Positions 1-64,000 of a stretch of 64,000 bases of DNA are shown in pieces. The stretch is taken from contig JAYQLI010000033.1 in NCBI GenBank assembly GCA_038143065.1, positions 37,906 to 101,905 on the forward strand. The letters run 5' to 3'. The translations under genes and the position numbers were made by a program. The notes beneath the pieces were generated by a model. That model ran no database searches. It was not told where the DNA came from and saw nothing but the letters and a program-made list of their open reading frames with translations. The DNA is from Rhodospirillales bacterium (GTDB lineage Bacteria; Pseudomonadota; Alphaproteobacteria; Bin95). Positions within the stretch are counted from its first letter, which is position 1, and each line of letters begins with the position of its first letter.

Positions 1-1200
1 ATAGTGATTTTGAAAACAGGTTTGACCAATCAATTGTTGACGCGCCACGCAGTGGTAATTCAAACGCGCCGTTTGAGGGGGACTTTGACGCAATCAGCAA
101 TGTATCGTCAAAGGAAGGGTTCTATCCAGGGCTTTTCCGCCAGTTAAATCTTGCGATAGACGATCCTAAGCAGCGCTTGATTGCCGGTCATTTTGTAAAT
201 GCGCTGGAGCCAAGTGGCTGGATTGGGATGCTGGTTCAAGATGTGGCTGATGCCAGCGGTTGCAACCTTGACGAGGCCGAGGACGTCTTGGCTATTTTGC
301 AGACCTTTGAGCCAACCGGGCTTTTTGCGCGCAATCTTGAGGATTGTTTGCGTCTGCAACTAATCGAGAAGGGCGCGATGACCGATGCATTTTCAACCTT
401 GTTAGAAAATCTGGACCTGCTGGGTCGCGGTGAGGTGAAACGCCTTGCAAGGCTTATCAAAGGGACGACAGATGATGTCATGGATATGCTGGCAATTATC
501 CGAACATTAAACCCAAAGCCTGGCGAATTTTTAGGAATTGACCATCTTGAGATGCCAAGCCCAGACGTCATTGTAAAGCGACGCTCAGACGGCTGGGCGG
601 TTGAGCTGAACCGGTCAACCTTGCCAGCGATCGTGATTAATGAGGATTACGCCAACCTGGTTGCAACAAAAAAGATGGATGAGCAGGCGCAAAACTATTC
701 GGCAACCGCCCTGAATAATGCCCGGTGGCTAAAGCGTGCGGTTGAACAGCGCAATTCAACGACCTTAAAAATCAGCGCTGAAATTATTCGTCAGCAAACT
801 GATTTTTTTGGAAAAGGGGCTGGATTATCTAAAGCCGTTATCATTGCGTGATGTGGCGCAGGCGGTCGGTATGCATGAAAGCACTGTCAGCCGTGTTACC
901 ACCGGCTTACTAATTGCAACGCCGCGCGGAGGAATGCCTCTTAAATCGTTCTTTAGTGTTAATATTGCATCGCGTGCGCCGTCAGGTGATGCGTCGGCAG
1001 CGGCGGTTCGTAATATGGTAAAGCGACTTGATTATGCAGGAGACGCCGGGCAAGCCGTTAAGTGATGAAGCAATTTGCAAAATGATCGCTGGAGAGGGAT
1101 TGATCTTGCCCGCCGGACAGTCGCTAAATACCGCGAAATGATGAATATTCCGTCATCGTCACAACGCCGGATGCAGGCACGTCTTGCAAATATTCGGTAG
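1..1200 (+). CDS. rpoN: RNA polymerase sigma-54 factor (5' end outside window; split by frameshifts)
   Basis: ORFs 177-851 and 808-1065 plus the downstream frame: LQTFEPTGLFARNLEDCL, HESTVSRVT helix-turn-helix and RpoN box ARRTVAKYRE near 1108; stop TAG at 1198-1200. Confidence 0.93.
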
Positions 1201-1302
1201 AGATTTACTTAGCGCTTTTATTTGACGCTCCCTGTGCTTGACCGTTAGCCGGATTTTGGGTGCCGGTCTTGTCAAAGTGGGCGCAGGTCAGAAGTGTGCG
1301 GG

Positions 1303-1533
1303 CTATTTTGTTGCGTGCGCCGCAACTAATGAACGTGTGATCAGATATTCTTCACTGGTTAGTGGCTGGTCACTGATAAATTTACCAAGAGGAACGATAT
1401 GCTGGCTTTCCGGCTTGTCGTCCTGATCGAAATGAACAAACTCGATGCCAAGGTCTTTTGCGTCATGGCGTGTTTTCTTGGCAAAGGCCAACTCGGCTTC
1501 AGCAGTAAAAACTGGTTTTGTCTGGCGGCTCAT
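1303..1533 (-). CDS. small hypothetical protein (76 aa)
   Basis: Clean ORF with GAGGAG RBS, convergent with rpoN, preceded by a sigma-54-like promoter. Confidence 0.6.
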   Translation of the reverse strand: MSRQTKPVFTAEAELAFAKKTRHDAKDLGIEFVHFDQDDKPESQHIVPLGKFISDQPLTSEEYLITRSLVAAHATK

Positions 1534-1596
1534 CCGGTTCTCCTCTTAGGTATTGCCAACACTATCTTTTGACAGTGCGTGCTGTTTCTATGGTAA

Positions 1597-1612
1597 TGCA
1601 TTTCGCATGCCA
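1597..1612 (-). promoter_or_regulatory. putative sigma-54 (-24/-12) promoter
   Basis: Minus strand TGGCATGCGAAATGCA has GG and GC at canonical TGGCAC-N5-TTGC spacing, about 65 bp upstream of ORF 1303-1533. Confidence 0.5.
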
Positions 1613-1663
1613 TTTGGCGCAAGAGATGCATCTAAAGAATTGGGAATAGGGTCTTGGTGGCGG

Positions 1664-3524
1664 CTATTCAATAAGGCTGGTTTGCCGTAACTCACCTGCA
1701 ACGCTGATCTGCCGTCCGACATTCATAAACTTAACCGGATCGATGGATTTGTTGTTGATCCGAATTTCATAATGTAGATGAGCGCCCGCTGATTTGCCAG
1801 TATTGCCCATTTTGCCAATGATATGATTTTCGCCAATATAATCGCCGCGTTTGACAGTGATGCGGGCGAGATGCGCATATGTGGTAATCACGCCAAAATC
1901 ATGCTCTATCCTCACGACCTTGCCGAACGAGCCTTCAGTGCCAGCATAGATTACTGTTCCCGGGGCGGCGGCGCGCACATTTTCCTGCCATGTGCCAGCC
2001 AAATCAACACCGTGATGGAATGTTACCTTGCTAGTCTTCGGATGTTTACGATTTCCGTAATCACTTGAAATGTAGAAATACAGCATTGGGGGTTTGAATG
2101 GTATTTTCCGCAATACTCCCCGATGTTCGGCAAGGTTGATCATCACATCCTTTAGAGTTGGATCGTTGGCACTGTCATCTAGTGGGAGTGGTTCCGGCAG
2201 GGCCTCAGTGGCAATGCCAAGGCCGGTCACAGTCGCGCGGATGTAATCAATCTCTTGTTTTAGCGATAACAGCATTTTTCTGGTGCGGGTCGCATCGGTC
2301 ACAAGTGGTATTACTGGTCCTTGCTGGTTGGCGAAAAATCCTGATTGCAGTCCATCATCTTGAGGGTATTGCGGTACTGCGGTCACTGTATTGGCCTTTT
2401 CTGCAGGCGGCAAAGGCTGGGTCAAACCATCTGAAAAGTCACGTGACATGTGGCGGTCATGGATAGCCTCATCACTTTTACCATCGTCCAAAGCGCCGTT
2501 GTTTTCAATTTGTCACAGGCTCAGTTTTTTTAGGCTTACTTGTGAAATTTGGTAAAAGCGCTATCGCAATTTCCTGTGCGCGTGCAGATAAGCTGTTTTC
2601 AAGTATAGGCGAAGGGCGCGCAACATTCATCATCGTTGGCGCGTCAGGTTCTCCTGGGCTAACCAATTGTGACAGGTTAGAAGCTGACGCCAGCTCTGTG
2701 TAGGGCGCGGTATTCACAACTGCCTCTGCATTTTCCTCAGCCTCATTCATATTTTGAAGAGGGACTTCAGGAGTGGGCAGCGCTTTTATATCAGCCATCA
2801 TGCCAATCGCTGCCTCGCTCTCAACGGTAATCCGTTTGCCGCCTTGAATAATCATTGGCATGTTGTCAGATACCGATTGCGACGAAGAGGATGTAATTTT
2901 TTGGTTCTTTGGAACCGTATTGATTTGCGGGGTTTGAGGAGTAAGTAGATCAGGCTTGGCCATGATCCGGCCGACAATAGGTCGCGCTGGCTGCGCTATT
3001 TTTCCTTCAATTCCAGTTAGGTACATTCCATCTAGTTCCACAGATCGGTAATCGCTCCACTGTTTGACATCAGCTTGAGGCGTTCTGTCTTGAGCGATAA
3101 CTGGCTGAGGTATGTTAGCAAACTTGGGTTTTGAGGTGGTTTTCAGTTTGCTGGTGGCTGGGGCGTCAGTTGAGTTAATGCTTGCTTCCGTGGTTTTGAT
3201 GGTTTCTTCTCGCCCAACCTTAGTGAAGCTATAGCTCCCGATCAGGTTTGAATAGAAAATTGTGGCAATGCCAGCCATGCGAACAAGAACACCTGTGAGC
3301 ACGAATGATGGCTTTGACTTAACCCCGACAGGTCGATCGCAGGTAGAAACCAAGGGCCTGTTTTCATGCAAAACCGATTCTTTATCAGTAATAATTGGTC
3401 CTATATCTGTCTGATTAACATGTTTCAGTTCAGGGCTAAAATTATCATAAAGGCGTGTTAGACCAATGGTGTTTGCAATTTTTATCTCACCTGATCCGAT
3501 CGCAGTCCTGCCCTTACTTGTCAT
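1664..3524 (-). CDS. M23 family peptidoglycan endopeptidase with long N-terminal TM/low-complexity region (probably one gene, frameshifted near 2510)
   Basis: C-terminal HHGVD...YAHL...GAHLHYEI LytM motifs in 1664-2491; upstream ORF 2505-3524 has a TM segment and Pro/Ser/Thr-rich linker. Confidence 0.85.
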
Positions 3525-3531
3525 GCCACTC

Positions 3532-3912
3532 TTATCCCAGTTTTATCCAAGCCATTAATATCAGCAAGATGTTGGTAATCAACTGAATGCCAATCACCAC
3601 CAAAAGCAGTTTGTTAGTTGTTTGATTACGAATATTCAATTGGAAAGCTGGCATGTTCAAGTTGTTTTCCAGACTTTTGTGTGTGTCTGATAAAGAGCCG
3701 GAAATTGGCTTCGGCAAAGCTGTTCCCAAGACTTCAGGTCTGTACTGGCTGGCGCTGGCCTCGGTTACTGGTTCCGTTGCAAGCGAAGTATCGCTATTGT
3801 GGCCAGCGCTCTGGGGTGCATTTCCAACCCCACGATTAGCGACAATCGCTGCAGAAACTTCGTTTCGCATTTCTTCTATTCTTTTGCGAAGATCAACAAC
3901 GTCATCAGCCAT
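3532..3912 (-). CDS. hypothetical tail-anchored membrane protein
   Basis: N-terminal coiled-coil-like helix, C-terminal hydrophobic helix; directly upstream of the M23 gene. Confidence 0.6.
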   Translation of the reverse strand: MADDVVDLRKRIEEMRNEVSAAIVANRGVGNAPQSAGHNSDTSLATEPVTEASASQYRPEVLGTALPKPISGSLSDTHKSLENNLNMPAFQLNIRNQTTNKLLLVVIGIQLITNILLILMAWIKLG

Positions 3913-4346
3913 GGTTTTTTTATGATTGCATTAAAAATTTTATTAAATCGTCGTTTTATTAAGTATTGTTGTCTTCTCAATAAGCAAACGACATGCCATC
4001 GTTTGATGTTGAAAACACCCGAAACTAGATTTTAACGTAAATTTCCTTTTTGATGATACAAAAGACTTTACTAAAAAAATATGGTTTAAGACTTTTTCGA
4101 GAATCAAAGGTACAGAAAGTTTGCAAATATCCACTTTTATCAACCAAATAATATCGATTATGTCGCCAAATAGTCTGTTTGTGCGAGTCAACGGATTGAT
4201 GACCGAATATTGCCCGCTACTGATGACTGGCCAGATTGACGGAAATATCAAAGCTGAGATTTTTTATGTCACATAACCCGCGGTTGTTAATGGCGATATA
4301 ACGGCGGATAATTTGGCGTAACTTTCAAATAAAGAGGCAAAAACAG

Positions 4347-4785
4347 TTGGATAAGCTGGGTAACAAGACAATTATTAGCTCTAGTGCGTCATTTATTGGC
4401 AAGATTATCAATGCTGGTGTTATTGATGTTCACGGGAAGGTAAGTGCTGATTTGAGCACTGAAAAAATCACCATAAGTGAAACCGGTCAGTTCCGTGGTG
4501 CTATTCGAGCTGAATTAGTTGTTATTTCTGGGGATTATGATGGCCAAATGGAAGCTGGCAGTGTGTGGGCAACCTCAACTGCTCGTATTTCAGGAAAGTT
4601 GCAATACAAAAAATTGCAGATGTATCGTGGAGAAGCATTTGAATTGCCATGTATTGCACAATTGGGACACGAAGGCCGATGTTACGGATAAAAATCAGGA
4701 AACCGGACCAGATAAATTCCTCCCTGGGATCGGGTCTGGGGCCAAGATCGCCAACAATAACTCATCTCGAAAGAAGGGTGCCTGA
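4347..4785 (+). CDS. bactofilin (polymer-forming cytoskeletal protein), frameshifted near 4640
   Basis: TIISSSASFIGKI...VHGKVSADL...ISETGQFRGAIRAELVVISG beta-helix repeats. Confidence 0.8.
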
Positions 4786-4788
4786 CGC

Positions 4789-5148
4789 ATGTTGATCAGA
4801 CCAAAGGAGCAAACGCCCACCCCTCAAGAGCATGCGACTTATATTCTTTTCGGATTGGTGATGGAAGGCTCACTCGATGGTGGTGAGTTTCCAGTTGTGA
4901 TAGATGGCAGTTTTAAAGGGGACATAACCGCGAATGAGCTAACCATAAGCGAGCAGGGAAGTGTAACCGGTAAGATTAAAGCCAGCAGTGTCAAGATTAA
5001 CGGTAAATTTAGTGGTGAAATAATTTGTGAAAGTCTGACGGTTAGTGCAACTGGTAAGGTTGAGGGTGAGGTTCAGGCCGACGCGTTGTCAATTGATCTT
5101 GGTGCTGAAGTGATTGGATCGATAAGCCGAGTTAATCGTGAACTCTGA
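4789..5148 (+). CDS. bactofilin (second copy)
   Basis: IDGSFKGDITANELTISEQGSVTGKIKASSVKINGKFSGEIICESLTV repeats. Confidence 0.85.
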   Translation: MLIRPKEQTPTPQEHATYILFGLVMEGSLDGGEFPVVIDGSFKGDITANELTISEQGSVTGKIKASSVKINGKFSGEIICESLTVSATGKVEGEVQADALSIDLGAEVIGSISRVNREL

Positions 5149-5274
5149 TTGCTGATAACTTTTCTCAAGACCCGCTCTAAATCCTACTTTCAGACCTGCT
5201 CCTACGATAAAATGCTCGCGGTCTTGGAGCTCTAGCAACTTATATTTTTGTCGTCAGGCGTAGGGCGCGTTTGC

Positions 5275-5583
5275 CTACGCATCCTCATCGAGCTGCTTCG
5301 AAATATCATCACACAGTTCAGCGGTAACAATGCATTCATTCATAAAAGCCATGGTCTCCGCTCGGCCCTGAAGCTGAAACATTCGCATTGCAGCATAGCG
5401 CCCGGCGGCCATCGCAACTGTCAACGGCATATTCTCTGAGATGGCGAAAGTTTCCAACGCAGTCTCAATTGAATCCCGGATTTTCTCGACTTTGTGGATT
5501 TCTGTCTTAGACAAGCTCATCACATCATCACTGGTATTCGCTGTTTTACCCAGATACTGATTGAATTGGATAATCTCTGCCAT
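5275..5583 (-). CDS. hypothetical protein
   Basis: Clean 102-aa ORF tightly coupled to upstream 5587-6165. Confidence 0.6.
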   Translation of the reverse strand: MAEIIQFNQYLGKTANTSDDVMSLSKTEIHKVEKIRDSIETALETFAISENMPLTVAMAAGRYAAMRMFQLQGRAETMAFMNECIVTAELCDDISKQLDEDA

Positions 5584-5586
5584 AGC

Positions 5587-6165
5587 TTAATTTCCTCGGG
5601 CAAGTTTCAGCGGGCATTTCATCATCCGCGCTTCGATTTCAATATTTGCTGATGCGAATGTGTTTAGATCGCTGTGTTTCATCGTCAATGGAACAAGAAT
5701 ATTCGTGTTTAATCTGTAGGCCTCATTTTTTAAAATGATGATCGCATCATCCATTTTTCCGGTGTGCTTAACTTCTATAATCCCAATGGTGCTGCAGCCG
5801 GCCAACTGACTGTTTGTGCGGTTGCTGAATTGAATATTTTGTGTTCCGTCTATTGGTGTAGCAGTGTTTTTGTTTACTTCTACCGCCTGATCATTTGCGT
5901 TATTTTTAACCGCCATAAAGTGTTTGTCATTAAATTCATCAATAAGTGCGTTAGCAAGATCGTGCGCGACATCTGCCTTTACCTGCTCTGATCTCAGTGC
6001 ATCCCATTCATCGGTTGGCACAACCACGACCGAGGCCTTGCCGTTCTTACGATTATCAATCAGAAGCTGGCAGCCTGCTGTCATGTAGCCGATGATTGTG
6101 ATTGCAGTGATTGTGAAAAGTTTTTTGTGCACGACCGTGAACCAATTGATTGTCGAATTACTCAT
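5587..6165 (-). CDS. putative lipoprotein (C-terminal DUF4156-like region)
   Basis: Hydrophobic signal ending in lipobox-like TAGC; C-terminal C...LKNEAYRLNTN...C pattern. Confidence 0.5.
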   Translation of the reverse strand: MSNSTINWFTVVHKKLFTITAITIIGYMTAGCQLLIDNRKNGKASVVVVPTDEWDALRSEQVKADVAHDLANALIDEFNDKHFMAVKNNANDQAVEVNKNTATPIDGTQNIQFSNRTNSQLAGCSTIGIIEVKHTGKMDDAIIILKNEAYRLNTNILVPLTMKHSDLNTFASANIEIEARMMKCPLKLARGN

Positions 6166-6511
6166 GTGGTGGAACGACCCACCAGCATAAATGTTTACCC
6201 AATTTTCAATTTTCTGAACGCTAACTCATGGAGACGCCGAGATCGTGGCGGTGTTGTTTTGATATGTAGAGAATTTAAATAATTGAATTTATTGAATCGG
6301 AGAGATAGCCACCGACAGATTTCCTCTGGGATGAATGCATGCTAGGCATAGGAAACTTGCTCTGCCTAACTTACTAATTATCGTTGGTCTGGTGGACGTT
6401 ATTTTTGTCAAAACTGCGCCCTTTACGGTTTGTTTTTCAGGTCGATATGTTTTTATTCTGAGGGAATAAGCTGGGCAAAAAAGGTAAAACAGCCTGAGGG
6501 GGTAAGACGCT

Positions 6512-6980
6512 ATGGATCAAGTGTCCTTGACCATAAAGCCTGATTTGATTGCGCGCATTTGTGCGCTTTGTGATGGAAGACGACAAGATTGCGATTATGG
6601 CAACTGTCTCGGCGGAATTATATCACGGGGTTGACGGGTTCGATTGGGTCGGCTTTTATCGAGTAGTATCGCCAGGTCTGATGAAAATTGGCCCCTACCA
6701 AGGTGGTCATGGTTGCCTTGTTATCCCGTTTGAACGTGGTGTATGCGGTGCGGCGGCGCGACAAAAGGCTATCCAGATTGTTGACGATGTTGAGAGGTTT
6801 GACGGGCATATCGCCTGTTCAGCGAGCACTAAATCTGAATTGGTTATTCCATGCTTTGACGCCTGTGGGGAATTGCTCGGAGTGCTTGATATCGACTCTG
6901 ACAAGCCCGCCTTTTTCAACACAGGGGATGCGCGGAAACTTGACCAGATGCTACGCTGCCTCTTTTCTGGAGCTAACTGA
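6512..6980 (+). CDS. GAF-domain protein, free methionine-R-sulfoxide reductase (MsrC/YebR)-like
   Basis: DWVGFY, GPYQGGHGCLVIPFERGVCG, HIACSASTKSELVIP, GVLDIDS; 5' frameshift. Confidence 0.85.
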
Positions 6981-7032
6981 TGTGCATTCTTATTGTTCGT
7001 ATATCTTGTTTTTTAGATCACTGGCGTTAAAA

Positions 7033-7045
7033 TGACTGATAGTCA
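7033..7045. promoter_or_regulatory. palindromic operator, probably for the adjacent TetR
   Basis: TGACT-gat-AGTCA inverted repeat 21 bp upstream of the TetR start. Confidence 0.5.
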
Positions 7046-7066
7046 GTTAACTTTAGGCTAAACAGG

Positions 7067-7729
7067 ATGCAAGTCAAACAACGTGCCCGATCAAAGATGG
7101 CGAAATCAGAACGCGAAAACAGTATTTTGATGGCAGCTGAGATGTTGCTGCGCCAATTAAGCTATGACGCCATGACGATGCAAGCAGTTGCCACTGCGGC
7201 CGGTCTTGCCAAGGGAACACTCTATCTCTATTTCGCTAGCCGAGAGTCACTTATTATAGCGGTTTATGGACGATTGTTCGACCGCTGGATTGACCGGTTT
7301 GTCGTTTCTCAGTCGGAACAGACCTGCGTTGATGGATTTTGCCGAGATTTTGCGCGTTTCTATGCTGATGACCCGCTTTTTCTGCAATTGGCTGGTGTTG
7401 CCAATACCTTTTTGGAACCTCATCTTGATCATGCCGCCTACATTGTTGGCAGGCAGGGGATGATACGGCGGGTCAAACGTCTGTCTGGACGCGTGAGCCA
7501 GCAATTTGGGGTTACCCCCGTCGATGCGCAAAAATTGATTTGGGGACTGTTGACGATTGCTGGCGGTGCTGCACAGTTATCGGTTCAATCGCCATTCGCC
7601 AAACCTGAACTGCCAAGTGATATTGCGTCCTTTAATGAGCTTGCGCATTTCGAAACTGTTTTTTTTAATGTGGCATTGCCTTTTGGTAGGGGTATTATCC
7701 AAATCCAACCCCCGCTTATCAGAAAGTAA
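7067..7729 (+). CDS. TetR family transcriptional regulator
   Basis: N-terminal HTH TMQAVATAAGLAKGTLYLYFASRE. Confidence 0.92.
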   Translation: MQVKQRARSKMAKSERENSILMAAEMLLRQLSYDAMTMQAVATAAGLAKGTLYLYFASRESLIIAVYGRLFDRWIDRFVVSQSEQTCVDGFCRDFARFYADDPLFLQLAGVANTFLEPHLDHAAYIVGRQGMIRRVKRLSGRVSQQFGVTPVDAQKLIWGLLTIAGGAAQLSVQSPFAKPELPSDIASFNELAHFETVFFNVALPFGRGIIQIQPPLIRK

Positions 7730-7804
7730 AACTAATTGAGCCTTTCCCATTATCAGGCGTATCATCTGGCGATACATCATTAATAATTTTGTGGGGACTT
7801 TGTT

Positions 7805-8776
7805 GTGGGTGACCCGGTATTATTTGCTTATTCACTTAATCAGGCGGGCGGTGGTGCTGCTTTGCATGATGGCGAAGTTGCGCGCCTTTTAAAAGATGAT
7901 CAACTAGCTTGGGCACACCTCAATGCTGATCACCCCGAAACCGCAAAATGGCTGCGACATGAAGTTACCTATCTTAATGATTTTGTAGTCAATGCCTTGC
8001 TTGCTGATGAGACCCGCCCGCGCGTTGTGTCAATGGGTGAGGGAGTGCTGCTAATTTTGCGTGGGGTTAACTTGAATGATAATGCCAGCCCTGAGGATAT
8101 GGTCTCGATCCGGCTTTGGGTTGACCCCCATCGTATTATTTCCCTTCAACGGCGTAAGCTGAGAGCAGTTGGCGATCTGGCGGCAACATTAGAGGCTGGT
8201 AAAGGGCCCAAGGGTAGTGCTGACTTTGTTACCATGCTTATTGACCTTTTGTTTGCGCGAATGGCACCAGTTGTCACTAGCCTAGGCGAGGAGATGGACG
8301 ATATCGAAGAGGATATATTGAATGGTGGCGCCAACACATTGCGTGAACAGATTGTCTCGATACGTAAGAAGGCGATCATCTTTAAGCGCTATATGGCGCC
8401 ACAGCGCGATTTGATTACGCATTTGCTAGAAGCAAAACGTGACTGGTTTGGGGAGAACAATGATCATCAGTTAATTGAGGCGCATAACAATATTACACGT
8501 TTTGTAGAAGAACTTGATTCAGTCCGTGAACGCTCACAAGTTATCAGCGACGAAGTGACCAATATTCTCACCGAGCGGTTGAACAAGAATATGTATGCGC
8601 TATCGGTTGTTGCGGCGATCTTTTTGCCAATGGGTTTCTTGACTGGTCTTTTGGGCGTTAATGTTGGAGGTATACCTGGGGCGGAAAATCCGCAAGCCTT
8701 TCTCACATTTTGCCTGTTATTGGCACTAGTGGTTGGGGTGCAAATTTTGTTTTTCCGTAAAATGCGTTGGTTCTAA
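7805..8776 (+). CDS. zntB: zinc transporter ZntB (CorA family)
   Basis: ETRPR, LRGVNLN...PEDMVSIRLW, GLLGVNVGGIPG signature and two C-terminal TMs. Confidence 0.9.
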   Translation: MGDPVLFAYSLNQAGGGAALHDGEVARLLKDDQLAWAHLNADHPETAKWLRHEVTYLNDFVVNALLADETRPRVVSMGEGVLLILRGVNLNDNASPEDMVSIRLWVDPHRIISLQRRKLRAVGDLAATLEAGKGPKGSADFVTMLIDLLFARMAPVVTSLGEEMDDIEEDILNGGANTLREQIVSIRKKAIIFKRYMAPQRDLITHLLEAKRDWFGENNDHQLIEAHNNITRFVEELDSVRERSQVISDEVTNILTERLNKNMYALSVVAAIFLPMGFLTGLLGVNVGGIPGAENPQAFLTFCLLLALVVGVQILFFRKMRWF

Positions 8777-8928
8777 AATTTTTGGTTTGTTCGGCCTTCC
8801 TGGCCGTCTGGTCCAATGTTAGTGAAATGTGTCGGAAACCTGAGGTTTAACTCAAGCATGGTTGATTTTGCTTGCCAGTGGGGACCTCGCTGAGGCACCG
8901 CAGCAATTTGTTTAGTAAGGACCTTTCA

Positions 8929-9223
8929 ATGCTTGTAGTTTGTGTTTTATTTTGAAATTAAACCAGTGTTCATTGATGCGTTTTTGGAGGTTATGCGAAA
9001 AAATGCGCTAGCCTCACTAAAAAATGAAATTGGGTGTCACCAATTCGACGTTAATCAAGACCCTCTCTCACCAAACAGCATATTCCTTTATGAACTTTAT
9101 GAAGATGCCGCCGCATTTGAACTTCATAAGCAGACTGATCACTATCTTGAGTTCAATGAGGCGATTGCGCCTATGATTATTGGGAAAACTTTGCGAATCT
9201 TAAAAAGGATGGAACTAGATTAG
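8929..9223 (+). CDS. antibiotic biosynthesis monooxygenase (ABM/LsrG-like) protein
   Basis: EIGCHQFDV...FLYELYEDAAAFELHKQTDHY. Confidence 0.8.
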
Positions 9224-9332
9224 ACAACCTGACACTCCATCTTGAATTTAATCCTGAATTGTGGCCGAAAACATTGGCCACTACTGCAGTCAATAATTTC
9301 AAGGCTTTAAAATTTTTACAGAGTGTCGTTAA

Positions 9333-9763
9333 ATGAAGTTGTCAAGTGATTTTCTTAGCCTTAGTTCTGTTTTGTGCGGGTTTTTGTTCATGAGTTTTTG
9401 GTTGCGCCTAAGTCTAGTATCAATCGTTGTGCTGTCTTTTCATGCCGCACAACCCGTATTCGCGGGCGGGAAGACCTATCAAGGAAGTGGTCATCAGCTC
9501 ACTGCACCCTTTGGTCAGATCTGAGGTTGAAATGGCCGCAAACGATTCTTGGCCGTGAAAAAGCGGAATGCCGTCGACGCGCCGTTGACAGCTCAGCTGG
9601 CAATACTCAGTGCCGGCTCTTAAAAACATACATTGACCCCGAGAGTGGTGAACGGATTTGTATCTACAAACGGCACGGTACAGGCCTAGAGGAACTTACT
9701 TTAAGCATGTCTGCCTTTTTGCATTGCCAGAAAGATTTTATGTGTAAGCGCACTGCAAAATAA
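9333..9763 (+). CDS. hypothetical exported Cys-containing protein (frameshifted)
   Basis: Signal-peptide-like 9333-9524 frame joins the Cys-rich C-terminal frame ending at 9763. Confidence 0.45.
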
Positions 9764-9815
9764 GTGACTCCAAAATTATATTTCCAAATTATCTTGTTAT
9801 ACCTATGCTTGGCGC

Positions 9816-10721
9816 ATGATTAGCCAAAGACGCGTATTTGAGATCATTGAAAAAGGTCAGGCTGATGACCGCGCAAGCCGTTATTGCGACCTATTCCTGT
9901 TCGCATTGATTCTATTGAATTTGCTTGCGGTCTGTTTGGAGACGATCGACACGCTCTATGCGCAATATAAAACTGCATTTACGGCGGTAGAGTTGGTATC
10001 GGTGACGATTTTCTCGATTGAGTATGGCTTACGAATCTGGTCATGTGCCGCCTCCCCTGATGGCAAATATAAAAGCGCATCGGGAAAACGCATGGGGTAT
10101 ATCTTCAGCTTTACCGGCATTATTGATTTGCTGGCGATTCTTCCAAGTATTATCCCGCTCTTGCTTGGTGGGGTGGATCTGCGCTGGCTGCGGATATTGC
10201 GGTTGATGCGGCTGTTGAAATTCTCGCATTATTCATCGGCGCTTGAAGATTTGATATCGGCGGTGCGTCATGAAAGCCGGTCATTCGCCGCAACCTTGTA
10301 TTTGCTGGTGCTGGCATTGCTGATTTCCAGCTCATTGATTTATGTTGCCGAACAGGATGTGCAGCCTGAACATTTTGGTTCCATCCCGCAGGCGATGTGG
10401 TGGACAGTTGTTACGCTAACGACCGTTGGTTATGGCGATATTGTGCCGCACACGGTGGCGGGTAAATTCATTGCAACGCTGACCGCGCTTATGGGGGTTT
10501 GTGTTGTTGCGCTCTTGACCGGTATTGTTGCCACGGGTTTTACCAATCAGGTGGCGATGCGTCGACACCGGCTTGAGGCCGAGATTTCATCCGCGCTTAG
10601 CGACGGTGTTATCACCAGTGATGAGCGCCAAAAAATTGATGATTTGCGGCAGCGTTTGAATATCTCCGAGGAGGATGCGCTGGCGATTATCAGCTATCTG
10701 GAGCGAAGTGACAAGAAATAG
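9816..10721 (+). CDS. voltage-gated potassium channel / ion transporter
   Basis: S4-like LRWLRILRLMRLLK and pore TLTTVGYGD. Confidence 0.93.
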   Translation: MISQRRVFEIIEKGQADDRASRYCDLFLFALILLNLLAVCLETIDTLYAQYKTAFTAVELVSVTIFSIEYGLRIWSCAASPDGKYKSASGKRMGYIFSFTGIIDLLAILPSIIPLLLGGVDLRWLRILRLMRLLKFSHYSSALEDLISAVRHESRSFAATLYLLVLALLISSSLIYVAEQDVQPEHFGSIPQAMWWTVVTLTTVGYGDIVPHTVAGKFIATLTALMGVCVVALLTGIVATGFTNQVAMRRHRLEAEISSALSDGVITSDERQKIDDLRQRLNISEEDALAIISYLERSDKK

Positions 10722-10762
10722 CCCGCTGTTTGTTTGGCGCCATTTGCTTGCAAATCGCTCGC

Positions 10763-11299
10763 CTAGGTGGATGGCGGGCTGGGCTTTTGCAACCGTTTGC
10801 CGCGCAATTTTGATGTAGCAAGGTAATCTTGCCATTCTTGATGTTTTTCAAGATCTGATAGATGTACATCGAGCGCGGAGTTAGCGATTTGGATTTCAAT
10901 GGTGAACTGAATCATTGCTGCAACCATTAGGATAATCGATGAGAAGAACAGCCAACTGCCAATTGTTTCGATGCCGAAATAAAGTGAAATCATTGCTGAT
11001 AGATTTAGGATGAAGGCAAGCGCGCCGCAGGTCTGGATAATCGCAATCAGCCGCAGACGCTGGCGCAGGCTGGCAATCTGGCGAAAAAAGCGGGCACTGT
11101 CATCAGTTGAAATATTTTCGTTGATGACCGTGTCGTGCAAATTACGGATCAGCCCAGCCAGTAGCGAATACCGATTGCCAAAATTAATCATCATTAGGGG
11201 TATTGCAGGGAACAAAACGCCAACAATAAGGATATTGAGCTGCATATTCGGTGAAACCCCAAAACGTAAATGAAGCTGACCGAATTTAGGAGATGGCAA
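10763..11299 (-). CDS. DUF2721-like membrane protein (true start probably MQLNI)
   Basis: LFPAIPLMMINFGNRY...RQRLRLI with three TM helices. Confidence 0.7.
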   Translation of the reverse strand: MPSPKFGQLHLRFGVSPNMQLNILIVGVLFPAIPLMMINFGNRYSLLAGLIRNLHDTVINENISTDDSARFFRQIASLRQRLRLIAIIQTCGALAFILNLSAMISLYFGIETIGSWLFFSSIILMVAAMIQFTIEIQIANSALDVHLSDLEKHQEWQDYLATSKLRGKRLQKPSPPST

Positions 11300-11320
11300 A
11301 AGCTAGCCGCCTGATCTGGA

Positions 11321-11929
11321 TTACCCCAAGCGCCTGAAGCCCATCGATAATATATTGAATTGAAAGCGCCGCCAAGGATGATGGCGGTGATCCGAGAAGA
11401 CCAGCGTAATCCGCGGGTTAATATAAGACTCGGCAAGGCTGGCGATGATCAGAACAAGCGCTGTTGCCAGCATCACCGCCACCATTGCGCCATAGCCGAT
11501 GATCATATTGACATTTTCGGTCGGATTGCTGGCAACCACCATTACCGAGGTAATTGCGGCTGGCCCGGCCAAAAGCGGCGTAGCAAGCGGAAATATCGCG
11601 ATATTATCGTCGGTTGAAACGCTGTCGCTGCCCTGTTCGCGCCGAGCCTGACGTTTATTGGCAAGCATATCAAGCGCCACCAAAAGCAGAATAATGCCGC
11701 CGGCAAGACGAAACGCGGTCAGTGAAATATTGAGGTAATGCAGGATCCACACCCCGCATAGCGCAAAGAATATCATGATTGCACCGGCAACCAGCGAGCC
11801 TTCAAGCGCGGTACGAATTTTCTGACGCTTATTCAAATGGGTTGTGATAGCAAGGAAAATTGGCGCCGTACCAACCGGATCAACCACCACGAAATAAACG
11901 ATAAACGCCGTGATAAAGCTCTCGATCAT
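11321..11929 (-). CDS. MarC family membrane protein
   Basis: FVVVDPVG, AFRLAGGIILL, IAIFPLATPLLAGPAAIT; 3' frameshift. Confidence 0.9.
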   Translation of the reverse strand: MIESFITAFIVYFVVVDPVGTAPIFLAITTHLNKRQKIRTALEGSLVAGAIMIFFALCGVWILHYLNISLTAFRLAGGIILLLVALDMLANKRQARREQGSDSVSTDDNIAIFPLATPLLAGPAAITSVMVVASNPTENVNMIIGYGAMVAVMLATALVLIIASLAESYINPRITLVFSDHRHHPWRRFQFNILSMGFRRLG

Positions 11930-12207
11930 CTTTCTATGCCTCTCTGGCTAATTTCAATAAAGACGGTGTCAAATGAGGCGTTCTGCAATTTTGCCAAAAT
12001 AGGGTTTTGTCGCACCGCGAGTTGACCTGCGCCTTTTTTGCGCTCCTTAAACAAAAGGATATCAAAAATTCAAATAGGATGATATGAAAATCCCCTGTTG
12101 ATATAGAAGTGTTGGTAAAAGCTGGTATGCGGGATGCTTTGCCGGCGAGGGCGCTTTTAGTCCGATCCAGCCCCATAAAGAAATTTCTCGAAAGGCGAGA
12201 TATACGC

Positions 12208-12236
12208 TTGACCTAGGGGCGGCAAACCCATTAAAA
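12208..12236 (+). promoter_or_regulatory. sigma-70 promoter of tRNA-Met
   Basis: TTGACC-17 bp-TTAAAA upstream of a structured leader and the tRNA. Confidence 0.6.
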
Positions 12237-12319
12237 CGTCGCACCGGAGGCGATCAACCGGCTAGCCCCTGAATAGGCCAGCAACAAAGATCGCCAGTGC
12301 CATTCGCAGGCACCGAGAT

Positions 12320-12396
12320 GGCGGAGTAGCTCAGTTGGTTAGAGCAGCGGAATCATAATCCGCGTGTCGGGGGTTCGAGTCCCTCCTCCGCTACCA
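12320..12396 (+). tRNA. tRNA-Met (CAT), elongator type; integration hotspot
   Basis: GGCGGAGTAGCTCAGTTGGTTAGAGCAGCGGAATCATAATCCGCGTGTCGGGGGTTCGAGTCCCTCCTCCGCTACCA; cloverleaf, CAT anticodon, encoded CCA. Confidence 0.97.
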
Positions 12397-12507
12397 TTTC
12401 TTTAAATAGAATCAATGTATTACAGCGCCTCAAAAACTATTTTGGTGTGCTTTTTCCATTACACACCTCTTTACACTTTTTGGTTGGCTTTCAGTCGCTC
12501 AAGACTA
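12397..12507 (+). repeat. att left-arm sequence, copy 1 (copies 2 and 3 at 24426-24537 and 44430-44541)
   Basis: About 110 bp conserved after the intact tRNA-Met and after the partial copies at 24361 and 44388; contains IHF-like AATCAATGTATTA (12410-12422) and tandem ACACAC motifs. Confidence 0.9.
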
Positions 12508-12516
12508 GGGCTGAGT

Positions 12517-12720
12517 CTAACCACGATTGTGAGTTTTAGCGTATAATTCAGCAACGGTACGGCTCGCAGTTTTTTCAAAAAGCGCCGGTATGAATGCATG
12601 GATGATCGCCGCTATCGCTGCAAAAAGTAATTTTCCTGCGAAAGATAGAGCAAACCAACCGTGTTCAATATATGTTTCATTGACTTTCTTTGGATGATCA
12701 AAAAACAACTTTTTAAACAT
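12517..12720 (-). CDS. DUF6356-like small membrane protein
   Basis: FFDHPKKVNETYIEH...IHAFIPALFEKTAS. Confidence 0.7.
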   Translation of the reverse strand: MFKKLFFDHPKKVNETYIEHGWFALSFAGKLLFAAIAAIIHAFIPALFEKTASRTVAELYAKTHNRG

Positions 12721-12844
12721 TTTGCGCCTCCAAACAAAGTGATTTTGCTAAATATATGCCATAAGGCAGTATTTAATTTTTAATAAAATCTTTTAAAATG
12801 CAATATATTTTTAATTTTTAGAGTATGAATGCAAAAATTTTTTA

Positions 12845-13110
12845 GCTAGAAGAAGCATCTATGCTTACCCAGAACCCACACATATGGCCTATAATTGTCT
12901 TTGCCCTTCAAGCAGGCATGAGACGAGGCGAAATCCTTGGTCTGACTTGGGATAACATCACTCTGGAAAGATAGCTTGCTTACCTACCATTGACCAAGAA
13001 TGGGACAAGCAGAGAAGTTCCCTTATCAACAAAAGCAGTTAACGTCCTAAGTAACCAAAGGTCGCGGCAAGACACCTCTACTCCATTTCCAGCGAACGCT
13101 AATGCCTTCA
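12845..13110 (+). pseudogene. tyrosine integrase fragment, inverted relative of 23311-24286
   Basis: GMRRGEILGLTW...LPLTKNGTSREVPLS...PFPANANAF with an internal stop. Confidence 0.85.
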
Positions 13111-14657
13111 CGCCGGGACAGCGTCCGACCAAGGCAGGCATGGCTCAGACCACCTACGCGGTCTGTACCGTCGACCTGAACCGCCGAGATATTTGCGAAC
13201 CAGGAGGGAAAGACCGTACGGTTCGTGAGGTGAACGTCGAACTGGCCGCTCAGCGCTGCAAGCGTTGGAGCATCGAGTTTCTTATCGGCGATCAGAACGC
13301 TCGATCCGCTCATATCGATCCGCGGATGGTGAAGCGCCTGTTCCAGTTCCATGCCGAATTCGGCAACAAAAGTGGCCAACTGCGCTACTGCCGGCATGAT
13401 CCGCCGGCCGCCGGAGGCGCCCAGGCCGAACACGCCACCATCGGGGCGCTCCAGCACGATCGGGCACATGTTTGACAGGCACCGTTTTCCGGGAGCCAGT
13501 GAGTTCGGGCGGCCCGGGCGAGGGTCGAACCAGAAAACGCCGTTGTTCATCAACACGCCACTTTGAGGAAGGTGACCATGGAACCAAACACTGATAGTAG
13601 CGTCTGTGTCTGCGAGACAACCATGCCGTCGCGGTCGACAACCGAGAAATGCGAGGTGCAGCCAATGTCCCGCGCGCCGTCGACATCGCCCATCTTGGAG
13701 AGGCGCGCCTCGTATGCGGTTTCAGCGCGTTCGCCATCGACAGATACCAGTCGGCATCCGGTTCCTTGACGTTGGCGGACGTGGCCGCGTGTTCGCGTAG
13801 GACATGCGCCAGCGTCGGTCCGGCGGACAACTCTGGCATTGCCCAGATCCGGAGTGTTGCGATGCTCAATGGCGAGCGGATTCAAGATTCGACGTGATAA
13901 CCGGAGAGGTCGTCGACATTCAGATCGGATCCCATGGCGCGGGCGTCTGCGGCGATCCGCGCGGCTAGCGGGCCTTCGTAAAAGCTGCGCGGCCCTTCGC
14001 GCATGATGGTCTCTAGCGTCCCAGCCAGCCGCGGCGCAGTCAGACGCGACACGCCGCGTGGCGTCAGCGGCCCGGCCGGCGGCGCCCCGTCGGGGAGGAA
14101 CCATTCGCGCGTCGCGTCATAATTCCTCAGGCTGTGCGCTGCCTGACCAATGACCATCGTGGCGTACCAATCGACAGAGAGCCCCGCCCGCGCTAGGGTC
14201 CACTGCGGGAGCCACTAGCTCCTCCCAGGGTTTGCGACCCCACGGCATGCGCTGTTCCGACTCCGTCAACCGCGCCCGGCACAGCGATGGCCAACGGACC
14301 AGTCATGTTACGGTTGCCTTTGACCGCTGGCCAAGCGAACAGTCCCTCAGCCTCACCTTCCTCCAGCGGATAATCTTCGGGCCGCAGCCAGCGGCGGTGT
14401 GCATGCCGAAATCTACGCTGTTTACCGCGCCGTCCGGGTGGCGCACCACCATCAGACCACCGCCACCGATCCCGCTCATCCACGGCTCGATCCACAAGCG
14501 CGAAGGAGGTTGCGACAGCAGCGTCCATCGCGTTGCCACCCTCTGCCAACACTCGGGCGCCAATCGCTGCGGCTCCGACATGCTGGGCCGCTACCACGCC
14601 GCCTTCGGAGCGTACAATCTTTTTCGACACGGTCTGGTTTGGAGAAAAGTTGCTCAT
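13108..14657 (-). CDS. ggt: gamma-glutamyltransferase family Ntn-hydrolase (frameshifted)
   Basis: GGNAMDAAVA, EPWMSGIGGGG, AVPG, CTSHFSVVDRDG (catalytic Thr), NSLAPGKR, GASGGRRI. Confidence 0.9.
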
Positions 14658-14662
14658 TTTAT

Positions 14663-15628
14663 CTACTTCTGCTCGGCGTCGGGGTGATGGCATCTGACGC
14701 TATGGGCGGCGTTAAGGTTTAGGTCGGGGGGTGGGGTGTTTTGGCACAGGTCGGTGCGGATCGGACAGCGCGCCTCGAATGGGCAGCCGGCGAAGACCTT
14801 AGTGGGGCTGGGCAATTCCCCATGCAGCAGGCGCCGACCGCGGCGGCGGCCAGTCGCCAGACGCGGCGCTGCGTTCAGAAGGGCGCGCGTATAGGGATGG
14901 GCGGGGGCAGCAAACAGGCGCTCAGCAGGGGCCATTTCAACAATCTGGCCGAGATACATCACAGCGATGCGGTCAGATACGTTCTTCACACAGCGAGGTC
15001 GTGGCTGATGAAGATATAGGTCAGGCCGAACTCCGCCTGCAGATCGTTCAGCAGGTTCAGGATTTGCGACTGAACCGAGACGTCCAGCGCGGAGACAGGT
15101 TCGTCGCAGACAACCAGCCGGGGGCGGCGTACCAGTGCTCGTGCGATGGCAAGCCGCTGCCGTTGCCCACCGGAGAATTCATGCGGAAGCCGATCCAGAT
15201 GAGAGGGCCAAGACCCACTGCCTCGAACATCTCACCAACCTTCGCGCGAACCTCGCGCCGCCTGAAGCCGTTCACTAACAGCGGTTCGCCGACGCTTTTC
15301 CATACCCGTCGACGCGGTTGAGAGAGGAGAACGGGTCCTGAAAGATCACCTGCATGTCGTTCCGATCGCGGGCGTGGGCCTCCGGCGAAAGGGTGCGGTC
15401 TTCAAAGAGATTTTACCCTCTTTCGCCTTGAGCAGACCGAGAATGGCGAAGCCAAGCGTGGACTTGCCACAGCCAGATTCGCCTACGACGCCCAGTGTCT
15501 CGCCCTCCCAGACCTCAAAGTCCACTCCATTGACGGCGCGCACTTCGGCGGCGGTCATCCACGGCAACGCTCCACGGACTGGAAGCGGACATGAAGCCCG
15601 CGCACCGGAAAAAGAATCGGGTGGTCAT
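14663..15628 (-). CDS. oligopeptide/dipeptide ABC transporter ATPase (DppF/OppF), frameshifted
   Basis: [33 protein letters not shown]. Confidence 0.9.
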
Positions 15629-16591
15629 AGCGTGAACTCCCCAATCCGGAGGCAGGCGGCGGTATGGTCATCCTTCACCAAGGAAAGGCGGGGAACCTGG
15701 GCACTGCAGGCATCCACCGCATGGGGGCAGCGGGGCGCGAAGCGGCAACCCGGTGGCAAGGCGCCGGGCTCGGGCACGACACCCTCGATCACTTCAAGGC
15801 GGGAGCCGCGCACCGCCTCTAGCGTTGGGATGCTGCGGAGCAGTGCCTGCGGTAGGGATGCGCCGGCGCCGCAAGAACCTCGTCGGTCTTACCAGCCTCG
15901 ACCACCGAGCGGCATACATCTGCCAGCCGGTCGGCACTCTCGACGACCACACCCATGTCATGGGTGATCAGCAAGATGCCTGTACTGGTCTCTTCCTGCA
16001 GGTCCTCCATCAACGTGAGGATTTGCCCCTGGATGGTAACGTCCAGCGCCGTTGTAGGCTCGTCCGCGATCAACAATTGAGGGCGGGCGGCGAGTGCCAC
16101 AGCGATCATCGCGCGCTGGGCCATGCCGCCCGGACAGCTCATAGGGATATTGGTCAGCCGCTGATCCGGGTCTGGAATGCCAACATGGGCCAACATCTCG
16201 CGCGCCGCCTCTCGCAACGCGCGCCGCCCGGTCACGCCGCGCAGCGCAGCGCGCCTCAGCAATCTGGCCACCGACCGTCATCAGCGGGTCGAGCGCCGCA
16301 GAAGGGTCTTGGAAAAATCATACCAATGCGTCGGCCGCGGATGCGCCGCCAACCGGGCTCGTCTAGTCGCACCAAGTCCTCGCCTTTCAGAAGGACCGAC
16401 CCGCCGGAAAAGCGCCCACCCTCCGGCAGCAGCCCGATCAGCGCCAACGCCGTCATCGATTTTCCGCAGCCGGATTCGCCGACCAGCGCCAGGGTCCGCC
16501 CGGCCTCCATCCGAAGGTTAACATCCTGCAGGATACGCCGGCCATAGATGTCGACGGACAGTTCCCGGACATCGAGCAACGGCACTGCCAT
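15625..16591 (-). CDS. oligopeptide/dipeptide ABC transporter ATPase (DppD/OppD), frameshifted
   Basis: [32 protein letters not shown]. Confidence 0.9.
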
Positions 16592-17463
16592 CAGGAAATC
16601 CGTCCGTACTGGATCGAGTAGCATGTCGAATGGGCCGTCGGTGGCACGGCCCTGTTATGCCAGCTGGCGACTTCCGCCGCCGTGGTCCACCGAGACGTCA
16701 TTTTGCGTGCTGATGTGGGTGAACAGTTGGCGCAACATCTCGATCCGGCTGGCGCGGCCAGACATCCAGGGGTGTACGGTGATCGTGAACAGCCCACCCA
16801 TTGCAGTGACGGCGTCGAATTCCCACAGCCACGCCTCCAGCAGCGCGGCGGGGCTGGTCGGTGGGGACGTGTCGCGGCCACCGCCGAAATAGCGGAAAAA
16901 GATCGCGTCATCGATTGGCCAATACACCGGAATCTCGGTCAACCCGTCCAGCCGATAAGGATGATCCATCCCCATCGAGTGGCTATCATAAGCGATCTCG
17001 GGTCTCTTCAGCCGTGCAACCTGATGCGGCGCTAGCTCCATGACGAGCGGAAACCGACCGGCATTCTGCCGCCTTGCGCTGCGTAGATCTCGAGGCTCGG
17101 TCCATCACCTCGTCGAACCTGGCGTTGTGTGGTCTGCATCGCCTCGTGATAGACACCGTGCAGCCCAACCTCATGCCCTTCGGCTCCGAAGCCCAGGCAC
17201 AATCAAGGATAGGCCTCCATCACCGCGCCGGGGACATAGAAACTGCCCCGCGCACCGAACTGCGCCAGCAGGCTCCACTAGCCGCGCTAGGCCGCGACAC
17301 CGTGGCTGAAGCGGCGCTGCTCCAGCTCCCCTAGCCGTTGCGGCGTCTTGCCGCGATTGGCCCATTGATATGGGCTTTCCACGTCCACATCGGCCGAAGA
17401 AAACCACTGCCGCGCGGTAGCCTTCCGGGCCATTCGTAGGGGGAATTCCGGTTCAGTCTTCAC
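16591..17463 (-). CDS. polysaccharide deacetylase family protein (PuuE/HpPgdA-like), frameshifted
   Basis: SADVDVES, YDSHSMGMDHPY, EIPVYWPIDD, TITVHPWMSGRASRI. Confidence 0.8.
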
Positions 17464-18246
17464 GCCATCTGTCCAACCTTTCGCGGATATCGTCAGGGTA
17501 CTGCGCTGCCGCGCCGATGGAGTTGCCGCCATCGACGCTGAGCACCGCGCCGGTGATAAATTCAGCTGCCTCGGGCAGAGGTAGATTATCGCCCCTGGAG
17601 CGTCGCTCGGACCGGAGGCGCGCCCCAGAGGTATGTTGGACATCACCCGGCTAACATGCGCATCAGTCAGCGGGCTGACTTCGGACCCAGGCGGCCCTGG
17701 CTCTACAATATTCACCCGCACACCGAACGGCGCGAATTCCAGCGCCATGCCCTTGGTAATTCGTTCCAGCGCGGTCTTGGAGGCGCAGTAATGCACCGTC
17801 GGCGCGCGCATGTTTCGCGCGGCCCCTGAGCCGATGTGATGATTGAGCCCTTGATCCCCCGGGCTACCATTAGTCGGGCGAAGCCGCGGGAGACGAGAAA
17901 GGGCGCCCGAAGGTTCACCGCGCAGATCCGGTCCCACTCCTCTACCGGCAGGTCGATTAGCAGCGCGGCTGGATAGACGCCAGCATTGTTCACCACGATA
18001 TCGGCACCGTCCCATCTCGCCTCAACATGATCCACCAGCGCGTCGATGGAGCCGGCTTCTGTCAACTCAGTGACGTGCGAGATATGCCCAACGCCCGGCA
18101 GCTTTGAAAGCGCTGGCGCCAGCGCGTCGGCGCGGTTGTCCGACAAACAGATCCGCGCGCCCGCCTCTGCGAAGGCGCGGGAAATCCATGTTCCGAACAC
18201 GCCGCAGGCGCCGGTAACAACCACGTTTTCCATCGAATTGATTCAT
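17460..18246 (-). CDS. short-chain dehydrogenase/reductase, frameshifted
   Basis: VTGACGVFG, VVNNAG, YCASK, GVRVN, IPLGR. Confidence 0.9.
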
Positions 18247-19067
18247 TTTCGCTCACTCCTCAGGTCAAGACGGTCCCGGATCGTATCACCCAGAAGGTTC
18301 ACGCAAGGACCAGGATAAACAGGCACACCGGGATAGTGTGGCGATCCACCAGGCTGTGTTCAGATAGTTGCGCCCGACGCTCATCATTGCGCCAACTCGC
18401 TGTCAGCGCTGGATGCCGAGGCCAGCTCGTCCACGCCTCGAAAAGGATCATAAGGCCAAATTCCAGCGTCGCACCACGGTCAGCGGATTGAGAATGTTGG
18501 GCAGTATATGCCGGGCATCAGCCAGAACGCACCGGCGCCGTGAAACCAGGCCGCGACGACATACGGCCGCGTCGCCACTCCAGCGTCTGGCCATAGGGCG
18601 ACGCGGGTGTAACGCGGCCAACGGGTGAAACCGAGCACGGCGATCAGGCTAAACAGCCCTGGCTCGAGTACGATCACCGCAATAATCGCCAACAATAGCG
18701 CCGGGATCGACAGCACGACGTCCACCAACCGCATGATCACAGTCTCCATCCAGCCGCGGAAATATCCCGCCATGACTCCAAGCGTCGTGCCGAGGACCAG
18801 CGAGACGCAGACCGAAATGAAAGCGCGACGACCAGCGGCACGCGCGCCGTGGTTATCCGGCAAGGTATGTCGCGTCCAAGCTCGTCGGTGCCGAGTAGGT
18901 AGATCACCCCCCAGATCTCGACGCCGGGCGACTTTAGCCGGAGCAGACAGGTCCTGCTTGTTGGGATCGAGCGGTGCAACCAGCGGTGCGAACACTGCAA
19001 TCAGCACGAAGGTGAGCAACAGCAACGACGCTACTGTGGCGCCGACGGGCAGGCGCTGGGACCTCAT
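18243..19067 (-). CDS. peptide ABC transporter permease (DppC/OppC), frameshifted
   Basis: LGTDELGRD, GVMAGYFRGW, IMRLVDVVLSIP. Confidence 0.9.
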
Positions 19068-19983
19068 CGCGCGACCGCCTTGATCCGCGGATCGACAATG
19101 CCATAGAGGATGTCCGCGAGGAAATTCAGCAGGACATAGGTGCCAGCGCCGAGCAGCACAATGGCCTGCACAACAAGGAAATCATTAGCCTGGATTGCCT
19201 GCACTGCTAGCAGCCCCAGGCCGGGCAAGCTGAAGACAGTCTCCACGATCACGGCGCCGGCCAGCAGCATGTTCGCCCAGCTCCAGCGCGGTGATGGAAA
19301 TTAGAGGCACCGCTGCGTTACGCGACACATGCCGCAGCACGATGGACAGGCGCGACTGGCCGCGAGCGTATGCGGCTCGCACGTAATCCTTGCTCATCTC
19401 CTCGACGATGGCGTTGCGAGTGATGCGGGCGAGGTCTCATGGTCAGGCCTGACAAGCAGATCGCCGGAAGCAAGAGCGACACCTTCTGGATCAGCGCCCG
19501 GGGGGCAACCAGTCCAGCGTCACCGCGAACAAGAAGAATCAGAAGGATGCCGGACCAGAATGTCATCTGACTGCGCGCCAGACACCAGCCCCAGCGCTGG
19601 CTTTTCGCTGAGACGACCACGGTTGAGCGCGGCGAAGATACCAATCGGCAGACCCACCAGCAGCGCGATCAGCAGCGCCGCCCGATAGTTCCAGCGTGAA
19701 CCACAACCGATGCCACGATATCGGCGACCGGGATGTTCTGGATGTAAGACGTACCTAAGTCCCCCAACGCAAGTCCGGTTATATAGTCAAGAAACTGGAT
19801 GTAGATCGGGCGGTCAGATCCAAACTGTTCGCGCAGTATCGCAATTTCTTCAGCCGTCGCGCCCTCAGGGACCATTAGAGCCACCGGGTCGCCGGACAGG
19901 TGCTGGATCACGAAGACAAGTGTTGCAACACCGAATAGCGCGAAAGCGGATTGCAGGGAGCGGACGGCGATAAAATACAGCAT
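19064..19983 (-). CDS. peptide ABC transporter permease (DppB/OppB), frameshifted
   Basis: GDPVALM, GDLGTS, DYVRAAYARG, GAVIVETVFSLPGLG. Confidence 0.9.
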
Positions 19984-20046
19984 GGCGGCAGATCAGTTCC
20001 GTCAAGGGGTACGCCCGGCGCTGCGGGTTGCGCCGGGCTATTTGGT

Positions 20047-21536
20047 TCATTCTTTCCAGGTCATGTCCATGACGAAGACTGACTCATTTGCCGTTGGGGA
20101 CCATTTCAGCGCGCTGTTGGCTCCGTAGATCGCCGCCGCTTGGTAGAGCGTGGATCGAGGGGCCTCTTCAAAGATAACCCGGTGCGCCTCCCGATAAGCG
20201 GCCATCCGCTTTGCATCGTCTAGCGTAGACCGGCCCGCTTCCAGATACTTATCAAGCTCCGGATTGGCATATTTCGACCAAACGCTCCCCGAATGGAACA
20301 TCGCGTAGAGAACCCCGTCCGCATCTTGGCAAGCGCAGGACCAGCGGCCAAACACCGTGTCGCCAAAGCCCTCCGGATCGGCGCGGCGCCGACCCAGGAA
20401 CGTCGACATGTCGCTCATCGAAATCTTCAGCGTCACGCCCACATCAGAGAGCTGTTGCTGAATAGCCTGAATGATTCGCTGATCGAAAGGTGGCGCGGTG
20501 ATGATCTCGATCTCCAACCCATCACCAAAACCGGCCTCCGCCAGCAGAGCCCGGGCCTTATCGGGATCGTAGTCATACCACTGCAGCCCTTCGATATAAC
20601 CGAAATGAGCCGGCGTCAGGAGCTGATTGGCAACCTGGCTGTAGCCGCCGAGCAGTGCATCGATAATCAGCTGCCGGTTGATGGAGTGAGCCACAGCCTG
20701 GCGAACCCGCTTGTCCATCAGAGGGCCGTGCTGGACGTTCATCATGAAATAGCCTATACGCTCGGTCGGCGCGCTGCGGACCTCAACGCTGCCGGCGCCC
20801 TGCAACTGCAGCGCGTCGTCTGGGTTCAGGCCGACGATCAGGTCCGCCTTTCCGGTGCGCAGATCCGCGATCCGCGTCGCCGCGTCGGGCACCGCCACAA
20901 ACTCGACCGTTGCGAAGGGAGGTTTACCGCGCCAGTAATTGTCGTTGCGCTCAAGCACGACCTTCACGCCCTTGCGCCATTCGACGAACTTGTATGGTCC
21001 TGAGCCCATCGGGCTCGGAGTTCAGCTGTTCGTCACCCACCTTTTCGGCATAAGCGGCGGAGACGATTGGCAGCTTCACCAACTGCGCAAGCAGCACCGG
21101 GTACGGACCGTCGGTTGTCAGCGTAACCGAATGCGGGCCGTTGGCCACGGCATCGATTATCTTTGAGAACTGGCCAAGCTGTGGGCTCTTGAACCCGGGA
21201 TTGGTGATCCGCTTCACCGAGTAGACCACATCGTCAGCAGTCAGCACTGATCCGTCATGGAAAGTGATGTCGTCTCGCAGCGTGAATTTCATTTCAGTGT
21301 CGCTTAGAGCCTCCCATGTCACAGCGACCTGCGGTGCGATGGCACCAGAGCGTCACAGGTCACGAGGTTATCGTAAATGTTTGCGGTAGACCGTGTAACT
21401 GTCGGGTTCCATTGGCGATGCGGGTCTAGCGTTGATGGCTCCTGCACATTATCGACGACAATAACATCCTTGGCGAGGATCGGCCGCTGAGCGATATTGC
21501 AACCGCCATGGCCAGCAAAATAAGTACTCGTTTCAT
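20047..21536 (-). CDS. ABC transporter substrate-binding protein, family 5, frameshifted
   Basis: Signal peptide, FTLRDDITFHDGS, GSGPYKFVEW, VRQAVAHSINR. Confidence 0.92.
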
Positions 21537-21983
21537 TCTGAGGCTCCTACCATTTTTTCCTTCAGAAAAAAGCGTGTCAGAAAAGCATATATCAAGTCAA
21601 ATTATAATATTTTGTCTTTGGAAACGAACTTTATCTTCGCTAACAATTGGCGATAGGCGATACCGTTGACAAAATGTTTCTTGAACTCGGGTTTTCCGGT
21701 TTTGATCATTGACCGCCCCCAAGCCTAAATTGACGAATGGGTTATAGTTGAATATTTAAAGCGCGGCATATTTTGGGTATTCAACTTAATTGTTTAGCCC
21801 CGGTGTCAGAAGTTATCATCGCCAGCTGTAACAACATCAAAAATGGATAATTAAACACAACACCCAAAACCGCGGCCCTCGGTCCGTGAACCTCAGATAT
21901 TTGCCCTTGTTACTTGGTTCCATATGCCTCGATGGCAGTCCGATTTCATGGTATAATAATACCCTATATACGGGGTATAATTC

Positions 21984-22122
21984 ATGCTTACAAAAGGCAA
22001 CGTTAAAATCGGAATAGAATGGCGTTTTGGGCCTGATTGGCCTGGACAGCGATGTGGGGCAAAGACCCGTCAGGGGACAGCCTGCCGGCGTCCGGCAAAT
22101 AAGAAGAATAGGCGTTGCAGAC
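21984..22122 (+). pseudogene. HGGxSTG-domain (phage-associated) gene fragment truncated by IS
   Basis: RCGAKTRQGTACRRPANKKNRRCRL stops exactly where HGG is expected, at the IS end. Confidence 0.65.
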
Positions 22123-22692
22123 TGTCTAGCCCCATTTTTCAGTGCCACTTATTTTGTCGTTCTCTAATAAGGTTTCGGGGACGGGTGGTCTCATGCCCAA
22201 TGCGTGATGAGGTCTGATCTGGTTATATTATCTGAGCCAGGTATTGATTGCGACCTGAGCTTGTTTTGTGCTGTGGAACCATTCAGCATTAAGCATTTCT
22301 CGTCTAAGCGTTCCGTTAAAGCGTTCGTTATACCCGTTTTCCCATGGGCTGCCTGGATAGATTAGCAGTGGCTGGATGCCGACCCTTTTTAGCCAGTCCT
22401 GGAAGTGGAGCGCAACGAACTCAGGCCCGTTGTCAGAACGTATGAACTCAGGTTTGCCATGTTTCATCAACACTGGGTGCAATGCGTCGAGAACATCGTT
22501 CGCAGTCATCTTAGATCTTACCGCTACGCACAGCGCCTCACGGGTGTATTCATCCAGAACCGTCAGCATTTTGTAACTGCGCCCATTGCTGAGCTTATCG
22601 TGAACGAAGTCGATGGCCCAGATATGGCTGGGGTGTGTGGGCCGCAGCCTTATGACAGAGCTGTCCTGATGATAAAGCCGCCGCCGCTTCAT
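22123..22692 (-). mobile_element. IS3-family transposase (OrfB) remnant with one terminal inverted repeat
   Basis: [39 protein letters not shown]; terminal TGTCTAGCCCCATTTTTCAGTGCCAC. Confidence 0.9.
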
Positions 22693-22932
22693 CCCTACAC
22701 GATGGCGCTTATGTCGGCGATCCCGTCACGTGATCTTGACCGCCCAAGCACGCGTATACGGCTGCAAGGCGATGTCGCAAGCCCGATTAATGTGCCATCG
22801 GGCTGTGCCTTCCACAACCGCTGTCCGTTTGCCCAAGCGCGCTGCAGCAAAGAGCGCCCCGAGTTGGAGCAGATCAGAGACGGTCACTACGCCGCCTGCC
22901 ATTTTGCCGGGCGAATCGAACGCCCATTATAA
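22680..22932 (+). pseudogene. C-terminal fragment of a second peptide-ABC ATPase
   Basis: [14 protein letters not shown]...GCAFHNRCP...AACHF with no Walker motifs. Confidence 0.8.
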
Positions 22933-23310
22933 CGGCAAACAGAGCTGGAGCAACGAACCTCGGAATGACTGGGCTGGGCACAGGCGCAGAGCTTGGACAT
23001 CAGACATGCTATAAAACAACAGTGTGATGGCATTGAGGATGCGCTTTATGACATTAGCCATGATGCTTTGAATTAGCACGCAATAACAAACAACAACTGA
23101 CCCTTTAGCCAATCTTTTGAAAACTGCTATTTAAGGGCGACGCCGGGGGTCAGTGTGTTTTGGTATGGGACCCTTTTACCAAAGAAATACCCCACCGGTA
23201 TTAACCAGCAAGGGCAAGTCTTAAGGGAGGAACACCTTTGCGCAGGTGTCATTTGTTTGGCGTTTAGTTCTTTACCTTCTCTATAGGCAAGAGTCGTGCC
23301 ATGAAACTAT

Positions 23311-24286
23311 TCAACCGAGTTTAGCGATTATATTGCCTGCCTTTAGGTGCGTGTAACGGAAAAGCATCTTTGCGTCCTTATGACCTGATATCAGGGCCAC
23401 CTCGGGAATACTTAAGCCCATTTCAAAGAACCTACTTATGGCCTCATGTCGAAGGTCATGGAACCTTAGGTCACACAAGTCAGCACGTTTCCTGAGACGT
23501 TCCCACGCTAGTCTGAAGGCGTTAGCATTAACTGGAAATGGAGTAGGGGTGTCTTGTCGTGACCTTTGGTCTCTTAGGACATCAACTGCTTTTGAAGATA
23601 AAGGAACTTCTCTACTTGTTCCATTCTTGGTCAATGGTAGATAGGCAAGCTGTTGTTCCAGGCTAATGTTCTCCCAAGTCAGACCAAGGATTTCGCCCCG
23701 TCTCATGCCTGTTTCAATTGCAAAGACAATGATAGGCCATATGTGAGGGTTGAGAGTTAGATAGAGGCTTGCTCCAAACGTTCAAATTCACCTTTGTTGA
23801 GCCTTCGTTGCCTTGGCTTTGAGGTTGGAGGCATCTTGATAAAGTCGACAGGATTGGAAGACAGTGTCAAACCCCACTCGTGAGTGGCTATCTTCATGCA
23901 GTGTCTAATCAAGGTAAGGTCGTAATGCGTGGTTCTAGCTCCGTCAGGAAGCCTTCGGTCACGAAAGGCCGCGATGGCTGATGATGACAGCTTATCAAGG
24001 GTGAGGGTGCTTATAGGGTCGTTAATAAGGCGATTGAGGCGCCTTTCTTCGGTGTTTGCACCACGTTTACTCGGGGTAATTTCCTGCAGTAGCGTGATAG
24101 AAGTTCACCAAGCGTAACGCTGTCAGGTCTCAGTAAGCCGTAACTTCTGGCCTCAAGTTTGTTCTCTTGCTCAGCCACCCATTTGACAGCCAAGGACTTG
24201 GCTTTAAACGATCTTGTAATCGTGCCGATATCCTTGTGTCTAACGATTGCCTGCCATTTGCCGTTTCGCTTCCTGTATGTAGCCAC
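23311..24286 (-). CDS. tyrosine integrase of island 1 (frameshifted)
   Basis: ATYRKRNGKWQAIVR arm-binding N-terminus; TGMRRGE, TKNG, FHDLRHEA, ISGH, RY catalytic residues. Confidence 0.92.
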
Positions 24287-24360
24287 TTTTGCCTCCAAAA
24301 GTGACACAGGAGTGACCAAACATCTGGGTGAGGTGTTAACCTATTGAAAACCGGAGATTA

Positions 24361-24425
24361 CAGTTGGTTAGAGCAGCGGAATCATAATCCGCGTGTCGGG
24401 GGTTCAAGTCCCTCCTCCGCTACCA
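24361..24425 (+). repeat. att site: 65-bp 3' copy of tRNA-Met
   Basis: CAGTTGGTTAGAGC...CCGCTACCA, one mismatch versus 12332-12396; 5' acceptor stem missing. Confidence 0.95.
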
Positions 24426-24567
24426 TTTCTTTCAATATTATCAATAATTTACAACGTCTCAAAAATCATTTTGAGGCGATTTTTTCATTACACACCTCTT
24501 ACACACTTTTTGGTTGGCTTCCAGTCGCTCCAGACTATATCGTTTTTATAGTGATTGGATGTGTTAG

Positions 24568-25105
24568 ATGCCTGTTTTGCGTGAAGATTCTGTGTTGATT
24601 ATGGATGGAGCTGTAAAGCTCTACAGGCGTGAGAGAAGCCGCAAATGGCAGGCAGCCTTCCAAATAGACGGCCAATACATTCGCATTTCAACTGGCAAGA
24701 GTGATTTGGACGAAGCCAAACAGGCTGCCTCTGACAGCTATTTGGAGTACAAGTTTCGACAAAAGAATGGCGTGCCAGTTGTTTCAAAGCGGTTCTCAGA
24801 TGTAGCTAAACTGTGCATCACAGAAATGTACAAGCAGCTGGAAAGTGGCGTTGGTAAGAGGTCTATCGCGATTATGTGATCGTGCTTGAGAAATATCTTA
24901 TTCCGTTCTTTGGCAAGATGCATGTAACAAGCATAACCTACGAAACACTCCAAAAGTTTGCACGCTGGCGCGAACAGCAGATGGGCAGGGAGCCCAAAGC
25001 ATCAACGCTGAACACACATAACTCTGCTCTTAACAGAGTGTTTGATGAGAGTGTTGCGCGCGGCTTTATGAACAAAACACAGGTGCCAACACTGATCAAC
25101 AAGGG
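24568..25105 (+). pseudogene. 5' half of a tyrosine integrase near-identical to 44572-45808
   Basis: Co-linear with 44572-45110 up to ...AACAAGGG, then similarity stops; catalytic domain absent. Confidence 0.92.
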
Positions 25106-25382
25106 CGGACTCAGTTTGGGCTAAAAATGTCAATTTTAAATACACTCAATTCATATATAATTTTAAGGGGAATACAACTCATGCGCGAGCTAATCCAGAC
25201 TTGGCCCGCAAGTTTGACGCGTGCACAGATTGACGCAAAAAAAAGTGTCTGCCTTGTTGCCATCAGAGTGTGAGGCAACACTCTTTTGCTAGACAAAATG
25301 GACGAAATTCACGTCAGCACAATTCGCTGGTTATCGGACCAGTGGGTCTCGGACCTGCCATGGTCATATGTCAGAAGAGCCA

Positions 25383-25481
25383 ATCAAATTGCAGCAAGCC
25401 AGTATGCATGAGGATGATGAAATGCGTTAGTTGCTTGCTCTTATCAGTGACACCGGGATGCGGCTGACACAGGCCGCAGGG
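25383..25481 (+). pseudogene. short relic of a third tyrosine recombinase
   Basis: Translates IKLQQASMHEDDEMR*LLALISDTGMRLTQAAG (box I TGMR motif). Confidence 0.6.
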
Positions 25482-25647
25482 CGCGGATCTTGCTTGATGG
25501 GTGGACTGATTCAACCCCAACAAATTCAATCCCATCTTTACCCATACATATTTAGTAATAATTAGACAGGTAAGGTTTCGTGGAACGTAAGAATGATGTT
25601 ACGCTTAATTAGTAAAAGTAAGCATTGGAAATGTGCGAAATAGAAAT

Positions 25648-27866
25648 ATGAAGATGGGTTTACAGATTCGTGTAAGAGGACAGGTTCAAGGGGTTGGTTT
25701 CCGACCCTTTGTATGGCGTGAGGCGCGTTCACTTGGCCTTGTGGGTGACGTCAAAAATGATAAGGAAGGTGTGCTTATCCACGTATCTGGCAATGCAATG
25801 CATGATCTGCCTGATGCGATCCGCACTTCTGCACCGCCATTGTGCGAGATCCATGGCATTGAGGTCACCGAGATGGTATGCGCGCCATCAGACCAGTTTA
25901 GGATACTGGTGTCTGGCGATGAAGGGGCGGAAACATCCTGTCCGCCGGATGCCCCATTTGCTCGGCCTGCATTGATGAGGTAAGTCAGGCGGGACGAAGG
26001 GCAGATTACGCTTTACTAACTGCACCAATTGCGGGCCGCGCTTTACGATTGTCGAACGTCTTCCCTATGATCGGCACAGGACGACGATGCGTAATTTCGA
26101 TATTTGCGAAGACTGTCGCGCCGAGTACGAAAATCCTCTTGACCGCAGATTTCATGCTCAACCTATTGCCTGTCCCAACTGTGGACCTCTCCTGACAATA
26201 AAACCCTATGCAGCTAATCCACTTGACGCTGCGTCATCACGAATTTGCAATGGAGAAATTGTTGCCGTCAAGGGATTGGGTGGGTTTCACCTAGCTTGTG
26301 ATGCGACGAACGCTGATGTTGTGCAATCCCTGCGGACACGCAAGCACCGTCCTTCCAAACCCTTTGCATTGATGGCCGATCTTGAAACCATTAGACAATT
26401 CACAGACCCATCGGATGAGGAGATAGATCTGCTGACCGGTCCCGACGCGCCAATTGTCTTGCTGGATAAAGTCAGTGGCAGACTTCCTGAGTCTATTGCG
26501 CCGGCCTTGTCACGACATGGGTGGATGTTGCCCTACACCCCTTGCATTGGCTTCTGTCCAAAAAGGTAGGGCGCCCGCTGATCATGACATCTGGGAATCT
26601 GAGTAAAGAGCCGCAGGTTATGGATAATGACGAGGCATTAGAAAAGCTCGCGCATATTGCTGACAGTTTTGTCCTGCACAATCGCCCGATAGCCCGCCGG
26701 GTTGACGACAGTGTTGTTCTGCCAACGCCATCAACGCCAATGGTTCTGCGCCGGGCGCGGGGGCAAACCCCTGGAACTCTTGCCTTGCCCATAAGCCTTC
26801 CAGACCGTCAAGTTGCCGCCTACGGCGCGGAATTGAAATCAGCCATTTGTTTGACGAAAAATGGTAGGGCGATGTTGTCGCATCATATGGGAGATTTGGA
26901 TAATGTCCTTGCCTATGAAGACTTCCTCAAAGCGGATCGGGATTTTGCCAATTTGATGGATCATCAACCGAAGCTGATCGCTGTTGACAGGCATCCAACG
27001 TATCTGTCGTCCAGATATGGCCGTGATCTTGCGGAAAAGGCGGGTCTTGCCTGCGTGGAAGTCCAACATCACCATGCGCATATGGCCGCGGCGCTGGGGG
27101 CACGCGGCTGGGATGGTGAACAGGCCGTCGGTATCATTCTGGATGGTTTGGGTTTTGGTGATGATGAGGCATTTTGGGGCGGTGAAGTTCTGGTCGGGAA
27201 CTATAAAACGTTCCGGCGGGCGGGGCAGTTGTCCTATGCGCCGCTCATTGGTGGTGACAGCGCGCAGCGCGAACCGTGGCGAAATGCGCTGGTTCGCTTG
27301 GACGCAGCTGGCCTCAACGCGGTTGCCGATCTGCTATTTTGCGATTATCCGGTCAGCCAGCTGCGCGCGGTGGCAGGCAAACACGGCCTTCGCACCACCT
27401 TCTAGTTCAGCCGGACGTTTGTTTGATGCCATCGCTGCCTGTCTTGGCATTTTGCCAGCAGGGCAGTCTTTTGAAGGTGAGGCTGCGATGCGGCTGGAAT
27501 CGCTCGCCTCTACGTCGCAAGATGATGGCTGGTACGCGTTAAGATGCTTGGGGGCCTCATTGATGAGCGAACTATTTGAAGAGCTTTTGGCTGACCAGAA
27601 GAGGGCGTTCCAGATGCAACAATCGCAAGACGCTGTCACGGCGGTATTGCGAAAGCATTTTCCGATATGGGGCGTCGCGTGGCGCTGGAGGCAGGTGCGC
27701 AAACAATAGCCATATCTGGCGGGTGTTTCCAAAACCGGTTGCTACTGACCATGGTGGCAGAGGAACTTCGGGAGTTCGAGCTTTGCGGCCCAGGGCCGGT
27801 CCCGATTAATGATGGCGGTCTGGCTTTTGGTCAGAAGCTGTGATTGCTCTGGCACAATCAAGCTGA
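25648..27866 (+). CDS. hypF: carbamoyltransferase HypF (frameshifted)
   Basis: Acylphosphatase GQVQGVGFRPFV, Zn fingers CTNCGPRF/CEDC/RRFHAQPIACPNCGP, KGLGGFHL, QHHHAH, SSAGRLFD, NDGG. Confidence 0.95.
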
Positions 27867-27934
27867 AATAGGGTGTTGGTTGTGTTTCTGATTATTCAAT
27901 TCTGAAGTACCATGCTTTGCAAAAGGAGGTTTTC

Positions 27935-28998
27935 TTGACAAAACCTGAGACACAAGCTGAGACACAAACTGGACAAACCGTCACATTTGCGTCGTGACCG
28001 TGTGACCATGGCCCACGCAGGTGGTGGCAAGGCGATGCGGGATTTGATTGATGGTGTTCGTTTCAGCTTTCGAACTAGACACATCCGAAGATCAGGCGCG
28101 CCTCGTATCGGATGCGATGAGCGAGCACGGTGCAAAACTCGCCTTTACGACTGATGGCTATGTGGTCACGCCGCTTGAGTTCGCCGGTGGTGATATTGGT
28201 AAGCTGGCAATTTGTGGGACTGTTAATGACCTCGCAGTAGGCGGGGCTAAGCCGCTTTGGCTGTCCGCCGGGTTCATCATCGAAGAAGGCTTTGAAATCT
28301 CCGTTTGCGTCGGGTGGTTTCAACAATGGCGTCCGAGGCGAAACGAGCGGATGTTCGTATCGTGACGGGCGATACCAAGGTGGTTGAGCGCGGTTCGGCT
28401 GACGGCCTTTACATCACAACGTCTGGTGTTGGGGTGATTCCGCCGGGCTGCAATCTGGGAGCGATCAGCATCCAAGAGGGCGATGTCGCAATCGTCAACG
28501 GTGTTTTGGGCGATCACGGGGCAGCTATATTGGATGCGCGCGGTGACCTTGCCCTGTCGACAACTGTCGAAAGTGATTGTCAGTCGCTCGCTTTGCTCAT
28601 GCAGGCAGTCATGAGTGCGGCGCCGAACCTGCGGGCGGCACGTGACTTGACGCGTGGTGGTTTGGCGTCTGCCCTTAACGAGATGGCGGAAACGGCCCAG
28701 CTCACTGTAGAAATTAATGAGAGTAAGTTGCCAATCCGGCCTGAGGTTCGCGGCGTGTGTGAAAATACTTGGTCTTGACCCGCTTTATCTTGCCAACGAA
28801 GGCACACTGGTCCTGTTTGTGCCAGAGAATGAAGCAGAAGCTGCGCTGGCATCAATGCGGGCGCAGGACGCTGGCCGTGACGCGGTGGTGATTGGCAAGG
28901 CGCGAAAGAAAGGGCGATTCCGGTCAATGAGGACCTTGTTCGGGGGAGGCGGGTTTGTTGATATGCTCGTTGGTGAACAGCTGCCGAGAATTTGCTGA
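27935..28998 (+). CDS. hypE: carbamoyl dehydratase HypE (frameshifted)
   Basis: [32 protein letters not shown] and C-terminal EQLPRIC. Confidence 0.95.
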
Positions 28999-29022
28999 GT
29001 CTCTTTTAGCTAGGTCTACACC

Positions 29023-30135
29023 CTATCTGGCACCGCCATATTGCCAGTAGGCAGCGCAGGCGCCTTCGGACGAAACCATCAAAGCCCCCAGCGGCATGTC
29101 AGGGGTGCACCTTTCCGAATTGTGGGCATGCAACGGGTTTGACGCGTCCTGTCATGACCTCTCCACAGGCGCACCCTTCTGGCTCTTTTTTAAGCTGTTT
29201 CGTTTTAACCCATAGCCGATGCAAATTTTTCTTCGGCGTCAAATTCCTGTATTTGGCTCGGACCCGTAAACCACTCGCATCTATCTCGCCAAGCCCACGC
29301 CACTCAAATGTAGGTCGTGGTTCAGGACGTCTTCAACAGAGGCGATGCTGATCATATTGCCATCGTCAGGCACGACCCGGGAATACTGGTTTTCAACTTC
29401 TGCACGCCCACTCGCCAATTGTCTTAGGACCGCGAGGATTGACTGCAGCAAGTCGAGCGGTTCAAAGCCGGCCACTACTATAGGTTTGTTGAAATCGCGG
29501 GCAATGAACTCATAGGGCTTTGTGCCAATGACCATCGAGACATGGCCCGGCCCCACAAAGCCGTCGATCATTGAAAGTGGATCTTCCAACAACGCCTTAA
29601 TCGGCGGCGGTACATAATGTGATTGCAGAATATGCTGAAATTTGTGAGCTCTTCACGAGCTGCCTGCTGAATGGCTATTGCCGTAGATGGCGTTGTCGTC
29701 TCAAACCCCAGCCCAAAGAAAACGACTTCTTTGTCGGGCTGACGACGGGCCAACTCCAGCGCGTCGAGAGGCGAATATACCATTCGCACATCAGCGCCAT
29801 CCGCCTTTGCTTGAAAAAGGGATTTTTTGTGCCCGGCACCCGCATCACATCGCCGAAGGTGGTCATGATAACATCGGGGCGTTCGGCGATTTCGACACAA
29901 TCATCTACACGGCTCATGGGCGTACACAGACTGGACAGCCGGGACCGTGGATGAATTCCAATCCGGGAGGGGTCAATTGTCGACCAAAAACGAAAGATGG
30001 CGTGGGTATGGCCGCCATACTTCCATGATGTGGATAGGCTTTTCGGCGGTGGCCCCTAATTCCTCAACACTCTCTCATAGCTGCCAGCAATGATCTGGCT
30101 GCCGATGGATCGCGAAATTCATCGACGAACTTCAT
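29023..30135 (-). CDS. hypD: hydrogenase formation protein HypD (frameshifted)
   Basis: [47 protein letters not shown]. Confidence 0.95.
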
Positions 30136-30421
30136 GTCTGACCTCCAAGGACCTTTCGCTTTCGAACATGGCCTCAAACTCTTCTTGCGCGTCACCCAAC
30201 GCGTGCAGGGTTTGCATGGTTTTTTCGGCTTCTTCCTCGTCGATAATGGCCATAGCGAAACCAACGTGGATCGGGACCCATTTATCAACGAGAGAGGCAA
30301 GACCTTCGCCAGAGACACAGGTGACATTTACCTTACGCTTTACGCCGGATACGTCCGCCAGCGCCAGATTGGCCTCAAAATCGGTTATCTCAACAATACG
30401 ACCAGGAATTCCAAGACACAT
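30119..30421 (-). CDS. hypC: hydrogenase chaperone HypC
   Basis: MCLGIPGRIVE N-terminus and HVGFAM. Confidence 0.95.
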   Translation of the reverse strand: MCLGIPGRIVEITDFEANLALADVSGVKRKVNVTCVSGEGLASLVDKWVPIHVGFAMAIIDEEEAEKTMQTLHALGDAQEEFEAMFESERSLEVRHEVRR

Positions 30422-30542
30422 ACCGTCCTCCAAATTGATAACAGCCCCCCAATTGGTCTTAGGCCAACCTCTACTTAACGAGACGACAATAGCATTGTGT
30501 CCCAAGGGAAAGGTCAACAGGCAACTATCAATCCGAATCTGT

Positions 30543-31544
30543 TCAGATCCTATGCGCGCAACGCCCAAGATCTCGGCGAATTTCATCCTCAGGCAAGTTG
30601 ATCCCGATGAAAACCAGAAAGCTTTTATCTGGTGCTCCGGGCAAGGGGTTCGATGGAGCATATATCGTGAACGATATTGATTAATTGTGGCAGCGGCTCG
30701 TCTGCAAAACACAGGATCCCCTTTACCCTTAGCAAATCTTCGGAATGTCGCATGATCCAGAACGAGAGGATGTCGCGAAACACATCATGATTTAGGGGCG
30801 TGTCAATTTCGATTGAAAAGGACGATATGCCATGGGTGTGATCATGGTCGTGGTCATGGTTGTGGTCATGGTTGTTGGTGTGAAGATGTTCATGGTCGCG
30901 TGAAGATGGTATGGATGGCGTTTTGTCCAGTGGCAGGAACATGGTATCGATCTCGGCCTCCGCGCCCATCACCACAATCTCGGCCAACGGATTTCTAGTC
31001 GCGAGGGTCGTGTAAATCTCGTTCACCTGTTCATTGGTTTCGAGTTCTGATTTGCTGACGACGATCCGGTCTGCCAGCGCAATCTGCTCCGCGGCCTCAA
31101 CGAAACGGACTACCTGATTGCGAATGGCTGGCGCCGCCGCAACACAGATGGTTTGCACCACCTTGATGTCTGATTTCAGGCGCAAGTCACGCGCGACAGT
31201 GCGCAGGATACTACCGGGATCGGCAAGGCCAGAGGTCTCTACGATACACCGCTCTATGCTATCTGTGTCGCGGCGTGTAATGAGTTCAACAAGGGCGGCG
31301 GCGAGGTCATCTTGGACCTCACAACAGACACAGCCATTCGGCAGACTAAGCATTTGCGTACCACCGGACATTGTTCCCAGAATCGCCCCGTCAACATCAA
31401 CATCCCCAAACTCGTTTACGAGCACAGCCGTTCCCGCACCAGCTGGAGATTTGAGATATTTATTGAGGAGAGTTGTTTTTGCCTGCACCGGAGAAAACCA
31501 GTAAGCAGGGTCATCGGAAACATATTGTTTTCTGATTTCAGCAT
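30543..31544 (-). CDS. CobW/COG0523 G3E-family metallochaperone GTPase with His-rich insert
   Basis: Walker A (frameshifted GFLGAGKT), VNEFG, GCVCC, ETSG, DHEHLHTNNHDHNHDHDHDHTH, LRVKG; upstream of and co-oriented with hypCD. Confidence 0.9.
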
Positions 31545-31715
31545 GCTCGTTTTTGAACTCTTATCTGATGAATCGTAAGGCTTTAAAAAATTTGCATTGA
31601 CATTATTTCGTTATTATATGCGCTATGGTGGGGCTTTATTATCTCTCAGAGATACTCGCAATGCTCCACATCGTTAATTTATTCACGCTTAAATGTCCAC
31701 CCAAGGAGAAGAAAA

Positions 31716-32506
31716 ATGAAAATTGCAACTGTCGGAAAAGGCGGGTCTGGCAAGACAACAATCGCTGGCACATTGACTAGGATCTTTGCAGATGACGGCC
31801 GAAAGATGCTTGCCATTGACGGTGACCCCAACCCGAATTTAGCACTCACTCTTGGCATGTCTCGCGACAAATCAGACAACATTACCTACATCCCGGCTTC
31901 AGTTATGAAGCGTGGTGGAAGAGGTGGATGGTGTGGTCCAGATGGTGCCGGCGATCCCGCGCAGAAGAGATTATCGAAAAATATGCTGCGTCAGCTGCTG
32001 ATAATGTGGACCTCATCGTGATGGGGCAACCGGGACATGGTACAGCTGGGTCGGGCTGCATGTGCGCATCGCACAGGGCGGTACGCGGCCTTGTTGCTGA
32101 ACTAACGGATTTTGGCGAGCATACGGTGACCGATATGGAAGCTGGTCTGGAACATCTTAAACGTGGTACCGCGCGCCATGTTGACATGATGCTTATCGTT
32201 GCGGAACCCTATTACCGTTCACTTGAAGCGGGGATGCGTACCGTCGCGCTGGCCAAGGAACTGGGGATAGAACACATCAAGGTTGTAGCAAACAAAGTCC
32301 GTAATAACGAGGACATGGAAGCCATTCAGACCTTCTGCGATCGCCACGAAATGGAAATCATCGGCACAGTTCCTCTTGGACGAAGATATGGTTATGCAGA
32401 GCGACAGGAATTGGCGCCTTTTGATTTTGCGCCCGACTCCTCTGGTGTTTCTTCAATTCGCAAGATCGCGCAGGCCATCGATGAACTTGCCAAACAGCCA
32501 AGTTAA
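31716..32506 (+). CDS. cooC: CooC/AcsF-type nickel-insertion ATPase (frameshifted)
   Basis: GKGGSGKT deviant Walker A, IDGDPNPNL, GCMC (CxC Ni site), DMEAGLEHL, VANKVR. Confidence 0.88.
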
Positions 32507-32914
32507 TGAATATCGGTGACCTGGCAAAGAAACTCTCAGTTTCGACTAAGACTTTGCGGCATTATGAAAAAATAGGCATCCTTCCACAGGCTAACCGCAG
32601 CGATAATGGCTACCGTACATTTTCACGGGGCCGCGGTAGGTCAAGCTCGCTTTATTGTCATGCTGAGACGTCTGGAATTGTCGCTGGAAGAAATACGCCA
32701 ACTTCTTGAGGGTAATCCAGACAGTCTTCGAAAAAACCTGATTAGCATTTTAGATGAAAAGCGCAGAGCCGCCATGGTTGAAGTGGCCGTGTTGCAGGGA
32801 AAAATCGAAGATTTAAATACACGCTCAACCAATCTTGCTACAATGCACAGTGCGATGGGTGGAAGGTGCATATGCCCTTTATTTGGTGAGAACTGTTCAT
32901 GTGACGGAGAATAA
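32506..32914 (+). CDS. MerR family regulator with C-terminal CxC-x6-CxC motif (frameshifted)
   Basis: MNIGDLAKKLSVSTKTLRHYEKIGIL...NGYR; tail CICPLFGENCSCDGE; start overlaps the cooC stop. Confidence 0.88.
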
Positions 32915-32975
32915 GGTCTAGTTTTTGATTATGCATGTTTTGTAAAAAATATTTTAAAAAAATATGAATAATGTG

Positions 32976-33007
32976 TTGACCTTTACCCGAGGGCAATCTG
33001 CCATTGT
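32976..33007 (+). promoter_or_regulatory. MerR-type long-spacer promoter/operator of the hydrogenase operon
   Basis: TTGACC-20 bp-CATTGT with imperfect dyad TTACCC-GA-GGGCAA in the spacer. Confidence 0.65.
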
Positions 33008-33069
33008 TTTGGTGTTTCTACAAACTATCAAGCTATAGTTAAACGCGATCGTATGATGGACATAGCTCA

Positions 33070-34344
33070 ATGGGGGATAAAATGGGTGAAAAAGTTGCAC
33101 GCTTAAAAGCAGAAGTTCCGACAAAAGTTAGCTATCTGCCTAGATTTGGATTGGATGAGGGTCCCGTAACCGAAGTTCATGCTTTCTGGCTGGCTGGTCT
33201 TAGTTGCGACGGTTGTTCCATTGCAGCAGTGGGAGCACAAAATCCGACAGTTGAACAATTGATAAGTGGATCAATTCCCGGCTACCCAAGGTCATTCTTC
33301 ACCACCCGGTATTGTCTGTCACGGTCGGCCATAAGTTTATGGAGGCATATCACGAAGCCAAGAATGGGACGCTTGGTGCACCATATGTTGTCATTCAGGA
33401 AGGGTCAGTCGCTGACGAGGAGATCGCCGGGGGAATTCGGCGGGTACTGGTCTGCTATGGGTGTCACGGTTGATGAGGATGGGACCCAAACTCCAATACC
33501 GACCGCACACTGGCTGCGCGATCTTGCGCCGGGGGCCGCGGCTGTCATAGCTGTTGGAACCTGTGCTACGTGGGGCGGTGTTCCTGCGGCGGCTGGCAAT
33601 CTTACAAATGCCATGTCGGTCATGGATTATCTTGGCAAGGAGTATCTGTCGACCCTCGGTCTGCCGCCGGTGAACATCCCAGGATGCGCCCCGCTCGGTG
33701 ACAACATCACTGAAACGATAACATCAGTTTTGATGTTCCTTGCCGGTTTTGGACCATTGCCTGAGTTCGACGAACTCGGCAGGCCAGCTTGGATGTTCCA
33801 GTCGACTGTGCACCGCGGATGTGTGCGGGCCGGTAATTATGAGGAAGGCAAATTCGCCGACGAGTACGGCCAAAAAGAGTGTCTTGTTGAACTTGGTTGC
33901 TGGGGACCGGTTGTACAATGCAACATGGTATCACGGGGGCCATTGGTCATAATGGGGGTGTATGAACACCGGCGGCATTTGCATCGGTTGCACCATGCCG
34001 GGCTTTCCTGATACATTGCGCCATTTTATAAGCGCCCGCCAGGCACAATGGTGTCTTCAAACATCTCGCAGCACGGGATCGTTCGTTTCCTACTTGCGGA
34101 AATTTACGCAGGACAACCAAAACCTGACAAGTCATTGGAAGAAGACGAGCGAGATTCCCGTCTGGTTGGGCGAATGTTGACGGCCGCCGCGGGTTTGGAA
34201 AGAAGGCGGTCAGCTTCTTCTATGAGAAGTTGAAGAGATCTGGAACGGAATTTACCCTGGCTCACGGCGTCAGCAGGAGCTTCAGAATCTGCTTCGCGGT
34301 ACCTAAATAAAGGCACCACGGAATTCAAGATTGCGGCGGAATAG
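33070..34344 (+). CDS. hylS: [NiFe]-hydrogenase small subunit, group 1l-like (no Tat signal), frameshifted
   Basis: WLAGLSCDGCS, GTCATWGG, NIPGCAP, HRGC...CLVELGCWGPVVQC, GGICIGCT. Confidence 0.9.
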
Positions 34345-34353
34345 GGGGCTGAC

Positions 34354-34658
34354 ATGACTCTTTGGGCGATTGGTTATTTAATAGGTGTAACTGTGGTCCT
34401 CGTCGTTGCATTGCTGCTGATCGGCATCCTACTGCAAAGCGCGGCGCATTCATCGACTGGCTACAGCGGCATCGGCAATTGTGGCCGACATCGACAGCAA
34501 CACCCGCTCCCGTATGGATGCTTGCTGCGACCAATGATGTTGCGAAGAGCCTGCTTGGCGGCGCGGAGGCTGTCCCGAACAGAACGCGATGGCCATCGTC
34601 AACGCTGTCGGCAGAGAGTGGGGATCAAGAACAGATGCAGGAAGAGGAGGTAGTGTAA
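34354..34658 (+). CDS. single-pass membrane protein TM1 (HylTM-like), frameshifted
   Basis: MTLWAIGYLIGVTVVLVVALLLIGILL followed by an amphipathic helix; TAATG overlap with the next gene. Confidence 0.75.
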
Positions 34659-34984
34659 TGGATTTGATTCTTGGAACTGACCCTATCGCAAGCTGGTGGC
34701 TGGCTGTTGCCGTTGTCGCCGTAGTTACGCTTGTTGTTGCAATTTTGTTGGCCCTCGTGATCCGCACTGCCTCGGCAATCAATGACGAAGTTGCCACTGT
34801 TTGGGCTAACGGTCAGAGGGTGGCGAACAACACCATCCATATCGCGGCGCTTTATCAGACCCGTGATTACGTCAAAGGTATCCTTGGACACGCTGGACAC
34901 ATACTGAAACACAGTCAGGCTATTCGCGATCACGCAACGGATTCTTCAAGCCACTCACAGTCTATTTTGCAGAAGGTGAATTGA
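34658..34984 (+). CDS. single-pass membrane protein TM2 (HylTM-like)
   Basis: WWLAVAVVAVVTLVVAILLALVI followed by a helical, His-containing tail. Confidence 0.8.
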   Translation: MDLILGTDPIASWWLAVAVVAVVTLVVAILLALVIRTASAINDEVATVWANGQRVANNTIHIAALYQTRDYVKGILGHAGHILKHSQAIRDHATDSSSHSQSILQKVN

Positions 34985-34985
34985 C

Positions 34986-35280
34986 ATGATTACCATCCTT
35001 ACATTCCTTACATGTCTGGCATCGCTGGCGTTGCTGGTTGTGGTCGCTATCGGTCTGATGCGTATCAACGCAGTGTTGGAGAGCATCGGAGGAACTGGCG
35101 AGCTACCTTGCCAAACTGCGTCTTGGCTTGCGCGCTATCGAGAGAGAAACATCGCATTTGCCGGCCGCTGCCCCGACCCTGAATACAGATTTAGAGGCAA
35201 TTGGCAATGGCTTGACCGCCGTAGATGCAACACTTGGCGAGGTCCATGCAGCCCTTGTGGCACAGGAGGGCCGGTCATGA
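34986..35280 (+). CDS. single-pass membrane protein TM3 (HylTM-like), frameshifted
   Basis: MITILTFLTCLASLALLVVVAIGL...YLAKLRLGLRAIERETSHL; ATGA overlap. Confidence 0.75.
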
Positions 35281-35572
35281 GCACATTAGCTTTGACGATC
35301 TGGATCACTACTCTCGTTGTCGTTGTTGTCGCTGTTGTGCCGCTTGCCTTATCGTTGCTTGCGCGCGCGCTTCGCAATGCGAGATCGATTGAGGTTACCT
35401 TTCTGACATGCTTGACGCAGGCGTCAAGATCGTTGGCCACACAGAGGCAGTGACCGCGCTAGATCAAACGCTATCAGCTGCTAGAGGACTTCAGGCTGTG
35501 GCACCCGCTATCGAGGAGAAAACCGGCGTTGTCGCAGATATTATTTCAAAACGGGCCGAGGGGAATGCGTGA
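35277..35572 (+). CDS. single-pass membrane protein TM4 (HylTM-like), frameshifted
   Basis: MSTLALTIWITTLVVVVVAVVPLALSLL followed by a helix; TGATG overlap. Confidence 0.75.
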
Positions 35573-35847
35573 TGATTACAATTCTAGCTTTTGCCACGTT
35601 GGCCGTCGTTCTGATCATCGTGCTGGTGGTCGCCTATCACCTGATCGGCATTTTTGTATCTTTAAAGCGTGGTGCTAACCACCTCGAAGCCCTGGCGGGC
35701 GGTCTGATTGCCATACGCGATAATACGATACCGCTGAACGGACGGGTGGATGAAATTAATGCTGGATTGACCGGCTTAGTGGAGCCACTCCTGGCAACAA
35801 ATAGCAACCTAGGCACGATTGTGAAGATCACTAGTGGCAGGTCGTAA
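35572..35847 (+). CDS. single-pass membrane protein TM5 (HylTM-like)
   Basis: MITILAFATLAVVLIIVLVVAYHLIGI...LAGGLIAIRDNTIPL. Confidence 0.8.
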   Translation: MITILAFATLAVVLIIVLVVAYHLIGIFVSLKRGANHLEALAGGLIAIRDNTIPLNGRVDEINAGLTGLVEPLLATNSNLGTIVKITSGRS

Positions 35848-35876
35848 ACCTAAATCAAAAGAAGAGGAATCTTTTA

Positions 35877-37746
35877 ATGTGCTTTGAAAATCTCCCAATC
35901 GAATTTGATAAGGATGGGAATGCATTTCTTAAGGACGGTATTCGCAATCCCTATGAATATCAGACGCGTACGATTGAAGAGCGCAATGCCAAGCTGAAAG
36001 AAGTTGCCGTAAAAAACGGACAGCTTGCTGATGTGGATTTCGACCCAGTTACCCGAGTTGCGGGCGCTCTGGCATTCCACTCAACGGTTGACCTCAAGAA
36101 AGGCACCGTCCTTGAGACTAATGCGATGGCTACATTGTTCCGTGGCTATGAGGTGATCCTGCGCGGTCGCGATCCGCGTGACGCTGCTTTTATCTCATCG
36201 CGCGCTTGTGGTGTTTGCGGTGGGGTACATTCGTACATCGGCGCTGTCAATTGAGATGGCTCTCGACATTAAGCCGCCTCCAATGGGCATTGTGGTTCGC
36301 AACCTGTTGCTTTCTTGTGAATATCTCTATGACAACCCGCTTCACCTCTTTGTGTTGTCAGGACCAGATTTTCTGAATCGCTGGTGAAGATGACCAATCC
36401 GGAAATCTGGGAAAAGGCTAAAAGCGCGGCTGCACCGGGGTATGAGACGCACGGTTATAAAAAGATTTCTGAGATTATGAGTGATCTTAATCCGCTTACC
36501 GGAAAGCTGTATCTTGAAGCTCTGAACATGACCCGCGTCGCGCGTGAAGTATATGTACTTTTGGGTGGTAAGTATCCACACCCTGAGACAATCATTCCGG
36601 GCGGTGTTACAACCACCATAACGACAACGACTTTCAACGAATTCTATCTGAAGATGTCGCAGTTTTTTGATTATGCGAAGAAATGTGTGGCCATCTGGGA
36701 TGACGTATTCGACTTCTTCTACGAGTGCGATCCGCGCTACAAAGGATGTTGGCAGAATTCCCGCGACGATGGTCGATTTTGGTCAGTGGGACCATGAGGA
36801 CCATTACGATGCGAGCTATGAGAACTGCAATGAGTGGGGTGAGAAGCGGTGGTCGACACCCGGCGTTGTCATCGACGGCAAGCTGGTCACCACTCGCCTG
36901 ACGGACATCAATGTTGGTTTGGAAGAGTTTGTCGAGCATTCGTACTATGAGAAATGGGAGGATTATCCCTTCAAAACAGACCCACTCGGCAATCCGCTGT
37001 CTCCGAACCACCCATGGAATAAAACGACCATTCCACGGCCAGGTGCGCAGAACTGGAAAGAGCGTTACAGTTGGTCTACCACACCAACTTGGGACCGACA
37101 GACGTTCGAAGCTGGCGCTTATGCAAGGATGTATATTTCGGCTCTTGCTCAGAAAATTCCGCATAGTGAGTATTTCGAGTCCACTGGCCACAGCATGAAG
37201 TTGAACATCCCGAAGGCTAACCTGCCGGAAGCCAACCTCGAATGGAATGTTCCGGATGTCTGGAACGCGTTTGAGCGTAACCGGGCGCGGGCCTATGCGG
37301 TTGCGTTCCAACCTTCTTGTGACCATGGAAAACCTTACTCGTGCTCTTGATCTTCAAAAGAAGGGTGAAACTCAGGTTGCGACCCCATTTGAAATTCCAA
37401 AGAAAGGCCATTCCATAGGTGTTGGTTTCTGGGGGCTGGACGGGGCTTCCTCAGTCATCACTGCGAGATTAAAGATGGGCTGCTGGCTAACTATCAGATA
37501 GTGACGCCCTCGACGGTGAATGCCTGTCCGGCAACTCCGTGGGGGGCGGTCCGTATGAAGGCTGTGTTGAATACACCGATTATCGAAACAACGTTCAAGG
37601 ACGAGAGCGACTTCCAGGGTATTGATATCCTTCGGGCGTTGCGCTCATTTGATCCTTGTATGCCTTGCACCACGCACGTGATGGTTGAGGGATCTGACCG
37701 GGTTGTTACCCGTGAGGTGACCACATGTGCCTGTGGTATTGATTGA
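35877..37746 (+). CDS. hylL: [NiFe]-hydrogenase large subunit, group 1l-like, frameshifted
   Basis: MCFENLPIEFD, FDPVTRVAG, FRGYE, L1 SRACGVCGGVH, L2 RSFDPCMPCTTH, then a tail ending CACGID. Confidence 0.93.
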
Positions 37747-37754
37747 CACGGCAC

Positions 37755-38402
37755 ATGGACGCGCCAACGGTAATGGTGGGGATCGTAGGGTACTCAGCGG
37801 TGGTGAAAGCTATCCGCTGGGACCTCACTTGCTGGAAGAGCTCGAAGCGATCTTTGGTGAAGACCCAAATGTGATACTTGAGAATTTCACATGGAGCCCT
37901 GTACATATCGTACAACGTTTGCAGGGCGGAGAAATGGAGCGACCCGACCGGGTTATTCTGGTCGGTCTCGCAGCAGACACCAATAAGCCCGGCACAGTAT
38001 CCGCGCATCGCTGGATTGGTGGATCACAGCCGGAAGTCATGGTGCAGGAACGTATTTACGAGGCTGTCACAGGCATCGTCGATCTAGAAAACACGTTGAT
38101 GATCGGCAGCTATTTTAAGGTGTGGCCAACGGAATGCCTGACAGTGGAGGTCGATCTTGCCGCTGACACGTTCGGGCGTTTGGTCATGGCTGAGAATGGT
38201 GGCAGGGACAGCGAAAGAATTGGAGCGCGAACTTGGATATTCGCCCATTGCTGTCAGGAAACAGATGGTGGAGGCAGTCAGGTCGCTGGTATTGAACGGA
38301 ATTGCGGCGAAGGATCCGGTTCTAAAAGACAAGGACGCCGATATGCTGTCGCCAATTCGTTCCTTTTCAGAAACGCATGTAGCTAACTTGTTAGGAGACT
38401 AG
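37755..38402 (+). CDS. divergent hydrogenase maturation protease-like protein, frameshifted
   Basis: ENFTWSPVHIVQRL...DRVILVG...ERIYEAVTGIVDLENTL...WP.ECLTVEV resembles the HybD/HupD fold; directly follows the large subunit. Confidence 0.55.
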
Positions 38403-38405
38403 GAG

Positions 38406-38764
38406 ATGAGCCAAGATAAAGAATCTGTAGCGCTCGACAGGATGATTGTCCGCGAAGACGTGCTGCAGATTTGTTACTGGTTTCAGGGTGAGGGGGTTTT
38501 GGCAATAGTTTTACGCCACAATCCGTCATGCCGTTCCTGCAAAATAATATTGATGTCGTGACTGAAGTGATGAGTGATCTTTCTAAGGATGGTACACTGA
38601 CCTTTGAAAATGGTGCTTACAGCTTCAGCGACGGCGGCAAGCGGCAGGCCGGCGCCATGTTCTATGACAGTTTCACTGAATTCCAGCAGGGAACCCACGG
38701 CGAATGCAACGCAGGTTGTTGTGATGGCGACGAGGTTTGCGATCACGAACACCATCACCATTAA
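38406..38764 (+). CDS. small helical (winged-helix-like) protein with Cys/His-rich tail, frameshifted
   Basis: REDVLQICYWFQGEG...YSFSDGGKRQA...HGECNAGCCDGDEVCDHEHHHH. Confidence 0.7.
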
Positions 38765-38778
38765 GGACAAGTGAGTCG

Positions 38779-39502
38779 ATGCAGATTGAAGACACGGAGC
38801 AGTCGTTGGTCGGTTACCGCACCAACGAGGAATGGCAGGATTTGCTGGCGCAGGCTGCAACGATGCTGGGCGCGCTGGATGAAATCGAAGACGAGGCAAC
38901 CCGCCAAAAGGTATTTTCCGCGATGGCGTGAAATTGATTCTGTCCATCGTGAAGCATTACATCGTCTGGTCCGACTTTTCAAAGAAGGCGTTCTTGAACA
39001 GGTTGTGACCGACCCGGCAATCAATTCTTTAATGGGAATGTATGACCTTCTTCCGCCTGAAACGCCCGGCTGTGCCAAGGTCTGGGATTTTATGGGGAAC
39101 GATGATGACGCTGACTCTGTGAGCCAGGAACAGGCGGTATCGGCAAGCGAGGTTACCATCCTGCCCCACTGGTCACCCGCACCGCCAAATGCGGTCGTCG
39201 AGGAAGGGTCTGCATATATATGTGAGATGGAAGAGGCGCGCGTCCTGCTTGTGCGTGTCGATGGCAATGATTATGCGCTGGAAGCAGAATGCCCAATTCA
39301 TAAAAAGTCTTTTGCCGACGGCCGGCTCGACAAGATGTTGTGGCACTGCGGTGAGGGGCCGGGATGTAGCTATGATATTCGCAACGGCAAGCGGTTGGGC
39401 GGCGGACAGGGTCTTAATTGTTTCCCGGTACGTGTTGAATCCGATGGTCGACGCATGATCGGCTTCGGAGTTCCGTTTGAACCCAAACTACCAGCTTTTT
39501 AA
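38779..39502 (+). CDS. hydrogenase accessory protein: helical N-domain plus degenerate Rieske-like domain
   Basis: HREALHRLVRL...DPAINSLMGMYDLLP; C-terminal ECPIH...CGEGPGCSYDIRNG...LNCFPVRVE. Confidence 0.65.
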
Positions 39503-39505
39503 AAA

Positions 39506-40011
39506 ATGGCGATCTTGGTTTCAGGTGTTGGTAATGAATTGAAAGGAGATGACGCCTTCCGGAATTCGTGCTGTGCAATGTCTGGATGATGACCCAAGGA
39601 AGCCTGAAAAGCTGCGTAACCCAACAAACAGGTATCGGTGGCATACATCTGGTTCAGGAATTGATGCGTGGGTATGAACTACTCATTCTGTTTGATGCAT
39701 TTGATCGTGGCGGCTCGCCAGGTGATCTGTGGTTGCTGGAACCTGATCTACCAAAGGCAGAAGAGATGACCCACGGTGAGCGCCGCGACTATTTCGCGGA
39801 TGTGCATTACGCGACACCCGTAAGGGCGTTGACACTGGCGCAGTCGGTGGGAGCCTTGCCCCCGCTGGTCCGCATAATCGGCTGTCAGCCTCAACAACTG
39901 GACACATTTGATACCGAGATGCACCAAACGGTGGCTGCTGCAGTGCCAAAAGCAGTTGATATGGCAATCGAAGTCATAGTCCAACTCGAGAAAAGGCAGA
40001 ATAAGGGGTAA
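39506..40011 (+). CDS. hydrogenase maturation endopeptidase (HupD/HybD family), frameshifted
   Basis: VSGVGNELKGDD, GIGGIHLVQEL, ILFDA, DVHY, IIGCQP. Confidence 0.88.
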
Positions 40012-40040
40012 AAAACAAAAACTTTACAAGGAGGGTAGGA

Positions 40041-41131
40041 ATGTTTATGCAACAAAAGCCTAACAAAATGTCCACGATAGTCGCATTACTTGCTTGCATA
40101 AGTACAGGGGCAGCCGCGGACCAAATCAGCATTGTTGATCAGCGTGATCGCACCGTCACGCTTGATGGTGAAGCAAAACGCGTTGTCACCATCCCAATTC
40201 CGGCAGCATCGATGTTTATCTCGGTTGATGGTGGTACAGACCGCCTCGTTGCTATGCACCAGTTGTCAAAAACGGCGATCAAAGGCCGTATCTTGCAACG
40301 GTTCTACCCTGATGCCCTGTCCATTCCATCGAACATCACAGGTAAGGGTTTTAGCTTTGTTCCTAATGCAGAAAGGCTTTTGGCCCTCGAACCCGATCTT
40401 GTGTTCCAGTGGGGACATCTGAATGATGACATCATCGACCCCCTAGTCAATGCAGGTCTGAACGTGGCGTTGATCAAGATTGGTCCCGAGGCCGCCACCC
40501 GCAAATGGCTGAACATCATGGGCACGGTGACCGGCAAGCCTGAAAAGGCAAAGGCGATGATCAAATGGCGTGACGAGGTCATGGCAAGAATTGAAAACTG
40601 CTACAGCGGATATCGCTGATGACCAAAAGCCGCGCACGCTCTATTTCATGAATTACCTGTCGAAACTTCGTGTGGCAGGCGGTCCATCCTACAACAATTT
40701 CTATATCAATCTGGCCGGTGGCAAGAATCCAGCGCGTGAATTGGGAATGTTCCAAGAAGTGGGTATCGAACAAGTCATCGCCTGGGATCCGGAAGTCATT
40801 CTGCTTAACGGTTTCGAAGCCAAACTGAGCCCACAGGATGTTTACAACAATCCCAATTTGGCGGATGTGGCTGCGGTCAAGAACCGCCGTGTCTACAAGA
40901 TGCCGCTTGGCGGTATCGCGCTGGGACCCGCCTAATCAGGAAAGCCCGCTGACATGGCTCTGGCTGTCGATGATCCTGCATCCCGAAAAATTTAAGTGGG
41001 ACATGTACGAGCGTATCAACAGCGGTATCAACTCATGTACGGTCAGGATGTTTCGAAGGATGATGTAGAGAACATCCTTCGTTTTGACATGAACGCAGAT
41101 GCTGCTAATTATGATATGTTTTCAGGGCTAG
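40041..41131 (+). CDS. type II ABC transporter substrate-binding protein (siderophore/B12/metal-chelate class), frameshifted
   Basis: Signal peptide, DQRDRTVTL, NAERLLALEPDLV, EQVIAWDPEVI, AVKNRRVYKMP. Confidence 0.85.
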
Positions 41132-41140
41132 GCCTATTGA

Positions 41141-42181
41141 ATGAACCTCAATGCAAAAACAATAGTCCCAGCCGCTGTTAAGCGGCTGGGGATAATGAGG
41201 TTTTTGTTAGGCGCTCTTGGGATTTCCATCGTGATCTCCCTTGGCATTGGGCGCTTTTGGCGTGCCGATTGCTCACGTAGCCGCCATTCTGCTTGATGGC
41301 ATTATCCCCTTGGAGCCAACTTGGAAACCTGTTGAGGAACGTGTTGTTGAACTAATCCGTATGCCCCGCATCCTGATTGCCGGGCTTGCCGGCGCAGGGC
41401 TTGCCGTGGCTGGTGCCGCGCTGCAGGGGGTTTGCAATCCCGCTGGTGGGGCCGCAGATCATCGGTGTGTCATCCGGTGCTGCTTTCGGTGGTTCTTTTG
41501 CAATTCTGATATCCGAAAGCCAATTCATATTGATCGGGGCGGCATTTGGTTCTGGAATTCTGGCGATGGTGATTGTCTACGCGGTCAGCCCGGCAGCAAG
41601 GACGCGCCTCAATCCTTATGCTGGTGCTTTCGGGAATTGTGACCAGCGCGTTTCTTTCGCCGTGATTTCAGTACCAAATTCGTTGCCGACCTGACGATAA
41701 ACTGCCAGCCATCGTTTTCTGGTTGATGGGTAGTTTTGCATCTGCAAGCTATGAAAAAGGTGGCGCTGATAGGCATTCCGGTGGCAATCGGAACCATCGT
41801 TATCTATCTCATGCGCTTTCAGATCAACGTACTGTCCTTGGTGATGAGGAGGCCCAGTCCTTGGGGCTGAAGGTTGAAAGGACACGCTGGATTGCTCTTG
41901 TGGCGGTGGCATTGATCAGTGCGGCTGTAGTTGCCGCTGCGGGTATCGTTGGCTGGTTGGACTGGTGATTCCACATTTTGCGCGAATGCTTACCGGCCCG
42001 GATCACCGGGTTCTGATACCGGCGTCGGCGTTGATTGGGGGGGTATATTTGATTCATGTCGACAATGTCGCCAGAGCGTCTATCGCGGCGGAAATACCTG
42101 TGGGCATTATTACCGCCATGCTTGGCGCGCCAGTCTGCCTTTTATTGCGCCGCGCTGCCAACAGGTTGGTCGTCCAAATGA
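41141..42181 (+). CDS. FecCD/BtuC-type permease, frameshifted
   Basis: [48 protein letters not shown]. Confidence 0.88.
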
Positions 42182-42909
42182 TCAAGGTTCAACAGGCTGC
42201 TTTTCGGTATAGTGACGAATGGGTGTTTCGTAACGTCAGTTTCACCTTGGCCAAGGGGCAGACCGCGGCAATTCTTGGGCCGAACGGCAAGGGCAAGACC
42301 ACACTTTTGAAATCCATTATTGGACTGCATCCTCTAGCCGAGGGATCAGCCGAAACCGTTGGCCAAATAGGATATGTCGCCCAGAAAAACGACATTGCCT
42401 TTTCCTACAAAGTGATTGATGTCGTCGTGATGGGACGCGCGGCGCATATTGGTTTGTTTCAAACACCAAGCCATAAGGATTATCAGATCTGAGGCATACT
42501 CTGGATCGACTTGGGATCAGTGATTTTGCCGAAAGGATATTCAGCCAGCTTTCGGGCGGCGAGCGTCAGCTGGTCATGATTGCACGGGCGCCTCAGATGT
42601 GGTGCTGGTGATGGATGAACCAACATCTGCGTTAGATTTCTTCAATCAGGCACTGATCATGAAGACTTTACGCCGGATCAGTGCGGAAGACGGGTTAACA
42701 GTCCTCATAACGACGCATGTGCCCCAGCAGGTACAAGTGCTGGCGGACAGGGTTTTGTTAATGTACGCGCCCGACGGGCAGGGTGAGAACTGGACAGGAC
42801 ATGCTGTCGGAGGAAAAATTGGAAGAGGCTTTATGGTGTGCCTATCAAATCGATAACGCTTCAGCATGAGGGCAACAGCATTTCAGCGCTTGTCCCGTTA
42901 TTTATCTAA
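42178..42909 (+). CDS. ABC transporter ATPase (FepC/BtuD-like), frameshifted
   Basis: [28 protein letters not shown]. Confidence 0.88.
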
Positions 42910-42931
42910 CCCCATCGACCGTCCGAAACGG

Positions 42932-43559
42932 TCATTTGTCTGTGTCGATGCGGGCTGCGATGAAGGCGTCCATGCTTTCACAATTTTTTGACAGTGCGGC
43001 GATTGACGGGAAGTCACTATCTGGAAGCGTTGCAGGGAAAATATGATTTACGAAGCTGAAAGCAGTCGCGCAGGTGATATCTGTCTGTAACAGGCTGTTC
43101 CCGTCAAATAATCCTTGCCTTTGAGCTTTTGCTCCAACAACTCAAACCCTTGTTTGCACTGCCGTAATAGCCTGTCTATACGCCCGGGTTCAGGAACAGC
43201 GCGACGGCGTTCGGCGTTTGCGGTCATTGAACGGTCGATTGCACCCGTGGTAACTGCCAATATCTGCAAGGCTTCGCGGCGGCGTTCGCCCGAGATAGGG
43301 ACCAGTGCGCGCGCCGGTCCAGCAGCCTCGTCATAATGATCAAGGATAGCGGAGCTTTCAATCAGTATTTTGCCGTTTTCAAGCTGTAATGCCGGCACCC
43401 TGCCTACCGGGTTTACCGCTTCGCGTTTTTCTTCGTCATCGACGGCCGATATCACCGAGTGTTCAAAAGAGATACCAGAATGTTGAGAGAAATACCAACC
43501 CGGCGAACATAGGGTGAGAGGAACCTGCCAAACAGGATGGGCGCATCGTTTTTCATCAT
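42932..43559 (-). CDS. glutathione S-transferase family protein, frameshifted
   Basis: SPYVRRV, NPVGRVPAL, ILIESSAILDH. Confidence 0.85.
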
Positions 43560-44110
43560 GATACTGGTCGCACTGCGATGATTGACTGCTTCTTCAGGGG
43601 CAAGTGCCAAAAGTTTTTGAAAATTGAATTGTATGTTTCTAAATTCCATGGCTTCTGATGGCGAGGCTTTGCTAAGTGCAATGGCGCGACGACAGGATGG
43701 ATGAATCGCTGGGCAGCATGCCCGGCTTAAGGCCTAATTCAATAATCTGGCGTTCATCTGAGATCTGGAAAAAATATGCACCTTTCGCGGCTTCAATGGT
43801 CCCGGTTTTGCGTCTGGAATGACGCTATAGGCGTCGCGCGAAACGGCACGCGTCACCATTTCAAAACCGTCCCTTGTTCCAGGTCCTGGAAATCCACTGG
43901 CAACTGTTATCTCGTTGCGCTTTGGGGGGTGTCGCTCCAGATTTTTTGCCAGGCTGCTTCCGCAACTTTAAAGCGAAACGGTGAGATGCGTATACTAAAT
44001 TGTAAATCGGACAGATCCTCAAATTCGAATGTGATGGTTGGATGCTGAATATCTCAATAATGATAAATTTCAAACTCGTTCATCTGAAAATATACTGAAC
44101 CTTCAGCCAT
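43556..44110 (-). CDS. hypothetical protein, broken by frameshifts/stop
   Basis: Stitched frames give a plausible protein (MAEGSVYFQ...AWQKIWSDTP...FQISDERQIIELG...) running into the GST start. Confidence 0.35.
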
Positions 44111-44387
44111 GTTTCAAAATTTTTAAAAAAAATCAACATTTGATGATAGCATTTGAAAAAATTTTGAGAATTGCTGGGGGTATTGGAGCAAGATCTGAAC
44201 AGGCGCGGTAGGTGATATAAACAAGCCGCATGGAGATGGGTAGGTCTAGTATTGGACCAACAGAAATTTTGACGGCATGTTCAGATTGTGGACATGACGA
44301 CTATCTTCCGTATGACGCCCTTCAGGCTGATAGGCACTAACTCAACCTATTGATATCGATTTCAAAGCTTCAAAATCGATATAGGAA

Positions 44388-44429
44388 ATAATCCGCGTGT
44401 CGGGGGTTCGAGTCCCTCCTCCGCTACCA
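44388..44429 (+). repeat. att site: 42-bp 3' copy of tRNA-Met
   Basis: ATAATCCGCGTGTCGGGGGTTCGAGTCCCTCCTCCGCTACCA identical to the tRNA 3' end. Confidence 0.95.
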
Positions 44430-44571
44430 TTTCTTTCAATAATATCAATGAATTTAGCGTCTCAAAAATCGATTTTGAGGCGATTTTTCCATTACACACC
44501 TCTTACACACTTTTTGGTTGGCTTCCAGACGCTCCAGACTATATCGTTTTTATAGTGATTGGATGTGTCAG

Positions 44572-45808
44572 ATGCCTGTTTTGAGTGAAGATTCTGTGTT
44601 GGTTATGGATGGAGCTGTAAAGCTTTACAGGCGTGAGAGAAGCCGCAAATGGCAGGCGGCCTTCCAAATAGACGGCCAATACATTCGCATTTCGACTGGC
44701 AAGAGTGATTTAGACGAAGCCAAACAGGCCGCGTCTGACAGCTATTTGGAATACAAGTTCCGCCAGAAGAATGGCGTGCCAGTTGTCTCAAAGCGCTTCT
44801 CAGATGTAGCTAAACTGTGCATCACAGAAATGAACAAGCAGCTAGAAAGTGGCGTTGGAAAGAGAGTCTATCGCGACTATGTGATTGTGCTTGAGAAATA
44901 TCTAATCCCGTTCTTTGGCAAGAAGCATGTCACCAGCATCACCTACGAAACACTCCAGAAATTTGCACGCTGGCGCGAACAGCAGATGGGCAGGGAGCCC
45001 AAAGCATCAACGCTGAACACACATAACTCTGCTCTTAACAGAGTGTTTGATGAGAGTGTTGCGCGTGGCTTTATGAACAAAACACAGGTGCCAACACTGA
45101 TCAACAAGGGTAGGGATAGTGAGAGACGGCCAGATTTCTCCCAAGAAGGAATATGCTTCAATGATCCGTAAATTGCCGCACTGGATCAACAAGACACAGC
45201 ATCCAAAGTCAGTCCACATGCGTGAGCTACTGAGAGACTATGTGCTGATCATGGCCAATACAGGCATGAGACATGGCACAGAAGCACAAAACCTCAAATG
45301 GCAGCACATCACTCAGTTTGAAGACAAAGGACAGAGCTATCTTGAGATGAGTGTGAGTGGCAAGACAGGCCGCAGAGATATTATCTGTAGGTCTGGCACT
45401 ATCAATTATCTCAAGCGCATCCACGAGCGCTCAGAGGACATAAAGCACCTAGAGTTTGAAGAATTACTAAAGCAGCGATTAGATCTGCCAGTGTTCCGTT
45501 TAAGAGATGGAACAGTCACTAATGCTCTTCACCAAACATTTAGAAATTTTCTCAAAGAGAACGAACTGTTGATTTGTCCGAGGACAGGCCAGGCTCGCAC
45601 GCTCTACAGCCTCAGACACACATATGCGACATTTGCTCTGCTGAAAGATGGCATGGACATCCATACACTCGCTATTCAGATGGGCACTTCAATACAGATG
45701 ATAGAGCGTCACTACAGTCATTTGACGCCGCGATTGAAGAAAGACATGCTCACAGGCAAAAGGTATGAGTTGTCGCGGGATGAGTTTGAGAAGCTTGCTG
45801 ATAGATAA
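44572..45808 (+). CDS. tyrosine integrase of island 3 (one frameshift near 45150)
   Basis: NTGMRHGTE, GKTG, LYSLRHTYAT, QMGTS, RHY; immediately inside the att site. Confidence 0.92.
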
Positions 45809-45832
45809 ATCCAGATCAAGAAGGGAATAGTT

Positions 45833-46570
45833 ATGAATTTTGATATTATGTCTAAAGCGATGGAGCGTGGCGCAGAATTCTCGCATGCGACACATTTTGC
45901 TGAGATTTTTGATAACCCACTAATGCACGAAACAGAAGATGGTGATCCAGTTGAAGGCTGGGAACATTTATTTGAGCGCTCAGAATGGGGGGGCATATTT
46001 GTCCCAACAAGCAATCATATCGATCTGATTTTTAAAGACGATAAATCTGAGGCTACTGTTTCAGTACGTGAATTCGTTGCATGGCAGCTCCTGCATGCTA
46101 GTAATTTCTTTGTATATTACGTCATTAATAAGGTTGATGGATCATCCATAGCACGAGATCTATATGAGAATTTTGACAATGACGAACCACAGTCTTGGAA
46201 TGGCGACGAATTGCCCGAATATTGGGTATCTGATGCTGAAGGAGATTGGTTAGTCGAATATAACTCTGACAGTCTTGACCAAGGCATATCATTTATCCAG
46301 CGTTGCAAAGAAGAAAAACCAATCGAATTCGCATTCAAGCTTGCTGATTATATATTGGATGGATCATGCAGCCTTACCAATAATGAATGGTATGAAACAG
46401 ATTTAATCGAAAATTTCGACGAACGTTCAAATTACGATAACTGGTCTGTAAAAATAATGTGTGTTGCTACTGGTAAATTTTTTACTGAAATCGAAAGTGG
46501 GTTTTCACAAGTAATGATGCGTGAAAACAAAGTCTTCTCCTACTGCATTCGAAACTACGACGAAGATTGA
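45833..46570 (+). CDS. acidic hypothetical protein (245 aa)
   Basis: Uninterrupted ORF with RBS, co-oriented behind the integrase; AT-rich. Confidence 0.7.
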   Translation: MNFDIMSKAMERGAEFSHATHFAEIFDNPLMHETEDGDPVEGWEHLFERSEWGGIFVPTSNHIDLIFKDDKSEATVSVREFVAWQLLHASNFFVYYVINKVDGSSIARDLYENFDNDEPQSWNGDELPEYWVSDAEGDWLVEYNSDSLDQGISFIQRCKEEKPIEFAFKLADYILDGSCSLTNNEWYETDLIENFDERSNYDNWSVKIMCVATGKFFTEIESGFSQVMMRENKVFSYCIRNYDED

Positions 46571-47097
46571 GAGTGCTTCTTAAAAGGATAAAAGCCTATA
46601 AATTGTGGGATTCTTGAATTTGCTAATCGTGGCGAAATTGGCATTTTCCCAAGAGGAAGCTGGCATTATTTCGAGCAAAATACATATTCAGCCGGAGTTT
46701 GGTCAGCCATCCAAAAGCTTGTTAACCTAACGCCAGGTCGGTTTGTTGCAAAAGCATGGCGAGGACGGGGCTACGATGGTCAGGCGTTTAACCCTCAAGA
46801 AACCTAATAATTGATGTTGTAATCGTTTTCTTTGTTAAACCTCTAATTGCTAGTTAAATATCACTTTACAGCACAAAAATTGATATTTTTTAAACTTCAC
46901 ATAAACCACGTTCGTAAGATTTTGCCTTTAGGAGGTCAAAGATCTGTAGTTTACCAATAAAGTTGTGCGCTTGACGAGTATCTCCTTTTCACAAGCTCTT
47001 AACTGCTTTGAGTTTGGCAAATTCTTCTTGAGCCATTCGCGTTGTTTAAGTGCTCTATGAAGCTGCTTTTCAACAGCTCTGGCTTTTTGCTTGGCCA

Positions 47098-47663
47098 TTA
47101 CAGCAACTCTACAGCGTTTGCGAGCTGTGTATCATTCACATCTATGTAGCGTTGCGTTACGGAGATATGTTGATGCCCAGCTAGAGTAGCTAGCAAGCGC
47201 ACATTTACGCCTGAGTTGGCAAGTTTAGTAATAAATGTCCTGCGACCACTGTGTGAGCTTGCATGCTCAAAGCCACAAGCTTTATAGATGTCTAAGAACA
47301 GCTGACACATGGTGTTGGCAGAAAAGTGCCCACCTTTTGACTAGGGAAAAGGGCGCGTTCTGGCTGAGTTAGATTACTCTGTTCACCATAGTCTTTTAGC
47401 GCTTTTCGGAGCTTGGCATTGACGAACACTGTTCTCGCATTGCCACCTTTGGTATTTCGCTGTGCAAGCTGGAATTGGGATTTAACGCTTCCATCTTCAT
47501 CAAACACATCGCCAAGCTTCAGCGCTGCTAGCTCCATTGCGCGAAGCCCTGTGTGCAATGAGAACAGCACGATTGTCCTGTCTCTTGTGGGATGACGCCT
47601 TGTGGCGCAATACTGCAGAACGCGCTTTTGCTGAGCGTCTGTGAGTGTCATAGCCTGTTTCAT
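47098..47663 (-). CDS. small catalytic-domain-only tyrosine recombinase, frameshifted
   Basis: TGLRAMEL, TKGG, SHSGRRT, LAGH, TQRY. Confidence 0.9.
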
Positions 47664-48361
47664 TTAGGAACTCCGAAAATCTAATAGTTTATGTTCCACT
47701 ATTATATTTTCTGAGATATTGGCTTTCCTACCGAAAATGGTATATATGAATATCTAAATGAATTCATATAGTTAACCAATAACCTCATAGAATGTATATT
47801 TTCTTATGTTTTATGAGTGTTGCTACGTGATGAATTAAAGTGTCAGCTTCGCTAACACTACTTGTGCTGTTTGTTCTTTCGCATTCGCTCAATCACATAC
47901 AGCACAGCGTATTTTATTTGCATCGTTATTGATTTGGCTCATTTAGATTGTGTTCAGTCGTAAGAAGGCTACACAGCCTCCTTACAACCTAATGTCTCAT
48001 TTGAGTCGCTACATCAGTCGCTGTTGTCATCTGCCTTCTTCGATTGAAGCTTGGTAGGGGTTGGGCTGTGCTACCTATACAGATGTAAGAACCAACGCAA
48101 CACACGACACAACAACAGATGTGCTGTGTGCTCTTGTATTAACTACAAGCATTTCCTCTTACGTATTTTGTAAAGCGAATATGTAAGTTCCGCTGAATAT
48201 GTGCTGACAAAATCCGTTGGCGACAACCCTTGTTGGCAAACTCGATGTCATTTTGTGGGGCACTTTATAGCCTTATCTGCCTTTTGTTTTGCCTTTATCG
48301 CTAAATACATTGTGCGCAGTTTTTAACGCACATTGTTATTTAGCAACTTGAGGAGAAAACC

Positions 48362-48682
48362 ATGTCGAAAACGGTTTTATTTGAAGTTTTTGAACTGCTG
48401 AAATCACAGGGATTGGTCTCAACAGAAAATGAATTCAGCAAAGACTGGCTAGCACGAAGCGAAAGCTATGCAAGAGGCCTTACGTTCAATGATGCTGAGC
48501 CAAGCATTGCAACCATGGCGCTGTTGGCAAGCAAGCTTCAGTATTATGGCGAGAGGCTGTTAAGCCAGCAAACTGAGCAGCATCGTGCGTTGGGAGAGAA
48601 GTTTCTGTCATATAGCCAAATCTGTCACAGCAAGATCAACGAGCGTTGTGTAGATCGATGGCAACGAGTGATGGCGGCCTAA
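48362..48682 (+). CDS. DUF6626-like putative DNA-binding protein
   Basis: EFSKDWLARSESYARGL...EPS pattern; GAGGAG RBS. Confidence 0.6.
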   Translation: MSKTVLFEVFELLKSQGLVSTENEFSKDWLARSESYARGLTFNDAEPSIATMALLASKLQYYGERLLSQQTEQHRALGEKFLSYSQICHSKINERCVDRWQRVMAA

Positions 48683-48686
48683 TCAA

Positions 48687-49077
48687 ATGGAATACAAAGA
48701 TGACATGAGGCGTTTGATAGACATAGTAAAAAAAATGAGCTTTGAAGCGCCTTTGGAGCAAACACTGGATGATCTAAAAACTCTATCCAACGCAACGCAT
48801 GAGCTAACTGATCGGATAGAAATGCGTGTCAGAAAAAGCCTTCAGCCTGCAGATAAACCAAAATCAAAGAAGCCCAAGAAAGCAAAACAGCCAAAGGTGA
48901 GGCCATTTCCCTTCTGTTACACCGCCACCTTCCCAGCCACAAAAGGCACTACCTACAGCTAATCCTGTTACGACGTCAGCTATCAGCGCTGGCGACTACG
49001 AGCGCATAAGGCAGGATTTTACCTCCAAGCAGAACGCTCTTGTGCCTATTAAGCCATCACCGCCGTTAGGCAGTTAA
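48687..49077 (+). CDS. hypothetical protein with Lys/Pro-rich linker, frameshifted
   Basis: ORF 48687-48962 continues in another frame to a stop near 49077. Confidence 0.5.
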
Positions 49078-49203
49078 CGCAATAAGAAGTGAGGTGTATG
49101 GAAATATATAAAATCCATACACCTAAATATTGCTTAGCCATTTGGTTGACGGAGAGACGGACAGGCTATGTGAGGTTGGGTAAAAATAATGCTCAGATTC
49201 CTA

Positions 49204-49884
49204 TTAGACCTTAGAGTAAATAAAGTCATCTAACGCTCGTGCTACGTCTCTCCAACTGCCACTTGTTGTTGAAAGCAGCCGAAGCAGATAACTCTGCTCA
49301 ACAACGATGCCTTGTGCTTTGAGAATGTCGCTTGCCCTTTCACAGACAGCATTGGGAGAAAGGCTCTTTATTTCAACTTCATCAGCTCGATCTCTGATGC
49401 CTTTGTCTAGGGCATGGATGTGATTTGTTGTCAAAATCACACAGCCAATTGCGTTGTCCATGAATGCACGTAGATGATGTTGATTGATTTCGGAAAGCTG
49501 GTCCGCTTCATCTATCACGGCATATGGCGTGTTAATGCCCATCATCTGCTGGATGTTAAATCCATTTGAAATCCGAAGCAGATAGCGCTCCATCTCTATG
49601 CTGGCGTCACGGGCATGGATAACATCAACAAAGCCAGCAGTTTCATCATCACATCTAGTCTCTGCGATGATCTTAGCTGCAGTTGATTTGCCAGTGCCGT
49701 AATCTCCATAAAGAATGATGTGTCCATCACGCTTGCCGCTGGCGTAGGCAAAAAGGCGCTGCTTGATGCATTCTTCCTCAAACACAAGGTCTGAGAACTG
49801 ATTTGGCTGAAAGTTTTGGTTAAGCATGGTGTTGTCCTCTGTGTTTGGTGAAGTAGGTGACTGAGGCGCAATAGCCCCAGTCAC
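49204..49884 (-). CDS. AAA+ ATPase (clamp-loader/RarA-like)
   Basis: Walker A GDYGTGKS, Walker B VIDEAD, ILTTN, IRDR, GSWR. Confidence 0.85.
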   Translation of the reverse strand: MTGAIAPQSPTSPNTEDNTMLNQNFQPNQFSDLVFEEECIKQRLFAYASGKRDGHIILYGDYGTGKSTAAKIIAETRCDDETAGFVDVIHARDASIEMERYLLRISNGFNIQQMMGINTPYAVIDEADQLSEINQHHLRAFMDNAIGCVILTTNHIHALDKGIRDRADEVEIKSLSPNAVCERASDILKAQGIVVEQSYLLRLLSTTSGSWRDVARALDDFIYSKV

Positions 49885-49895
49885 TCAAGTTTCAG

Positions 49896-50651
49896 TTAGG
49901 CTGCTTCTTTCTCAGCAATCACTGTTCTGCGATTTTCAAGCATTTGCTTTCGACCAGATGCTTGTTTCGCTTCCTCGACAATTGCACTCAGGGATTTGCC
50001 TGCTTGGGCAAGTGCAGCTTTCAGTATCGTTTGGTTGTTGGTACCAAACACAACGCTGCCTTTTCCATTGCGCTCTTTGCGCACAATTGCGACAGAGAAC
50101 TCATAGGCACTTTCATTGTGAGGTGCCAATTCCTCACTGATTTTGAATGTTTCAACAAGCCCAGGTCTCGTTTCCAATACCTCTACCGCAAAGGCGATTT
50201 GCTCGTTTCGCTTTTGAGTTGGTGTTTGACCATTTTGTGACTTGCGGATTTCTTCAATTCCGCCAGCTTCTGCAACAAAGCTTTTCATGCTTTGTAGTTC
50301 ACCTTTTTGCTCTGCTGCTACAATAAGCACTCGGGCATAGGTGTATGCGCGTTTACCGCAATCTCCAAAAATCAGTCGCACAATCTTGGTGGCGAGACTG
50401 GTATTGCTCCGCATCATAATATCGCGTTCTTCGAGAATGAGATTTAGCTTTTTGACAAGCGAACGATGTGCGCGAACTTCTTTGAATAGATCTACACATT
50501 CATCAAGCAGCACATAGAGCTCTTCATTTGATGCTTTGTAGGTTCCATTCTCCCAAGTTTCACGCTTGGTTGTGAGCGAATCAATCCAAGTGCTGATGTT
50601 GGCATGGTTTGAAGCAGTTTTAGTTGTTTGTGTTTTAGTCATGATATTCAC
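49896..50651 (-). CDS. hypothetical helical protein (element backbone)
   Basis: Intact 251-aa ORF upstream of the AAA gene. Confidence 0.7.
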   Translation of the reverse strand: MNIMTKTQTTKTASNHANISTWIDSLTTKRETWENGTYKASNEELYVLLDECVDLFKEVRAHRSLVKKLNLILEERDIMMRSNTSLATKIVRLIFGDCGKRAYTYARVLIVAAEQKGELQSMKSFVAEAGGIEEIRKSQNGQTPTQKRNEQIAFAVEVLETRPGLVETFKISEELAPHNESAYEFSVAIVRKERNGKGSVVFGTNNQTILKAALAQAGKSLSAIVEEAKQASGRKQMLENRRTVIAEKEAA

Positions 50652-50760
50652 CTTTCGTGTTTTGTTGTGATGCGTGATTGCATCGATAATATGAATATCG
50701 CACAGAAAATGACGCCAAATTGTTGTTCATTTATATAAATAAATATGGCATCATATTTTT

Positions 50761-51525
50761 ATGAAAAAGTCTCGTGCCAACCGTCCTCTATTCTTCGTAT
50801 ATGCGCCGCCCTTGAAGGGAAAGCGGCCAAGCAATCGCCGCGCCGTAGAGCCGCCATATCAGGGTGCGCCTGCTTGGAAATGCTCAGTCTACTATTACTG
50901 GTGGGAGTATCTACGCCGTCATGAGGGATACAGGCAAACCTGTGAGAGCGCGGGCAGGGGCAAATATGCAGATCTCTACGCTGACTTCGGCAATGTGCAT
51001 GAGGGTGTTTTTTGGAGTTGGTGGACAGAACATGCAGAATTATTTGCAGAGCCACCAATTAGACATGTGTCTGTTGAACACAGTGTTTCAACAGATCAAA
51101 ACACGCTCACCATGTCTATTCCATTAGAGAACAAACTATCTGTCTCAATGAAGCAAATTCGGCGTTTGTTGGAGCCTCAGGTTCAAAAAGCCGCTCGCAA
51201 AAAAACACTGAGCTTGGCAAAGTATCCTGTGGCAACCAAGCCTGTGTTGAGAACGCTGCATGAGCATTTGTTGGTTTGGGATGCGAAAAAACAGAACCCA
51301 ACGGCACATGACAGTGAGCTTGCTGATATAGCAGGCATATCAGTGAATGAAGTTGTGAATGGAGAGACTGTCGCTGAGCTCAGAGCAGAAGATCTGCCAA
51401 CCAGAGACTTAGAGCGTGTGATCAAGCGCCGTAAACAGTTGGCAGTTCAGCGACATCTTCGGATTGCAGAGCAATATATAGAGCATGTTGCCTTGGGAGA
51501 GTTTCCGAAGAGAGAAGGGCGATGA
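50761..51525 (+). CDS. hypothetical, probable element regulator
   Basis: YYYWWEYLRRHEGY motif and C-terminal HTH-like SELADIAGIS; divergent from 49896-50651. Confidence 0.6.
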   Translation: MKKSRANRPLFFVYAPPLKGKRPSNRRAVEPPYQGAPAWKCSVYYYWWEYLRRHEGYRQTCESAGRGKYADLYADFGNVHEGVFWSWWTEHAELFAEPPIRHVSVEHSVSTDQNTLTMSIPLENKLSVSMKQIRRLLEPQVQKAARKKTLSLAKYPVATKPVLRTLHEHLLVWDAKKQNPTAHDSELADIAGISVNEVVNGETVAELRAEDLPTRDLERVIKRRKQLAVQRHLRIAEQYIEHVALGEFPKREGR

Positions 51526-51551
51526 TTATAGGGTGATGTTTATTAACTCTG

Positions 51552-52135
51552 TTATGGCCTTGAAACAATTTCCATCAGCTTGCCGTAATCAGTCACAACA
51601 TCATATTTCACATTATCTTGGTTTATTTGACGGCCAAGTTCATGGAAGAATTTTCTAGCACAATCAATTTTTGACTTTTCAATTTGCCTCAAATCCATTG
51701 ATGACATGCTGCCCTTTGTCTCAGCAACAAAGTAGATGTGCCTTACGCTACCTTCTTTGAAAGAAATAGCCCAGTCAGGATTATAATCGCCTACAGGCGT
51801 AGGTATAAGAAATCCTCTAGGTAGTTTTGCATAGACAACGACCTCTTCGCTGTTATCCAGCTCCTGCACAAAGCTCTTCTCAATTTCTGAGTCTGTTACA
51901 ACATAGTCATAGACGTGCTTCTTCAACTGTTCAGAGGCGTTTTTGAAGTCTTGTCGGCTTTGGTTGGCTGTAAATATGTCGATGTCATAGCGTTCATCCA
52001 GAGCGCTATATTCTAGCTTCTCAATGATTATCGTTGATTTTTGCTCTCGGATGATGCGTGACGCTTCGGCAATGAAATGCTCAGGATTTTCCTTAAACTG
52101 CGCAAAAATAGCTTTCTCTATTTGCTGCAGGGTCT
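51552..52135 (-). pseudogene. C-terminal endonuclease fragment of a type III restriction enzyme Res subunit
   Basis: [37 protein letters not shown]; no helicase part. Confidence 0.85.
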
Positions 52136-52314
52136 GAGCTGAAATCAAATTTGCGAGCCTTGGCCACAAACTGAAGTTTAGCCAAATCAGGTTCTGAAAA
52201 GTCCCTGTAACCCGTGTCAACAGCAACGTTGGGTTTGATGATACCTACATCGCTATAATATCTTACAGCTTTTACTGTTAAGCCGGATAGTTTTGCGGCT
52301 TTACCTATATTCAT
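52136..52314 (-). pseudogene. cueR: CueR-like regulator, N-terminal HTH only
   Basis: MNIGKAAKLSGLTVKAVRYY...GYRDF...KARKFDFS, then abrupt junction to the Res fragment. Confidence 0.85.
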
Positions 52315-52321
52315 TTTTCTC

Positions 52322-52352
52322 TTGACTCTCCCCTAACAGGAATATTTAGAAA
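52322..52352 (+). promoter_or_regulatory. CueR-type promoter of the copper operon
   Basis: TTGACT-19 bp (CTCCCCTAACAGGAATATT)-TAGAAA, divergent from cueR. Confidence 0.6.
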
Positions 52353-52391
52353 CTCAAAATCTTAATCGCAATTTCAAACAGGGTCAAAAAA

Positions 52392-52670
52392 ATGATGTTT
52401 CCTAAAAGCACCAGACTGATAATGGCAATTTGCTGCTTGGTTATGCTTGTTCCGGTTTTGGGGCTTCTGGCCTCCGGGCTACCATTCTCAAACGTGGGAA
52501 CCTATGTGTCGGCCGCTGTACCGATGGGCCTGTGTGTCGCTGGGCATTTCATGCTGCACCGAACTTTCCAACGGAAGGCCGGCGACCGCGACATTCCTGC
52601 AACACCAAGATTTTTACCTTCACCACCTCCACCTAGATTGCTACCCGCACCCCGGAAATTCGACAGCTAA
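52392..52670 (+). CDS. small membrane protein with Cys/His/Met (DUF2933-like)
   Basis: Two TMs, ICC and CVAGHFMLH. Confidence 0.55.
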   Translation: MMFPKSTRLIMAICCLVMLVPVLGLLASGLPFSNVGTYVSAAVPMGLCVAGHFMLHRTFQRKAGDRDIPATPRFLPSPPPPRLLPAPRKFDS

Positions 52671-52688
52671 AGCCGGAACGGTACGACC

Positions 52689-53138
52689 ATGGCAACAACG
52701 ATCCCACAATCAATGGGCATCAATTGGCGATGCGGACATACCTGGAAGCGCGCCTCCTATAATACTGCATGGTGTCTTTTAGGATGCGTCATTGGTGATT
52801 TTGGCACCATTGCCTACTTTCAGTTCTGGGGTCCTGACTGGCCGGTTCTGGCAATTATGTCGTTGGCCATCTTCAACGGCATACTGACCTCCATTGCGCT
52901 TGAAACCTTCATTCTTGCGAGGCAGATGGCGTTTCGCCCGGCTTTCAGGACGGCGGTCGGCATGTCGCTTGTGTCCATGATTTCAATGGAAGCCGCCATG
53001 AACATCACGGATGTGGTGCTCACCGGAGGCGCCATACTGACCTGGTGGGTTATCCCCATCATGCTTCTAGCGGGTTTTATTACGCCGCTCCCCTACAACT
53101 ACTGGCGCCTCAAGGCGCTGGGCAAAGCCTGTCATTGA
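52689..53138 (+). CDS. DUF4396-like membrane protein
   Basis: NTAWCLLGCVIGD, MSLVSMISME, PLPYNYW. Confidence 0.8.
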   Translation: MATTIPQSMGINWRCGHTWKRASYNTAWCLLGCVIGDFGTIAYFQFWGPDWPVLAIMSLAIFNGILTSIALETFILARQMAFRPAFRTAVGMSLVSMISMEAAMNITDVVLTGGAILTWWVIPIMLLAGFITPLPYNYWRLKALGKACH

Positions 53139-53153
53139 AAGGTTGCTTTTGAA

Positions 53154-53935
53154 ATGCTTGCCATAACCACACAAAGACTGCTGCCGTCCCTGCTTTCACT
53201 GGCCCTGCTCCTTGGCTCTATATTCTTTCCACCTTTGGCTCGAGCCGAAGGCAGCGCCGGGACCCAGGTTTTCACCTTCGATGAAACCGACAGGATCAAG
53301 GAATTGATTGTCGAGACCCTAATGGAAAGGCCGGAAATTCTGATTGAAATGAGCCAACTTCTCCAGCAGAGGCAAGCAGAGGCGCAAAAAGAAGACGCCA
53401 GGTCGGCGATCCTGTCGAACCGCGAACGCCTGTTTGAGGATGACAATGCACCTGTGCTTGGCAACCCCGATGGAGACGTTACCGTTGTTGAATTCTTCGA
53501 CTACAACTGCCCCTATTGCAAGAAGGCAACCGGTCCTCTCAAAGAGTTGATCGGCACAGATGGCGGCGTCCGGCTCGTTTACCGCGAATGGCCTATACTC
53601 AATGAAGGGTCTGTCTTTGCGGCGAAAGCGGCTCTCGCATCCGAGGCCCAGGGGAAGTACGAGGAATTTCATTGGGCTTTGATGGATCTGAAGCGCGTCA
53701 CGAGGGACTCCACCCTGGAATTGGCTGAGTCGATCGGGCTCGACATCGACAAGCTCCAGGCCGACATGGAAGCGCCCCGGATCAACAAGCATATCGAGGA
53801 TTCAATGGCTCTCGCGCGGGAGTTGGGGTTCTCGGGGACGCCTTCATTTGTGATTGGGGAAGAGACTGCTCCCGGTCTTATTCCTCTCGAGGAGTTAAGG
53901 CGGCTTGTTCAGCTTCAAAGGAGTCTGCGTCGTGA
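53154..53935 (+). CDS. DsbA/Com1-like (ScsC-type) thiol-disulfide oxidoreductase
   Basis: GNPDGDVTVVEFFDYNCPYCK, GTPSF; probable 3' frameshift. Confidence 0.9.
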
Positions 53936-54405
53936 AAAAATCCCATATCCTTACAATCGTCGGCACTGTCGCGTCGCTCGGACTCGTATACCACCTTGCA
54001 TCTCCCGTCGAACAGGCGACAGCCAGCGTTACACTCAAGCCCAATGAGCAAGTGGTCGTGGCTCTGGGTGAACAGGTTTACGCCCAAAACTGCGCCTCAT
54101 GTCACGGTGCAAAGCTGGAAGGTCAGGCAAACTGGCGCCAGCGCGGCCTCAACGGGTACATGCCGGCGCCGCCCCACGACGAAACCGGGCATACCTGGCA
54201 TCATCCGGATTCCTACCTGTTCACGATGACCAAATACGGCATCGAAAAGATGATCGGCAAACCCTACCCAAATAACATGCCTGCTTATGAAGACAAGCTC
54301 ACGGATGAAGAAATCTTAGCTGTGCTTTCTTACATAAAAAGCACCTGGTCTGGCCGCACACAGCGTCAGCACGACCAAATAAACGCACGCGCCAAAGCAC
54401 AATAA
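53932..54405 (+). CDS. c-type cytochrome
   Basis: CASCH, APPHDETGHTWHHPD, MPAY. Confidence 0.9.
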   Translation: MKKSHILTIVGTVASLGLVYHLASPVEQATASVTLKPNEQVVVALGEQVYAQNCASCHGAKLEGQANWRQRGLNGYMPAPPHDETGHTWHHPDSYLFTMTKYGIEKMIGKPYPNNMPAYEDKLTDEEILAVLSYIKSTWSGRTQRQHDQINARAKAQ

Positions 54406-54418
54406 GGAGATTACTTCA

Positions 54419-54814
54419 ATGTTCAGAAATTTTTTATTGACCATGCTTATTATTCTGCCAATGGCAGCACATGCTCATTCTCCGCTTTCTTCATCCTTTC
54501 CAAGTGATGGCGAGACATTAGATGTGGCGCCTGTTGAAATCGTTATGGATTTTAAAGCATCAGCTAAGCTCATTAAGGTTGAGTTAATGATGTCAAAGGA
54601 CAAAGAAGGTAATGGTTTTTTAGGTGGGCTGTTTGGAGGTGATGATGGTGAACCAGTGCCGCTTGGCAAGAGCTTTCTGATGTCCATGAATAAGCGCCAA
54701 GTAATACCAATGCCATCGTTGGGAGAGGGAGATTACTCTCTTTCATGGCGTGCGATGGGGGAAGATGGCCATGTCATAAAAGGAGAGCTTACTTTCAAAG
54801 TCGGTGGTAAATGA
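54419..54814 (+). CDS. copC: copper resistance protein CopC
   Basis: AHA-HSPL N-terminal His after signal peptide; WRAMGEDGH. Confidence 0.9.
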   Translation: MFRNFLLTMLIILPMAAHAHSPLSSSFPSDGETLDVAPVEIVMDFKASAKLIKVELMMSKDKEGNGFLGGLFGGDDGEPVPLGKSFLMSMNKRQVIPMPSLGEGDYSLSWRAMGEDGHVIKGELTFKVGGK

Positions 54815-55685
54815 GATGGATGTTTGGATTGTCATTAACCCTATTCTAAAAGTGCTTTTATATGGTGCTAGCTTTTTAAGTGTAGGGTCTTTCTTTTTCA
54901 GTCTTCACTTTGCGAAACATCTCACAGTAGCGCAGAAGGACTATTGTAATACTCTTGCCGTTAAAACTGCCTTCGTCGGTGCAGTAACATCTTTGTTAAT
55001 GGTTCTTTCTGTGGCTGGCAATCTAGGAGGTGATATTGCCTCTGTTATTGAGCCTCTTATGTTACAGCTCGCGCTAGAATCAAAGTCTGGCGCTGGTTAT
55101 GTAACGGTATTTCTAGGTTTCACGGGCATGTTGATAGCGTATCGTCTAAGAGGCAATGCAAACAGCGTTGGGTTGCTGATTAGTTCTGCCGCTATAATGC
55201 TTTCATTTACAATGTCTGGTCATTCACAGTTGGGTGGCTTTCTGTCACAGTCACTTTTGATGATACATCTGTTTGGTATAGCGTTCTGGCTTGGTGCGCT
55301 ATTACCATTCCGCTGGATGTGTTTGCAGCATGATACACATAATCTAAACATTATTGCGCATCGGTTTGGGGTCTTAGCTTTGGGGTATGTTAGTTTGCTT
55401 CTCAGCGCTGGATTAGGTTATGCCTATCTTCTTCTGGGTGATATCTCTCTACTTTTTACAACGCAATATGGAAATGTTCTTCTTGTAAAGGTTGTGTTGG
55501 TGATGTCGCTATTGTCATTGGCAGCTCTTAATAAATTTAAGCTGGTGCCATCATTGGAATCAAAGCAGACAAACGCTGTTATGCAATTTCATAGGTCAGT
55601 CCAGTTTGAAATTGCCATTGCCCTCATAATCTTAATAGCTTCTAGTCTGTTAACCACGTCTATGACGCTGCCCATGGGAATGTGA
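54813..55685 (+). CDS. copD: copper resistance membrane protein CopD
   Basis: SGHS, HLFGIAFWLG, YGNVLLVK, LAALNK. Confidence 0.88.
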   Translation, partial: EMDVWIVINPILKVLLYGASFLSVGSFFFSLHFAKHLTVAQKDYCNTLAVKTAFVGAVTSLLMVLSVAGNLGGDIASVIEPLMLQLALESKSGAGYVTVFLGFTGMLIAYRLRGNANSVGLLISSAAIMLSFTMSGHSQLGGFLSQSLLMIHLFGIAFWLGALLPFRWMCLQHDTHNLNIIAHRFGVLALGYVSLLLSAGLGYAYLLLGDISLLFTTQYGNVLLVKVVLVMSLLSLAALNKFKLVPSLESKQTNAVMQFHRSVQFEIAIALIILIASSLLTTSMTLPMGM

Positions 55686-55686
55686 A

Positions 55687-57071
55687 ATGATTAATCGCCG
55701 CACTTTTTTTCTCAATCTGCTTTATCCTTGTCGTTGATAGCGTTACCCACGCTGGTTCAAGCAAGTACAGTCACAAGGCGTTACCAGCTAGCGGCCGATA
55801 AAAGTAATGTTTCATTTGATGACAAAGGTGAAGAAACGAGTTTGTGGTTGTACAATAAGACAACGCCCGGCCCTTTGCTCAAGGCAAGGAGAGGGGAGAT
55901 AATAGAAGTCGAATTTACAAATAGACTAGACCATCCGTCTACCATCCATTGGCATGGGATACGTAACATTAATGAGATGGATGGTGTCCCAGACTTGACG
56001 CAAGCAGCTGTTGAGCCAGGTGAGACATTTACATATCGTTTCCCAGTTAATGATGCGGGCACATTCTGGTATCACGCTCACCAAAAATCTTGGGAGCAAG
56101 TTGCGCGAGGGCTGTATGGAGCACTCATTGTTCTAGATGAAAATGAAAAGTTTGAAGATGAGAGAGACCAGCTCATTGTTGCCGATGACTGGTTACTAGA
56201 TAAGAACGATCAAATTGATACGGCCAGTCTTGGTAATCTTGGCCATTGGTCCCATGGTGGACGTCTAGGAAACGCCCTCACAATTAATGGATCGTTCAGC
56301 CCTGGTATAGAAATAGCTTCTCAAGGGCAGGTCAAATTGCGTCTGTTAAATGCAGCAAATGCGAGGGTTTTATCGTTTGCACTCAACGATAAATTGCCTA
56401 TGAAAGTTATCAGCGTGGATGGCTCACCGTGTGAACCATTTGAAGTGGGTGAAGTCCCAATCGCGCCAGCTCAGCGTGTTGATGTTATCGTTGAAGATTG
56501 TGCAAATCTGAAAAAATTGTTTGAGGTAAGCACTGGCTCCCAATTTGAAGCGGCCAGTTTCAATCCGATAAAACAGAACACGACACAACAAAGTGTAATC
56601 CACAGTGTGGCGCCATACTATCAACAGATTGATAGCGCTGATGCTAGACTGGTTGAAATACACATGCAGGGTGGTGCGATGGGCAACCTCGCGAGTGCGT
56701 TATTTGAGGGAGAGGAGCGTAACCTGAGAGATTTGGCAATGAATGACTCTAAATTGTGGGCATTTAATGGTCAGGTTGGTGGGTACGATGTTACCCTCGC
56801 CGATGTCAATCTGGGAGATGCAGTTGCCTTGCGTATTTGGAATGATACCGCTTGGCCGCATGCAATGCACCTTCATGGTCAGCATTTTTGGGTGAAATCT
56901 AGTGAGTTTGGGCAAGAAGAAAAAGCATTGTTAAGAGACACCTACCTTATGCAGCCCGGTGAAAAAGAAGATTTGGTATTTATCGCTAATAATCCAGGAT
57001 TGTGGTTATTTCATTGTCACATGTTAGAGCACAATGCTGCTGGCATGGGCGGCGTTGTATCAGTTTCCTGA
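55687..57071 (+). CDS. Tat-exported multicopper oxidase
   Basis: NRRTFF signal (frameshifted), HWH, YHAH, HAMHLHG, HCHMLEH...M. Confidence 0.95.
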
Positions 57072-57168
57072 GATACGTATCTATAATTTTGCGGCGTTTC
57101 AAGCCGTTGGTCATACTTTAAAACGAGTCATAAAAGACCCGTCTCTATATGTTTCATGTATTAAACCA

Positions 57169-57233
57169 GGTTTGCATCTGACTACGCTATTCCTGTTCCG
57201 CCGATAGGAATGGGTAACTACCTAATCGAATGG
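57169..57233 (+). repeat. 65-bp direct repeat of a copC 3' segment (other copy 63160-63224)
   Basis: GGTTTGCATCTGACTACGC...CTAATCGAATGG identical at both positions. Confidence 0.9.
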
Positions 57234-57244
57234 TGCGGACTTGG

Positions 57245-57321
<77 letters not shown>

Positions 57322-57325
57322 ACTT

Positions 57326-57357
57326 AAGCCCGTAACTTCAAAGAGTTACGGGCTTTT
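57326..57357 (+). terminator. intrinsic terminator after tRNA-fMet
   Basis: AAGCCCGTAACT-tcaaag-AGTTACGGGCTT-TT. Confidence 0.8.
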
Positions 57358-57424
57358 GGATTCTTGGGGTATGTGCCGAAATGGTCCACTGGAATCACTG
57401 TGGGATCATGAGGGGAGGAACTCC

Positions 57425-57539
57425 TTCGCAAAGTGGCGTCCGACATGCCGAAATTGCAGCACAGTTCCTTCACCGTTACACCGGCTTCATGTTCTTTCAA
57501 AATCCCGATAACTTGTTCGTCTGTAAATCTATGTTTCAT
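57425..57539 (-). pseudogene. IS3-family OrfA 5' fragment
   Basis: MKHRFTDEQVIGILKEHEAGVTVKELC...GMSDAT. Confidence 0.85.
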
Positions 57540-57544
57540 TAGTA

Positions 57545-58078
57545 CTATTCTATTGAACCATCTTCAGCACAGTCTTGTATCGTTTTCTTGCTGGTACGAA
57601 ACGACTGAATAACAAGAAGGGCAGCTCCGGTGAAAATCCCGGTATCAGCCAAATTGAATGCGGGCCAGTGGTACACGCCAATGAAGAAATCGAGAAAGTC
57701 CGTTACAGCGCCGACTCGTATCCGATCCAGGAGGTTTCCCAAAGCGCCGCCGATGATCAGAGAAATCGCTGCACCATCAATGGCGCGCTCGGCATTCCAA
57801 AGCCAGACAAGAAGGAAGCCGACGATTACCACGGCCAGCGAAGACAACACAATTGGTCCCCAAGTTCCGAGGTCGTTCAGGAGGCCGAAGCTGACCCCAC
57901 GGTTGAACCCCAACGCAAGATTGAAAAAAGACGAAATGGGAATAACGTGCGGCGGATTCGAGAGGAGTTCGATCATGAACGATTTTGAGGCTTGATCGAG
58001 CAACAGAACGAGGGAGCTTCCGAGAAGACCAATTCCAAAGTGCCGAAGTTTGAGGGAAAACACACGACCAACGGTCAT
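57545..58078 (-). CDS. lspA: lipoprotein signal peptidase II
   Basis: LDQASK, NRGVSFG, GALGNLLDR, VTDF, PAFNLAD. Confidence 0.95.
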   Translation of the reverse strand: MTVGRVFSLKLRHFGIGLLGSSLVLLLDQASKSFMIELLSNPPHVIPISSFFNLALGFNRGVSFGLLNDLGTWGPIVLSSLAVVIVGFLLVWLWNAERAIDGAAISLIIGGALGNLLDRIRVGAVTDFLDFFIGVYHWPAFNLADTGIFTGAALLVIQSFRTSKKTIQDCAEDGSIE

Positions 58079-58584
58079 GATTTTTTCTGCCCGTTTGATT
58101 TTAGAGCCACCCGTTCGTGGACAGCTGGTCCGGCCAAAACTGCCTGACGCGACCGCGCCGCCTCGGCAATCTGGGCCTCGGTTCCAGTCAGGCCGACGAT
58201 AGTCGGATGAAATACCGAAACATACTCGGCCATGGTCTCCACCCGGTCGCGCTCGGGGTCAATCGAGACTAACAGCGGCTTTACCAATCCCGCGTCCGGC
58301 CCGAGTCGCTCCATGACCCGGGCGAGCTCCGCGAGGGTCGTCGGGCATATATCCGGACAGTTGGTGAATCCGAAAAAGACCAGTAACCATTTGCCCTGAT
58401 AGCTTTGCACAGTGACAGCATTGCTGCGGTGATCGGTCAAGTTGAACGTTGGCCGGAAGGAAGTTGCCACATCTTGCGATGAACTGCCGCCACTCGGCCC
58501 ACGATCATGCCACAGACTGAGCCAGAGAAAGCCCGCCAGCGCGACACCCACGCCTCCCCAAAGGGTAATCCTTACGGCTCTCAA
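58075..58584 (-). CDS. SCO1/SenC family protein, C-terminally truncated
   Basis: FGFTNCPDICP, SIDPERD, GLTG; conserved distal His region absent. Confidence 0.85.
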   Translation of the reverse strand: MRAVRITLWGGVGVALAGFLWLSLWHDRGPSGGSSSQDVATSFRPTFNLTDHRSNAVTVQSYQGKWLLVFFGFTNCPDICPTTLAELARVMERLGPDAGLVKPLLVSIDPERDRVETMAEYVSVFHPTIVGLTGTEAQIAEAARSRQAVLAGPAVHERVALKSNGQKKS

Positions 58585-59224
58585 TTTGACGCCACCTCTG
58601 CCTCAACCAGATCGAGCAGTTGCTGCTCGCCGAAGTCGAGCAGCGGTTTTCCGTTGACGAAGAATGTCGGTGTCCCCGTCACGCCGACGTTCTTCACGTC
58701 GGCCGTGTCCTGGTTCAAGACGGCGACGATGCCAGGGAGTTTGGCATCGCGGCGGGCGCGTTCCACGTCGAGGCCTGTTCCGTCTAACAGGCTCCAGGCA
58801 CTATCGGCCGGACGCCCATGTGGCGCCCAACGAGGTTGGGTTTCAAGAAGTCGCTCGAGAACGACCTCGAACTTCCCTGAAGGCGAGCAGCTTCTAGAAT
58901 CCGTATCGCTTCTTCCGATGGTGGATGGAACGCTGTGTATCTGAGCACGACGCGAACTTTCCCCTGAAACTCGGAAAGTATCTTTTTCACCACGGGATGG
59001 AAGGCGCGGCATGCTTCGCACGCGGGATCGAAGAATTCGACGATGGTGACGGGCGCATCTTTTGCTCCAAAGACCGGCGAATGGGGTCTTACCAGCGGCG
59101 CTTCATTTGATACTGGTTTTGTGACCGCCACTTCCTTGCTTGTCGGGGAGTAAAGAAGGCCACCGATGGCAAATAGTCCGACTGCTACTACGGCGGTCAC
59201 GATGATCAGGGTTCGACGGTTCAT
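58581..59224 (-). CDS. DsbA/BdbD-like oxidoreductase, frameshifted
   Basis: APVTIVEFFDPACEAC, GVTGTPTFFVNG. Confidence 0.88.
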
Positions 59225-59649
59225 GAAGATCTCTTTCTAAAGGGAACGGTCAGCAACAAAATGATGGCACTGAAGGAGAAAACGGACAGGTACGGTAGCG
59301 GCAGAACGCCAAACAGCACTTGATCTTCTCCCGAGCATGATGGTCCGTTGCGTTCACAGGGTTGAATTGGTTCGGGGATGATCCCGACGAAAAGCAGGCT
59401 ATGCCAAAGTGCGATCAAGCCGCCAATCAATGCCAAAGGAATAACGTAGTGCCGAACCGCATGATCGGCTCGAAAACTCGCAAGCCCCAGGATAAGTGCC
59501 AGCGGAAACATGGCGATCCGTTGGTACCAGCAAAGAACACAGGGTGTTCGTCCCATGACTTCCCCGATGAACAGGGCCCCGAGGGTCGCGGTCAAAGCAA
59601 TCAGCCATGCGAGATACAAGGCGTTGGTTTGATGGGAGGTGTTCTGCAT
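59221..59649 (-). CDS. dsbB: disulfide bond formation protein B (BdbC-like)
   Basis: PCVLCWYQRIAMFPL, second Cys pair PCERNGPSC. Confidence 0.9.
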   Translation of the reverse strand: MQNTSHQTNALYLAWLIALTATLGALFIGEVMGRTPCVLCWYQRIAMFPLALILGLASFRADHAVRHYVIPLALIGGLIALWHSLLFVGIIPEPIQPCERNGPSCSGEDQVLFGVLPLPYLSVFSFSAIILLLTVPFRKRSS

Positions 59650-59663
59650 GGTGCTACCCGACC

Positions 59664-60335
59664 TCACTCGCCCGTCGCGGGAACGGCACAATGTTGCATT
59701 TCTCCCCACGCCTGACGCACGATCTGCGTGGCCGACCAGAGGAACAGGCCGGCCATGAGAGCGGCGACAATAAGGTCTGGCCACGCAGTCCCGGTAAAAT
59801 AGACACCGGCTGCCGCCCCGATGACGGCCACATTTCCGATGGCGTCGTTGCGGCTGCAGAGCCAGACGGAGCGAACGTTCGCGTCGCCGTCCTTGAATCG
59901 CATGAGAAGGACGACGCTTGCAAGGTTTGCCAAAAGCGCCAACAACCCGACACCGCCCATGACTGTCGCGGACGGCACGCCGAGGACGAGAACTTGATAA
60001 GCGGTCGATCCAAATACCCATAGCCCCATGGCCGCAAGGCTGAGCCCCTTGATGAGTGCGGCCGTGGCGCGGACGTGCAGGGCCATGCCGATGACGTAGA
60101 GGCTGATGGCGTAAGTGGTCGTATCGCCGAGGAAATCGAGGGCGTCCGCCTGCAGCGCCTTCGACCCCGCGAAAGCGCCCGCCGCCATCTCAACGATGAA
60201 CATAGCGCCGTTGATGGCGATGACGATCCACAATGCCCGCTTGAATGCGGCGGAAACGCCGTCGAATTGGGCATCTTGTCCGCAGCAACTTGCACTCATA
60301 CCTTGCTCCTGTAATTCATTATCGAGGCTTGTCAT
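59664..60335 (-). CDS. CDF family cation (Cd/Zn/Co/Pb) efflux protein
   Basis: SCC N-terminus, ALQADALDFLGD, WLCSRNDAIGN. Confidence 0.9.
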   Translation of the reverse strand: MTSLDNELQEQGMSASCCGQDAQFDGVSAAFKRALWIVIAINGAMFIVEMAAGAFAGSKALQADALDFLGDTTTYAISLYVIGMALHVRATAALIKGLSLAAMGLWVFGSTAYQVLVLGVPSATVMGGVGLLALLANLASVVLLMRFKDGDANVRSVWLCSRNDAIGNVAVIGAAAGVYFTGTAWPDLIVAALMAGLFLWSATQIVRQAWGEMQHCAVPATGE

Positions 60336-60371
60336 CCAATTGAACGACGCCTTGAAAGCCTCTAGTCTGAG

Positions 60372-60402
60372 ATACTAATATCTACAATCGTTGTAGGAGC
60401 AA
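60372..60402 (-). promoter_or_regulatory. CadR/PbrR-type promoter/operator
   Basis: Minus strand TTGCTC-19 bp-TAGTAT with dyad CTACAA-cga-TTGTAG. Confidence 0.8.
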
Positions 60403-60411
60403 GAGGAAAAT

Positions 60412-60870
60412 TTGATGAACGTAAGAGATATTTCAATTGGCGAACTGGCAGAAAGAGCTGGTTGCACTGTCCAGATCATTCGGCACTACGAGAAAATCGG
60501 TCTGTTGCCGGATACGAGGCGCACCAGCGGCAATCGGCGCATCTATTCAGAAGATCAGGCCTCGAGGCTGATCTTTATCCGTCACAGCCGGGAGCTGGGT
60601 TTCAGTCTGGACGATATTCGCCAATTGCTGTCGTTTTCGGATCAGCCCGAACAGTCGTGTGAACAAGTGGACGCCATCGCACGCGAGCACCTGCACGGTG
60701 TCCAGGAACGCTTGGGCCGCCTGCGCTCTATGGAACGGGAATTGAAGCGCATGGTCCGCGAGTGTGGTGGCGGGAAAGTTGCGGAATGCCGGATCATTGA
60801 GGTTCTGGCTGATCATTCGAATTGTTTGAACGAGAGACATCCCACGGCCAAATCACGGGGACCGCGATGA
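60412..60870 (+). CDS. MerR family Cd/Pb/Zn-responsive regulator
   Basis: IGELAERAG...IRHYEKIGL; Cys at QSC, ECGGGKVAECRII. Confidence 0.9.
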   Translation: MMNVRDISIGELAERAGCTVQIIRHYEKIGLLPDTRRTSGNRRIYSEDQASRLIFIRHSRELGFSLDDIRQLLSFSDQPEQSCEQVDAIAREHLHGVQERLGRLRSMERELKRMVRECGGGKVAECRIIEVLADHSNCLNERHPTAKSRGPR

Positions 60871-60981
60871 TATTACGAACCAACTACGCTATTTGCGATG
60901 TGCCCCTCAAATGACTAGGAACAACAAAAAGGGTTTTCCATTCCGTCAAGTCGTGCAGCTCCGCTGAGCAGTCGTTTCTTT

Positions 60982-61572
60982 TCACACCTGGCCTCCAATA
61001 ACGAACTGATCGTATGTGTCGTGTTCTGTTGGTTCCTCCAAATCGCGGTCCCATTTTCCTGGAGCGTCATCAGGATATAGGAGAAGAGAGACGGTCATGC
61101 GGGTTTTATCGGGAAGTTCCGAGAATATGCTCATTTCCCGAACCTCTTCTTCCCCCAGCCAAATGCCTTTTGGGTGCAGAATTCCTGTTCGGTTGTCGAT
61201 CAGCATATCCTGTTTTGCAGCTAAGGATGAAGCAGGCAGCGGGATGATCTCTTGACGACCGCGATAGAATATTCCTGATTTGATGAGTGGCTCACTACTC
61301 CACGCCCAATCAATAAAGCCTTCCTTGCGCTTTACCTCCGCGCTAGTGCGATCTTGATCCTGGTATAGGTCAAGAAGCTCGCGACACTCTTCAATGGTAA
61401 AGCCAAACGCGCGGGATCGTCTTATAAATATTAGCTTTCGGACTGATGCATCATCGTAGGTGCGGTACCCGGTATCTGATCGTGATGGTGCGCTTACCAA
61501 ACCGATATCTGCATAGTAGCGAACTGTTTTGACGGGCAAGCCAGCCGCCTTGGATGCAGCAGAAATGTTCAT
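60982..61572 (-). CDS. chimeric ORF: CueR N-terminal domain fused in frame to an ImmA/IrrE-like C-terminal domain
   Basis: MNISAASKAAGLPVKTVRYY...RTSAEVKR, then EGFIDWAWSSEPLIKSG...PLPASSLAA...GIWLGEEEVREM...VSLL. Confidence 0.7.
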   Translation of the reverse strand: MNISAASKAAGLPVKTVRYYADIGLVSAPSRSDTGYRTYDDASVRKLIFIRRSRAFGFTIEECRELLDLYQDQDRTSAEVKRKEGFIDWAWSSEPLIKSGIFYRGRQEIIPLPASSLAAKQDMLIDNRTGILHPKGIWLGEEEVREMSIFSELPDKTRMTVSLLLYPDDAPGKWDRDLEEPTEHDTYDQFVIGGQV

Positions 61573-61583
61573 GCAAATCCTCC

Positions 61584-61614
61584 TTGACCTTCCAGTTGCT
61601 GGGAAGACTAAATG
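61584..61614 (+). promoter_or_regulatory. CueR box promoter
   Basis: TTGACC-TTCCAGTTGCTGGGAAGAC (19 bp)-TAAATG. Confidence 0.8.
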
Positions 61615-61667
61615 ATAGTCCAAATAGGTGCAACGACTTCGCAAAGACCGATGAAAGGGTAAATGAA

Positions 61668-62416
61668 ATGCCAAGAAATAAGGCTACCAAAATAGCAACA
61701 CTCCATCGCATGGTAATGTCGGATCGTATGTGCCCTCACGGTCTGAAATCCAAGGATTTGCTGGAACGCGAGGGATACGAGGTGGAAGATCGCCATTTGA
61801 CTAGCAGAGAAGAAGTGGATGCCTTCAAGACCAAGCATGGCCTTGCAACGACCCCACAGACCTTTATCGACGGCGTTCGTATTGGGGGTTCGATGATCTA
61901 AGAGAATATTTTGGCAAGCCCACTAAAGCCAGGGATACCCTGACCTACACGCCTGTCATTATGTTGTTTTCGGTCGCGGCCTTCATGGCACTCGCCGTGA
62001 CATGGGTCGCGCTTGGGACACCCTTCTCTGGACGAACTATCGAATGGTTTATCTCAATCTCCATGGTGCTGCTAGGGTTACAAAAGCTTCAGGATGTCGA
62101 ACGCTTTGCGACCATGTTTCTCAATTATGACCTGCTGGCACAGCGATGGGTGCGATATGGATACGTCTACCCCTTCGTAGAAACAGGGTCTGGATTACTA
62201 ATGATGGCTGGCGTGCTGACTTGGCTCTCCGCTCCTGCGGCATTTCTTGTGGCTGGAATTGGGGCTGTCAGCGTGTTTAAGGCAGTCTATCTCGACAAGC
62301 GGGAACTTAAGTGTGCCTGTGTTGGGGGCGATAGTAAGGTGCCACTTGGGTTTATCTCACTGACCGAGAACCTCATGATGATTGGCATGGGTGTGTGGAT
62401 GCTCTCAAATCTGTGA
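61668..62416 (+). CDS. glutaredoxin-MauE/DoxX fusion membrane protein, frameshifted
   Basis: CPHG, TTPQTFIDG, YPFVE, LKCACVGG, SLTEN. Confidence 0.85.
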
Positions 62417-62427
62417 TACGAGAAGGA

Positions 62428-62458
62428 TTGACCCTCCACCTGCTGGAAGGTGTATGCT
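62428..62458 (+). promoter_or_regulatory. CueR box promoter
   Basis: TTGACC-CTCCACCTGCTGGAAGGTG (19 bp)-TATGCT. Confidence 0.85.
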
Positions 62459-62488
62459 TCTTCAACAACTTAAAACACGAGAGAATAC

Positions 62489-62923
62489 ATGAAACTTTTT
62501 TACGCCACAGCGATGGCACTAGTAGTTGGTGCGGCGAGTTACATGCTTTGGACAACATTCGAGCCAACTGTCAGTGCAGGCACAACTTCTGGCAGTGATG
62601 ACACAGCATTGGTTAAAGTCATTATGCCGGATAGTTTTTCGGATAAAGCGAAAGTCGGTCAAGTGGGCTTCAATGCAAAATGTGCGGCTTGTCACGGGGT
62701 CAACGCTGCGGGAAAAGACGGTGTTGCGCCCCCACTTGTTCACAAAATCTATGAACCTAGCCATCACGGCGATGAAAGCTTTCAGCGGGCCGCAGCATTA
62801 GGCGTGCGTGCGCACCATTGGCCTTTCGGCAACATGCCTGCTGTTGAAGGTGTCACCCGTGGAGACGTCAAAATGATCACCGCTTACATACGCGAACTTC
62901 AAAGAGCCAATGGGATCAACTGA
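62489..62923 (+). CDS. c-type cytochrome
   Basis: CAACH, PPLVHKIYEPSHHGD, HHWPFGNMP. Confidence 0.92.
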   Translation: MKLFYATAMALVVGAASYMLWTTFEPTVSAGTTSGSDDTALVKVIMPDSFSDKAKVGQVGFNAKCAACHGVNAAGKDGVAPPLVHKIYEPSHHGDESFQRAAALGVRAHHWPFGNMPAVEGVTRGDVKMITAYIRELQRANGIN

Positions 62924-62942
62924 TCGCATGAAGGGACAAACG

Positions 62943-63284
62943 ATGAAACATATCATGTTCACCGCGATGGTGAGGTTGTGGGCTACAAACGCCATTGCGC
63001 ACTCACCGCTTGAGGCGACTGTACCAGCCAACGAGGCCACCGTCTCGAAAACGCCTTCAGAGATTGTTATGGATTTTAAGGGCGCCATTCGACTGACGCG
63101 GGTCAGCATGACCCAAGGCAATCAGCCGAGCGTCAGTCTCGATTAAGATGCCTTTAGCGGGTTTGCATCTGACTACGCTATTCCTGTTCCGCCGATAGGA
63201 ATGGGTAACTACCTAATCGAATGGCGTGGTCTTGGTGCGGATGGTCATCCCTTAAAAGGGTCATTTAGCTTTACGGTTAAATAG
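62943..63284 (+). CDS. copC: CopC-like protein (internal stop at 63144-63146: error or pseudogene)
   Basis: AIA-HSPL and WRGLGADGH in the same frame across the stop. Confidence 0.75.
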
Positions 63285-63418
63285 CAATGCTGGACCTCTG
63301 GGAATTGGCTCAGAGATGAAAGTATGGATGCCAACTAGCGCATAACACACTTTTTAACACACCTAATTTATGTGCTTGTAAACAGCTGAATTTAAATAGG
63401 AAAAGTTTAAGCAGTTTT

Positions 63419-63436
63419 ATCATAATCCGCGTGTCG
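63419..63436 (+). repeat. att core: 18-bp tRNA-Met anticodon-loop copy
   Basis: ATCATAATCCGCGTGTCG, preceded by tandem ACACAC motifs at 63344-63365 like those in the left arms. Confidence 0.75.
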
Positions 63437-63447
63437 ATCGGGACATA

Positions 63448-63663
63448 TTGGAAGACGCGATAGGTGGATTAGGGAGTGCGATACTTGCACTCGCAGTAGG
63501 AACTGGTGTCATTGGTATGATCATGGCACTTTGGCAAATACTGTTTGGCCCGAAGAGACGCTGTCACATGTGTGATGAGGTCGTCCGGCCTAAAGCTTGC
63601 GCAAATGTAAACATTGCGGTGAGCGTCTCTGATGAGCCAACGAAACCCAGACAAAGCATGTAA
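63448..63663 (+). CDS. small membrane protein with probable zinc ribbon, frameshifted
   Basis: TM helix, then CHMC and, in another frame, CKHC. Confidence 0.45.
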   Translation: MEDAIGGLGSAILALAVGTGVIGMIMALWQILFGPKRRCHMCDEVVRPKACANVNIAVSVSDEPTKPRQSM

Positions 63664-64000
63664 GCAGTTCACAGAAAGCTACCGGCGGACCATCGTGTTC
63701 CTGTGCTGGACCTTCTATTCACGAATAGACAGATGGTATCGAGGACACGGCGGTCAAGACGAAGATGCCGACATGGCGAGGCTAGAAGACAAAACAATGC
63801 TGTTTACGCACCTTGAGTTGGTCATTGGTGATTACTGTGACGCATTGAAGGACGAACGCTGGCAAGCGATGAGAGAGACGATCAAGACCGATTGATACGG
63901 TCAGAGACGATAGATTTTCTGATGTTCAATATGGTTCACGATTTGAATGACCGTGGTGGAGTTGACTGAAGGTAACTAGGGTTGTCCTTCCCCTTCATTT

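Follow-up and report, generated by a model that had tools for sequence, protein, structure and literature searches.

The hydrogenase island and its genes

Within the window, which here refers to the entire 64,000-nucleotide stretch of DNA that was analyzed, an island of approximately 20 kb (24.4-44.4 kb) ends on both sides in a 3' fragment of a tRNA-Met gene (Table 1). The full tRNA-Met gene, located at 12320-12396, is the source of both fragments. Each end contains a copy of a 67-nt direct repeat, D3 (24384-24450 and 44388-44454), followed by approximately 650 nt of a repeated integrase gene, and the second integrase copy (44518-45110) shows weak matches to phage-integrase SAM-like and central domains (E 3e-4). 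These repeats and tRNA-Met fragments indicate that the att sites placed around the cluster by a preliminary description of this DNA are real.

The intact cluster of Pseudaestuariivita atlantica (locus L012) served as the tblastn query from which gene coordinates were obtained, and the Pfam and NCBIfam domain assignments of most island genes were taken from the L012 counterpart proteins. By this approach, hypF, hypE, hypD, hypC, cobW, cooC, and the genes for both hydrogenase subunits and the endopeptidases were all found where the preliminary description had located them.

Table 1. Features of the island, with positions given in window coordinates
Feature	Position	Strand	Basis
attL, 3' fragment of tRNA-Met, left end of island	24361..24450	+	99% match to window 12332-12400 (G000:C33:62266-62334); D3 at 24384-24450
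Tyrosine-integrase gene, 5' part	24568..25105	+	repeats D1 and D2, 94-96% identical; second copy 44518-45110
hypF, carbamoyltransferase	25660..27840	+	tblastn, L012 HypF residues 42-771 of 780, 3 frames; L012 protein has Pfam HypF domains
hypE	27966..28995	+	tblastn, residues 21-365 of 365, 74% identity, 4 frame segments; AIRS/AIRS_C domains
hypD	29014..30135	-	tblastn, residues 1-378; PF01924
hypC	30137..30421	-	tblastn, 80% identity; L012 protein matches PF01455, TIGR00074
COG0523/CobW-type GTPase	30558..31535, 5' end approximate (tblastn 30558-31479)	-	GCVCC and His-rich insert
cooC, CooC-family ATPase, candidate nickel insertase	31716..32494	+	tblastn, 81% to L012 CooC
merR, MerR-family metal-type regulator, Cys-rich C-terminus	32506..32902	+	tblastn; L012 protein matches PF13411/PF00376
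hylS, hydrogenase small subunit	33082..34341	+	tblastn, residues 1-419; PF14720 and PF01058 on L012
HylTM1-5, five small single-pass membrane protein genes	34345..35844	+	small ORFs in window
hylL, [NiFe] large subunit	35877..37743	+	tblastn to P0001 residues 1-626
U216, 216-aa conserved protein, weakly HybD/HycI-like fold	37755..38396	+	tblastn with L012
U119, 119-aa winged-helix protein, conserved Cys/His-rich tail	38406..38761	+	tblastn with L012
hylE, Rieske-type protein	38737..39499	+	tblastn; weak Rieske ferredoxin NCBIfam matches
hupD, maturation endopeptidase	39506..40008 (tblastn to 39978)	+	L012 protein matches PF01750, TIGR00072
ABC importer: FecB/BtuF-type binding protein, FecCD permease, ATPase	40065..42903	+	tblastn; PF01497, PF01032, PF00005 on L012
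Glutathione S-transferase fragment	43048..43455	-	Pfam GST_N; last gene syntenic with L012, where GST follows the ABC genes
attR, 3' fragment of tRNA-Met, then next integrase gene	44388..44454	+	100% match to window 12355-12400; D3

The HylL protein contains both the RACGVC and the DPCMPCTTH motif, is extended at its C-terminus, shares approximately 42% identity with the C. necator group 1h enzyme, and is encoded by the sole PF00374 locus of its genome, which has no second hydrogenase. Each of the five L012 counterparts of HylTM1-5 features an N-terminal hydrophobic segment. U216 is encoded in 56/56 loci with enough downstream DNA; its L012 counterpart matched no Pfam family, and its model (pLDDT 94.3) matched HybD (1cfz) at E 6e-4 with TM values of 0.34/0.44. 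U119 is encoded in 55/56 loci with H97, C100, C104, and C105 invariant, and its model (pLDDT 81) has a disordered tail and weak MarR/MntR-type matches. The nearest NCBIfam models for the L012 MerR protein are CadR/ZntR/CueR, all below cut-off, and the ABC importer genes occur in 12/80 loci.

From hylS to hupD, the genes are arranged as in the group 1l cluster of Hymenobacter roseosalivarius, as described in the portion of the report available (HylS, HylTM1-5, HylL, HylE, HupD; Ortiz et al., bioRxiv 10.1101/2020.08.06.239558): the small-subunit gene comes first, followed by the five membrane genes, the large-subunit gene, two conserved genes that bear no label there, and the genes for the Rieske protein and the endopeptidase. 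On this basis the island was assigned to group 1l. That portion mentions no maturation genes, HypA/HypB, or CooC-type gene; neighboring genes are listed in Table S7 of the paper. The cluster described here differs from that of H. roseosalivarius in belonging to a proteobacterium, in being located on a tRNA-Met island, and in its additional genes for CobW, MerR, and an ABC importer.

No [NiFe] large subunit was found in 40/40 relatives, and within its own genome hypD (PF01924 matches) is confined to the island. The sequence indicates that the island was horizontally acquired by insertion at tRNA-Met and that it encodes all parts of a group 1l [NiFe]-hydrogenase system (Hyl), which is predicted to be of the oxygen-tolerant, hydrogen-consuming type. 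The genome assembly, in 52 contigs, is 97.6% complete with 5.53% contamination. Because the host contig is noisy and small, no relative matches its first 12 kb except at the tRNA, and the bin is contaminated, linkage of the island to the main chromosome is tentative.

Distribution of HypA, HypB, CooC, and CobW

The preliminary description found neither hypA, hypB, nor a CO dehydrogenase gene at the locus, and searches of the whole genome agree. HypA profiles had no matches, and the best HypB match, which corresponds to UreG, scored 37.4 bits against a cut-off of 121.2. In tblastn searches with four HypA and four HypB queries (E <= 10), the best HypA value was E 0.73 and the HypB queries recovered UreG only. 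Prismane/CooS profiles had no matches.

Among 79 other group 1l genomes, HypB had no match above cut-off in 67, which include isolates and closed chromosomes (L018, L023, L024, L031, L079, L015, L040, L048, and L064), and was present in 12 (6/50 and 6/29). HypA was detected at E <= 0.001 in 10/50 genomes and above cut-off in nine, and G011, G022, and G025, all of which lack HypB, show partial HypA-like matches that cover profile positions 1-66. Most of the 79 genomes are incomplete metagenome-assembled genomes, so single absences are weak evidence. An extra non-1l large subunit is encoded in 10 of the 12 HypB-positive genomes, with the extra hydrogenase on the same contig as hypB in G001, G003, G015, G019, G030, and G514. 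G040 and G495 encode HypB with no second PF00374 hydrogenase detected, and L052 contains hypA and hypB within the 1l cluster alongside cooC. The mutual exclusion of cooC and hypAB for which the preliminary description suggested a survey is therefore a tendency within group 1l that is not strict. That description had also tied its reading to hypAB being neither elsewhere in this genome nor in most cooC-bearing group 1l genomes, and this is what we observed.

The window translation of CooC contains the GKGGSGKT, GCMC, and DMEAGLEH motifs, as previously noted. The best solved relative of L012 CooC is CooC1 of Carboxydothermus hydrogenoformans (PDB 3kje; E 8.1e-34 over residues 1-227), a member of the same family with the deviant Walker A motif GKGGxGKT and with CxC aligned on CxC, compared to 8e-11 for MinD and 4.1e-4 for the Mrp-type 3vx3. 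The protein also matches the Pfam families CbiA, Fer4_NifH, and ParA (NUBPL), with MinD as the top NCBIfam model, and public records name such proteins 'CO dehydrogenase maturation factor' or CooC. Unlike the CooC of CO dehydrogenase systems, it is encoded in a genome without a CooS/prismane gene, and its gene is linked to hydrogenase and hyp genes in 48/50 genomes.

An orthologue of CooC (E <= 7e-59) was found in 48/50 group 1l genomes, in almost all cases on the contig that encodes HylL, and the two genomes without one are fragmentary. In contrast, 400 sampled other genomes of the phylum contained no orthologue and one weak match of approximately 35% identity. The cooC gene lies within 10 kb of hylL in 20/23 loci with full flanks; in G039, it lies 1.2 Mb away. 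In six Bacteroidota-type loci, cooC adjoins hypC in the same orientation, and in Bacteroidota and SAR324 it lies within hyp operons and away from hylS and the TM genes (e.g., hypC-cooC-hypF-hypD-hypE in L081 and hypE-cooC-U119 in L072). Pairwise identities of CooC and HylL are correlated (r = 0.94; 946 non-independent pairs from 44 loci). Invariant residues across 41 CooC sequences comprise G7, K8, G9, G10, G12, K13, T14, and T15 of the Walker A region along with C114, C116, and H119. The first Cys of CxC is encoded by TGA in L072, L077, and L084, and G040 cooC also contains one in-frame TGA, with the first-Cys placement seen for the former three only. SelB was above cut-off in all four of these genomes and not in the Cys-form control G044, and the TGA at CxC likely encodes selenocysteine.

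The CobW-type GTPase, with its GCVCC motif and His-rich insert, is encoded upstream of hypCD and co-oriented with it both here and in L012, as the preliminary description reported for this locus. L012 CobW contains PF02492 and PF07683, has YjiA as its best PDB match (E 1.4e-36), and does not reach the cut-off of any named NCBIfam subfamily. It shares the CobW and CobW_C domains, CxCC, and a His-rich linker with the COG0523 metallochaperones YjiA, ZigA, and CobW, and differs from them in being encoded beside hypC-hypD. Identity between the window and L012 is about 55-57% for CobW, whereas it is about 80-81% for CooC, and the His-rich stretch is variable or missing among orthologues. The gene is present in 26/80 group 1l loci (12/23 with full flanks); the loci of Bacteroidota, Chloroflexota, and SAR324 all lack it, and they lack HypAB as well. 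This distribution indicates that CobW is a clade-restricted accessory and cannot be a general replacement for HypAB. The island's own genome also encodes UreG and four other COG0523 paralogues.

Assembly errors and alternative explanations

None of the island genes has an intact ORF in the window, a point absent from the preliminary description; the longest ORF of the region is 313 aa and the HylL reading frame needs at least five frame changes. Comparison to contigs of four public runs revealed 109 indel places in the island (12 listed and 97 more counted), and one contig that spans 25600-43000 differs from the window by 59 substitutions and 127 gaps. The listed indels are common to every covering run, with all four agreeing at 11 places and X19 having no cover at 27971. 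Indels at 31476 and 31490 break the cobW P-loop in the window only, and the cooC frameshifts at 31917 and 31963 are missing from the four public runs. Because the public-run contigs agree with one another against the window, we conclude that the apparent frameshifts are errors of assembly and not gene decay. That the island is a decaying pseudogene cluster without function in its host, as frameshifts in every gene might imply, is thus barely credible: the runs providing the same corrections come from four studies, a single contig covers 17.4 kb, 20 runs from 16 studies contain 0.61-0.85 of sampled words (one of which may be the source), and identity to intact orthologues is high between the shifts. 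It is very unlikely that HypA and HypB are present but were missed, whether through an error-rich, fragmented assembly or a contig from another organism in the bin. Indel errors reach approximately 0.7% in the island, UreG is broken even on the main contig, an indel-cut 113-aa HypA could drop below threshold, and the contamination described above would allow for a foreign contig. However, the broken UreG nevertheless reached 225.8 bits, and fragments of a HypB-type gene would score likewise; the eight permissive tblastn queries found neither protein, and HypB is also missing from most other group 1l genomes, closed chromosomes included.

A minor but real possibility is that the CooC-like ATPase serves a different Hyl step, such as iron-sulfur delivery to HylS, as for its Mrp/NBP35/ApbC relatives, or positioning and assembly with the HylTM proteins, and that nickel reaches HylL without a dedicated insertase or via generic chaperones. 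Its domain matches place it in the MinD/ParA/Mrp class, L052 has hypAB and cooC together, and UreG and the COG0523 paralogues are available in the genome; group 1l enzymes are also described, in the part of the source available, as having membrane partners of an unusual kind and a changed ligand at the proximal cluster. In contrast, CooC1 is by far the best solved relative with its CxC aligned, cooC sits among hypC, hypF, hypD, and hypE in Bacteroidota and SAR324 rather than beside hylS and the TM genes, and a first Cys that alternates with Sec suggests that the motif binds metal or is redox-active. Mrp/NBP35 proteins, moreover, carry a CxxC motif, which counts against such a role. An unlikely alternative is that the COG0523 GTPase, which is related to HypB within the G3E family, truly takes the place of HypB in the island and that CooC is secondary. 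The GTPase's position next to hypC-hypD, its CxCC motif and His-rich insert, and the GTPase class that it shares with HypB and UreG (PF02492) are consistent with such a role, whereas its patchy occurrence, its absence from three lineages that also lack HypAB, its lower conservation relative to CooC, and its inconstant His-rich stretch argue against it.

A candidate route of nickel insertion

In the route that we propose, HypC, HypD, HypE, and HypF would assemble the Fe(CN)2CO unit and hand it over, a process common to every [NiFe]-hydrogenase, and nickel would be inserted by the CooC-family MinD-type ATPase and not by HypA/HypB. By analogy with CooC1, the ATPase may hold nickel at the CxC site across an ATP-dependent dimer and pass it to HylL. 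HupD would then trim the C-terminal extension of HylL, as suggested by the retention of both the extension and the protease gene. In the weakest part of the proposal, the COG0523 GTPase, MerR regulator, and ABC importer, which were added in the proteobacterial branch, could plausibly supply or buffer metal.

Canonical HypA/HypB systems have HypC, HypD, HypE, and HypF in common with the island, and their large subunits contain the same Cys motifs and likewise bear a C-terminal extension, for which a protease is present. The sister group 1h cluster of Cupriavidus necator pHG1 contains hypA and hypB and lacks cooC, whereas the island displays the reverse. The nearest precedent in principle is Thermococcus kodakarensis, in which a MinD-class ATPase HypB stands in for the G3E GTPase HypB; PDB entries 3vx3 and 5aun represent this Mrp/MinD-type ATPase, and the match of L012 CooC to 3vx3 is weak. 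The T. kodakarensis ATPase acts with HypA, whereas HypA is missing from the genome of the island. Canonical HypB requires HypA to reach the large subunit, yet no HypA analogue was identified here, with U119 and U216 both unlike HypA, which counts against the proposed route. In addition, one study, according to the part of it available, reported that marine isolates encoding group 1l enzymes failed to consume H2, so the activity of such clusters is not assured.

Taken together, the lack of HypB in most group 1l genomes, the distribution of CooC, its hyp-operon context and invariant CxC, and the scarcity of CobW suggest that the CooC-type ATPase is likely the nickel insertase of group 1l hydrogenases, as judged by comparative genomics (co-occurrence, context, and homology). 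We favor, with moderate confidence, the interpretation that the island is a tRNA-Met-integrated group 1l system in which nickel is inserted by the CooC ATPase instead of HypAB. The earlier proposal that CooC and/or CobW replaces HypAB thus gains support for CooC, whereas CobW is too rare. Its suggestion of a non-canonical maturation route for a mobile cluster fits the lack of hypAB in the genome; however, CooC-based nickel loading would be a property of the group 1l family as a whole and not of the mobile copy. We found no paper proposing a CooC-type ATPase as the group 1l nickel insertase. If true, the entire group 1l family would load nickel via a helper related to those of carbon-monoxide enzymes, and not via HypA/HypB.

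Gene content, integrity and mobility of the hydrogenase island

Gene limits in the window were set by comparison with L012, the intact and syntenic cluster of the isolate Pseudaestuariivita atlantica. The motifs quoted in the preliminary description were all seen in translations of the window, which confirms that observation. The longest open reading frame between 23 and 46 kb spans 313 aa, and stop-to-stop translations contain pieces of the hydrogenase and Hyp proteins that are recognisable over shifting frames. The large subunit HylL undergoes at least five frame changes relative to a 626-aa orthologue, with high similarity between the breaks.

Genes of the hydrogenase island in the window
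Feature	Position (nt)	Strand	Basis
hypF	25660-27840	+	comparison with L012
hypE	27966-28995	+	comparison with L012
hypD	29014-30135	-	comparison with L012
hypC	30137-30421	-	comparison with L012
COG0523/CobW GTPase	about 30558-31535	-	comparison with L012
CooC-family ATPase	31716-32494	+	comparison with L012
MerR-type regulator	32506-32902	+	comparison with L012
hylS (small subunit)	33082-34341	+	comparison with L012
five small membrane-protein genes	34345-35844	+	between hylS and hylL
hylL (large subunit)	35877-37743	+	comparison with L012
216-aa conserved gene (U216)	37755-38396		
119-aa conserved gene (U119)	38406-38761		
hylE, Rieske-type	38737-39499		
hupD	39506-40008		
FecBCD-type ABC importer (binding protein, permease, ATPase)	40065-42903		

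The frameshifts were evaluated against public sequencing data. Twenty public runs from 16 studies contain 0.61-0.85 of the 31-mers sampled from 30600-38400, and one of these runs may be the source of the assembly. Contigs of four runs from four studies were compared with the window at 25600-43000, and a single public contig covers this whole interval with 59 substitutions and 127 gaps. Indels relative to the public contigs occur at 109 places (12 listed and 97 more counted), and the listed ones are common to every run that covers them. Eleven of the 12 are seen in all four runs; run X19 has no cover over the remaining one, 27971, which the other three show. Two of the listed places lie in the P-loop of cobW (31476 and 31490) and two more fall in cooC (31917 and 31963). 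Because the listed indels are common to the covering runs, we conclude that the island is intact in nature and that the breaks are errors of this assembly. The reading of these genes as pseudogenes was rejected, since the public contigs agree against the frameshifts of the window. Within the same assembly, the 2.86-Mb contig carries 77% of its bases in open reading frames of at least 200 aa, which is a normal gene density, and the five contigs measured among the 51 small ones have fragmented reading frames at 22-51% (51% for C33, the contig of the window). The ureG gene on the main contig (C35:1694024-1694595) is also frame-broken; with few long reading frames in the small contigs measured and this broken ureG, gene calls from the assembly are unreliable throughout.

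The gene order agrees with the accessible part of the original account of group 1l, which gives a small subunit, five single-pass membrane proteins, a large subunit, two conserved unknowns, a Rieske protein and an endopeptidase (10.1101/2020.08.06.239558). The window likewise has five small membrane-protein genes separating hylS and hylL, each of the five counterparts in L012 has an N-terminal hydrophobic segment by a hydrophobicity check, and the Rieske-type hylE and the endopeptidase gene hupD lie downstream of hylL. Among the 56 related loci with sufficient downstream DNA, HylE occurs in 52 and HupD in 54. HylL is 39.5-43.9% identical to plasmid-borne group 1h enzymes, against a group 1l benchmark of under about 40% to group 1h, and 65-100% identical to its counterparts in 80 loci of like gene order, which come from Proteobacteria, Bacteroidota, Chloroflexota, SAR324 and others. 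A plasmid collection held no group 1l plasmid and only group 1h relatives below 44% identity. By gene architecture and these identities, the island hydrogenase is a probable member of the group 1l clade.

The block is bounded by a 67-nt direct repeat (24384-24450 and 44388-44454). Both copies are 3' fragments of the tRNA-Met gene at 12320-12396 (24361-24429 matches it at 99% and 44388-44433 at 100%), and a second full tRNA-Met gene lies at 57245-57321. ARAGORN returned only the two full tRNA-Met genes, the att fragments being visible just by DNA match to the full tRNA, and an Rfam scan of 23000-46000 gave no match at E ≤ 0.01. Because two full genes and two 3' fragments are present, the hydrogenase block is one unit of a tandem island array at tRNA-Met. 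Each copy of the direct repeat leads into some 650 nt of a further duplicated sequence, a gene whose two copies are 94-96% identical there. The second gene copy shows weak matches to the N-terminal and central domains of phage integrase; the attL-side copy has only its first ~540 nt in common with the next and may be truncated. Forty relatives (nine congeneric, 15 from the same family and 16 from the same class) yielded no [NiFe] large subunit at E ≤ 1e-20. The closest large subunit comes from Rhodobacterales-type alphaproteobacteria; it is 92% identical over the fragment searched and, on average, about 78% identical along its entire length when compared with the error-containing window. The block therefore shows the marks of a tRNA-integrating island, namely tRNA 3'-end repeats, a tyrosine integrase gene and absence from relatives. 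Together with the Rhodobacterales-type origin of the closest HylL, these support the proposal that the cluster is mobile.

Other parts of the window were also noted. In the island unit before the hydrogenase (~12.4-24.4 kb), G+C rises to 61-64% at 14-20 kb, as compared with 47% for the genome. Just upstream of attL lie an rve-type transposase fragment (22228-22692, minus strand) and a phage-integrase catalytic-domain fragment (23311-23706, minus strand). Positions 1-12300 have no DNA similarity to 25 relatives, nine of them of the same genus, tRNA-Met excepted. Contig C33 may be wholly accessory DNA or lie outside the main chromosome.

HypA, HypB and CooS in the host genome and across group 1l

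The host genome (97.6% complete, 5.53% contamination) has no match to HypA (PF01155) and four to HypB (TIGR00073), none of which exceeds the cut-off (best 37.4 bits versus 121.2). The top-scoring one is UreG (225.8 bits against the UreG model). In tblastn searches with proteins from other group 1l genomes, four HypA queries gave a best E of 0.73 and four HypB queries found the UreG locus only. The prismane/CooS profile (PF03063) also had no match. The absence of HypA, HypB and CO dehydrogenase, initially described for the island, thus extends to the genome, where profile searches for HypA, HypB, UreG and CooS leave only UreG. The genome has no [NiFe] large subunit and no HypD other than those of the island, and four further COG0523 paralogues are encoded elsewhere.

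We also surveyed the genomes of 79 related loci, mostly metagenome-assembled, which were picked as the best tblastn matches from at least 525 group 1l genomes. HypB exceeded the cut-off in 12 of the 79 (6/50 and 6/29), which leaves 67 without it. This family-wide pattern, which reaches beyond the island alone, is the main result. HypA, counted in 50 of the 79, was matched at E ≤ 0.001 in ten genomes and over the cut-off in nine, five with full profile cover and four partial. Three partial HypA-like matches (profile positions 1-66, within reading frames of 121-191 aa) occur in genomes that have no HypB and lie distant from the hydrogenase locus (G011:C1:83904-84101, G022:C22:45181-45378 and G025:C143:620-808).

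Large subunits were counted with PF00374 as the sole model, and an extra non-1l large subunit was found in 10 of the 12 HypB-positive genomes and in none of the 44 HypB-negative genomes of the first set, one of which (G038) has two 1l copies. Group 3 and 4 hydrogenases also depend on HypA and HypB. In G001, G003, G015, G019, G030 and G514, the non-1l subunit shares a contig with hypB; the two HypB-positive exceptions with no second PF00374 match are G495 and the 14.9-Mb bin G040. Among the HypB-negative genomes are isolates (records of L018, L023, L024, L031 and L079) and closed chromosomes (L015, L040, L048 and L064). Within the fetched loci, hypA and hypB occur together in one of 80, and in none of the 23 with full 10-kb flanks. 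The exception, L052, also carries cooC, so that the mutual exclusion of cooC and hypAB is not strict. In this Rubrivivax bin, hypB and hypA lie +5.8 to +6.6 kb from hylL, inside the 1l cluster, and a second large subunit is found on a different contig. The sister group 1h cluster on pHG1 of C. necator, unlike group 1l, has hypA and hypB annotated and no cooC.

The CooC-type ATPase of group 1l loci

The L012 orthologue of the island ATPase comprises 260 aa, is ~80% identical to the window protein and matches, among families, only the general MinD/ParA class. Among solved structures, CooC1 of Carboxydothermus hydrogenoformans (3kje; E 8.1e-34, residues 1-227) is by far the closest; MinD proteins (E about 1e-10) and 3vx3, an Mrp-type protein of Thermococcus (E 4.1e-4), come after it. 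The nickel site of CooC1 is the CxC of a nucleotide-dependent dimer, and this CxC aligns with the GCMC of the L012 protein. An alignment of 41 sequences shows no variation at the Walker A residues G7, K8, G9, G10, G12, K13, T14 and T15, nor at C114, C116 and H119. The protein thus has both the deviant Walker A motif with signature lysine of the CooC family, GKGGxGK[ST] (GKGGSGKT in the window), and its CxC metal motif. The genetic association with Ni,Fe-CO dehydrogenase or acetyl-CoA synthase that marks the CooC family was not found: the host genome has no PF03063 match, and the surrounding genes belong to the hydrogenase and to the hyp set.

Of 50 group 1l genomes, 48 have an orthologue (E ≤ 7e-59, 43-100% identity), which with few exceptions shares its contig with hylL; the two genomes that lack one are fragmentary bins. 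Among 400 other genomes spread evenly over the phylum, in which CooC and not HylL was counted, a single match occurred at E ≤ 1e-30, with 35% identity. In 20 of the 23 full-flank loci, the gene and hylL are no more than 10 kb apart; the distances in the other three are 13 kb, 13.5 kb and 1.2 Mb. The last of these is on the closed chromosome G039 (record of L064), which has no hyp gene within 10 kb of the hydrogenase, so that the parts of the system need not be clustered. In six Bacteroidota-type loci, cooC adjoins hypC in the same orientation; the order is hypC-cooC-hypF-hypD-hypE in L081 and hypD-hypE-cooC-U119 in SAR324. Outside Proteobacteria, cooC thus takes a slot in the hyp operon in which hypA and hypB often sit. 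Across 44 loci, the identity of CooC between two loci tracks that of HylL, with a correlation of r = 0.94 over 946 non-independent pairs.

In three loci, the codon for the first cysteine of the CxC is TGA: L072 (SAR324; L072:13298), L077 (unclassified; L077:14577) and L084 (Chloroflexota; L084:2020). A fourth cooC (G040:C60:6282-7037) has one in-frame TGA somewhere in the gene. SelB exceeded its curated cut-off in all four of these genomes but not in the Cys-form control G044. A SECIS search behind the TGA of the three loci gave single-sequence fold z-scores of +1.0, -0.5 and -3.1 and a weakly supported three-sequence consensus hairpin of six pairs (-3.4 kcal/mol). The TGA position and the presence of SelB suggest that these genes likely encode selenocysteine-containing CooC-type proteins. 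Such alternation of Cys and Sec at the CxC would mark the residue that does the chemistry. Two further CooC-like paralogues, 30-37% identical, lie ~5 kb downstream of the group 1l hydrogenase on the L084 contig of a Chloroflexota bin (G047:C18:10944-12552), and one has two in-frame TGA codons.

Candidate routes of nickel insertion and their meaning

HypCDEF build the Fe(CN)2CO unit, and the endopeptidase cleaves only after nickel insertion. For the intervening step, we consider it probable, judging from sequence and gene context, that the CooC-type ATPase would load nickel into HylL. Complex prediction with the HylL (A1) and CooC-like (A5) alignments gave scores of 0.00, 0.33 and 0.00 against a mark of 0.32 and weighs neither for nor against this reading. 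That the ATPase has some other role in Hyl biogenesis seems unlikely. The original proposal named CooC and/or CobW as the replacement of HypAB, and the comparison favours its CooC part, the gene being present in 48 of the 50 group 1l genomes searched for it. CobW as the true substitute, within the proteobacterial branch, is less likely still; a cobW gene is present in 26 of 80 loci (12 of 23 with full flanks), all proteobacterial, which argues against this part of the proposal. We consider it very improbable that hypAB is present but was missed, given that HypB is over the cut-off in so few group 1l genomes, and a dead cluster is scarcely credible when contigs of four runs assign the indels to this assembly.

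The remaining genes of the cluster were examined for possible metal-related functions. The COG0523 protein of L012 matches CobW (PF02492, 2.8e-41) and CobW_C (PF07683, 1.3e-14), with YjiA the best solved relative; GC[VI]CC is conserved in 24 COG0523 sequences, which have a His-containing linker of variable length. Of the 80 loci, 45 have a MerR gene and 12 the ABC importer. The cobW, MerR and importer genes are branch-specific additions. Nickel handling by FecDE/CeuE-type importers and by MerR-type regulators is known from other bacteria, and these additions may serve metal supply or sensing. U216, found in 56 of 56 loci with sufficient downstream DNA, gave a high-confidence model (pLDDT 94.3) that weakly resembles HybD/HycI endopeptidases (E 6e-4, TM 0.34-0.47 by fold comparison), with no PDB sequence match. 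U119, found in 55 of 56 and directly behind cooC in SAR324, has a winged helix and a disordered tail with invariant His and Cys (alignment A3, the window and 66 related loci), and its fold has weak MarR/MntR-type matches (best E 2.9e-3). U119 could be a metal (nickel) sensor or nickel donor. U119 and U216 as hidden HypA analogues were rejected, as no HypA is among the listed fold matches for either model.

More broadly, we regard it as an even question whether all group 1l hydrogenases mature with no HypA or HypB, with a dedicated CooC clade as sole nickel insertase, Cys or Sec at its metal site, and U119 as possible donor or sensor. In Thermococcales, a MinD-class ATPase serves as HypB. A recent review states, in the portion accessible to us, that six Hyp proteins (A-F) are necessary, and no passage on exceptions was found there; the accessible text of a Nitrosococcus paper offers the general speculation that a missing HypB might be replaced by UreG or by some other protein. 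In the accessible literature, nothing states that group 1l lacks HypA/HypB or uses CooC, though supplements (Table S7 of the group 1l paper) may list the gene. The hydrogenase type, CooC and COG0523 proteins are already known, and apparently new is the combination of group 1l lacking HypA/HypB with a dedicated CooC clade, which we have not found in print.

HypA and HypB are treated as universal in [NiFe]-hydrogenase maturation, and the group 1l pattern would depart from that. If our reading is correct, CooC does more than serve CO dehydrogenase and acetyl-CoA synthase. In public databases, the group 1l proteins are entered as 'AAA family ATPase', 'CO dehydrogenase maturation factor' or 'CooC', and the second label would then mislead for thousands of records, with a risk of false inference of CO metabolism. 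Alternation of Cys and Sec at the CxC would bring a selenoprotein into metallochaperone biology, and the cluster would supply a gene list for heterologous production of O2-tolerant, high-affinity hydrogenases. Group 1l hydrogenases have been described as dominating H2 scavenging in Antarctic soils and as one of the major types of the ocean, and their maturation would represent a third, independent way of putting nickel into a hydrogenase.

Follow-up and report, generated by a model that had tools for sequence, protein, structure and literature searches.

A mobile group 1l [NiFe]-hydrogenase cluster without hypA and hypB, and its CooC-family ATPase as a proposed nickel insertase

How a [NiFe]-hydrogenase may receive its nickel in the absence of HypA and HypB is the question raised by the locus analysed here, which lies in a 64,000-nt stretch of DNA (hereafter the window). 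The locus has the genes of all four proteins that make the Fe(CN)2CO moiety, HypC, HypD, HypE and HypF. A sequence-only reading of the window had proposed that a CooC-type ATPase and/or a CobW GTPase replace HypA and HypB. The present analysis favours the first of the two: nickel would be inserted into the large subunit HylL without HypA/HypB by the CooC-family ATPase of the cluster, a reading to which we assign a probability of about 0.6.

Borders, gene content and integrity of the island

The 24.4-44.4 kb region of the window is a 20-kb mobile integrative island at a tRNA-Met gene. The mobility of the hydrogenase cluster and the att sites at 24425 and 44388, both put forward earlier, were confirmed by direct repeats at 24384-25105 and 44388-45110 (94-96% identical, spacing of 20,004 nt), which consist of the 3' half of the tRNA-Met and the 5' part of an integrase gene. 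On the left, attL is a tRNA-Met-like gene (24340..24450, + strand) recognised by reading the sequence, its 3' half forming the repeat core (direct repeat D3, 24384-24450 / 44388-44454); ARAGORN made no call there, for which assembly errors are the probable reason. Next comes the fragmented island integrase, a tyrosine recombinase (24568..25590, + strand; Phage_int_SAM domains at 24858-25121), the 5' part of which is repeated at 44465-45110 and paralogues of which, at ca. 70% nucleotide identity, are found on contigs C47, C8, C2, C42, C9, C5 and C12. On the right, repeat analysis placed attR, the tRNA-Met 3' half, at 44388..44430 (+ strand); the integrase after it is that of the next island.

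The island carries a complete group 1l (Hyl) [NiFe]-hydrogenase cluster, with the full Hyl gene set and five transmembrane ORFs separating the subunits. The hypF, hypE, hypD and hypC genes, both subunits and the endopeptidases all lie where the sequence-only reading had put them, as judged from Pfam profiles and tblastn against intact homologues. The forward strand carries the carbamoyltransferase gene hypF (25609..27867; Acylphosphatase, zf-HYPF, Sua5 and HypF_C over three frames, colinear with a 780-aa HypF) and hypE (27975..28995; AIRS and AIRS_C, four frame pieces with 73-85% identity to HypE of locus L078). On the reverse strand come hypD (29014..30135; PF01924 on four fragments, and tblastn), hypC (30137..30433; PF01455, a single frame with 75% identity over 99 aa) and a COG0523/CobW-type GTPase gene (30628..31560; PF02492 and PF07683, and translation). 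Back on the forward strand, the gene of the CooC-family ATPase, the proposed HylL nickel insertase (31716..32503; translations and profile-versus-PDB search), is followed by merR, which codes for a MerR-family (CueR/ZntR/CadR-like) metal-responsive regulator (32485..32911; PF00376, PF09278 and NCBIfam) and is conserved with cooC and hylS as its neighbours in 28 of 80 loci. Next in order are the small subunit gene hylS (33070..34344; Oxidored_q6 and NiFe_hyd_SSU_C, 68% identical to its counterpart in locus L015), the five short transmembrane ORFs HylTM1-5 (34354..35841; tblastn matches to clusters u100, u111, u121, u117 and u105) and the large subunit gene hylL (35877..37746; PF00374 fragments, 75-81% identity to that of locus L011).

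Downstream of hylL, on the same strand, are found u220, a divergent endopeptidase-like protein (37755..38396; tblastn, and hhalign versus HycI with a probability of 87% and E=4e-6), u132, a winged-helix protein with a Cys/His-rich tail (38412..38758; tblastn), the Rieske-type protein HylE (38743..39499; 66% identical to its L011 counterpart, the cluster representative matching PF00355), a HupD/HycI maturation endopeptidase (39506..40008; PF01750 and TIGR00072) and a metal ABC importer composed of a Peripla_BP_2 binding protein, a FecCD permease and an ATPase (40041..42909; Pfam and tblastn), the last of these systems being found repeatedly beside Hyl clusters. A GST-like gene and u188 occupy the reverse strand at 42944..43928 (GST_N; tblastn). 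An atlas search for u188 gave a lead to an FmdE-like protein.

To our knowledge, Hymenobacter roseosalivarius is the one validated group 1l organism; no Hymenobacter name occurs among the 120 matches listed. According to the available part of the preprint of Ortiz et al. (10.1101/2020.08.06.239558), which describes five short transmembrane ORFs between the subunits for group 1l, its cluster has the same order of HylS, five transmembrane ORFs, HylL, HylE and HupD, whereas the window copy has CobW, MerR and the ABC importer in addition and is borne by an island at tRNA-Met. In that part of the preprint, the other conserved ORFs are unlabelled and nickel insertion is not discussed.

Nearly every gene of the island is frameshifted in the window, with at least 34 frame switches at 25.6-44 kb and a longest standard-code ORF of 313 aa; these interruptions are missing from the sequence-only reading. 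A recoding of TGA was considered as their cause and rejected, as it fails to account for the breaks. So many switches within 18 kb could also be those of a decaying, non-functional pseudogene cluster. Contigs from four public runs, belonging to four studies, span 25600-44366 and share one reading, at odds with that of the window, at about 154 indel sites (12 + 142), so the breaks are assembly errors and not decay. Moreover, the UreG gene on the main contig is likewise split over two frames, which makes the indel errors a property of the assembly, and tblastn shows the island genes to be colinear with homologues that are intact, the identity being 55-80%. The island genes are thus intact in nature, and the four-study contigs refute the idea of pseudogenes for practical purposes, leaving it next to no probability.

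Distribution of CooC, HypA and HypB in group 1l loci

That the cluster keeps hypCDEF and is devoid of hypA and hypB, as first read from the sequence, was upheld by Pfam and TIGR profiles together with tblastn. In the assembly of the window, which probably mixes two organisms, no HypA (PF01155) was found, no HypB (TIGR00073) exceeded its cut-off, CooS was absent, and HypA seeds gave no tblastn match at E<=1; UreG is present. Contig C33, which bears the window, is probably from a second, partly assembled organism, other than that of the main 2.86-Mb contig, so this test of absence is weak and 'absent' covers the assembled part only.

Among 45 CooC-bearing genomes, HypA was over cut-off in 10 and HypB in 8, many of the genomes surveyed being MAGs of unstated completeness. 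Nine of the ten HypA-positive genomes possess a second, non-1l large subunit, in eight cases on the same contig as hypA, while 32 of the 35 HypA-negative ones show 1l-type large subunits only. A CooC-independent sample was made of 80 metagenome loci picked by large subunit (LSU), with counts taken from the 25 loci of at least 12 kb: CooC is present in 22 of them and not within reach in three, the HypB profile in none (0/25), and neither PF01155 nor PF02492 was found among the 102 leftover ORF representatives of the LSU-selected loci. Three Cytophagales (Bacteroidota) genomes, with 1l as their sole large subunit, all carry CooC, and neither HypA (over cut-off) nor HypB was found in any of them. 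On these counts, hypAB is missing from most cooC-bearing 1l loci. The mutual exclusion of cooC/cobW and hypAB expected by the sequence-only reading thus stands in part, with cooC near-constant, but it is not absolute, since hypAB lies 5 kb away from the 1l large subunit in G083 and also occurs in G065, where 1l is the sole large subunit detected, and it does not extend to cobW (4/25 LSU-selected loci).

Could hypA and hypB be present but missed, maturation being canonical after all? The many MAGs, the error-ridden contig of the window with its partly assembled organism, and the shortness of HypA speak for such an oversight. Yet, to judge by record titles, isolates and single-contig chromosomes (L015, L017, L019, L036, L045, L057, L059 and L087) are among the genomes negative for HypA/HypB, the same HMMs readily detected hypAB wherever a second hydrogenase was present, and the tblastn search of the window's assembly with HypA seeds came back empty at E<=1, which makes this explanation very improbable. 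Marinovum algicola FF3 (locus L017, genome G047) illustrates the pattern, with CooC and no HypA or HypB over cut-off; the part of PMC10305171 available names it as a 1l carrier and reports no H2 consumption in culture for two 1l-bearing isolates including this strain.

The HMMs also detected hypAB in the 1h-like cluster of G461. This cluster shares with group 1l hypFCD, HycI, a Rieske-like protein and a large subunit that is related, scoring 598 bits against the 1l profile. It differs in having adjacent subunits without transmembrane ORFs, hypA and hypB beside them, and no CooC; its large subunit lacks the MCF N-terminus and the CAC in the tail. In 1l large subunits, the N-terminal MCF is invariant and the cleaved tail bears a CAC, the window hylL starting with MCFENLPIEFD and ending with DPCMPCTTH followed by VMVEGSDRVVTREVTTCACGID. 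As for group 1m (Ray et al. 2022, PMC9561532), it is another hydrogenase group, from Actinobacteriota, and the main text on it contains neither the word HypA nor HypB and is silent on CooC in 1l.

The CooC-family ATPase and the COG0523 GTPase

The motifs GKGGSGKT (deviant Walker A), GCMC (the CxC) and DMEAGLEH, noticed in the sequence-only reading, are all present in the translation of the cooC-like gene, a single copy in the assembly, whose frame switch in the window is due to 1-nt extras at 31917 and 31963 dropped by the four-study contigs. All 20 aligned CooC-family sequences keep the deviant Walker A lysine and both CxC cysteines. The top PDB match of the family profile is CooC1 (3KJE; E=3.7e-42, CxC aligned), the Ni-CODH nickel insertase of Carboxydothermus hydrogenoformans, with which it shares the fold family, the lysine and the CxC. 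Unlike the gene of CooC1, that of the island lies inside a hydrogenase cluster, and the view that it does not serve a CO dehydrogenase was corroborated by the lack of Ni-CODH (CooS, TIGR01702) in all 46 genomes searched. Some members also differ by a TGA: in 11/11 split-looking cooC genes, from two lineages, it stands in frame where the CxC has its first Cys and is probably read as selenocysteine.

The class to which CooC belongs, MinD/BioD or MinD/Mrp-like, also holds Fe-S cluster carriers such as Mrp/NBP35. The ATPase might thus have another job, such as Fe-S delivery to or repair of HylS, or assembly of the membrane complex, with nickel entering unaided or via SlyD or UreE/UreG. In E. coli, hypA and hypB mutants are partially rescued by added nickel, so a loss of HypAB need not mean a replacement. 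The class assignment (PMC2770081; PMC9164220, in part), the position of cooC immediately upstream of merR-hylS in many loci, and the changed ligand at the proximal cluster of the 1l small subunit (available part of 10.1101/2020.08.06.239558) are compatible with the Fe-S or assembly role, and the UreG of the window's assembly, along with sub-cut-off G3E matches of about 215 aa in 19/45 genomes, with generic nickel entry. These matches are not universal, however, 18/45 genomes having none at E<=1e-10. The CxC is that of the CooC1 nickel site, CooC1 being by far the best solved match (MinD comes next, E=9e-12), and in Bacteroidota cooC is placed among maturation genes, between hupD and hypC. Selenocysteine substitutes a nickel ligand in [NiFeSe] hydrogenases, and its probable occurrence in place of the first CxC cysteine in 11 loci also argues against such another job. 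Taken with this evidence, another job for the ATPase appears unlikely.

ATP-dependent nickel insertion is described for CooC, and the ATPase-type HypB (Mrp/MinD) of Thermococcus kodakarensis is an earlier case of a P-loop ATPase in the place of the HypB GTPase in [NiFe]-hydrogenase maturation (both from the part of PMC9164220 available). When the CooC-like profile was run against the PDB, that protein was not among the matches at E<=1e-5. Its partner is HypA, which is absent from the 1l cluster.

Concerning the GTPase, the GCVCC motif, the His-rich insert DHEHLHTNNHDHNHDHDHDHTH and the co-orientation with hypCD pointed out in the sequence-only reading were all recovered. In the window, its Walker A is broken; positions 31476 and 31490 each have 1 nt that the four-study contigs lack. 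It shares PF02492, PF07683, a CxCC and a His-rich stretch with COG0523 GTPases (CobW, YjiA, ZigA), from which it differs by its link to a hydrogenase cluster and by scores under all NCBIfam equivalog cut-offs (112 vs. 332 bits for CobW; 69 vs. 600 for ZigA). As a G3E relative of HypB, it could itself be the true HypB substitute, CooC being secondary: it has the CxCC, its His-rich insert resembles the His stretches of HypB (PMC2770081), and it adjoins cooC divergently in the window and lies beside Hyl clusters in 22/80 CooC-selected loci. Being rare in the LSU-selected loci and unseen in the two Bacteroidota loci examined, it cannot be a general solution, and its usual location near metal transporters fits a metal-supply role, so a HypB substitute of this kind is rather improbable. 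CobW is optional and not a general replacement of HypAB; of the original proposal, only the CooC half is retained, on co-occurrence.

A possible maturation route

From the gene content, conservation, co-occurrence and motifs, we infer that CooC would bind nickel and deliver it to HylL. HypCDEF make Fe(CN)2CO in the usual way; as in CooC1, Ni(II) would sit in a CooC dimer between its two CxC motifs, which are UxC in some lineages, and ATP hydrolysis would release it to the large subunit, after which the HupD-type protease would cut off the C-terminal peptide of HylL. The COG0523 GTPase, MerR and the ABC importer would be a lineage-specific metal-supply add-on and not the core replacement.

The same route may involve the Met-Cys-Phe and tail CAC of HylL, u132 and the endopeptidase-like paralogue. 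In the 55 loci that continue for at least 1.5 kb past the large subunit, u220 is found in 53 and u132 in 47. The tail of u132, HGECNAGCCDGDEVCDHEHHHH, is Cys/His-rich, with H, C, C and C invariant in alignment A3, and its predicted structure (AF2 pLDDT 83) has a MarR-like fold at E ~3e-3, making it a candidate metal-binding accessory protein or sensor. A CooC dimer modelled together with u132 scored 0.46 (best control 0.01), on a scale whose mark is reached by 116/157 solved complexes and 2/215 mismatches, passing scores up to 0.60 coming from 18 of the 157 solved complexes and from both passing mismatches; at least 58% of the contacts agree between runs and the partner pLDDT is at least 66, which weakly supports such a complex.

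The CooC-positive, HypAB-negative clusters of many bacteria suggest that the widespread group 1l hydrogenase may load its nickel in a way that does not depend on HypAB.

The group 1l hydrogenase cluster and its island

Open reading frames are unusually short between 23 and 46 kb of the window, the longest under the standard code reaching 313 aa, and the gene set was recovered by scanning the stop-to-stop fragments of both strands against Pfam and by tblastn with intact homologues. As recovered, it is complete and colinear with the homologous loci: hypF and hypE lie on the forward strand, hypD, hypC and a COG0523/CobW GTPase gene on the reverse strand, followed on the forward strand, in this order, by the gene of a CooC-like ATPase (31716-32503), merR, the small subunit gene hylS, five short transmembrane (TM) ORFs and the large subunit gene hylL. 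Downstream of hylL, still on the forward strand, come the ORFs u220 (37755-38396) and u132 (38412-38758), a Rieske protein gene, a HycI/HupD endopeptidase gene and a Peripla_BP_2/FecCD/ABC importer; a GST-like gene and the ORF u188 (43560-43928) are on the reverse strand. The genes and the CooC and CobW motifs named by the sequence-only reading were thus all found in translations, Pfam scans and tblastn. Concerning the COG0523 protein, it carries a cobW nucleotide-binding domain, a CobW_C domain and the CxCC motif, while its scores for the named equivalogs CobW, YjiA and ZigA are all far below their cut-offs.

The large subunit shares 75-81% identity (tblastn) with that of the surveyed locus L011, and the group 1l large subunits of our set are 77-90% identical to each other, including that of Marinovum algicola FF3, a strain named as a 1l carrier in passages of PMC10305171. 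The order HylS, five TM ORFs, HylL, Rieske protein and HupD is the group 1l signature given in the consulted part of 10.1101/2020.08.06.239558; in the window, matches to all five TM ORF clusters occupy 34354-35841 between the subunit genes (tblastn), and both the Rieske-type HylE and the HupD endopeptidase are encoded downstream of hylL. The NiFe-binding C-terminal motif DPCMPCTTH is read directly in the window, and the N-terminal RACGVCGGVH in the family consensus, the window's own stretch being frameshifted there. By large-subunit identity and gene order, the cluster is a group 1l (Hyl) [NiFe]-hydrogenase.

Direct repeats at 24384-25105 and 44388-45110, 94-96% identical and 20,004 nt apart, contain the 3' half of a tRNA-Met gene together with 5' sequence of an integrase gene, full tRNA-Met genes being present at 12320 and 57245. 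The cluster had been read as a mobile island, and repeats of a tRNA 3' end flanking the cargo, with an integrase adjacent, agree with it. No excision joint was seen in the public-run contigs that cover the island; their common loose end at 44366 was considered as such a joint and rejected, as it corresponds to window sequence garbled by errors. Related integrases occur on many small contigs of the assembly. On the left, a neighbouring island (12400-24400, about 0.6 GC) carries a gamma-glutamyltranspeptidase, an SDR, an Opp/SBP_bac_5-type ABC transporter, an rve transposase and, at 23311-23781 on the reverse strand, a phage-type integrase. On the right, a third island with its flank (44450-62400) holds copper and redox homeostasis genes: integrase, restriction endonuclease, DsbA/ScsC, cytochrome c, CopD and multicopper oxidase, then tRNA-Met, LspA, SCO1, DsbB, two MerR regulators and MauE.

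Between 25.6 and 44 kb, the reading frame switches at least 34 times. Recoding of TGA as a cause was rejected: the ORF total rises when TGA is read as sense, but the fragments still hop between frames under code 4. Homopolymer-linked errors were rejected too, 16 of 34 junctions lying near a run of at least 4 against a chance expectation of 0.51, hence no bias. An assembly-wide check found normal ORFs on the main 2.86-Mb contig, C35, but not on the window's own contig, C33, or on the other small contigs; UreG on C35 (G000:C35:1694024-1694595, G000 being the window's own assembly) is split over two frames as well. A fraction of 0.84-0.86 of the sampled words of 31587-40008 recurs in 20 public runs (16 studies, for the most part metagenomes of estuaries and seawater), and with near-identical sequence in so many runs, the island or its host is widespread. 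Contigs from four of the runs, each from another study, span 25600-44366 almost completely; one X7 contig differs from the window by 95 substitutions and 177 gap columns. At 12 listed and 142 unlisted indel places, among them 31917 and 31963 within cooC and 31476 and 31490 in the Walker A region of cobW, the contigs of the four runs concur and the window differs. Relative to these four independent contig sets, about 150 small indel errors are spread across 18.9 kb of the island (25600-44500). By the concordance of the contigs, the cluster is intact in nature and its breaks in the window are artefacts; together with the split UreG, the indels make gene calls from this assembly unreliable. A search for an intact island copy in relatives of the same genus returned nothing useful.

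As for the host, the island found no match in nine genomes of the same genus, which may not be the genus that carries it, nor did these nine genomes give a DNA match to the left flank (1-12400), which bears rpoN and corA and looks like core sequence. Separate copies of rpoN and corA are present on C35, 31% and 43% identical, respectively, to those of the window. Tetranucleotide correlations of the larger small contigs tested are 0.77-0.92, all below the C35 range of at least 0.957. Contig C33 is therefore likely to derive from a second organism of lower coverage, the assembly being a mixture of two. The closest named relatives of the C33 CorA are distant (54-60% identity) and mostly from Alphaproteobacteria.

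Distribution of CooC-like, HypA and HypB genes

For [NiFe]-hydrogenases, HypA and HypB are regarded as the usual pair for nickel delivery, and the sequence-only reading had pointed to their absence from the cluster, with CooC and CobW as candidate substitutes. Profile searches of the whole assembly extended that absence: no HypA, HypB or CooS was detected, and UreG was present. The HypA family PF01155 gave no match over its cut-off, and two HypA seeds gave none by tblastn at E ≤ 1. For HypB (TIGR00073, cut-off 121 bits), the best score was 37 bits at C35:1694021, in a gene that is UreG by a score of 226 bits. CooS had no match, and the CooC-like gene is single-copy. Since the assembly is chimeric, the absence of HypA and HypB is weak evidence on the true host of the island.

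At E ≤ 1e-5, 764 relatives of the CooC-like protein were found. A pattern scan with one genome per species retained 314, from which 80 loci were kept; their ORFs were clustered and representatives annotated, many of the loci being truncated. Around the cooC-like gene, a hydrogenase neighbourhood was found: small subunit in 37 of the 80 loci, large subunit and HypF in 35 each, Rieske and HycI in 32 each, HypD and HypE in 29 each, MerR in 28, u220 in 27, and CobW and HypC in 22 each. Transporters of the Nik/Opp, FecCD or TonB-dependent types are recurrent. None of 46 genomes, the window's assembly included, gave a match to CooS (TIGR01702), so the CooC-like protein belongs to the CooC family by sequence and is not a CODH maturation factor.

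Among 45 CooC-bearing genomes, HypA exceeds its cut-off in 10 and HypB in 8. As the 1l large subunit appears as two PF00374 stretches, a guide was available to spot extra large subunits. A further large subunit, not of the 1l type, is present in nine of the 10 HypA-positive genomes, and in eight of these it shares a contig with hypA; the exceptions are G065, with no large subunit detected other than the 1l one, and G083, in which 5 kb separate hypAB from the gene of the 1l large subunit. The 35 HypA-negative genomes comprise 32 with 1l-type large subunits only, two with none and one (G050) with an extra fragment. In two SUP05-type loci (L049, a contig of genome G069, and L039, of genome G063), a hypC-cooC-u188 unit adjoins a 1d-type cluster with hypA on the same contig, so that two maturation sets can coexist side by side.

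A second sample was chosen by large subunit, independently of CooC, from 561 metagenome relatives, and its 80 loci were scored with profiles built from the first. In the 25 loci of at least 12 kb, CooC was found in 22, the HypB profile in none, u188 in seven and CobW in only four; at 15 kb or more, CooC was present in 17 of 18 loci. Where at least 1.5 kb follows the large subunit gene (55 loci), u220 occurs in 53, u132 in 47 and Rieske in 48. The 199 leftover ORFs gave 103 cluster representatives (present in at least two loci or at least 90 aa long), of which 102, all except a single ORF of about 2040 aa, were compared with Pfam; none of the 102 matched PF01155 or PF02492.

Two draws of 401 genomes each were made from Bacteroidota. 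The phylum-wide draw gave a single match, G461, rejected as 1l and taken as a contrast: in this 1h-like cluster the subunit genes are adjacent, without TM ORFs between them, and continue into hypA, hypB, hypF, hypC and hypD, with no CooC. The order-wide draw gave three true 1l genomes, all with CooC, one large subunit each, and neither HypA nor HypB over the cut-offs; cooC lies between hupD and hypC in two of them. A link to Hymenobacter roseosalivarius was sought, and none of the 120 matches listed bears a Hymenobacter name.

As a whole, of the proposal that CooC and CobW replace HypAB, the CooC half is well supported by comparative genomics in three independent samples, whereas the CobW half does not hold as a general rule.

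The CooC-like ATPase and candidate partners

The deviant Walker A sequence, including its signature lysine (GKGGxGKT), is present in the window protein, and its GCMC aligns with the CxC of CooC1 (3KJE); in all 20 sequences compared, the Walker A lysine and both CxC cysteines are unchanged. The Ni-binding CooC1 is the best solved match of the family profile (3KJE, E = 3.7e-42, CxC aligned) and MinD the next (E = 9e-12), no archaeal ATPase-type HypB appearing among the solved matches at E ≤ 1e-5. GCMC occurs in 74 of 98 family ORFs, the rest being halves of TGA-split ORFs, antisense ORF calls and unrelated ParA-like ORFs.

In 11 loci from two lineages, cooC looks split, and in all 11 the apparent stop is an in-frame TGA at the first cysteine of the CxC (L065:1187-1189, L066:2739-2741, L067:1827-1829, L103:12988-12990, L104:6339-6341, L105:14405-14407, L112:8066-8068, L115:14471-14473, L134:3273-3275, L140:19767-19769 and L141:12166-12168). 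Its context reads GSG-TGA-MC-ASH in nine loci and GAG-TGA-AC-GSH in two, both gene halves are conserved, and 47 distinct genes have TGC or TGT at the same position. In these relatives, as distinct from the window itself, the TGA thus probably encodes selenocysteine (UxC), which would form a Cys/Sec pair at a metal ligand. Gene callers would cut such genes in two. A SECIS-like consensus hairpin at the TGA forms is weak (-7.3 kcal/mol, one compensatory pair), and the mean folding energy of Sec-type segments (-15.3) is not lower than that of Cys-type segments (-22.6), a comparison that is confounded by GC and speaks neither for nor against. SelB exceeds its cut-off in one of three genomes with TGA forms; of the other two, one is a single-cell genome and one a small MAG. 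Among the papers listed, none deals with a selenoprotein CooC. In the window's own assembly, a full-length SelB (G000:C35:592829-594709, 435 bits) indicates that the C35 organism probably makes selenoproteins.

The large subunit has cysteine-bearing termini, MCF at window 35877-35900 and CAC at 37678-37746, both read in sequence and across 1l large subunits from L011 to L173. All 77 distinct 1l large subunits with a full N-terminus start with MCF..LP on a 55-residue extension, and CAC lies in the protease-cleaved peptide downstream of DPCxxCxxH in 97 of 100 sequences with a complete tail, the three exceptions being non-1l enzymes. The G461 1h-like and L049 1d-type large subunits differ in having neither.

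Between the large subunit and Rieske genes, u132 has a predicted winged-helix fold (pLDDT 83; MarR-like matches at E ~3e-3). Its H-x2-C-x3-C-C motif is invariant, its tail is His-rich in many members, and it matches no Pfam family. A role as metallochaperone or as metal sensor is possible. Kinship with HypA or HypC was rejected, given the winged-helix fold and an hhalign probability of 0.2% against HypC. The predicted complex of a CooC dimer with u132 scored 0.46 against 0.01 for the best control, a weak support for such a pairing. As for the other ORFs, u220 encodes a divergent paralogue resembling HycI (87% probability in hhalign), and an atlas search led from u188 to FmdE-like proteins, with nothing firmer.

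Nickel insertion in group 1l hydrogenases

To our knowledge, group 1l enzymes are biochemically uncharacterised. Judged from gene content and the conserved CxC, we put at roughly 0.6 the probability that nickel is inserted in them by the CooC-type ATPase instead of HypA and HypB. Precedents exist: a 'CooC-type' nickel-insertion NTPase was noted in group 1m clusters (Ray et al. 2022, PMC9561532), and sections of reviews describe the role of CooC in CODH maturation (PMC2770081, PMC9164220) and, in the latter, an archaeal ATPase-type HypB. No publication with both 'group 1l' and 'hypB' was found among those searched, and the main texts of three 1l papers do not mention HypA or HypB; the supplements of the 1l preprint, which lay outside the search, may list the cooC-like gene. 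Against a functional reading stand two 1l carriers, M. algicola FF3 and Robiginitalea biformata, which consumed no H2 in culture, as stated in part of PMC10305171.

From the sequences compared, we infer that the island and its relatives represent a metallochaperone swap in [NiFe]-hydrogenase maturation. A wider joint reading is tentative and rather unlikely: a 1l nickel pathway distinct from HypA/HypB, in which the CooC-type ATPase, with Cys or Sec at its bridging metal site, would pass nickel to the MCF and the cleaved CAC of HylL, u132 would act as partner or sensor, and the module would travel on small integrative islands, one transfer conferring a working hydrogenase without the Hyp nickel machinery of the host.

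Group 1l is, according to parts of 10.1101/2020.08.06.239558 and PMC10305171, the prevailing hydrogenase of Antarctic desert soils and widespread in marine bacteria. The probable alternation of Sec and Cys at the CxC is a natural means of probing the metal site. If group 1l enzymes are matured by a CooC-type ATPase, the clients of the CooC family would extend from CODH/ACS to hydrogenases. It would also show which accessory genes heterologous 1l expression needs, and may bear on the inactivity of the two isolates in culture. Finally, it would explain the self-sufficient transfer of a hydrogenase on a 20-kb island, which fits the high horizontal transfer reported for group 1l.

Follow-up and report, generated by a model that had tools for sequence, protein, structure and literature searches.

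We propose that a CooC-like ATPase, encoded at the head of a hydrogenase operon, is probably the NTPase that inserts nickel into group 1l (Hyl) [NiFe]-hydrogenases, which is the reading of the sequences that we favour. As part of the same best explanation, the region carrying this gene, in an uncultured marine alphaproteobacterium, is probably an integrative island of about 20 kb that sits at a tRNA-Met gene, with a complete group 1l hydrogenase system aboard. In [NiFe]-hydrogenases, the Fe(CN)2CO part of the active site is assembled by HypCDEF, HypA and HypB provide the standard nickel route, and CooC is regarded as a chaperone specific for CO dehydrogenase (CODH). We found no paper that assigns the insertion of nickel into group 1l enzymes to a CooC-like NTPase.

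The island occupies 24.4-44.4 kb of the window, that is, of the whole 64,000-nucleotide stretch that was analysed and to which all positions refer. The 3' part of the tRNA-Met gene (12332-12471) is repeated at 24361-24500 and 44365-44504, and the segments 24384-25105 and 44388-45110 are 94.6% identical over 725 nt, showing that the att-bounded ends claimed in the earlier note are real. Each of these 725-nt direct repeats joins a 3' piece of tRNA-Met to the 5' portion of a gene for an integrase. At the left end (24361-25105, plus strand), the tRNA-Met copy is followed by the integrase 5' part, with Phage_int_SAM matches at 24858-25121, while repeat comparison places at the right end (44365-45110, plus strand) a second tRNA-Met copy and the start of the integrase of the next island. 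Only the N-terminal domain of the island's own integrase was seen; its resemblance to the gene of the neighbouring island ends at 25105, where the similarity between the left and right repeats also stops. Beside the direct repeats, mobility is supported by the foreign composition of the island, by a hydrogenase small subunit that was not found in 40 relatives and by a large subunit 90-94% identical to those of distant Proteobacteria.

Genes were called by Pfam on stop-to-stop open reading frames (120 on the plus strand and 92 on the minus strand) and by tblastn with clean orthologues, additional or different evidence being indicated for single genes. The plus strand carries hypF (25609-27840; acylphosphatase, zinc-finger, YrdC and Kae1-like domains, in at least five frame pieces) and hypE (27966-28995), followed on the minus strand by hypD (29014-30135), hypC (30137-30421) and a gene encoding a COG0523 GTPase of the CobW/YjiA type (30558-31560; also motifs). 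Divergent from the latter, the structural operon starts on the plus strand with the cooC-like gene (31716-32494; also motifs, including CxC+H). On the same strand lie merR, encoding a MerR-family regulator (32506-32902; also NCBIfam), hylS for the small subunit (33082-34341), the five short ORFs HylTM1-5 (34345-35844; tblastn with orthologues of the reference locus L022), hylL for the group 1l large subunit (35877-37743; also motifs), the conserved ORF u216 (37755-38396; tblastn, hhalign and Foldseek), u119 for a conserved small protein (38406-38761; tblastn and fold comparison), u250, probably encoding a Rieske-type HylE (38737-39499; tblastn and NCBIfam), and a hydrogenase maturation endopeptidase of the HycI/HupD type (39506-39978; also NCBIfam). 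An ABC importer (40065-42903, plus strand), made of a Peripla_BP_2 binding protein, a FecCD permease and an ATPase, and a glutathione S-transferase-like gene (42944-43556, minus strand), which is next to the importer also in marine loci, complete the map.

Gene content and order were as the earlier note had given them for hypF, hypE, hypD, hypC, the COG0523 and CooC-type genes and both subunits, and its motifs were recovered, namely GCVCC and a His-rich insert in the COG0523 protein and GKGGSGKT, GCMC and DMEAGLEH in the CooC-like one. It had also mentioned endopeptidases in the plural; one HycI-type protease is clear, but the second candidate, u216, can be no more than a distant paralogue of HycI type (hhalign 64%; Foldseek E about 1e-3, with mixed matches including HybD and HycI; no sequence match in the PDB). 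The u119 protein combines a winged-helix domain, generic in fold and with no specific match, with a Cys/His-rich tail; it fell in no Pfam or NCBIfam family, and its Atlas clusters contain only entries named 'hypothetical protein'. MerR orthologues have a C-terminal CxC-x5-6-CxC motif, and one Bacteroidota locus has a TonB receptor rather than the ABC importer.

Every gene of the cluster is broken in the window, none being an intact ORF, and tblastn revealed that the reading frame changes at least 32 times along the cluster. These frameshifts are errors of the present assembly and not gene decay, because short-read contigs from two independent studies (two DNA runs) agree with each other and differ from the window at 108 indel places; in nature, the genes are unbroken. 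Four of the 108 places are frame-switch junctions mapped by tblastn, and a single short-read contig covers the whole cluster. In addition, in-frame segments retain 64-87% identity to clean orthologues. When TGA was taken to encode Trp, as in an alternative genetic code, the genes stayed broken. The in-frame TGAs fall in segments between compensating indels. Homopolymers showed a weak excess at the junctions (mean longest run 2.86 versus 2.62 at random; runs of at least 4 in 24% versus 13%), which we did not use as evidence. Contigs from RNA libraries cover parts of the cluster within 27.3-42.4 kb of the window, including the stretch from hylS to the protease and the 3' end of cooC; DNA carry-over is possible, and the coverage is only a hint of expression.

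Judged from sequence, the cluster belongs to group 1l, as indicated by its five-ORF plan and by the identity of its large subunit to a named 1l enzyme. Five small ORFs are described between hylS and hylL in the accessible text on Hyl loci; L022 has five ORFs of 91-110 aa at this place, with transmembrane helices judged by eye, and all five match the HylTM1-5 segment of the window. The HylL of the window is 74-81% identical to that of L022 in long alignments reading through the frameshifts, and the latter is 81% identical in pairwise comparison to HylL of Marinovum algicola FF3, which has been named as a carrier of a 1l enzyme. Both nickel-binding motifs, the N-terminal RxCGxCxxxH and the C-terminal DPCxxCxxH, occur in the clean orthologue and do not vary among 39 sequences, and the C-terminal one was also seen in the window's own HylL. 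The protein ends in a 22-residue C-terminal extension terminating in an invariant CxC, which is part of a block of 10 residues that stays the same from Proteobacteria through to Bacteroidota.

As far as the accessible descriptions go, the Hyl loci of Hymenobacter roseosalivarius and marine bacteria share the plan of the window (hylS, five transmembrane ORFs, hylL, conserved ORFs, HylE and protease), the difference being that the locus of the window is a tRNA-Met island with an ABC importer. The searchable texts on Hyl make no mention of hypA, hypB, CooC or CobW at 1l loci. Hydrogenases of group 1l are reported to prevail in the soils of Antarctic deserts and to be important in polar oceans, and as of 2026 the group is still termed uncharacterised. 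H. roseosalivarius is a proven H2 oxidiser with a group 1l enzyme. Two named 1l carriers, M. algicola FF3 and Robiginitalea biformata, did not consume H2 in culture, which counts against our reading.

We then considered the absence of HypA and HypB. As the earlier note had claimed, neither is encoded by any of the ORFs scanned on the two strands of the island, and a search of the source genome found neither: the best match to HypA (PF01155) had E 0.21 and 13.4 bits, and the best match to the HypB model TIGR00073 reached 37.4 bits against a cut-off of 121.2, this sole HypB-like match being UreG. A second hydrogenase was not found in the source genome. Absences in this genome alone are weak evidence, because it is a bin with a completeness of 97.6% and a contamination of 5.5%; in its small contigs, ORF continuity is poor. 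Tetranucleotide composition is consistent with the contig belonging to the bin. The flanking CorA and multicopper oxidase genes, tried as host markers, are only 34-47% identical to their best same-genus matches and do not prove this membership.

The survey covered 50 further 1l genomes and a later set of five, thus 55 other genomes, mostly MAGs of unknown completeness and nearly all from Proteobacteria and Bacteroidota; the set of loci comprises 80, of which 25 belong to genomes outside the survey. Of the first 50, 6 have HypB and 9 have HypA. All six HypB carriers also have a non-1l large subunit, with hypB on the same contig as the latter in four of them, while in G053 only hypA is. When 1l was the only large subunit by PF00374, a definition that group 4 large subunits escape and that is not exhaustive, HypB was present in 0/44 and HypA in 3/44 genomes. 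Most group 1l genomes with cooC yielded no hypAB, and the source genome yielded none either; both genomic checks named in the earlier note thus favour its interpretation. A complete Maribacter chromosome and two isolates, HIMB30 and M. algicola FF3, are among the carriers with neither HypA nor HypB; M. algicola FF3 has the cooC-like gene. With two of the five further genomes, HypB occurs in 8/55 overall, six of these eight having a non-1l hydrogenase. Some genomes count against a role of CooC in nickel insertion: G495, 1l only by PF00374, has a hypAB pair together with the cooC-like gene; G491, likewise 1l only by PF00374, has HypB and no cooC-like gene was found in it; and one Rubrivivax MAG carries hypA and hypB in a hyp operon adjoining the 1l genes. 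It should also be considered that high nickel rescues hypB mutants of E. coli; therefore, a missing HypB need not have a replacement.

The CooC-like gene follows the enzyme closely. At a threshold of E <= 1e-25, it was detected in 48 of the 50 1l genomes, nearly always on the hydrogenase contig, each 1l locus having a single copy and the genome with two 1l loci having two; three of the five further genomes also have it (51/55 overall). It was absent from 40/40 relatives without the enzyme, and among 400 phylum-mates, in none of which HylL was found, a single one encodes a 35% identical protein. In the Bacteroidota loci with cooC-like, the gene directly adjoins hypC in the same orientation (5/5). 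The claim that no CODH client exists also held, as CooS/Prismane (PF03063) was not found in the source genome and the Ni-CODH catalytic subunit (TIGR01702) was found in 0/50 carrier genomes. Walker A and the motif G-x-G-C-M-C-x-x-H are present in 40/40 extracted orthologues and invariant in the 39 aligned, and the protein of the window shows the deviant Walker A (GKGGxGKT type) and GCMC. Public databases name these proteins CooC or CO dehydrogenase maturation factor. The earlier note had suggested that CooC and/or CobW replace HypAB; the CooC part is strengthened by this near-universal, locus-linked distribution with no CODH client, but the CobW part is weaker considering the patchy occurrence of the COG0523 gene.

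Alternatively, the COG0523 GTPase, which is related to HypB through the G3E family, could itself be the real substitute, with the CooC-like protein as an auxiliary. It has the PF02492 nucleotide-binding and CobW_C domains, the CxCC motif and the His-rich insert, its nearest solved relative is YjiA (E 7e-37), and in the window and 19 loci its gene has the orientation of hypC and hypD and diverges from cooC. However, leaving out matches confined to the first 145 residues of the query (antisense to cooC), a true COG0523 gene occurs in only 27/80 loci and in 24/45 of those holding cooC-like; it was not found in the loci of Bacteroidota, Geminicoccaceae, Devosia and M. algicola FF3, and its copies are only 30-55% identical to each other. 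The gene is accessory, being present in 24/45 cooC-holding loci, and we judge this substitution improbable. Even less credit is due to the view that nothing is unusual, hypAB having been missed in an incomplete, error-ridden bin or the cluster being a decaying pseudogene array. The state of the bin and the frameshifts in all window genes speak for it, but the absence of HypB is repeated in the 44 other genomes defined above, including a complete chromosome and isolates, the frameshifts are gone in independent short-read contigs and the in-frame segments stay close to clean orthologues, making such an explanation very improbable.

A different role of the CooC-like protein at the hydrogenase deserves more attention, although we consider it rather unlikely: it may deliver Fe-S clusters to HylS, or place the membrane-anchored complex in a MinD/ParA-like manner, with nickel entering unaided or via housekeeping chaperones, for example UreG/UreE or SlyD. 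MinD-class ATPases do include Fe-S carriers and positioning proteins, the NCBIfam MinD, NifH-like and Mrp models match the CooC-like protein (all far below cut-offs), UreG is present in the source genome, and in the accessible text the Hyl complex is predicted to be anchored to the membrane through the five transmembrane proteins. Nevertheless, the closest solved relative by far is a nickel chaperone, CooC1 of Carboxydothermus hydrogenoformans (E 8e-34, full length with CxC aligned, versus 1e-10 or worse for MinD structures and 4e-4 for Mrp-type HypB), the CxC metal site is invariant in orthologues, and in Bacteroidota the gene is in the hyp maturation operon by hypC, apart from the membrane subunits.

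Taking the CooC-like ATPase as the nickel-insertion NTPase, the following route can be drawn. HypCDEF would make the Fe(CN)2CO part as usual, and nickel would be delivered without HypA/HypB, which are generally missing from the group 1l lineage. The CooC-family MinD-class ATPase, whose gene opens the hyl operon or, in Bacteroidota, adjoins hypC, may bind nickel at its invariant CxC(+His) site and hand it over, driven by ATP, to the HylL precursor before the protease cuts the C-terminal extension. In part of the Proteobacteria, the COG0523 GTPase may act as an accessory metal chaperone or store, and the MerR regulator and the ABC importer (the TonB receptor in one Bacteroidota locus) would probably regulate and supply the metal. 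A bolder and doubtful version is a dedicated all-thiolate nickel relay bypassing HypA/HypB, in which the CooC-type CxC and the CxC of the HylL extension might form a shared four-Cys nickel site loading the active site directly, with the Cys/His tail of u119 and the COG0523 protein, where present, feeding nickel and the CxC...CxC of MerR sensing it.

Comparison with known systems places the CooC-like protein in the family of CooC1 (PDB 3KJE) and of CooC of Rhodospirillum rubrum, with the deviant Walker A aligned as well. Unlike in CODH systems, the gene is firmly tied to the locus of a [NiFe]-hydrogenase. The presumed job is that of the HypA/HypB module, namely NTP-driven nickel delivery to the large-subunit precursor before C-terminal cleavage, and the gene is likewise in or beside the hyp operon; yet that module pairs a GTPase of the G3E class, HypB, with a zinc-finger protein, HypA, and neither family is found here or in most 1l genomes. 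The accessible part of a review offers a precedent for a MinD-class ATPase replacing the GTPase HypB, the ATPase-type (Mrp/MinD) HypB of Thermococcus kodakarensis (PDB 3VX3), which is, however, archaeal, distant in sequence and a partner of HypA, absent here. The island GTPase shares family domains and CxCC with COG0523 metallochaperones (YjiA, ZigA, CobW and Nha3), and in the accessible text of a 2009 survey of COG0523, hydrogenase clusters hold hypB and not COG0523.

If CooC-like proteins serve group 1l hydrogenases, 'CooC' genes in aerobic genomes, now annotated as CO dehydrogenase maturation factors, would need rereading, and the set of genes to co-express for heterologous production of 1l enzymes would change. 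With the 20-kb island, the entire hydrogenase kit would move as a single unit, and the family would represent a natural experiment for client switching by nickel chaperones.

The hydrogenase island (window about 24.4-44.4 kb) was annotated with Pfam on all stop-to-stop ORFs (120 on the plus strand and 92 on the minus strand) and by tblastn with the proteins of a clean orthologous locus, that of Pseudaestuariivita atlantica (L022). These searches located hypF (25609-27840, plus strand), hypE (27966-28995, plus), hypD (29014-30135, minus), hypC (30137-30421, minus), a COG0523/CobW GTPase gene (30558-31560, minus), a CooC-type ATPase gene called here cooC-like (31716-32494, plus), merR (32506-32902), the small subunit gene hylS (33082-34341), the large subunit gene hylL (35877-37743), a HycI-type protease gene (39506-39978), an ABC importer (Peripla_BP_2, FecCD and ATPase; 40065-42903) and a GST-like gene (42944-43556, minus). 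Five short ORFs lie between hylS and hylL (34345-35844), and three conserved ORFs, u216, u119 and u250, follow hylL (37755-39499). The earlier note had described this gene set with HypA and HypB missing, and the observation as a whole was confirmed. The motifs it quoted for the ATPase (GKGGSGKT, GCMC and DMEAGLEH) are all seen in the CooC-type ATPase, as are GCVCC and a His-rich insert in the GTPase. In its order the locus follows the plan of the group 1l enzyme of Hymenobacter roseosalivarius, as laid out in the accessible text of the preprint: five short ORFs separate hylS from hylL, and conserved ORFs, a Rieske-like protein and the protease come after. HylL of L022 shares 81% identity with the HylL of Marinovum algicola FF3, which is named as a 1l carrier in the available portion of Lappan et al.

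Long reading frames are absent from the ORF lists throughout the region, and tblastn with the clean orthologues mapped at least 32 frame switches across the cluster. The genome consists of one good 2.86-Mb contig, with 0.75 of its bases in ORFs of at least 200 aa, and of 51 small contigs, mostly of poorer ORF continuity; the contig carrying the window scores 0.45. Each of 14 DNA runs from 10 studies (estuary and seawater metagenomes) contained exactly 0.86 of the 31-mers sampled from window 31500-40100. A short-read contig of one run (X7) covers all of window 25600-43000 with 59 substitutions and 127 gaps, and X7 and a run of a different study (X1) concur against the window at 108 indel places; among the 12 places listed, 28762, 31917, 31963 and 32627 are independently mapped frame-switch junctions. 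The frameshifts are errors of this assembly and, given that the contigs of both runs concur at the indel places, the cluster genes are intact in nature. Contigs from RNA libraries of two studies match parts of the cluster (window 27.3-42.4 kb), including both subunit genes with the small ORFs, u216, u119, the genes of the protease and of the importer's binding protein, and cooC-like at its 3' end; this is only a hint of transcription. We also noticed that a frameshift interrupts the host ureG (G000:C35:1694024-1694595), although it lies on the main contig, which is well assembled.

The 3' part of a tRNA-Met gene (12320-12396) is repeated at 24361-24500 and 44365-44504. Window 24384-25105 and 44388-45110 are 94.6% identical over 725 nt, and an integrase gene continues from each copy; the one at the head of the hydrogenase island shows the N-terminal domain only, its likeness to the other copy ending at 25105. 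Tetranucleotide composition sets the island apart from the host: its correlation with the main contig is 0.54-0.60, compared with 0.84-0.91 for the rest of the window's contig outside islands and 0.887 +/- 0.072 for 10-kb windows of the main contig itself. For the neighbouring segment at 12-22 kb it is 0.04. The hydrogenase small subunit was found in 0/40 relatives (same genus, family or class) and HylL in 0/400 sampled genomes of the phylum. A large-subunit fragment of the window is 90-94% identical to copies of Granulosicoccaceae, Paracoccaceae and Rhizobiaceae, while the host RecA is closest to Alphaproteobacteria MAGs (82-86%). Distribution, identity and RecA agree with a recent transfer of the island, and a 2026 paper, in its accessible part, reports that, among metabolic genes in Antarctic soils, those of 1l and 1h hydrogenases are transferred most often. 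A first island (12320-24500, 59-64% GC) stands directly after the intact tRNA-Met gene, followed by the hydrogenase island and by a third integrase-led segment; islands are therefore arrayed in tandem here at a single tRNA gene. Further along, a copper-handling set (ScsC/DsbA-like, CopD, multicopper oxidase; 53154-57071 and 57245-63436) lies beside a second tRNA-Met gene, where repeats (57169-57249 and 63160-63240) and a partial tRNA copy (63405-63436) suggest another island.

HypC, HypD, HypE and HypF make the Fe(CN)2CO unit, and HypA and HypB normally insert nickel. The genome-wide HMM check that the earlier note had proposed for HypA/HypB, UreG and CooS returned UreG only: the best match to HypA (PF01155) had E 0.21, the best match to HypB (TIGR00073) reached 37 bits against a cut-off of 121 and was a split UreG (226 bits to TIGR00101), and no match to Prismane/CooS was obtained. 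The only [NiFe] large subunit of this genome is that of the window. As the genome is an imperfect bin (97.6% complete, 5.5% contaminated), the pattern was checked in other genomes. From 165 relatives, 80 loci were kept; the genomes of 50 (mostly longer loci) and then of 5 more were examined, so that the counts leave out those behind the other 25 loci.

Among the first 50 genomes, HypA was present in 9 and HypB in 6, and the 6 HypB carriers are exactly those also holding a non-1l large subunit. In 4 of them hypB shares a contig with the other hydrogenase, in G053 only hypA does, and the sixth, a Rubrivivax MAG with its second large subunit on a short contig, carries hypA and hypB in a hyp operon adjoining the 1l genes. 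In genomes where 1l was the sole large subunit detected by PF00374, a model blind to group 4 large subunits, HypB was found in 0/44 and HypA in 3/44 (one full length, two partial). Both proteins are missing from, among others, the complete chromosome of Maribacter halichondriae and two isolates, HIMB30 and M. algicola FF3. The Ni-CODH catalytic subunit (TIGR01702) was found in 0/50. The five further genomes brought exceptions: a Lewinellaceae MAG with only a 1l large subunit detected has a hypAB pair together with cooC-like, an Ilumatobacteraceae MAG has HypB while cooC-like was not found, and in an Aquaticitalea MAG, which holds a second large subunit, HypA/HypB were not found. The absence of HypAB is therefore a strong rule, not an absolute one; the expectation that most cooC-bearing 1l genomes would lack hypAB holds.

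The clean orthologue of the CooC-type ATPase (L022:5041-5820, 260 aa) matches CooC1 of C. hydrogenoformans over its full length (E 8e-34) with the CxC metal site aligned, whereas MinD proteins reach no better than 1e-10 and the T. kodakarensis HypB, of the Mrp type, 4e-4. No NCBIfam model reached its cut-off, and relatives are named AAA family ATPase, CO dehydrogenase maturation factor or CooC in databases. Walker A and G-x-G-C-M-C-x-x-H are present in 40/40 extracted orthologues, invariant in the 39 aligned, Bacteroidota included. At E <= 1e-25, cooC-like occurs in 48/50 1l genomes, nearly always on the hydrogenase contig (a genome with two 1l loci has two copies), and in 3/5 of the further ones; it is found in 0/40 relatives, and 400 phylum-mates hold a single distant CooC-like protein (35% identical). 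The two genomes without it among the 50 are a MAG of very low coverage and a Methylococcales MAG (L059/G065). The latter has an in-frame TGA in the 1l large subunit and a scrambled u119 tail; judging from these lesions, its locus may be decaying. Most proteobacterial loci holding cooC-like have the operon cooC-merR-hylS, with cooC first, and in all five Bacteroidota loci with the gene it is the immediate, co-oriented neighbour of hypC. The Maribacter order is hypD-hypE-TonB receptor-tetR-hypC-cooC, the receptor and TetR regulator (L097:16344-18464 in M. halichondriae) standing within the hyp operon. This receptor has its counterpart in the ABC importer found in the loci of marine Proteobacteria, and a supply of nickel may be the role of both.

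The COG0523 GTPase has YjiA as closest solved relative (E 7e-37). A true COG0523 gene is present in 27/80 loci, a count that excludes matches to the query's first 145 residues, antisense to cooC. It occurs in only 24/45 loci with cooC-like, adjacent in 19, and is missing from the loci of Bacteroidota, Geminicoccaceae, Devosia and M. algicola among the 80. We read it as accessory.

Other parts of the locus are also rich in thiolates. A hydrogenase C-terminal extension is normally a poorly conserved leader for the protease; that of HylL, after DPCxxCxxH (37680-37743; L022:10915-10978), closes with a ten-residue stretch containing CxC, invariant in 39 sequences otherwise 65-90% identical. The u119 product (38406-38761; L022:11642-11998), conserved in 1l loci from Proteobacteria to Bacteroidota, has a predicted winged-helix domain (pLDDT above 90 at residues 10-90 and 81.5 for the whole model) and a disordered tail in which H, E and four C do not vary (H-G-E-C...C-C...C); a His run often comes next. 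Pfam, NCBIfam, structure search and Atlas gave no known family or specific fold match; u119 may sense metal or act as a nickel chaperone. MerR orthologues mostly finish with CxC-x5-6-CxC. The confidently predicted u216 fold (pLDDT 94.7) aligns with the maturation protease (hhalign 64%, E 6e-5; Foldseek E about 1e-3 amid mixed matches), making u216 at most a putative remote relative.

The CODH C-cluster depends on CooC, which binds nickel at a CxC site, and an ATPase of the MinD class from an archaeon can take the place of the GTPase HypB, according to the accessible text of reviews. The 2009 COG0523 survey, in the part available, places hypB, not COG0523, in hydrogenase clusters. In the accessible parts of the preprint on 1l, of the paper on marine H2 and of the 2026 transfer paper, hypA, hypB, CooC and CobW go unmentioned for 1l loci; their supplements may list them without comment. 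The proposal that CooC and/or CobW replace HypAB keeps its CooC half, with which all genomic tests run agree, while the CobW half is weaker. In 1l carriers, the CooC-type ATPase would load nickel into HylL, the COG0523 GTPase and perhaps also u119 would supply or buffer it, the MerR regulator would sense metal and the ABC importer would bring metal in.

Follow-up and report, generated by a model that had tools for sequence, protein, structure and literature searches.

Organization of the Hydrogenase Locus

The window, meaning the whole stretch of DNA that was analysed, comprises 64 kb of contig C33 of the 4.63-Mb source assembly (G000). Reading of its sequence revealed a cooC-like gene, a merR-family gene, a long-spacer promoter and hylS, the small-subunit gene of a [NiFe]-hydrogenase, in this order. 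The features of the locus, with positions in the window, are as follows.

30122..30421, minus strand: hypC (Pfam HupF_HypC, 3e-20; N-terminus MCLGIPGRIVEI)
30547..31488, minus strand: gene of a cobW-like (COG0523-type) GTPase, divergent from cooC (Pfam cobW, 1.1e-31, and CobW_C)
31716..32506, plus strand: gene of a cooC-like P-loop ATPase with the CxC motif GSGCMCASH (Pfam CbiA/AAA_31), frameshifted near 31917
32506..32914, plus strand: merR-family gene, 135 aa if read through, tail CICPLFGENCSC, with one indel at about 32621-32627
32976..32981, plus strand: predicted −35 hexamer of the hylS promoter, TTGACC, invariant in 21/21 aligned sites
32982..32996, plus strand: candidate operator dyad TTTACC-CGA-GGGCAA (family consensus TTGCCC-N3-GGGCAA)
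33002..33007, plus strand: −10-like hexamer CATTGT, 20 bp from the −35 hexamer
33070..34341, plus strand: hylS, group 1l [NiFe]-hydrogenase small subunit (Pfam Oxidored_q6 and NiFe_hyd_SSU_C), frameshifted as sequenced
34345..35850, plus strand: hylTM1-5 region of five short transmembrane ORFs, with the conserved pieces o34589, o34986 and o35569
35877..37743, plus strand: hylL, large subunit, in pieces (Pfam NiFeSe_Hases on four fragments)
39553..40008, plus strand: hydrogenase maturation endopeptidase gene (Pfam HycI, 1.4e-11)

The translational coupling of merR to cooC that the preliminary description had claimed was borne out, the TAA of the cooC-like gene and the ATG of merR sharing one base (32504-32508). 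As sequenced, the MerR protein is split over two frames, one giving residues 1-40 (32506-32625) and the next giving residues 39-135 (32621-32911), which places a single-base indel at the junction of the two readings. An intact relative of 135 aa (P0004) is 100% identical to the window protein over residues 1-40 and 93% identical over residues 39-135. The frames of cooC, hylS and hylL are broken likewise, and an indel near 30625 breaks that of the cobW-like gene, where a minus-strand reading extends the C-terminus to a stop near 30547. The start of hypD lies at about 30134 on the same (minus) strand as hypC.

A locus with intact genes from Pseudaestuariivita atlantica 22II-S11-z3 (L005) was taken as the reference. 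Its CooC homologue matched CooC1 (3KJE) at 8.1e-34, with gCmC aligned to qCyC of CooC1, and the cooC-like neighbour of merR accordingly combines a P-loop with the conserved CxC metal motif of the CooC type; the role of this motif in CooC-type Ni-insertion ATPases is treated in the available part of PMC3792862. Between hylS and hylL, the reference locus carries five ORFs of 91-110 aa with one hydrophobic helix each, homologous pieces of which were found in the window, and such a five-ORF arrangement separating the subunit genes is given as a feature of group 1l in the accessible part of the Ortiz preprint. Judged by this gene arrangement, the hydrogenase of the window is a group 1l [NiFe] enzyme (Hyl). 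The window hylS, interrupted by two in-frame stops, matched the reference HylS at 7.6e-146, and the best solved relative of the reference HylL was the group 1h enzyme 5AA5 (2.3e-150; next, 3.2e-52). The group 1l identity of the hydrogenase, a further promoter upstream of hypC and the frameshifts are three points absent from the preliminary description.

Of the 21 full-length genome loci compared, 20 have merR immediately before hylS, and the record of the 21st ends too early to tell. This synteny spans Paracoccaceae, Granulosicoccaceae, Rhizobiaceae, Hyphomicrobiaceae, Devosia and others, and the cobW-like gene is syntenic in 15/21 loci. At the DNA level, a 1.7-kb query against 40 relatives of the source genome returned a 34-base chance match and nothing else, so the locus is not common to the genus or family at that level.

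The hylS Promoter and Its Candidate Operator

A promoter about 60 bp past merR and upstream of the small-subunit gene had been described for this DNA, and the positions agree: TTGACC starts 61 bp after the merR stop (32914), the spacer between it and CATTGT is indeed 20 bp long (TTTACCCGAGGGCAATCTGC, 32982-33001), and the ATG of hylS follows at 33070. The dyad had been given as TTACCC-GA-GGGCAA; the element is real, and its register had to be shifted by one base, since the family reads TTnnCC-N3-GGnCAA at positions 7-21 counted from the first T of the −35 hexamer. Of the two arms in the window, TTTACC on the left is the weaker and GGGCAA on the right the stronger, and they match at only 4/6 positions. 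The 21-base pattern has one exact match in the 64-kb window, and allowing up to two mismatches gave six matches against 0.18 expected from 100 shuffles. A consensus scan covering spacers of 16-18 bp detected no plus-strand promoter of that build before hylS, which says nothing about a 20-bp spacer. The merR-hylS interval showed no terminator either, so that read-through from cooC-merR into hylS is possible.

The preliminary description had made its proposal depend on conservation of the dyad upstream of homologous genes. Alignment revealed a block (TTGACCTTnnCCnnnGGnCAA) that is near-invariant in 20 related genome loci, whereas the flanks could not be aligned. Across the 21 aligned sites, 14 of positions 1-21 carry 2.0 bits, compared with about 0.1-0.3 bits in the flanks, and the MerR proteins of these loci are only 39-59% identical to P0004 (tblastn). 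The exact 21-base pattern occurs once in the whole source assembly and once in each of five other genomes, always before hylS. A search with dyad-only patterns gave 10 matches in the source genome against about 9 expected (a hand estimate from pattern degeneracy), and therefore offers no evidence of further targets there.

HylS was found only in the source genome among the 401 genomes of the phylum sample, and in 3/401 genomes for the family of G044; such samples are too sparse for distribution statistics, and a metagenome scan was therefore used, which yielded 56 hylS loci with at least 700 nt of upstream sequence. All 27 loci with merR next to hylS carry the operator, compared with 4 of the 29 that have no adjacent merR; the other 25 lack it. 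In one of these four, an IS110 element has inserted between the operator and a fragment of merR, and in another merR lies 2.6 kb upstream. At the fixed dyad centre, at least 5/6 inner pairs were matched in 25/35 merR-linked metagenome sites, compared with 38/7000 shuffles, and fewer than 5/6 in the remaining 10/35. The arms change symmetrically from CCC/GGG to CCG/CGG in L074, L077, L093 and L126. In 51 sites, the best −10-like hexamer lay 20 bp from the −35 hexamer in 25, 19 bp in 23, 21 bp in two and 17 bp in one, which places the dyad in the 19-20 bp spacer typical of MerR-type target promoters in 48/51.

That the adjacent four-Cys MerR controls the hylS operon through a long-spacer promoter, as the preliminary description had suggested, is thus probable on strong comparative grounds: the dyad, the −35 hexamer and the 19-20 bp spacing are kept wherever merR precedes hylS and are mostly missing elsewhere. 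Since merR and the operator are inherited jointly as neighbours, co-distribution alone cannot prove that this protein, and not another factor, is the binder. merR is missing from about half of the group 1l-like loci sampled; hypF, hypDE(C), PadR or HxlR genes lie upstream there, which makes the MerR switch one regulatory solution among several.

A similar element was detected on the other side of cobW.

30486..30517, minus strand: second predicted MerR-type promoter, upstream of hypC (TTGACC, 20-bp spacer TTTCCCTTGGGACACAATGC, TATTGT)

It lies about 30 bp past cobW and differs from the 21-base pattern by one mismatch, and the same arrangement precedes hypC (MCLGIPG...) in two close relatives, L058 and L059. 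The cobW-cooC intergenic regions shared no common motif across loci, an operator-like site being present there in L018 and L073 only.

The Regulator Forms a MerR Family of Its Own

Residues 1-41 carry the N-terminal winged helix-turn-helix of MerR proteins (PF00376, 5.9e-16; PF13411, 1e-08), and the second merR piece matched MerR-DNA-bind (PF09278) at 5.2e-07. The AlphaFold2 model (mean pLDDT 89.8) predicts a long helix at 71-112, then a loop and a short helix at 123-126, with the cysteines placed after the loop; pLDDT is 69 over residues 111-120 and 81 over 121-130. Together with PF09278, this helix and the Foldseek matches to CadR and CueR (probability 1.00) point to a dimerisation helix with a C-terminal effector region. 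The top Foldseek matches were DNA-bound CadR (6JGX) and then CueR.

The CxC-x6-CxC tail reported earlier was found as described, merR ending in ...GGRCICPLFGENCSCDGE* at 32914, and it is nearly universal in the regulator family. The accompanying claim that the cysteine pattern differs from the SoxR pattern CxxCxC-x5-C stands for the window and needs qualification for close relatives: the marine proteins P0006-P0011 read CxxCxC-x6-CxC, while the extra upstream Cys is absent from the window, P0004 and all 21 genome-locus proteins. In P0012, P0013 and L058 the second Cys is lost and an upstream Cys is present, so that four thiolates are always kept.

Orthologues scored 174-199 bits; within the same genomes the next paralogue reached 67 bits, and the next-best paralogues were CueR-like proteins. 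Scores against the named models stayed far from their cut-offs: the best NCBIfam match was CadR-PbrR (51-78 bits; cut-off 151.45), and the CueR (TIGR02044), ZntR and SoxR (TIGR01950) equivalogs gave 51-73, 52-65 and 24-31 bits against cut-offs of 147.4, 167.95 and 116.9, respectively, with SoxR unlisted for the L005 protein. By these scores the regulator is a family of its own, below every named NCBIfam cut-off.

Comparison With Known Regulators

CueR and the hyl regulator are similar in fold and length, and the CueR target of Escherichia coli, PcopA (TTGACCTTCCCCTTGCTGGAAGGTTTAACCT), has the −35 hexamer plus TT (TTGACCTT) in common with the hylS sites. In both, the dyad is centred on position 14, counted from the first T, and the spacer is 19-20 bp long, and the outer arms ACCTT/AAGGT of PcopA are those of many family sites, for example L077 and L126. 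The inner half-sites differ (TTGCCC/GGGCAA in the hyl family and TTCC/GGAA in PcopA). At the end of the long helix, the hyl family has a conserved Thr where CueR has its first loop cysteine, C112; the candidate ligands of the hyl regulator are four cysteines further on, compared with the two-Cys Cu(I) loop of CueR, and its target is a hydrogenase instead of an efflux pump.

Among the metal sensors, CadR/PbrR and ZntR gave the best PDB sequence matches, and the 6JGX structure contains Cd as well as DNA. In these sensors, the partner subunit contributes a ligand from the start of its dimerisation helix, whereas the hyl regulator has no Cys at that place (HMMER alignment to CadR), and all four of its cysteines lie in one C-terminal segment. 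SoxR, which acts at a long-spacer promoter (soxS), resembles the hyl regulator in that, by alignment of the E. coli protein, its four cysteines fall within 12 residues following the dimerisation helix, but ranked 50th in Foldseek, behind CadR, CueR, PbrR and MerR.

Known regulators of [NiFe]-hydrogenases include HoxA/HupR with sigma-54, the H2-sensing HoxBC-HoxJ system, FNR, ArcA and NikR. These belong to other protein families and follow a promoter logic other than that of MerR, and to our knowledge none of them is a MerR-type switch working by spacer distortion. In the literature searched, group 1l papers included, no link between MerR proteins and hydrogenases was found, the gene-neighbourhood supplements of Ortiz (Fig. 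S5 and Table S7) lying outside its scope; PMC10305171 cites Lenz and Friedrich 1998 in the part available. Matches to 'MerR' in PMC13056359 proved to be the author name Merrouch. Haemophilus influenzae NimR is the only Ni-responsive MerR protein named in the available part of the review PMC7055735, and is likened here by its description there, as a MerR-family protein tied to Ni supply for a Ni enzyme. According to the same part of that review, NimR acts on a Ni importer and has an uncharacterised metal site, whereas the target of the hyl regulator would be the hydrogenase itself.

Proposed Mechanism of the Switch

We propose, with a probability of roughly 80%, that the merR product is a dedicated MerR-family switch for the group 1l [NiFe]-hydrogenase cluster, acting through the long-spacer promoter. 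Conservation of the operator across many marine and soil bacteria suggests that the regulator is probably the on/off switch of this hydrogenase, a widespread enzyme of trace-H2 oxidation. By analogy with CueR and MerR, we infer that a dimer would bind TTGCCC-N3-GGGCAA, a dyad filling the 19-20 bp spacer between TTGACC and the weak −10 ahead of hylS, and that the ligand-free protein would keep the promoter shut. A ligand at the C-terminal CxC-x6-CxC site would then untwist the spacer, allowing sigma-70 polymerase to start transcription of hylS-hylTM1-5-hylL. In the sub-clade of the window, the second promoter of the same build may drive hypC-hypD, and merR and cooC would share a transcript that starts at another promoter further upstream.

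Either Ni(II) or an Fe-S cluster could plausibly be the signal; we tentatively rank Ni(II) first and an Fe-S cluster second, regard another metal or something else as rather unlikely, and give a thiol-disulfide switch still lower odds. As a nickel-sufficiency sensor, which we put forward tentatively, the protein would form an all-thiolate, four-coordinate Ni(II) site from two CxC pairs on one chain, a putative site that may be likened to the one built between two CooC subunits, and hydrogenase and HypCD would be made only when Ni is available.

The same switch might instead carry a redox-active Fe-S cluster on the four cysteines and thus represent a second SoxR-like class, turning on H2 oxidation upon oxidants, O2 or redox state. 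This is possible, if doubtful. The upstream Cys of P0006-P0011, the SoxR-like span of 12 residues between the outer cysteines and the compensated retention of four thiolates are all consistent with it, as is the occurrence of CxC among the Fe-S ligands of ferredoxin:thioredoxin reductase and ISCA2 in the available part of PMC10134865. Against it, SoxR is the weakest named relative (CadR, CueR and ZntR reach 51-78 bits) and stands low in the Foldseek ranking, and the proteins that lack the SoxR-like extra Cys include that of the window.

A reversible disulfide between the cysteines without any cofactor would suit their arrangement as two CxC pairs, and the lower pLDDT of this region might reflect a flexible redox loop; exactly four cysteines at fixed spacing with compensated loss are, however, more usual where a metal or cluster is bound, and the nearest relatives are metal-ion sensors, which makes this thiol redox switch unlikely.

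A real merR frameshift would mean a dead switch in this organism. The cluster could be a horizontally acquired island in decay, with the frameshifts in merR, cooC, hylS and hylL real and nothing regulated in this genome: all long cluster genes are broken as sequenced, tetranucleotide usage is atypical and integrase genes adjoin. Public data argue otherwise. Contigs from three DNA runs of three studies are near-identical to the window, with 4-7 substitutions over 2-5 kb, and the runs concur on indels relative to it, for example at 31917, 35392, 36368 and 36741 (among the indels listed, 12 of 35); the base at 31917, in cooC, is left out in all three. Because these short-read contigs show consistent indels elsewhere in the stretch, the merR and cooC frameshifts are probably assembly errors. 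Moreover, the public data hold the intact MerR relative described above, an RNA library contains near-identical pieces of cooC, hylS, hylTM and hylL, and poverty in long ORFs is general in the low-coverage contigs of this assembly (ORFs of at least 300 aa make up 0.23 of C33, compared with 0.52 of the main contig). Decay of the island therefore appears improbable.

That the conserved block is another factor's site or a mere promoter core, the neighbouring MerR regulating something else, is more improbable still: linkage alone could hold merR and block together, and operator-like sites do occur at four loci with no adjacent merR and upstream of cooC in L018 and L073, but a dyad in a 19-20 bp spacer overlapping the −35 hexamer is the MerR-type signature and matches the PcopA register, each genome searched has a single copy of the pattern, at hylS, 25/29 merR-less loci lack it, and the odd-spaced dyad of 15 bp is unlike the FNR/FixK box of 14 bp.

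Implications for Group 1l Hydrogenases and MerR Regulators

Group 1l hydrogenases are, according to the available parts of the Ortiz preprint and PMC10305171, the prevailing family in the Antarctic soils studied and widespread in seawater. Two marine isolates encoding them consumed no H2 in the laboratory, and the authors of PMC10305171, in the same available part, raised the question of whether group 1l enzymes need very specific conditions to be active. A conserved and dedicated regulator, together with its defined operator of 21 bp, offers a handle on group 1l activation: a simple reporter could reveal the inducing signal, silent hydrogenases might be awakened in culture, and metatranscriptome patterns could be interpreted through that signal. 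Compared at the sequence level, the hyl switch appears to be a variant of the known MerR mechanism, by which the MerR field would gain a CxC-x6-CxC sensor module absent from the named subfamilies and a target class beyond detoxification. If nickel sufficiency is indeed what the regulator senses, this would explain why marine isolates carrying the genes took up no H2 in standard broth, and the protein would be the first activator of any hydrogenase to come from the MerR type, as well as the first case of a MerR scaffold used as a metal-sufficiency gate for an energy enzyme and not for efflux.

Organization of the hydrogenase cluster and identity of the enzyme

The gene of the four-Cys MerR regulator lies within a hydrogenase cluster with the following features (window coordinates; names of the form L005 denote genome or metagenome loci carrying related merR or hyl genes).

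25.6-29.0 kb, + strand: hypF and hypE, in pieces as sequenced
about 29.0-30.4 kb, - strand: hypD and hypC
30547-31488, - strand: cobW-like GTPase gene
31716-32506, + strand: cooC-like ATPase gene, in pieces as sequenced
32506-32914, + strand: merR
33070 to about 34341, + strand: hylS (small subunit), in pieces as sequenced
between hylS and hylL: small ORFs, about 1.5 kb
35877-37743, + strand: hylL (large subunit), in pieces as sequenced
37721-38383 and 38765-39499, + strand: two conserved ORFs without a family, 3' of hylL
39553-40008: HycI-type endopeptidase gene
40005 to about 42850, + strand: FecB/FecCD/ABC-type importer

The sequence elements quoted in the preliminary description are all present in the window: the cooC stop overlaps the merR start by one base, the merR tail reads CICPLFGENCSC, and a TTGACC element at 32976, 61 bp past the merR stop, is followed by a 20-bp spacer and CATTGT. 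An intact syntenic locus in Pseudaestuariivita atlantica (L005) encodes HylS of 419 aa, five ORFs of 91-110 aa, each with one hydrophobic helix, and HylL of 626 aa. This layout is the one given for the group 1l family (HylS, HylTM1-5, HylL) in the preprint of Ortiz et al. and in PMC13554262, which leads to the probable assignment of the hydrogenase to group 1l, a clade placement made by gene order and the nearest solved neighbour. For the large subunit, that neighbour is the group 1h enzyme 5AA5 (2.3e-150), every other match being 3e-52 or weaker.

Both ORFs 3' of hylL are kept in related loci and match no Pfam entry; the first shows 40-73% identity across these loci. The importer consists of a FecB-like binding protein, a FecCD permease and an ABC ATPase, encoded on the same strand as the preceding endopeptidase gene. 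The best solved relative of its binding protein is an unnamed periplasmic binding protein, and the cluster at L008 is also linked to a binding-protein gene, 75% identical to that of the window. NiuBDE of Helicobacter is a nickel-chelate importer of FecBCD type, and the system found here possibly imports a metal chelate, perhaps of nickel.

The putative operator is conserved upstream of hylS and co-occurs with merR

The preliminary description had proposed aligning homologous upstream regions for conservation of the dyad. A gap-free alignment of 20 genome loci and the window, anchored on TTGACC (L005 was left out as identical to L004), confirmed this conservation: positions 1-21, running from the -35 TTGACC through the dyad TTGCCC-N3-GGGCAA, read TTGACCTTnnCCnnnGGnCAA with 14 positions at 2.0 bits, whereas the flanks (19 positions before, 29 after) stood at about 0.1-0.3 bits, the exceptions being position 23, where a C is partly conserved, and weak -10 positions. 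An exact match to the pattern is found a single time in the assembly and a single time in each of five further whole genomes, in every case ahead of hylS.

Scanning metagenomes with the HylS alignment yielded 80 loci, 56 of them with at least 700 nt upstream, in which the operator was called at up to 3 mismatches. It was present in 27/27 hylS loci with merR directly upstream, and an operator-like site was present in 4/29 without adjacent merR (L072, L063, L075 and L097). At L063, merR lies 2.6 kb upstream. At L072 (56-3420), as at L070, an IS110-family transposase gene separates a C-terminal merR fragment from an intact operator and hylS, which is a natural uncoupling of regulator from target. 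The sites at L075 (1264-1284) and L097 (3416-3436), with 2 and 3 mismatches before hylS and no merR within reach, may answer to a regulator encoded elsewhere or be chance matches. Upstream of hylS in the merR-less loci stand hypF, hypD-hypE(-hypC), or a PadR-family or HxlR-like gene (L100:1787-2317, L116:2483-3250); the regulators recruited for hyl thus seem to differ between lineages. One Paracoccaceae MAG carries two complete merR-hyl clusters (L004 and L024), with HylS proteins 70% identical and different operator variants (GGGCAA vs GGTAAA).

Symmetry of the operator and its likeness to the copA promoter

With the dyad centre fixed at 14 bases from the opening T of the -35 element, at least five of six inner pairs were complementary in 25 of 35 merR-linked sites vs 38 of 7000 shuffled regions. 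TTGACC itself serves as the half-site at L091, L094 and L095, where the anchor is off by one hexamer. Both arms vary jointly (TTGCCG...CGGCAA) at L074, L077, L093 and L126, as predicted for a two-fold symmetric binder. Of 51 sites, 25 had their best -10-like hexamer 20 bp from the -35 element and 23 had it at 19 bp; the distance was 21 bp at two sites and 17 bp at one.

The copA promoter of the E. coli K-12 reference genome, TTGACC-TTCCCCTTGCTGGAAGGTT-TAACCT, an established MerR-type promoter, shares with L077-like members (TTGACC-TTGCCGTTGCGGCAAGGTC-AATACT at L077) the -35 element plus TT, the symmetry centre, the outer arms ACCTT/AAGGT and the 19-bp spacing; the difference is limited to the inner bases. 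The right outer arm has decayed to tCC in the marine sub-clade to which the window belongs, and the L127 operator has a CueR-like inner half-site (TTCCCC...GGAAGG).

The regulator represents a separate MerR family with a four-cysteine tail

A protein search with the C-terminal MerR piece matched 15 proteins, the full-length members having 133-135 aa, and when genomes were scanned, one per species, full-length matches came up at 21 loci in marine and soil Alpha- and Gammaproteobacteria. The CxC-x6-CxC tail is present in 21/21 of these and in 25 of 28 metagenome proteins; two others are covered only as far as the first Cys, and one reads CxxC-x8-CxC, as do the related proteins P0012 and P0013. 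A 45-sequence alignment shows no variation at C121, C130 and C132 and at least 90% conservation at C123; since proteins without C123 have a Cys three residues before C121, four thiolates are always retained.

Judged from sequence comparison, the regulator stands apart as a separate family. The nearest NCBIfam models, CadR-PbrR, CueR and ZntR, scored 51-78 bits against cut-offs of 147-168, and SoxR 24-31 bits against 116.9. In five genomes the orthologue scored 174-199 bits vs at most 67 bits for the next MerR paralogue, which was CueR-like or CadR-like. An AlphaFold2 model from the 45-sequence alignment (mean pLDDT 89.8) has the usual winged HTH and a helix at 71-112, followed by a loop and then a short helix (123-126) between the two CxC pairs; Foldseek ranked DNA-bound CadR first, CueR next, PbrR and MerR after, and SoxR 50th.

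Further candidate targets

A second operator match with one mismatch lies at 30517-30497 on the minus strand, about 30 bp beyond the cobW stop. Its promoter, TTGACC-TTTCCCTTGGGACACAATGC-TATTGT with a 20-bp spacer, stands about 65 bp ahead of hypC (MCLGIPG...), a gene overlapping hypD. Promoters of the same build precede hypC at L058 and L059, whose MerR proteins show a 64% match to the L005 HylS-linked family queries and have P0013-like and P0006-like tails, respectively. The regulon of this sub-clade would accordingly comprise the structural operon plus hypCD. Upstream of cooC-merR, an operator-like site was found at two loci only (L018:5064-5084 and L073:914-934), suggesting autoregulation in some lineages. 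Altogether, the window holds six matches with up to 2 mismatches vs 0.18 expected from shuffling; four further candidates, with 2 mismatches each, lie at 1100, 14314, 28543 and 42241, two of them within coding sequence (hypE, ABC ATPase).

Candidate signals of the regulator

We tentatively favour Ni(II), with a probability of roughly 0.35. The regulator gene is flanked by nickel-handling genes, its nearest relatives are metal-ion sensors, and FecBCD-type importer genes lie downstream of the endopeptidase gene. The CxC motif is kept in the adjacent CooC-like protein, and a single chain with two CxC pairs could form a site like that between two CooC subunits. A nickel-responsive MerR, NimR, provides a precedent (PMC7055735). 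Sensing through an Fe-S cluster is a close second: some relatives read CxxCxC-x6-CxC, the four-Cys span of 12 residues equals that of SoxR, and CxC pairs are Fe-S ligands elsewhere (according to a passage in PMC10134865). Something other than nickel, an Fe-S cluster or thiol state is an improbable signal, and a thiol switch is the least probable reading.

Sequence quality and origin of the cluster

As sequenced, merR occupies two frames through a one-base indel at about 32621-32627. The related protein P0004 is intact at 135 aa, belongs to a cluster of 15 member sequences, and is 100% identical to the window MerR at residues 1-40 and 93% at 39-135. Three DNA runs, each from a different study, gave contigs that are near-identical to the window across 31500-38000, differing by 4-7 substitutions in each 2-5 kb piece. 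Among the 12 of 35 indels listed, the three short-read runs share indels relative to the window, including a base missing at 31917 within the cooC break; no substitution was listed for 32393-33317 in any run. The unusual left operator arm of the window (TTGACCTTTACCCAAGGGCAA) is found independently at L059. ORFs of at least 300 aa cover 0.23 of the contig vs 0.52 of the 2.86-Mb main contig, and many small contigs have an even lower share. The frameshifts are probably assembly errors. Overall, the assembly comprises one good 2.86-Mb contig and many small contigs poor in long ORFs, and most window genes are broken by indels.

Contigs of an RNA-library run match stretches of cooC, hylS, the TM ORFs and hylL with 0-2 differences, a hint of expression that may instead stem from DNA carry-over. 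Tetranucleotide usage at 12-42 kb is atypical (r = 0.01-0.59 to the main contig vs 0.83-0.92 in the flanks), and HylS was found in none of 400 sampled other genomes of the phylum. Three integrase genes lie in this stretch:

22231-22725, - strand: integrase gene
23314-23781, - strand: integrase gene
24858-25121, + strand: integrase gene

The hydrogenase cluster appears to have been acquired horizontally, on an island by integrase and transposase genes. Within the atypical stretch, 14-20 kb is GC-rich (0.61-0.64).

Implications for group 1l hydrogenases

The MerR-type spacer switch is a textbook mechanism; new are a MerR family outside every named equivalog, its sensor motif and its target. Full-text literature searches and look-ups in group 1l papers returned no link between a MerR regulator and a hydrogenase. 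According to Lappan et al., two isolates carrying group 1l genes consumed no H2, and these authors raised the question of whether special conditions are required. An activator gated by a ligand offers a concrete candidate answer to that question.
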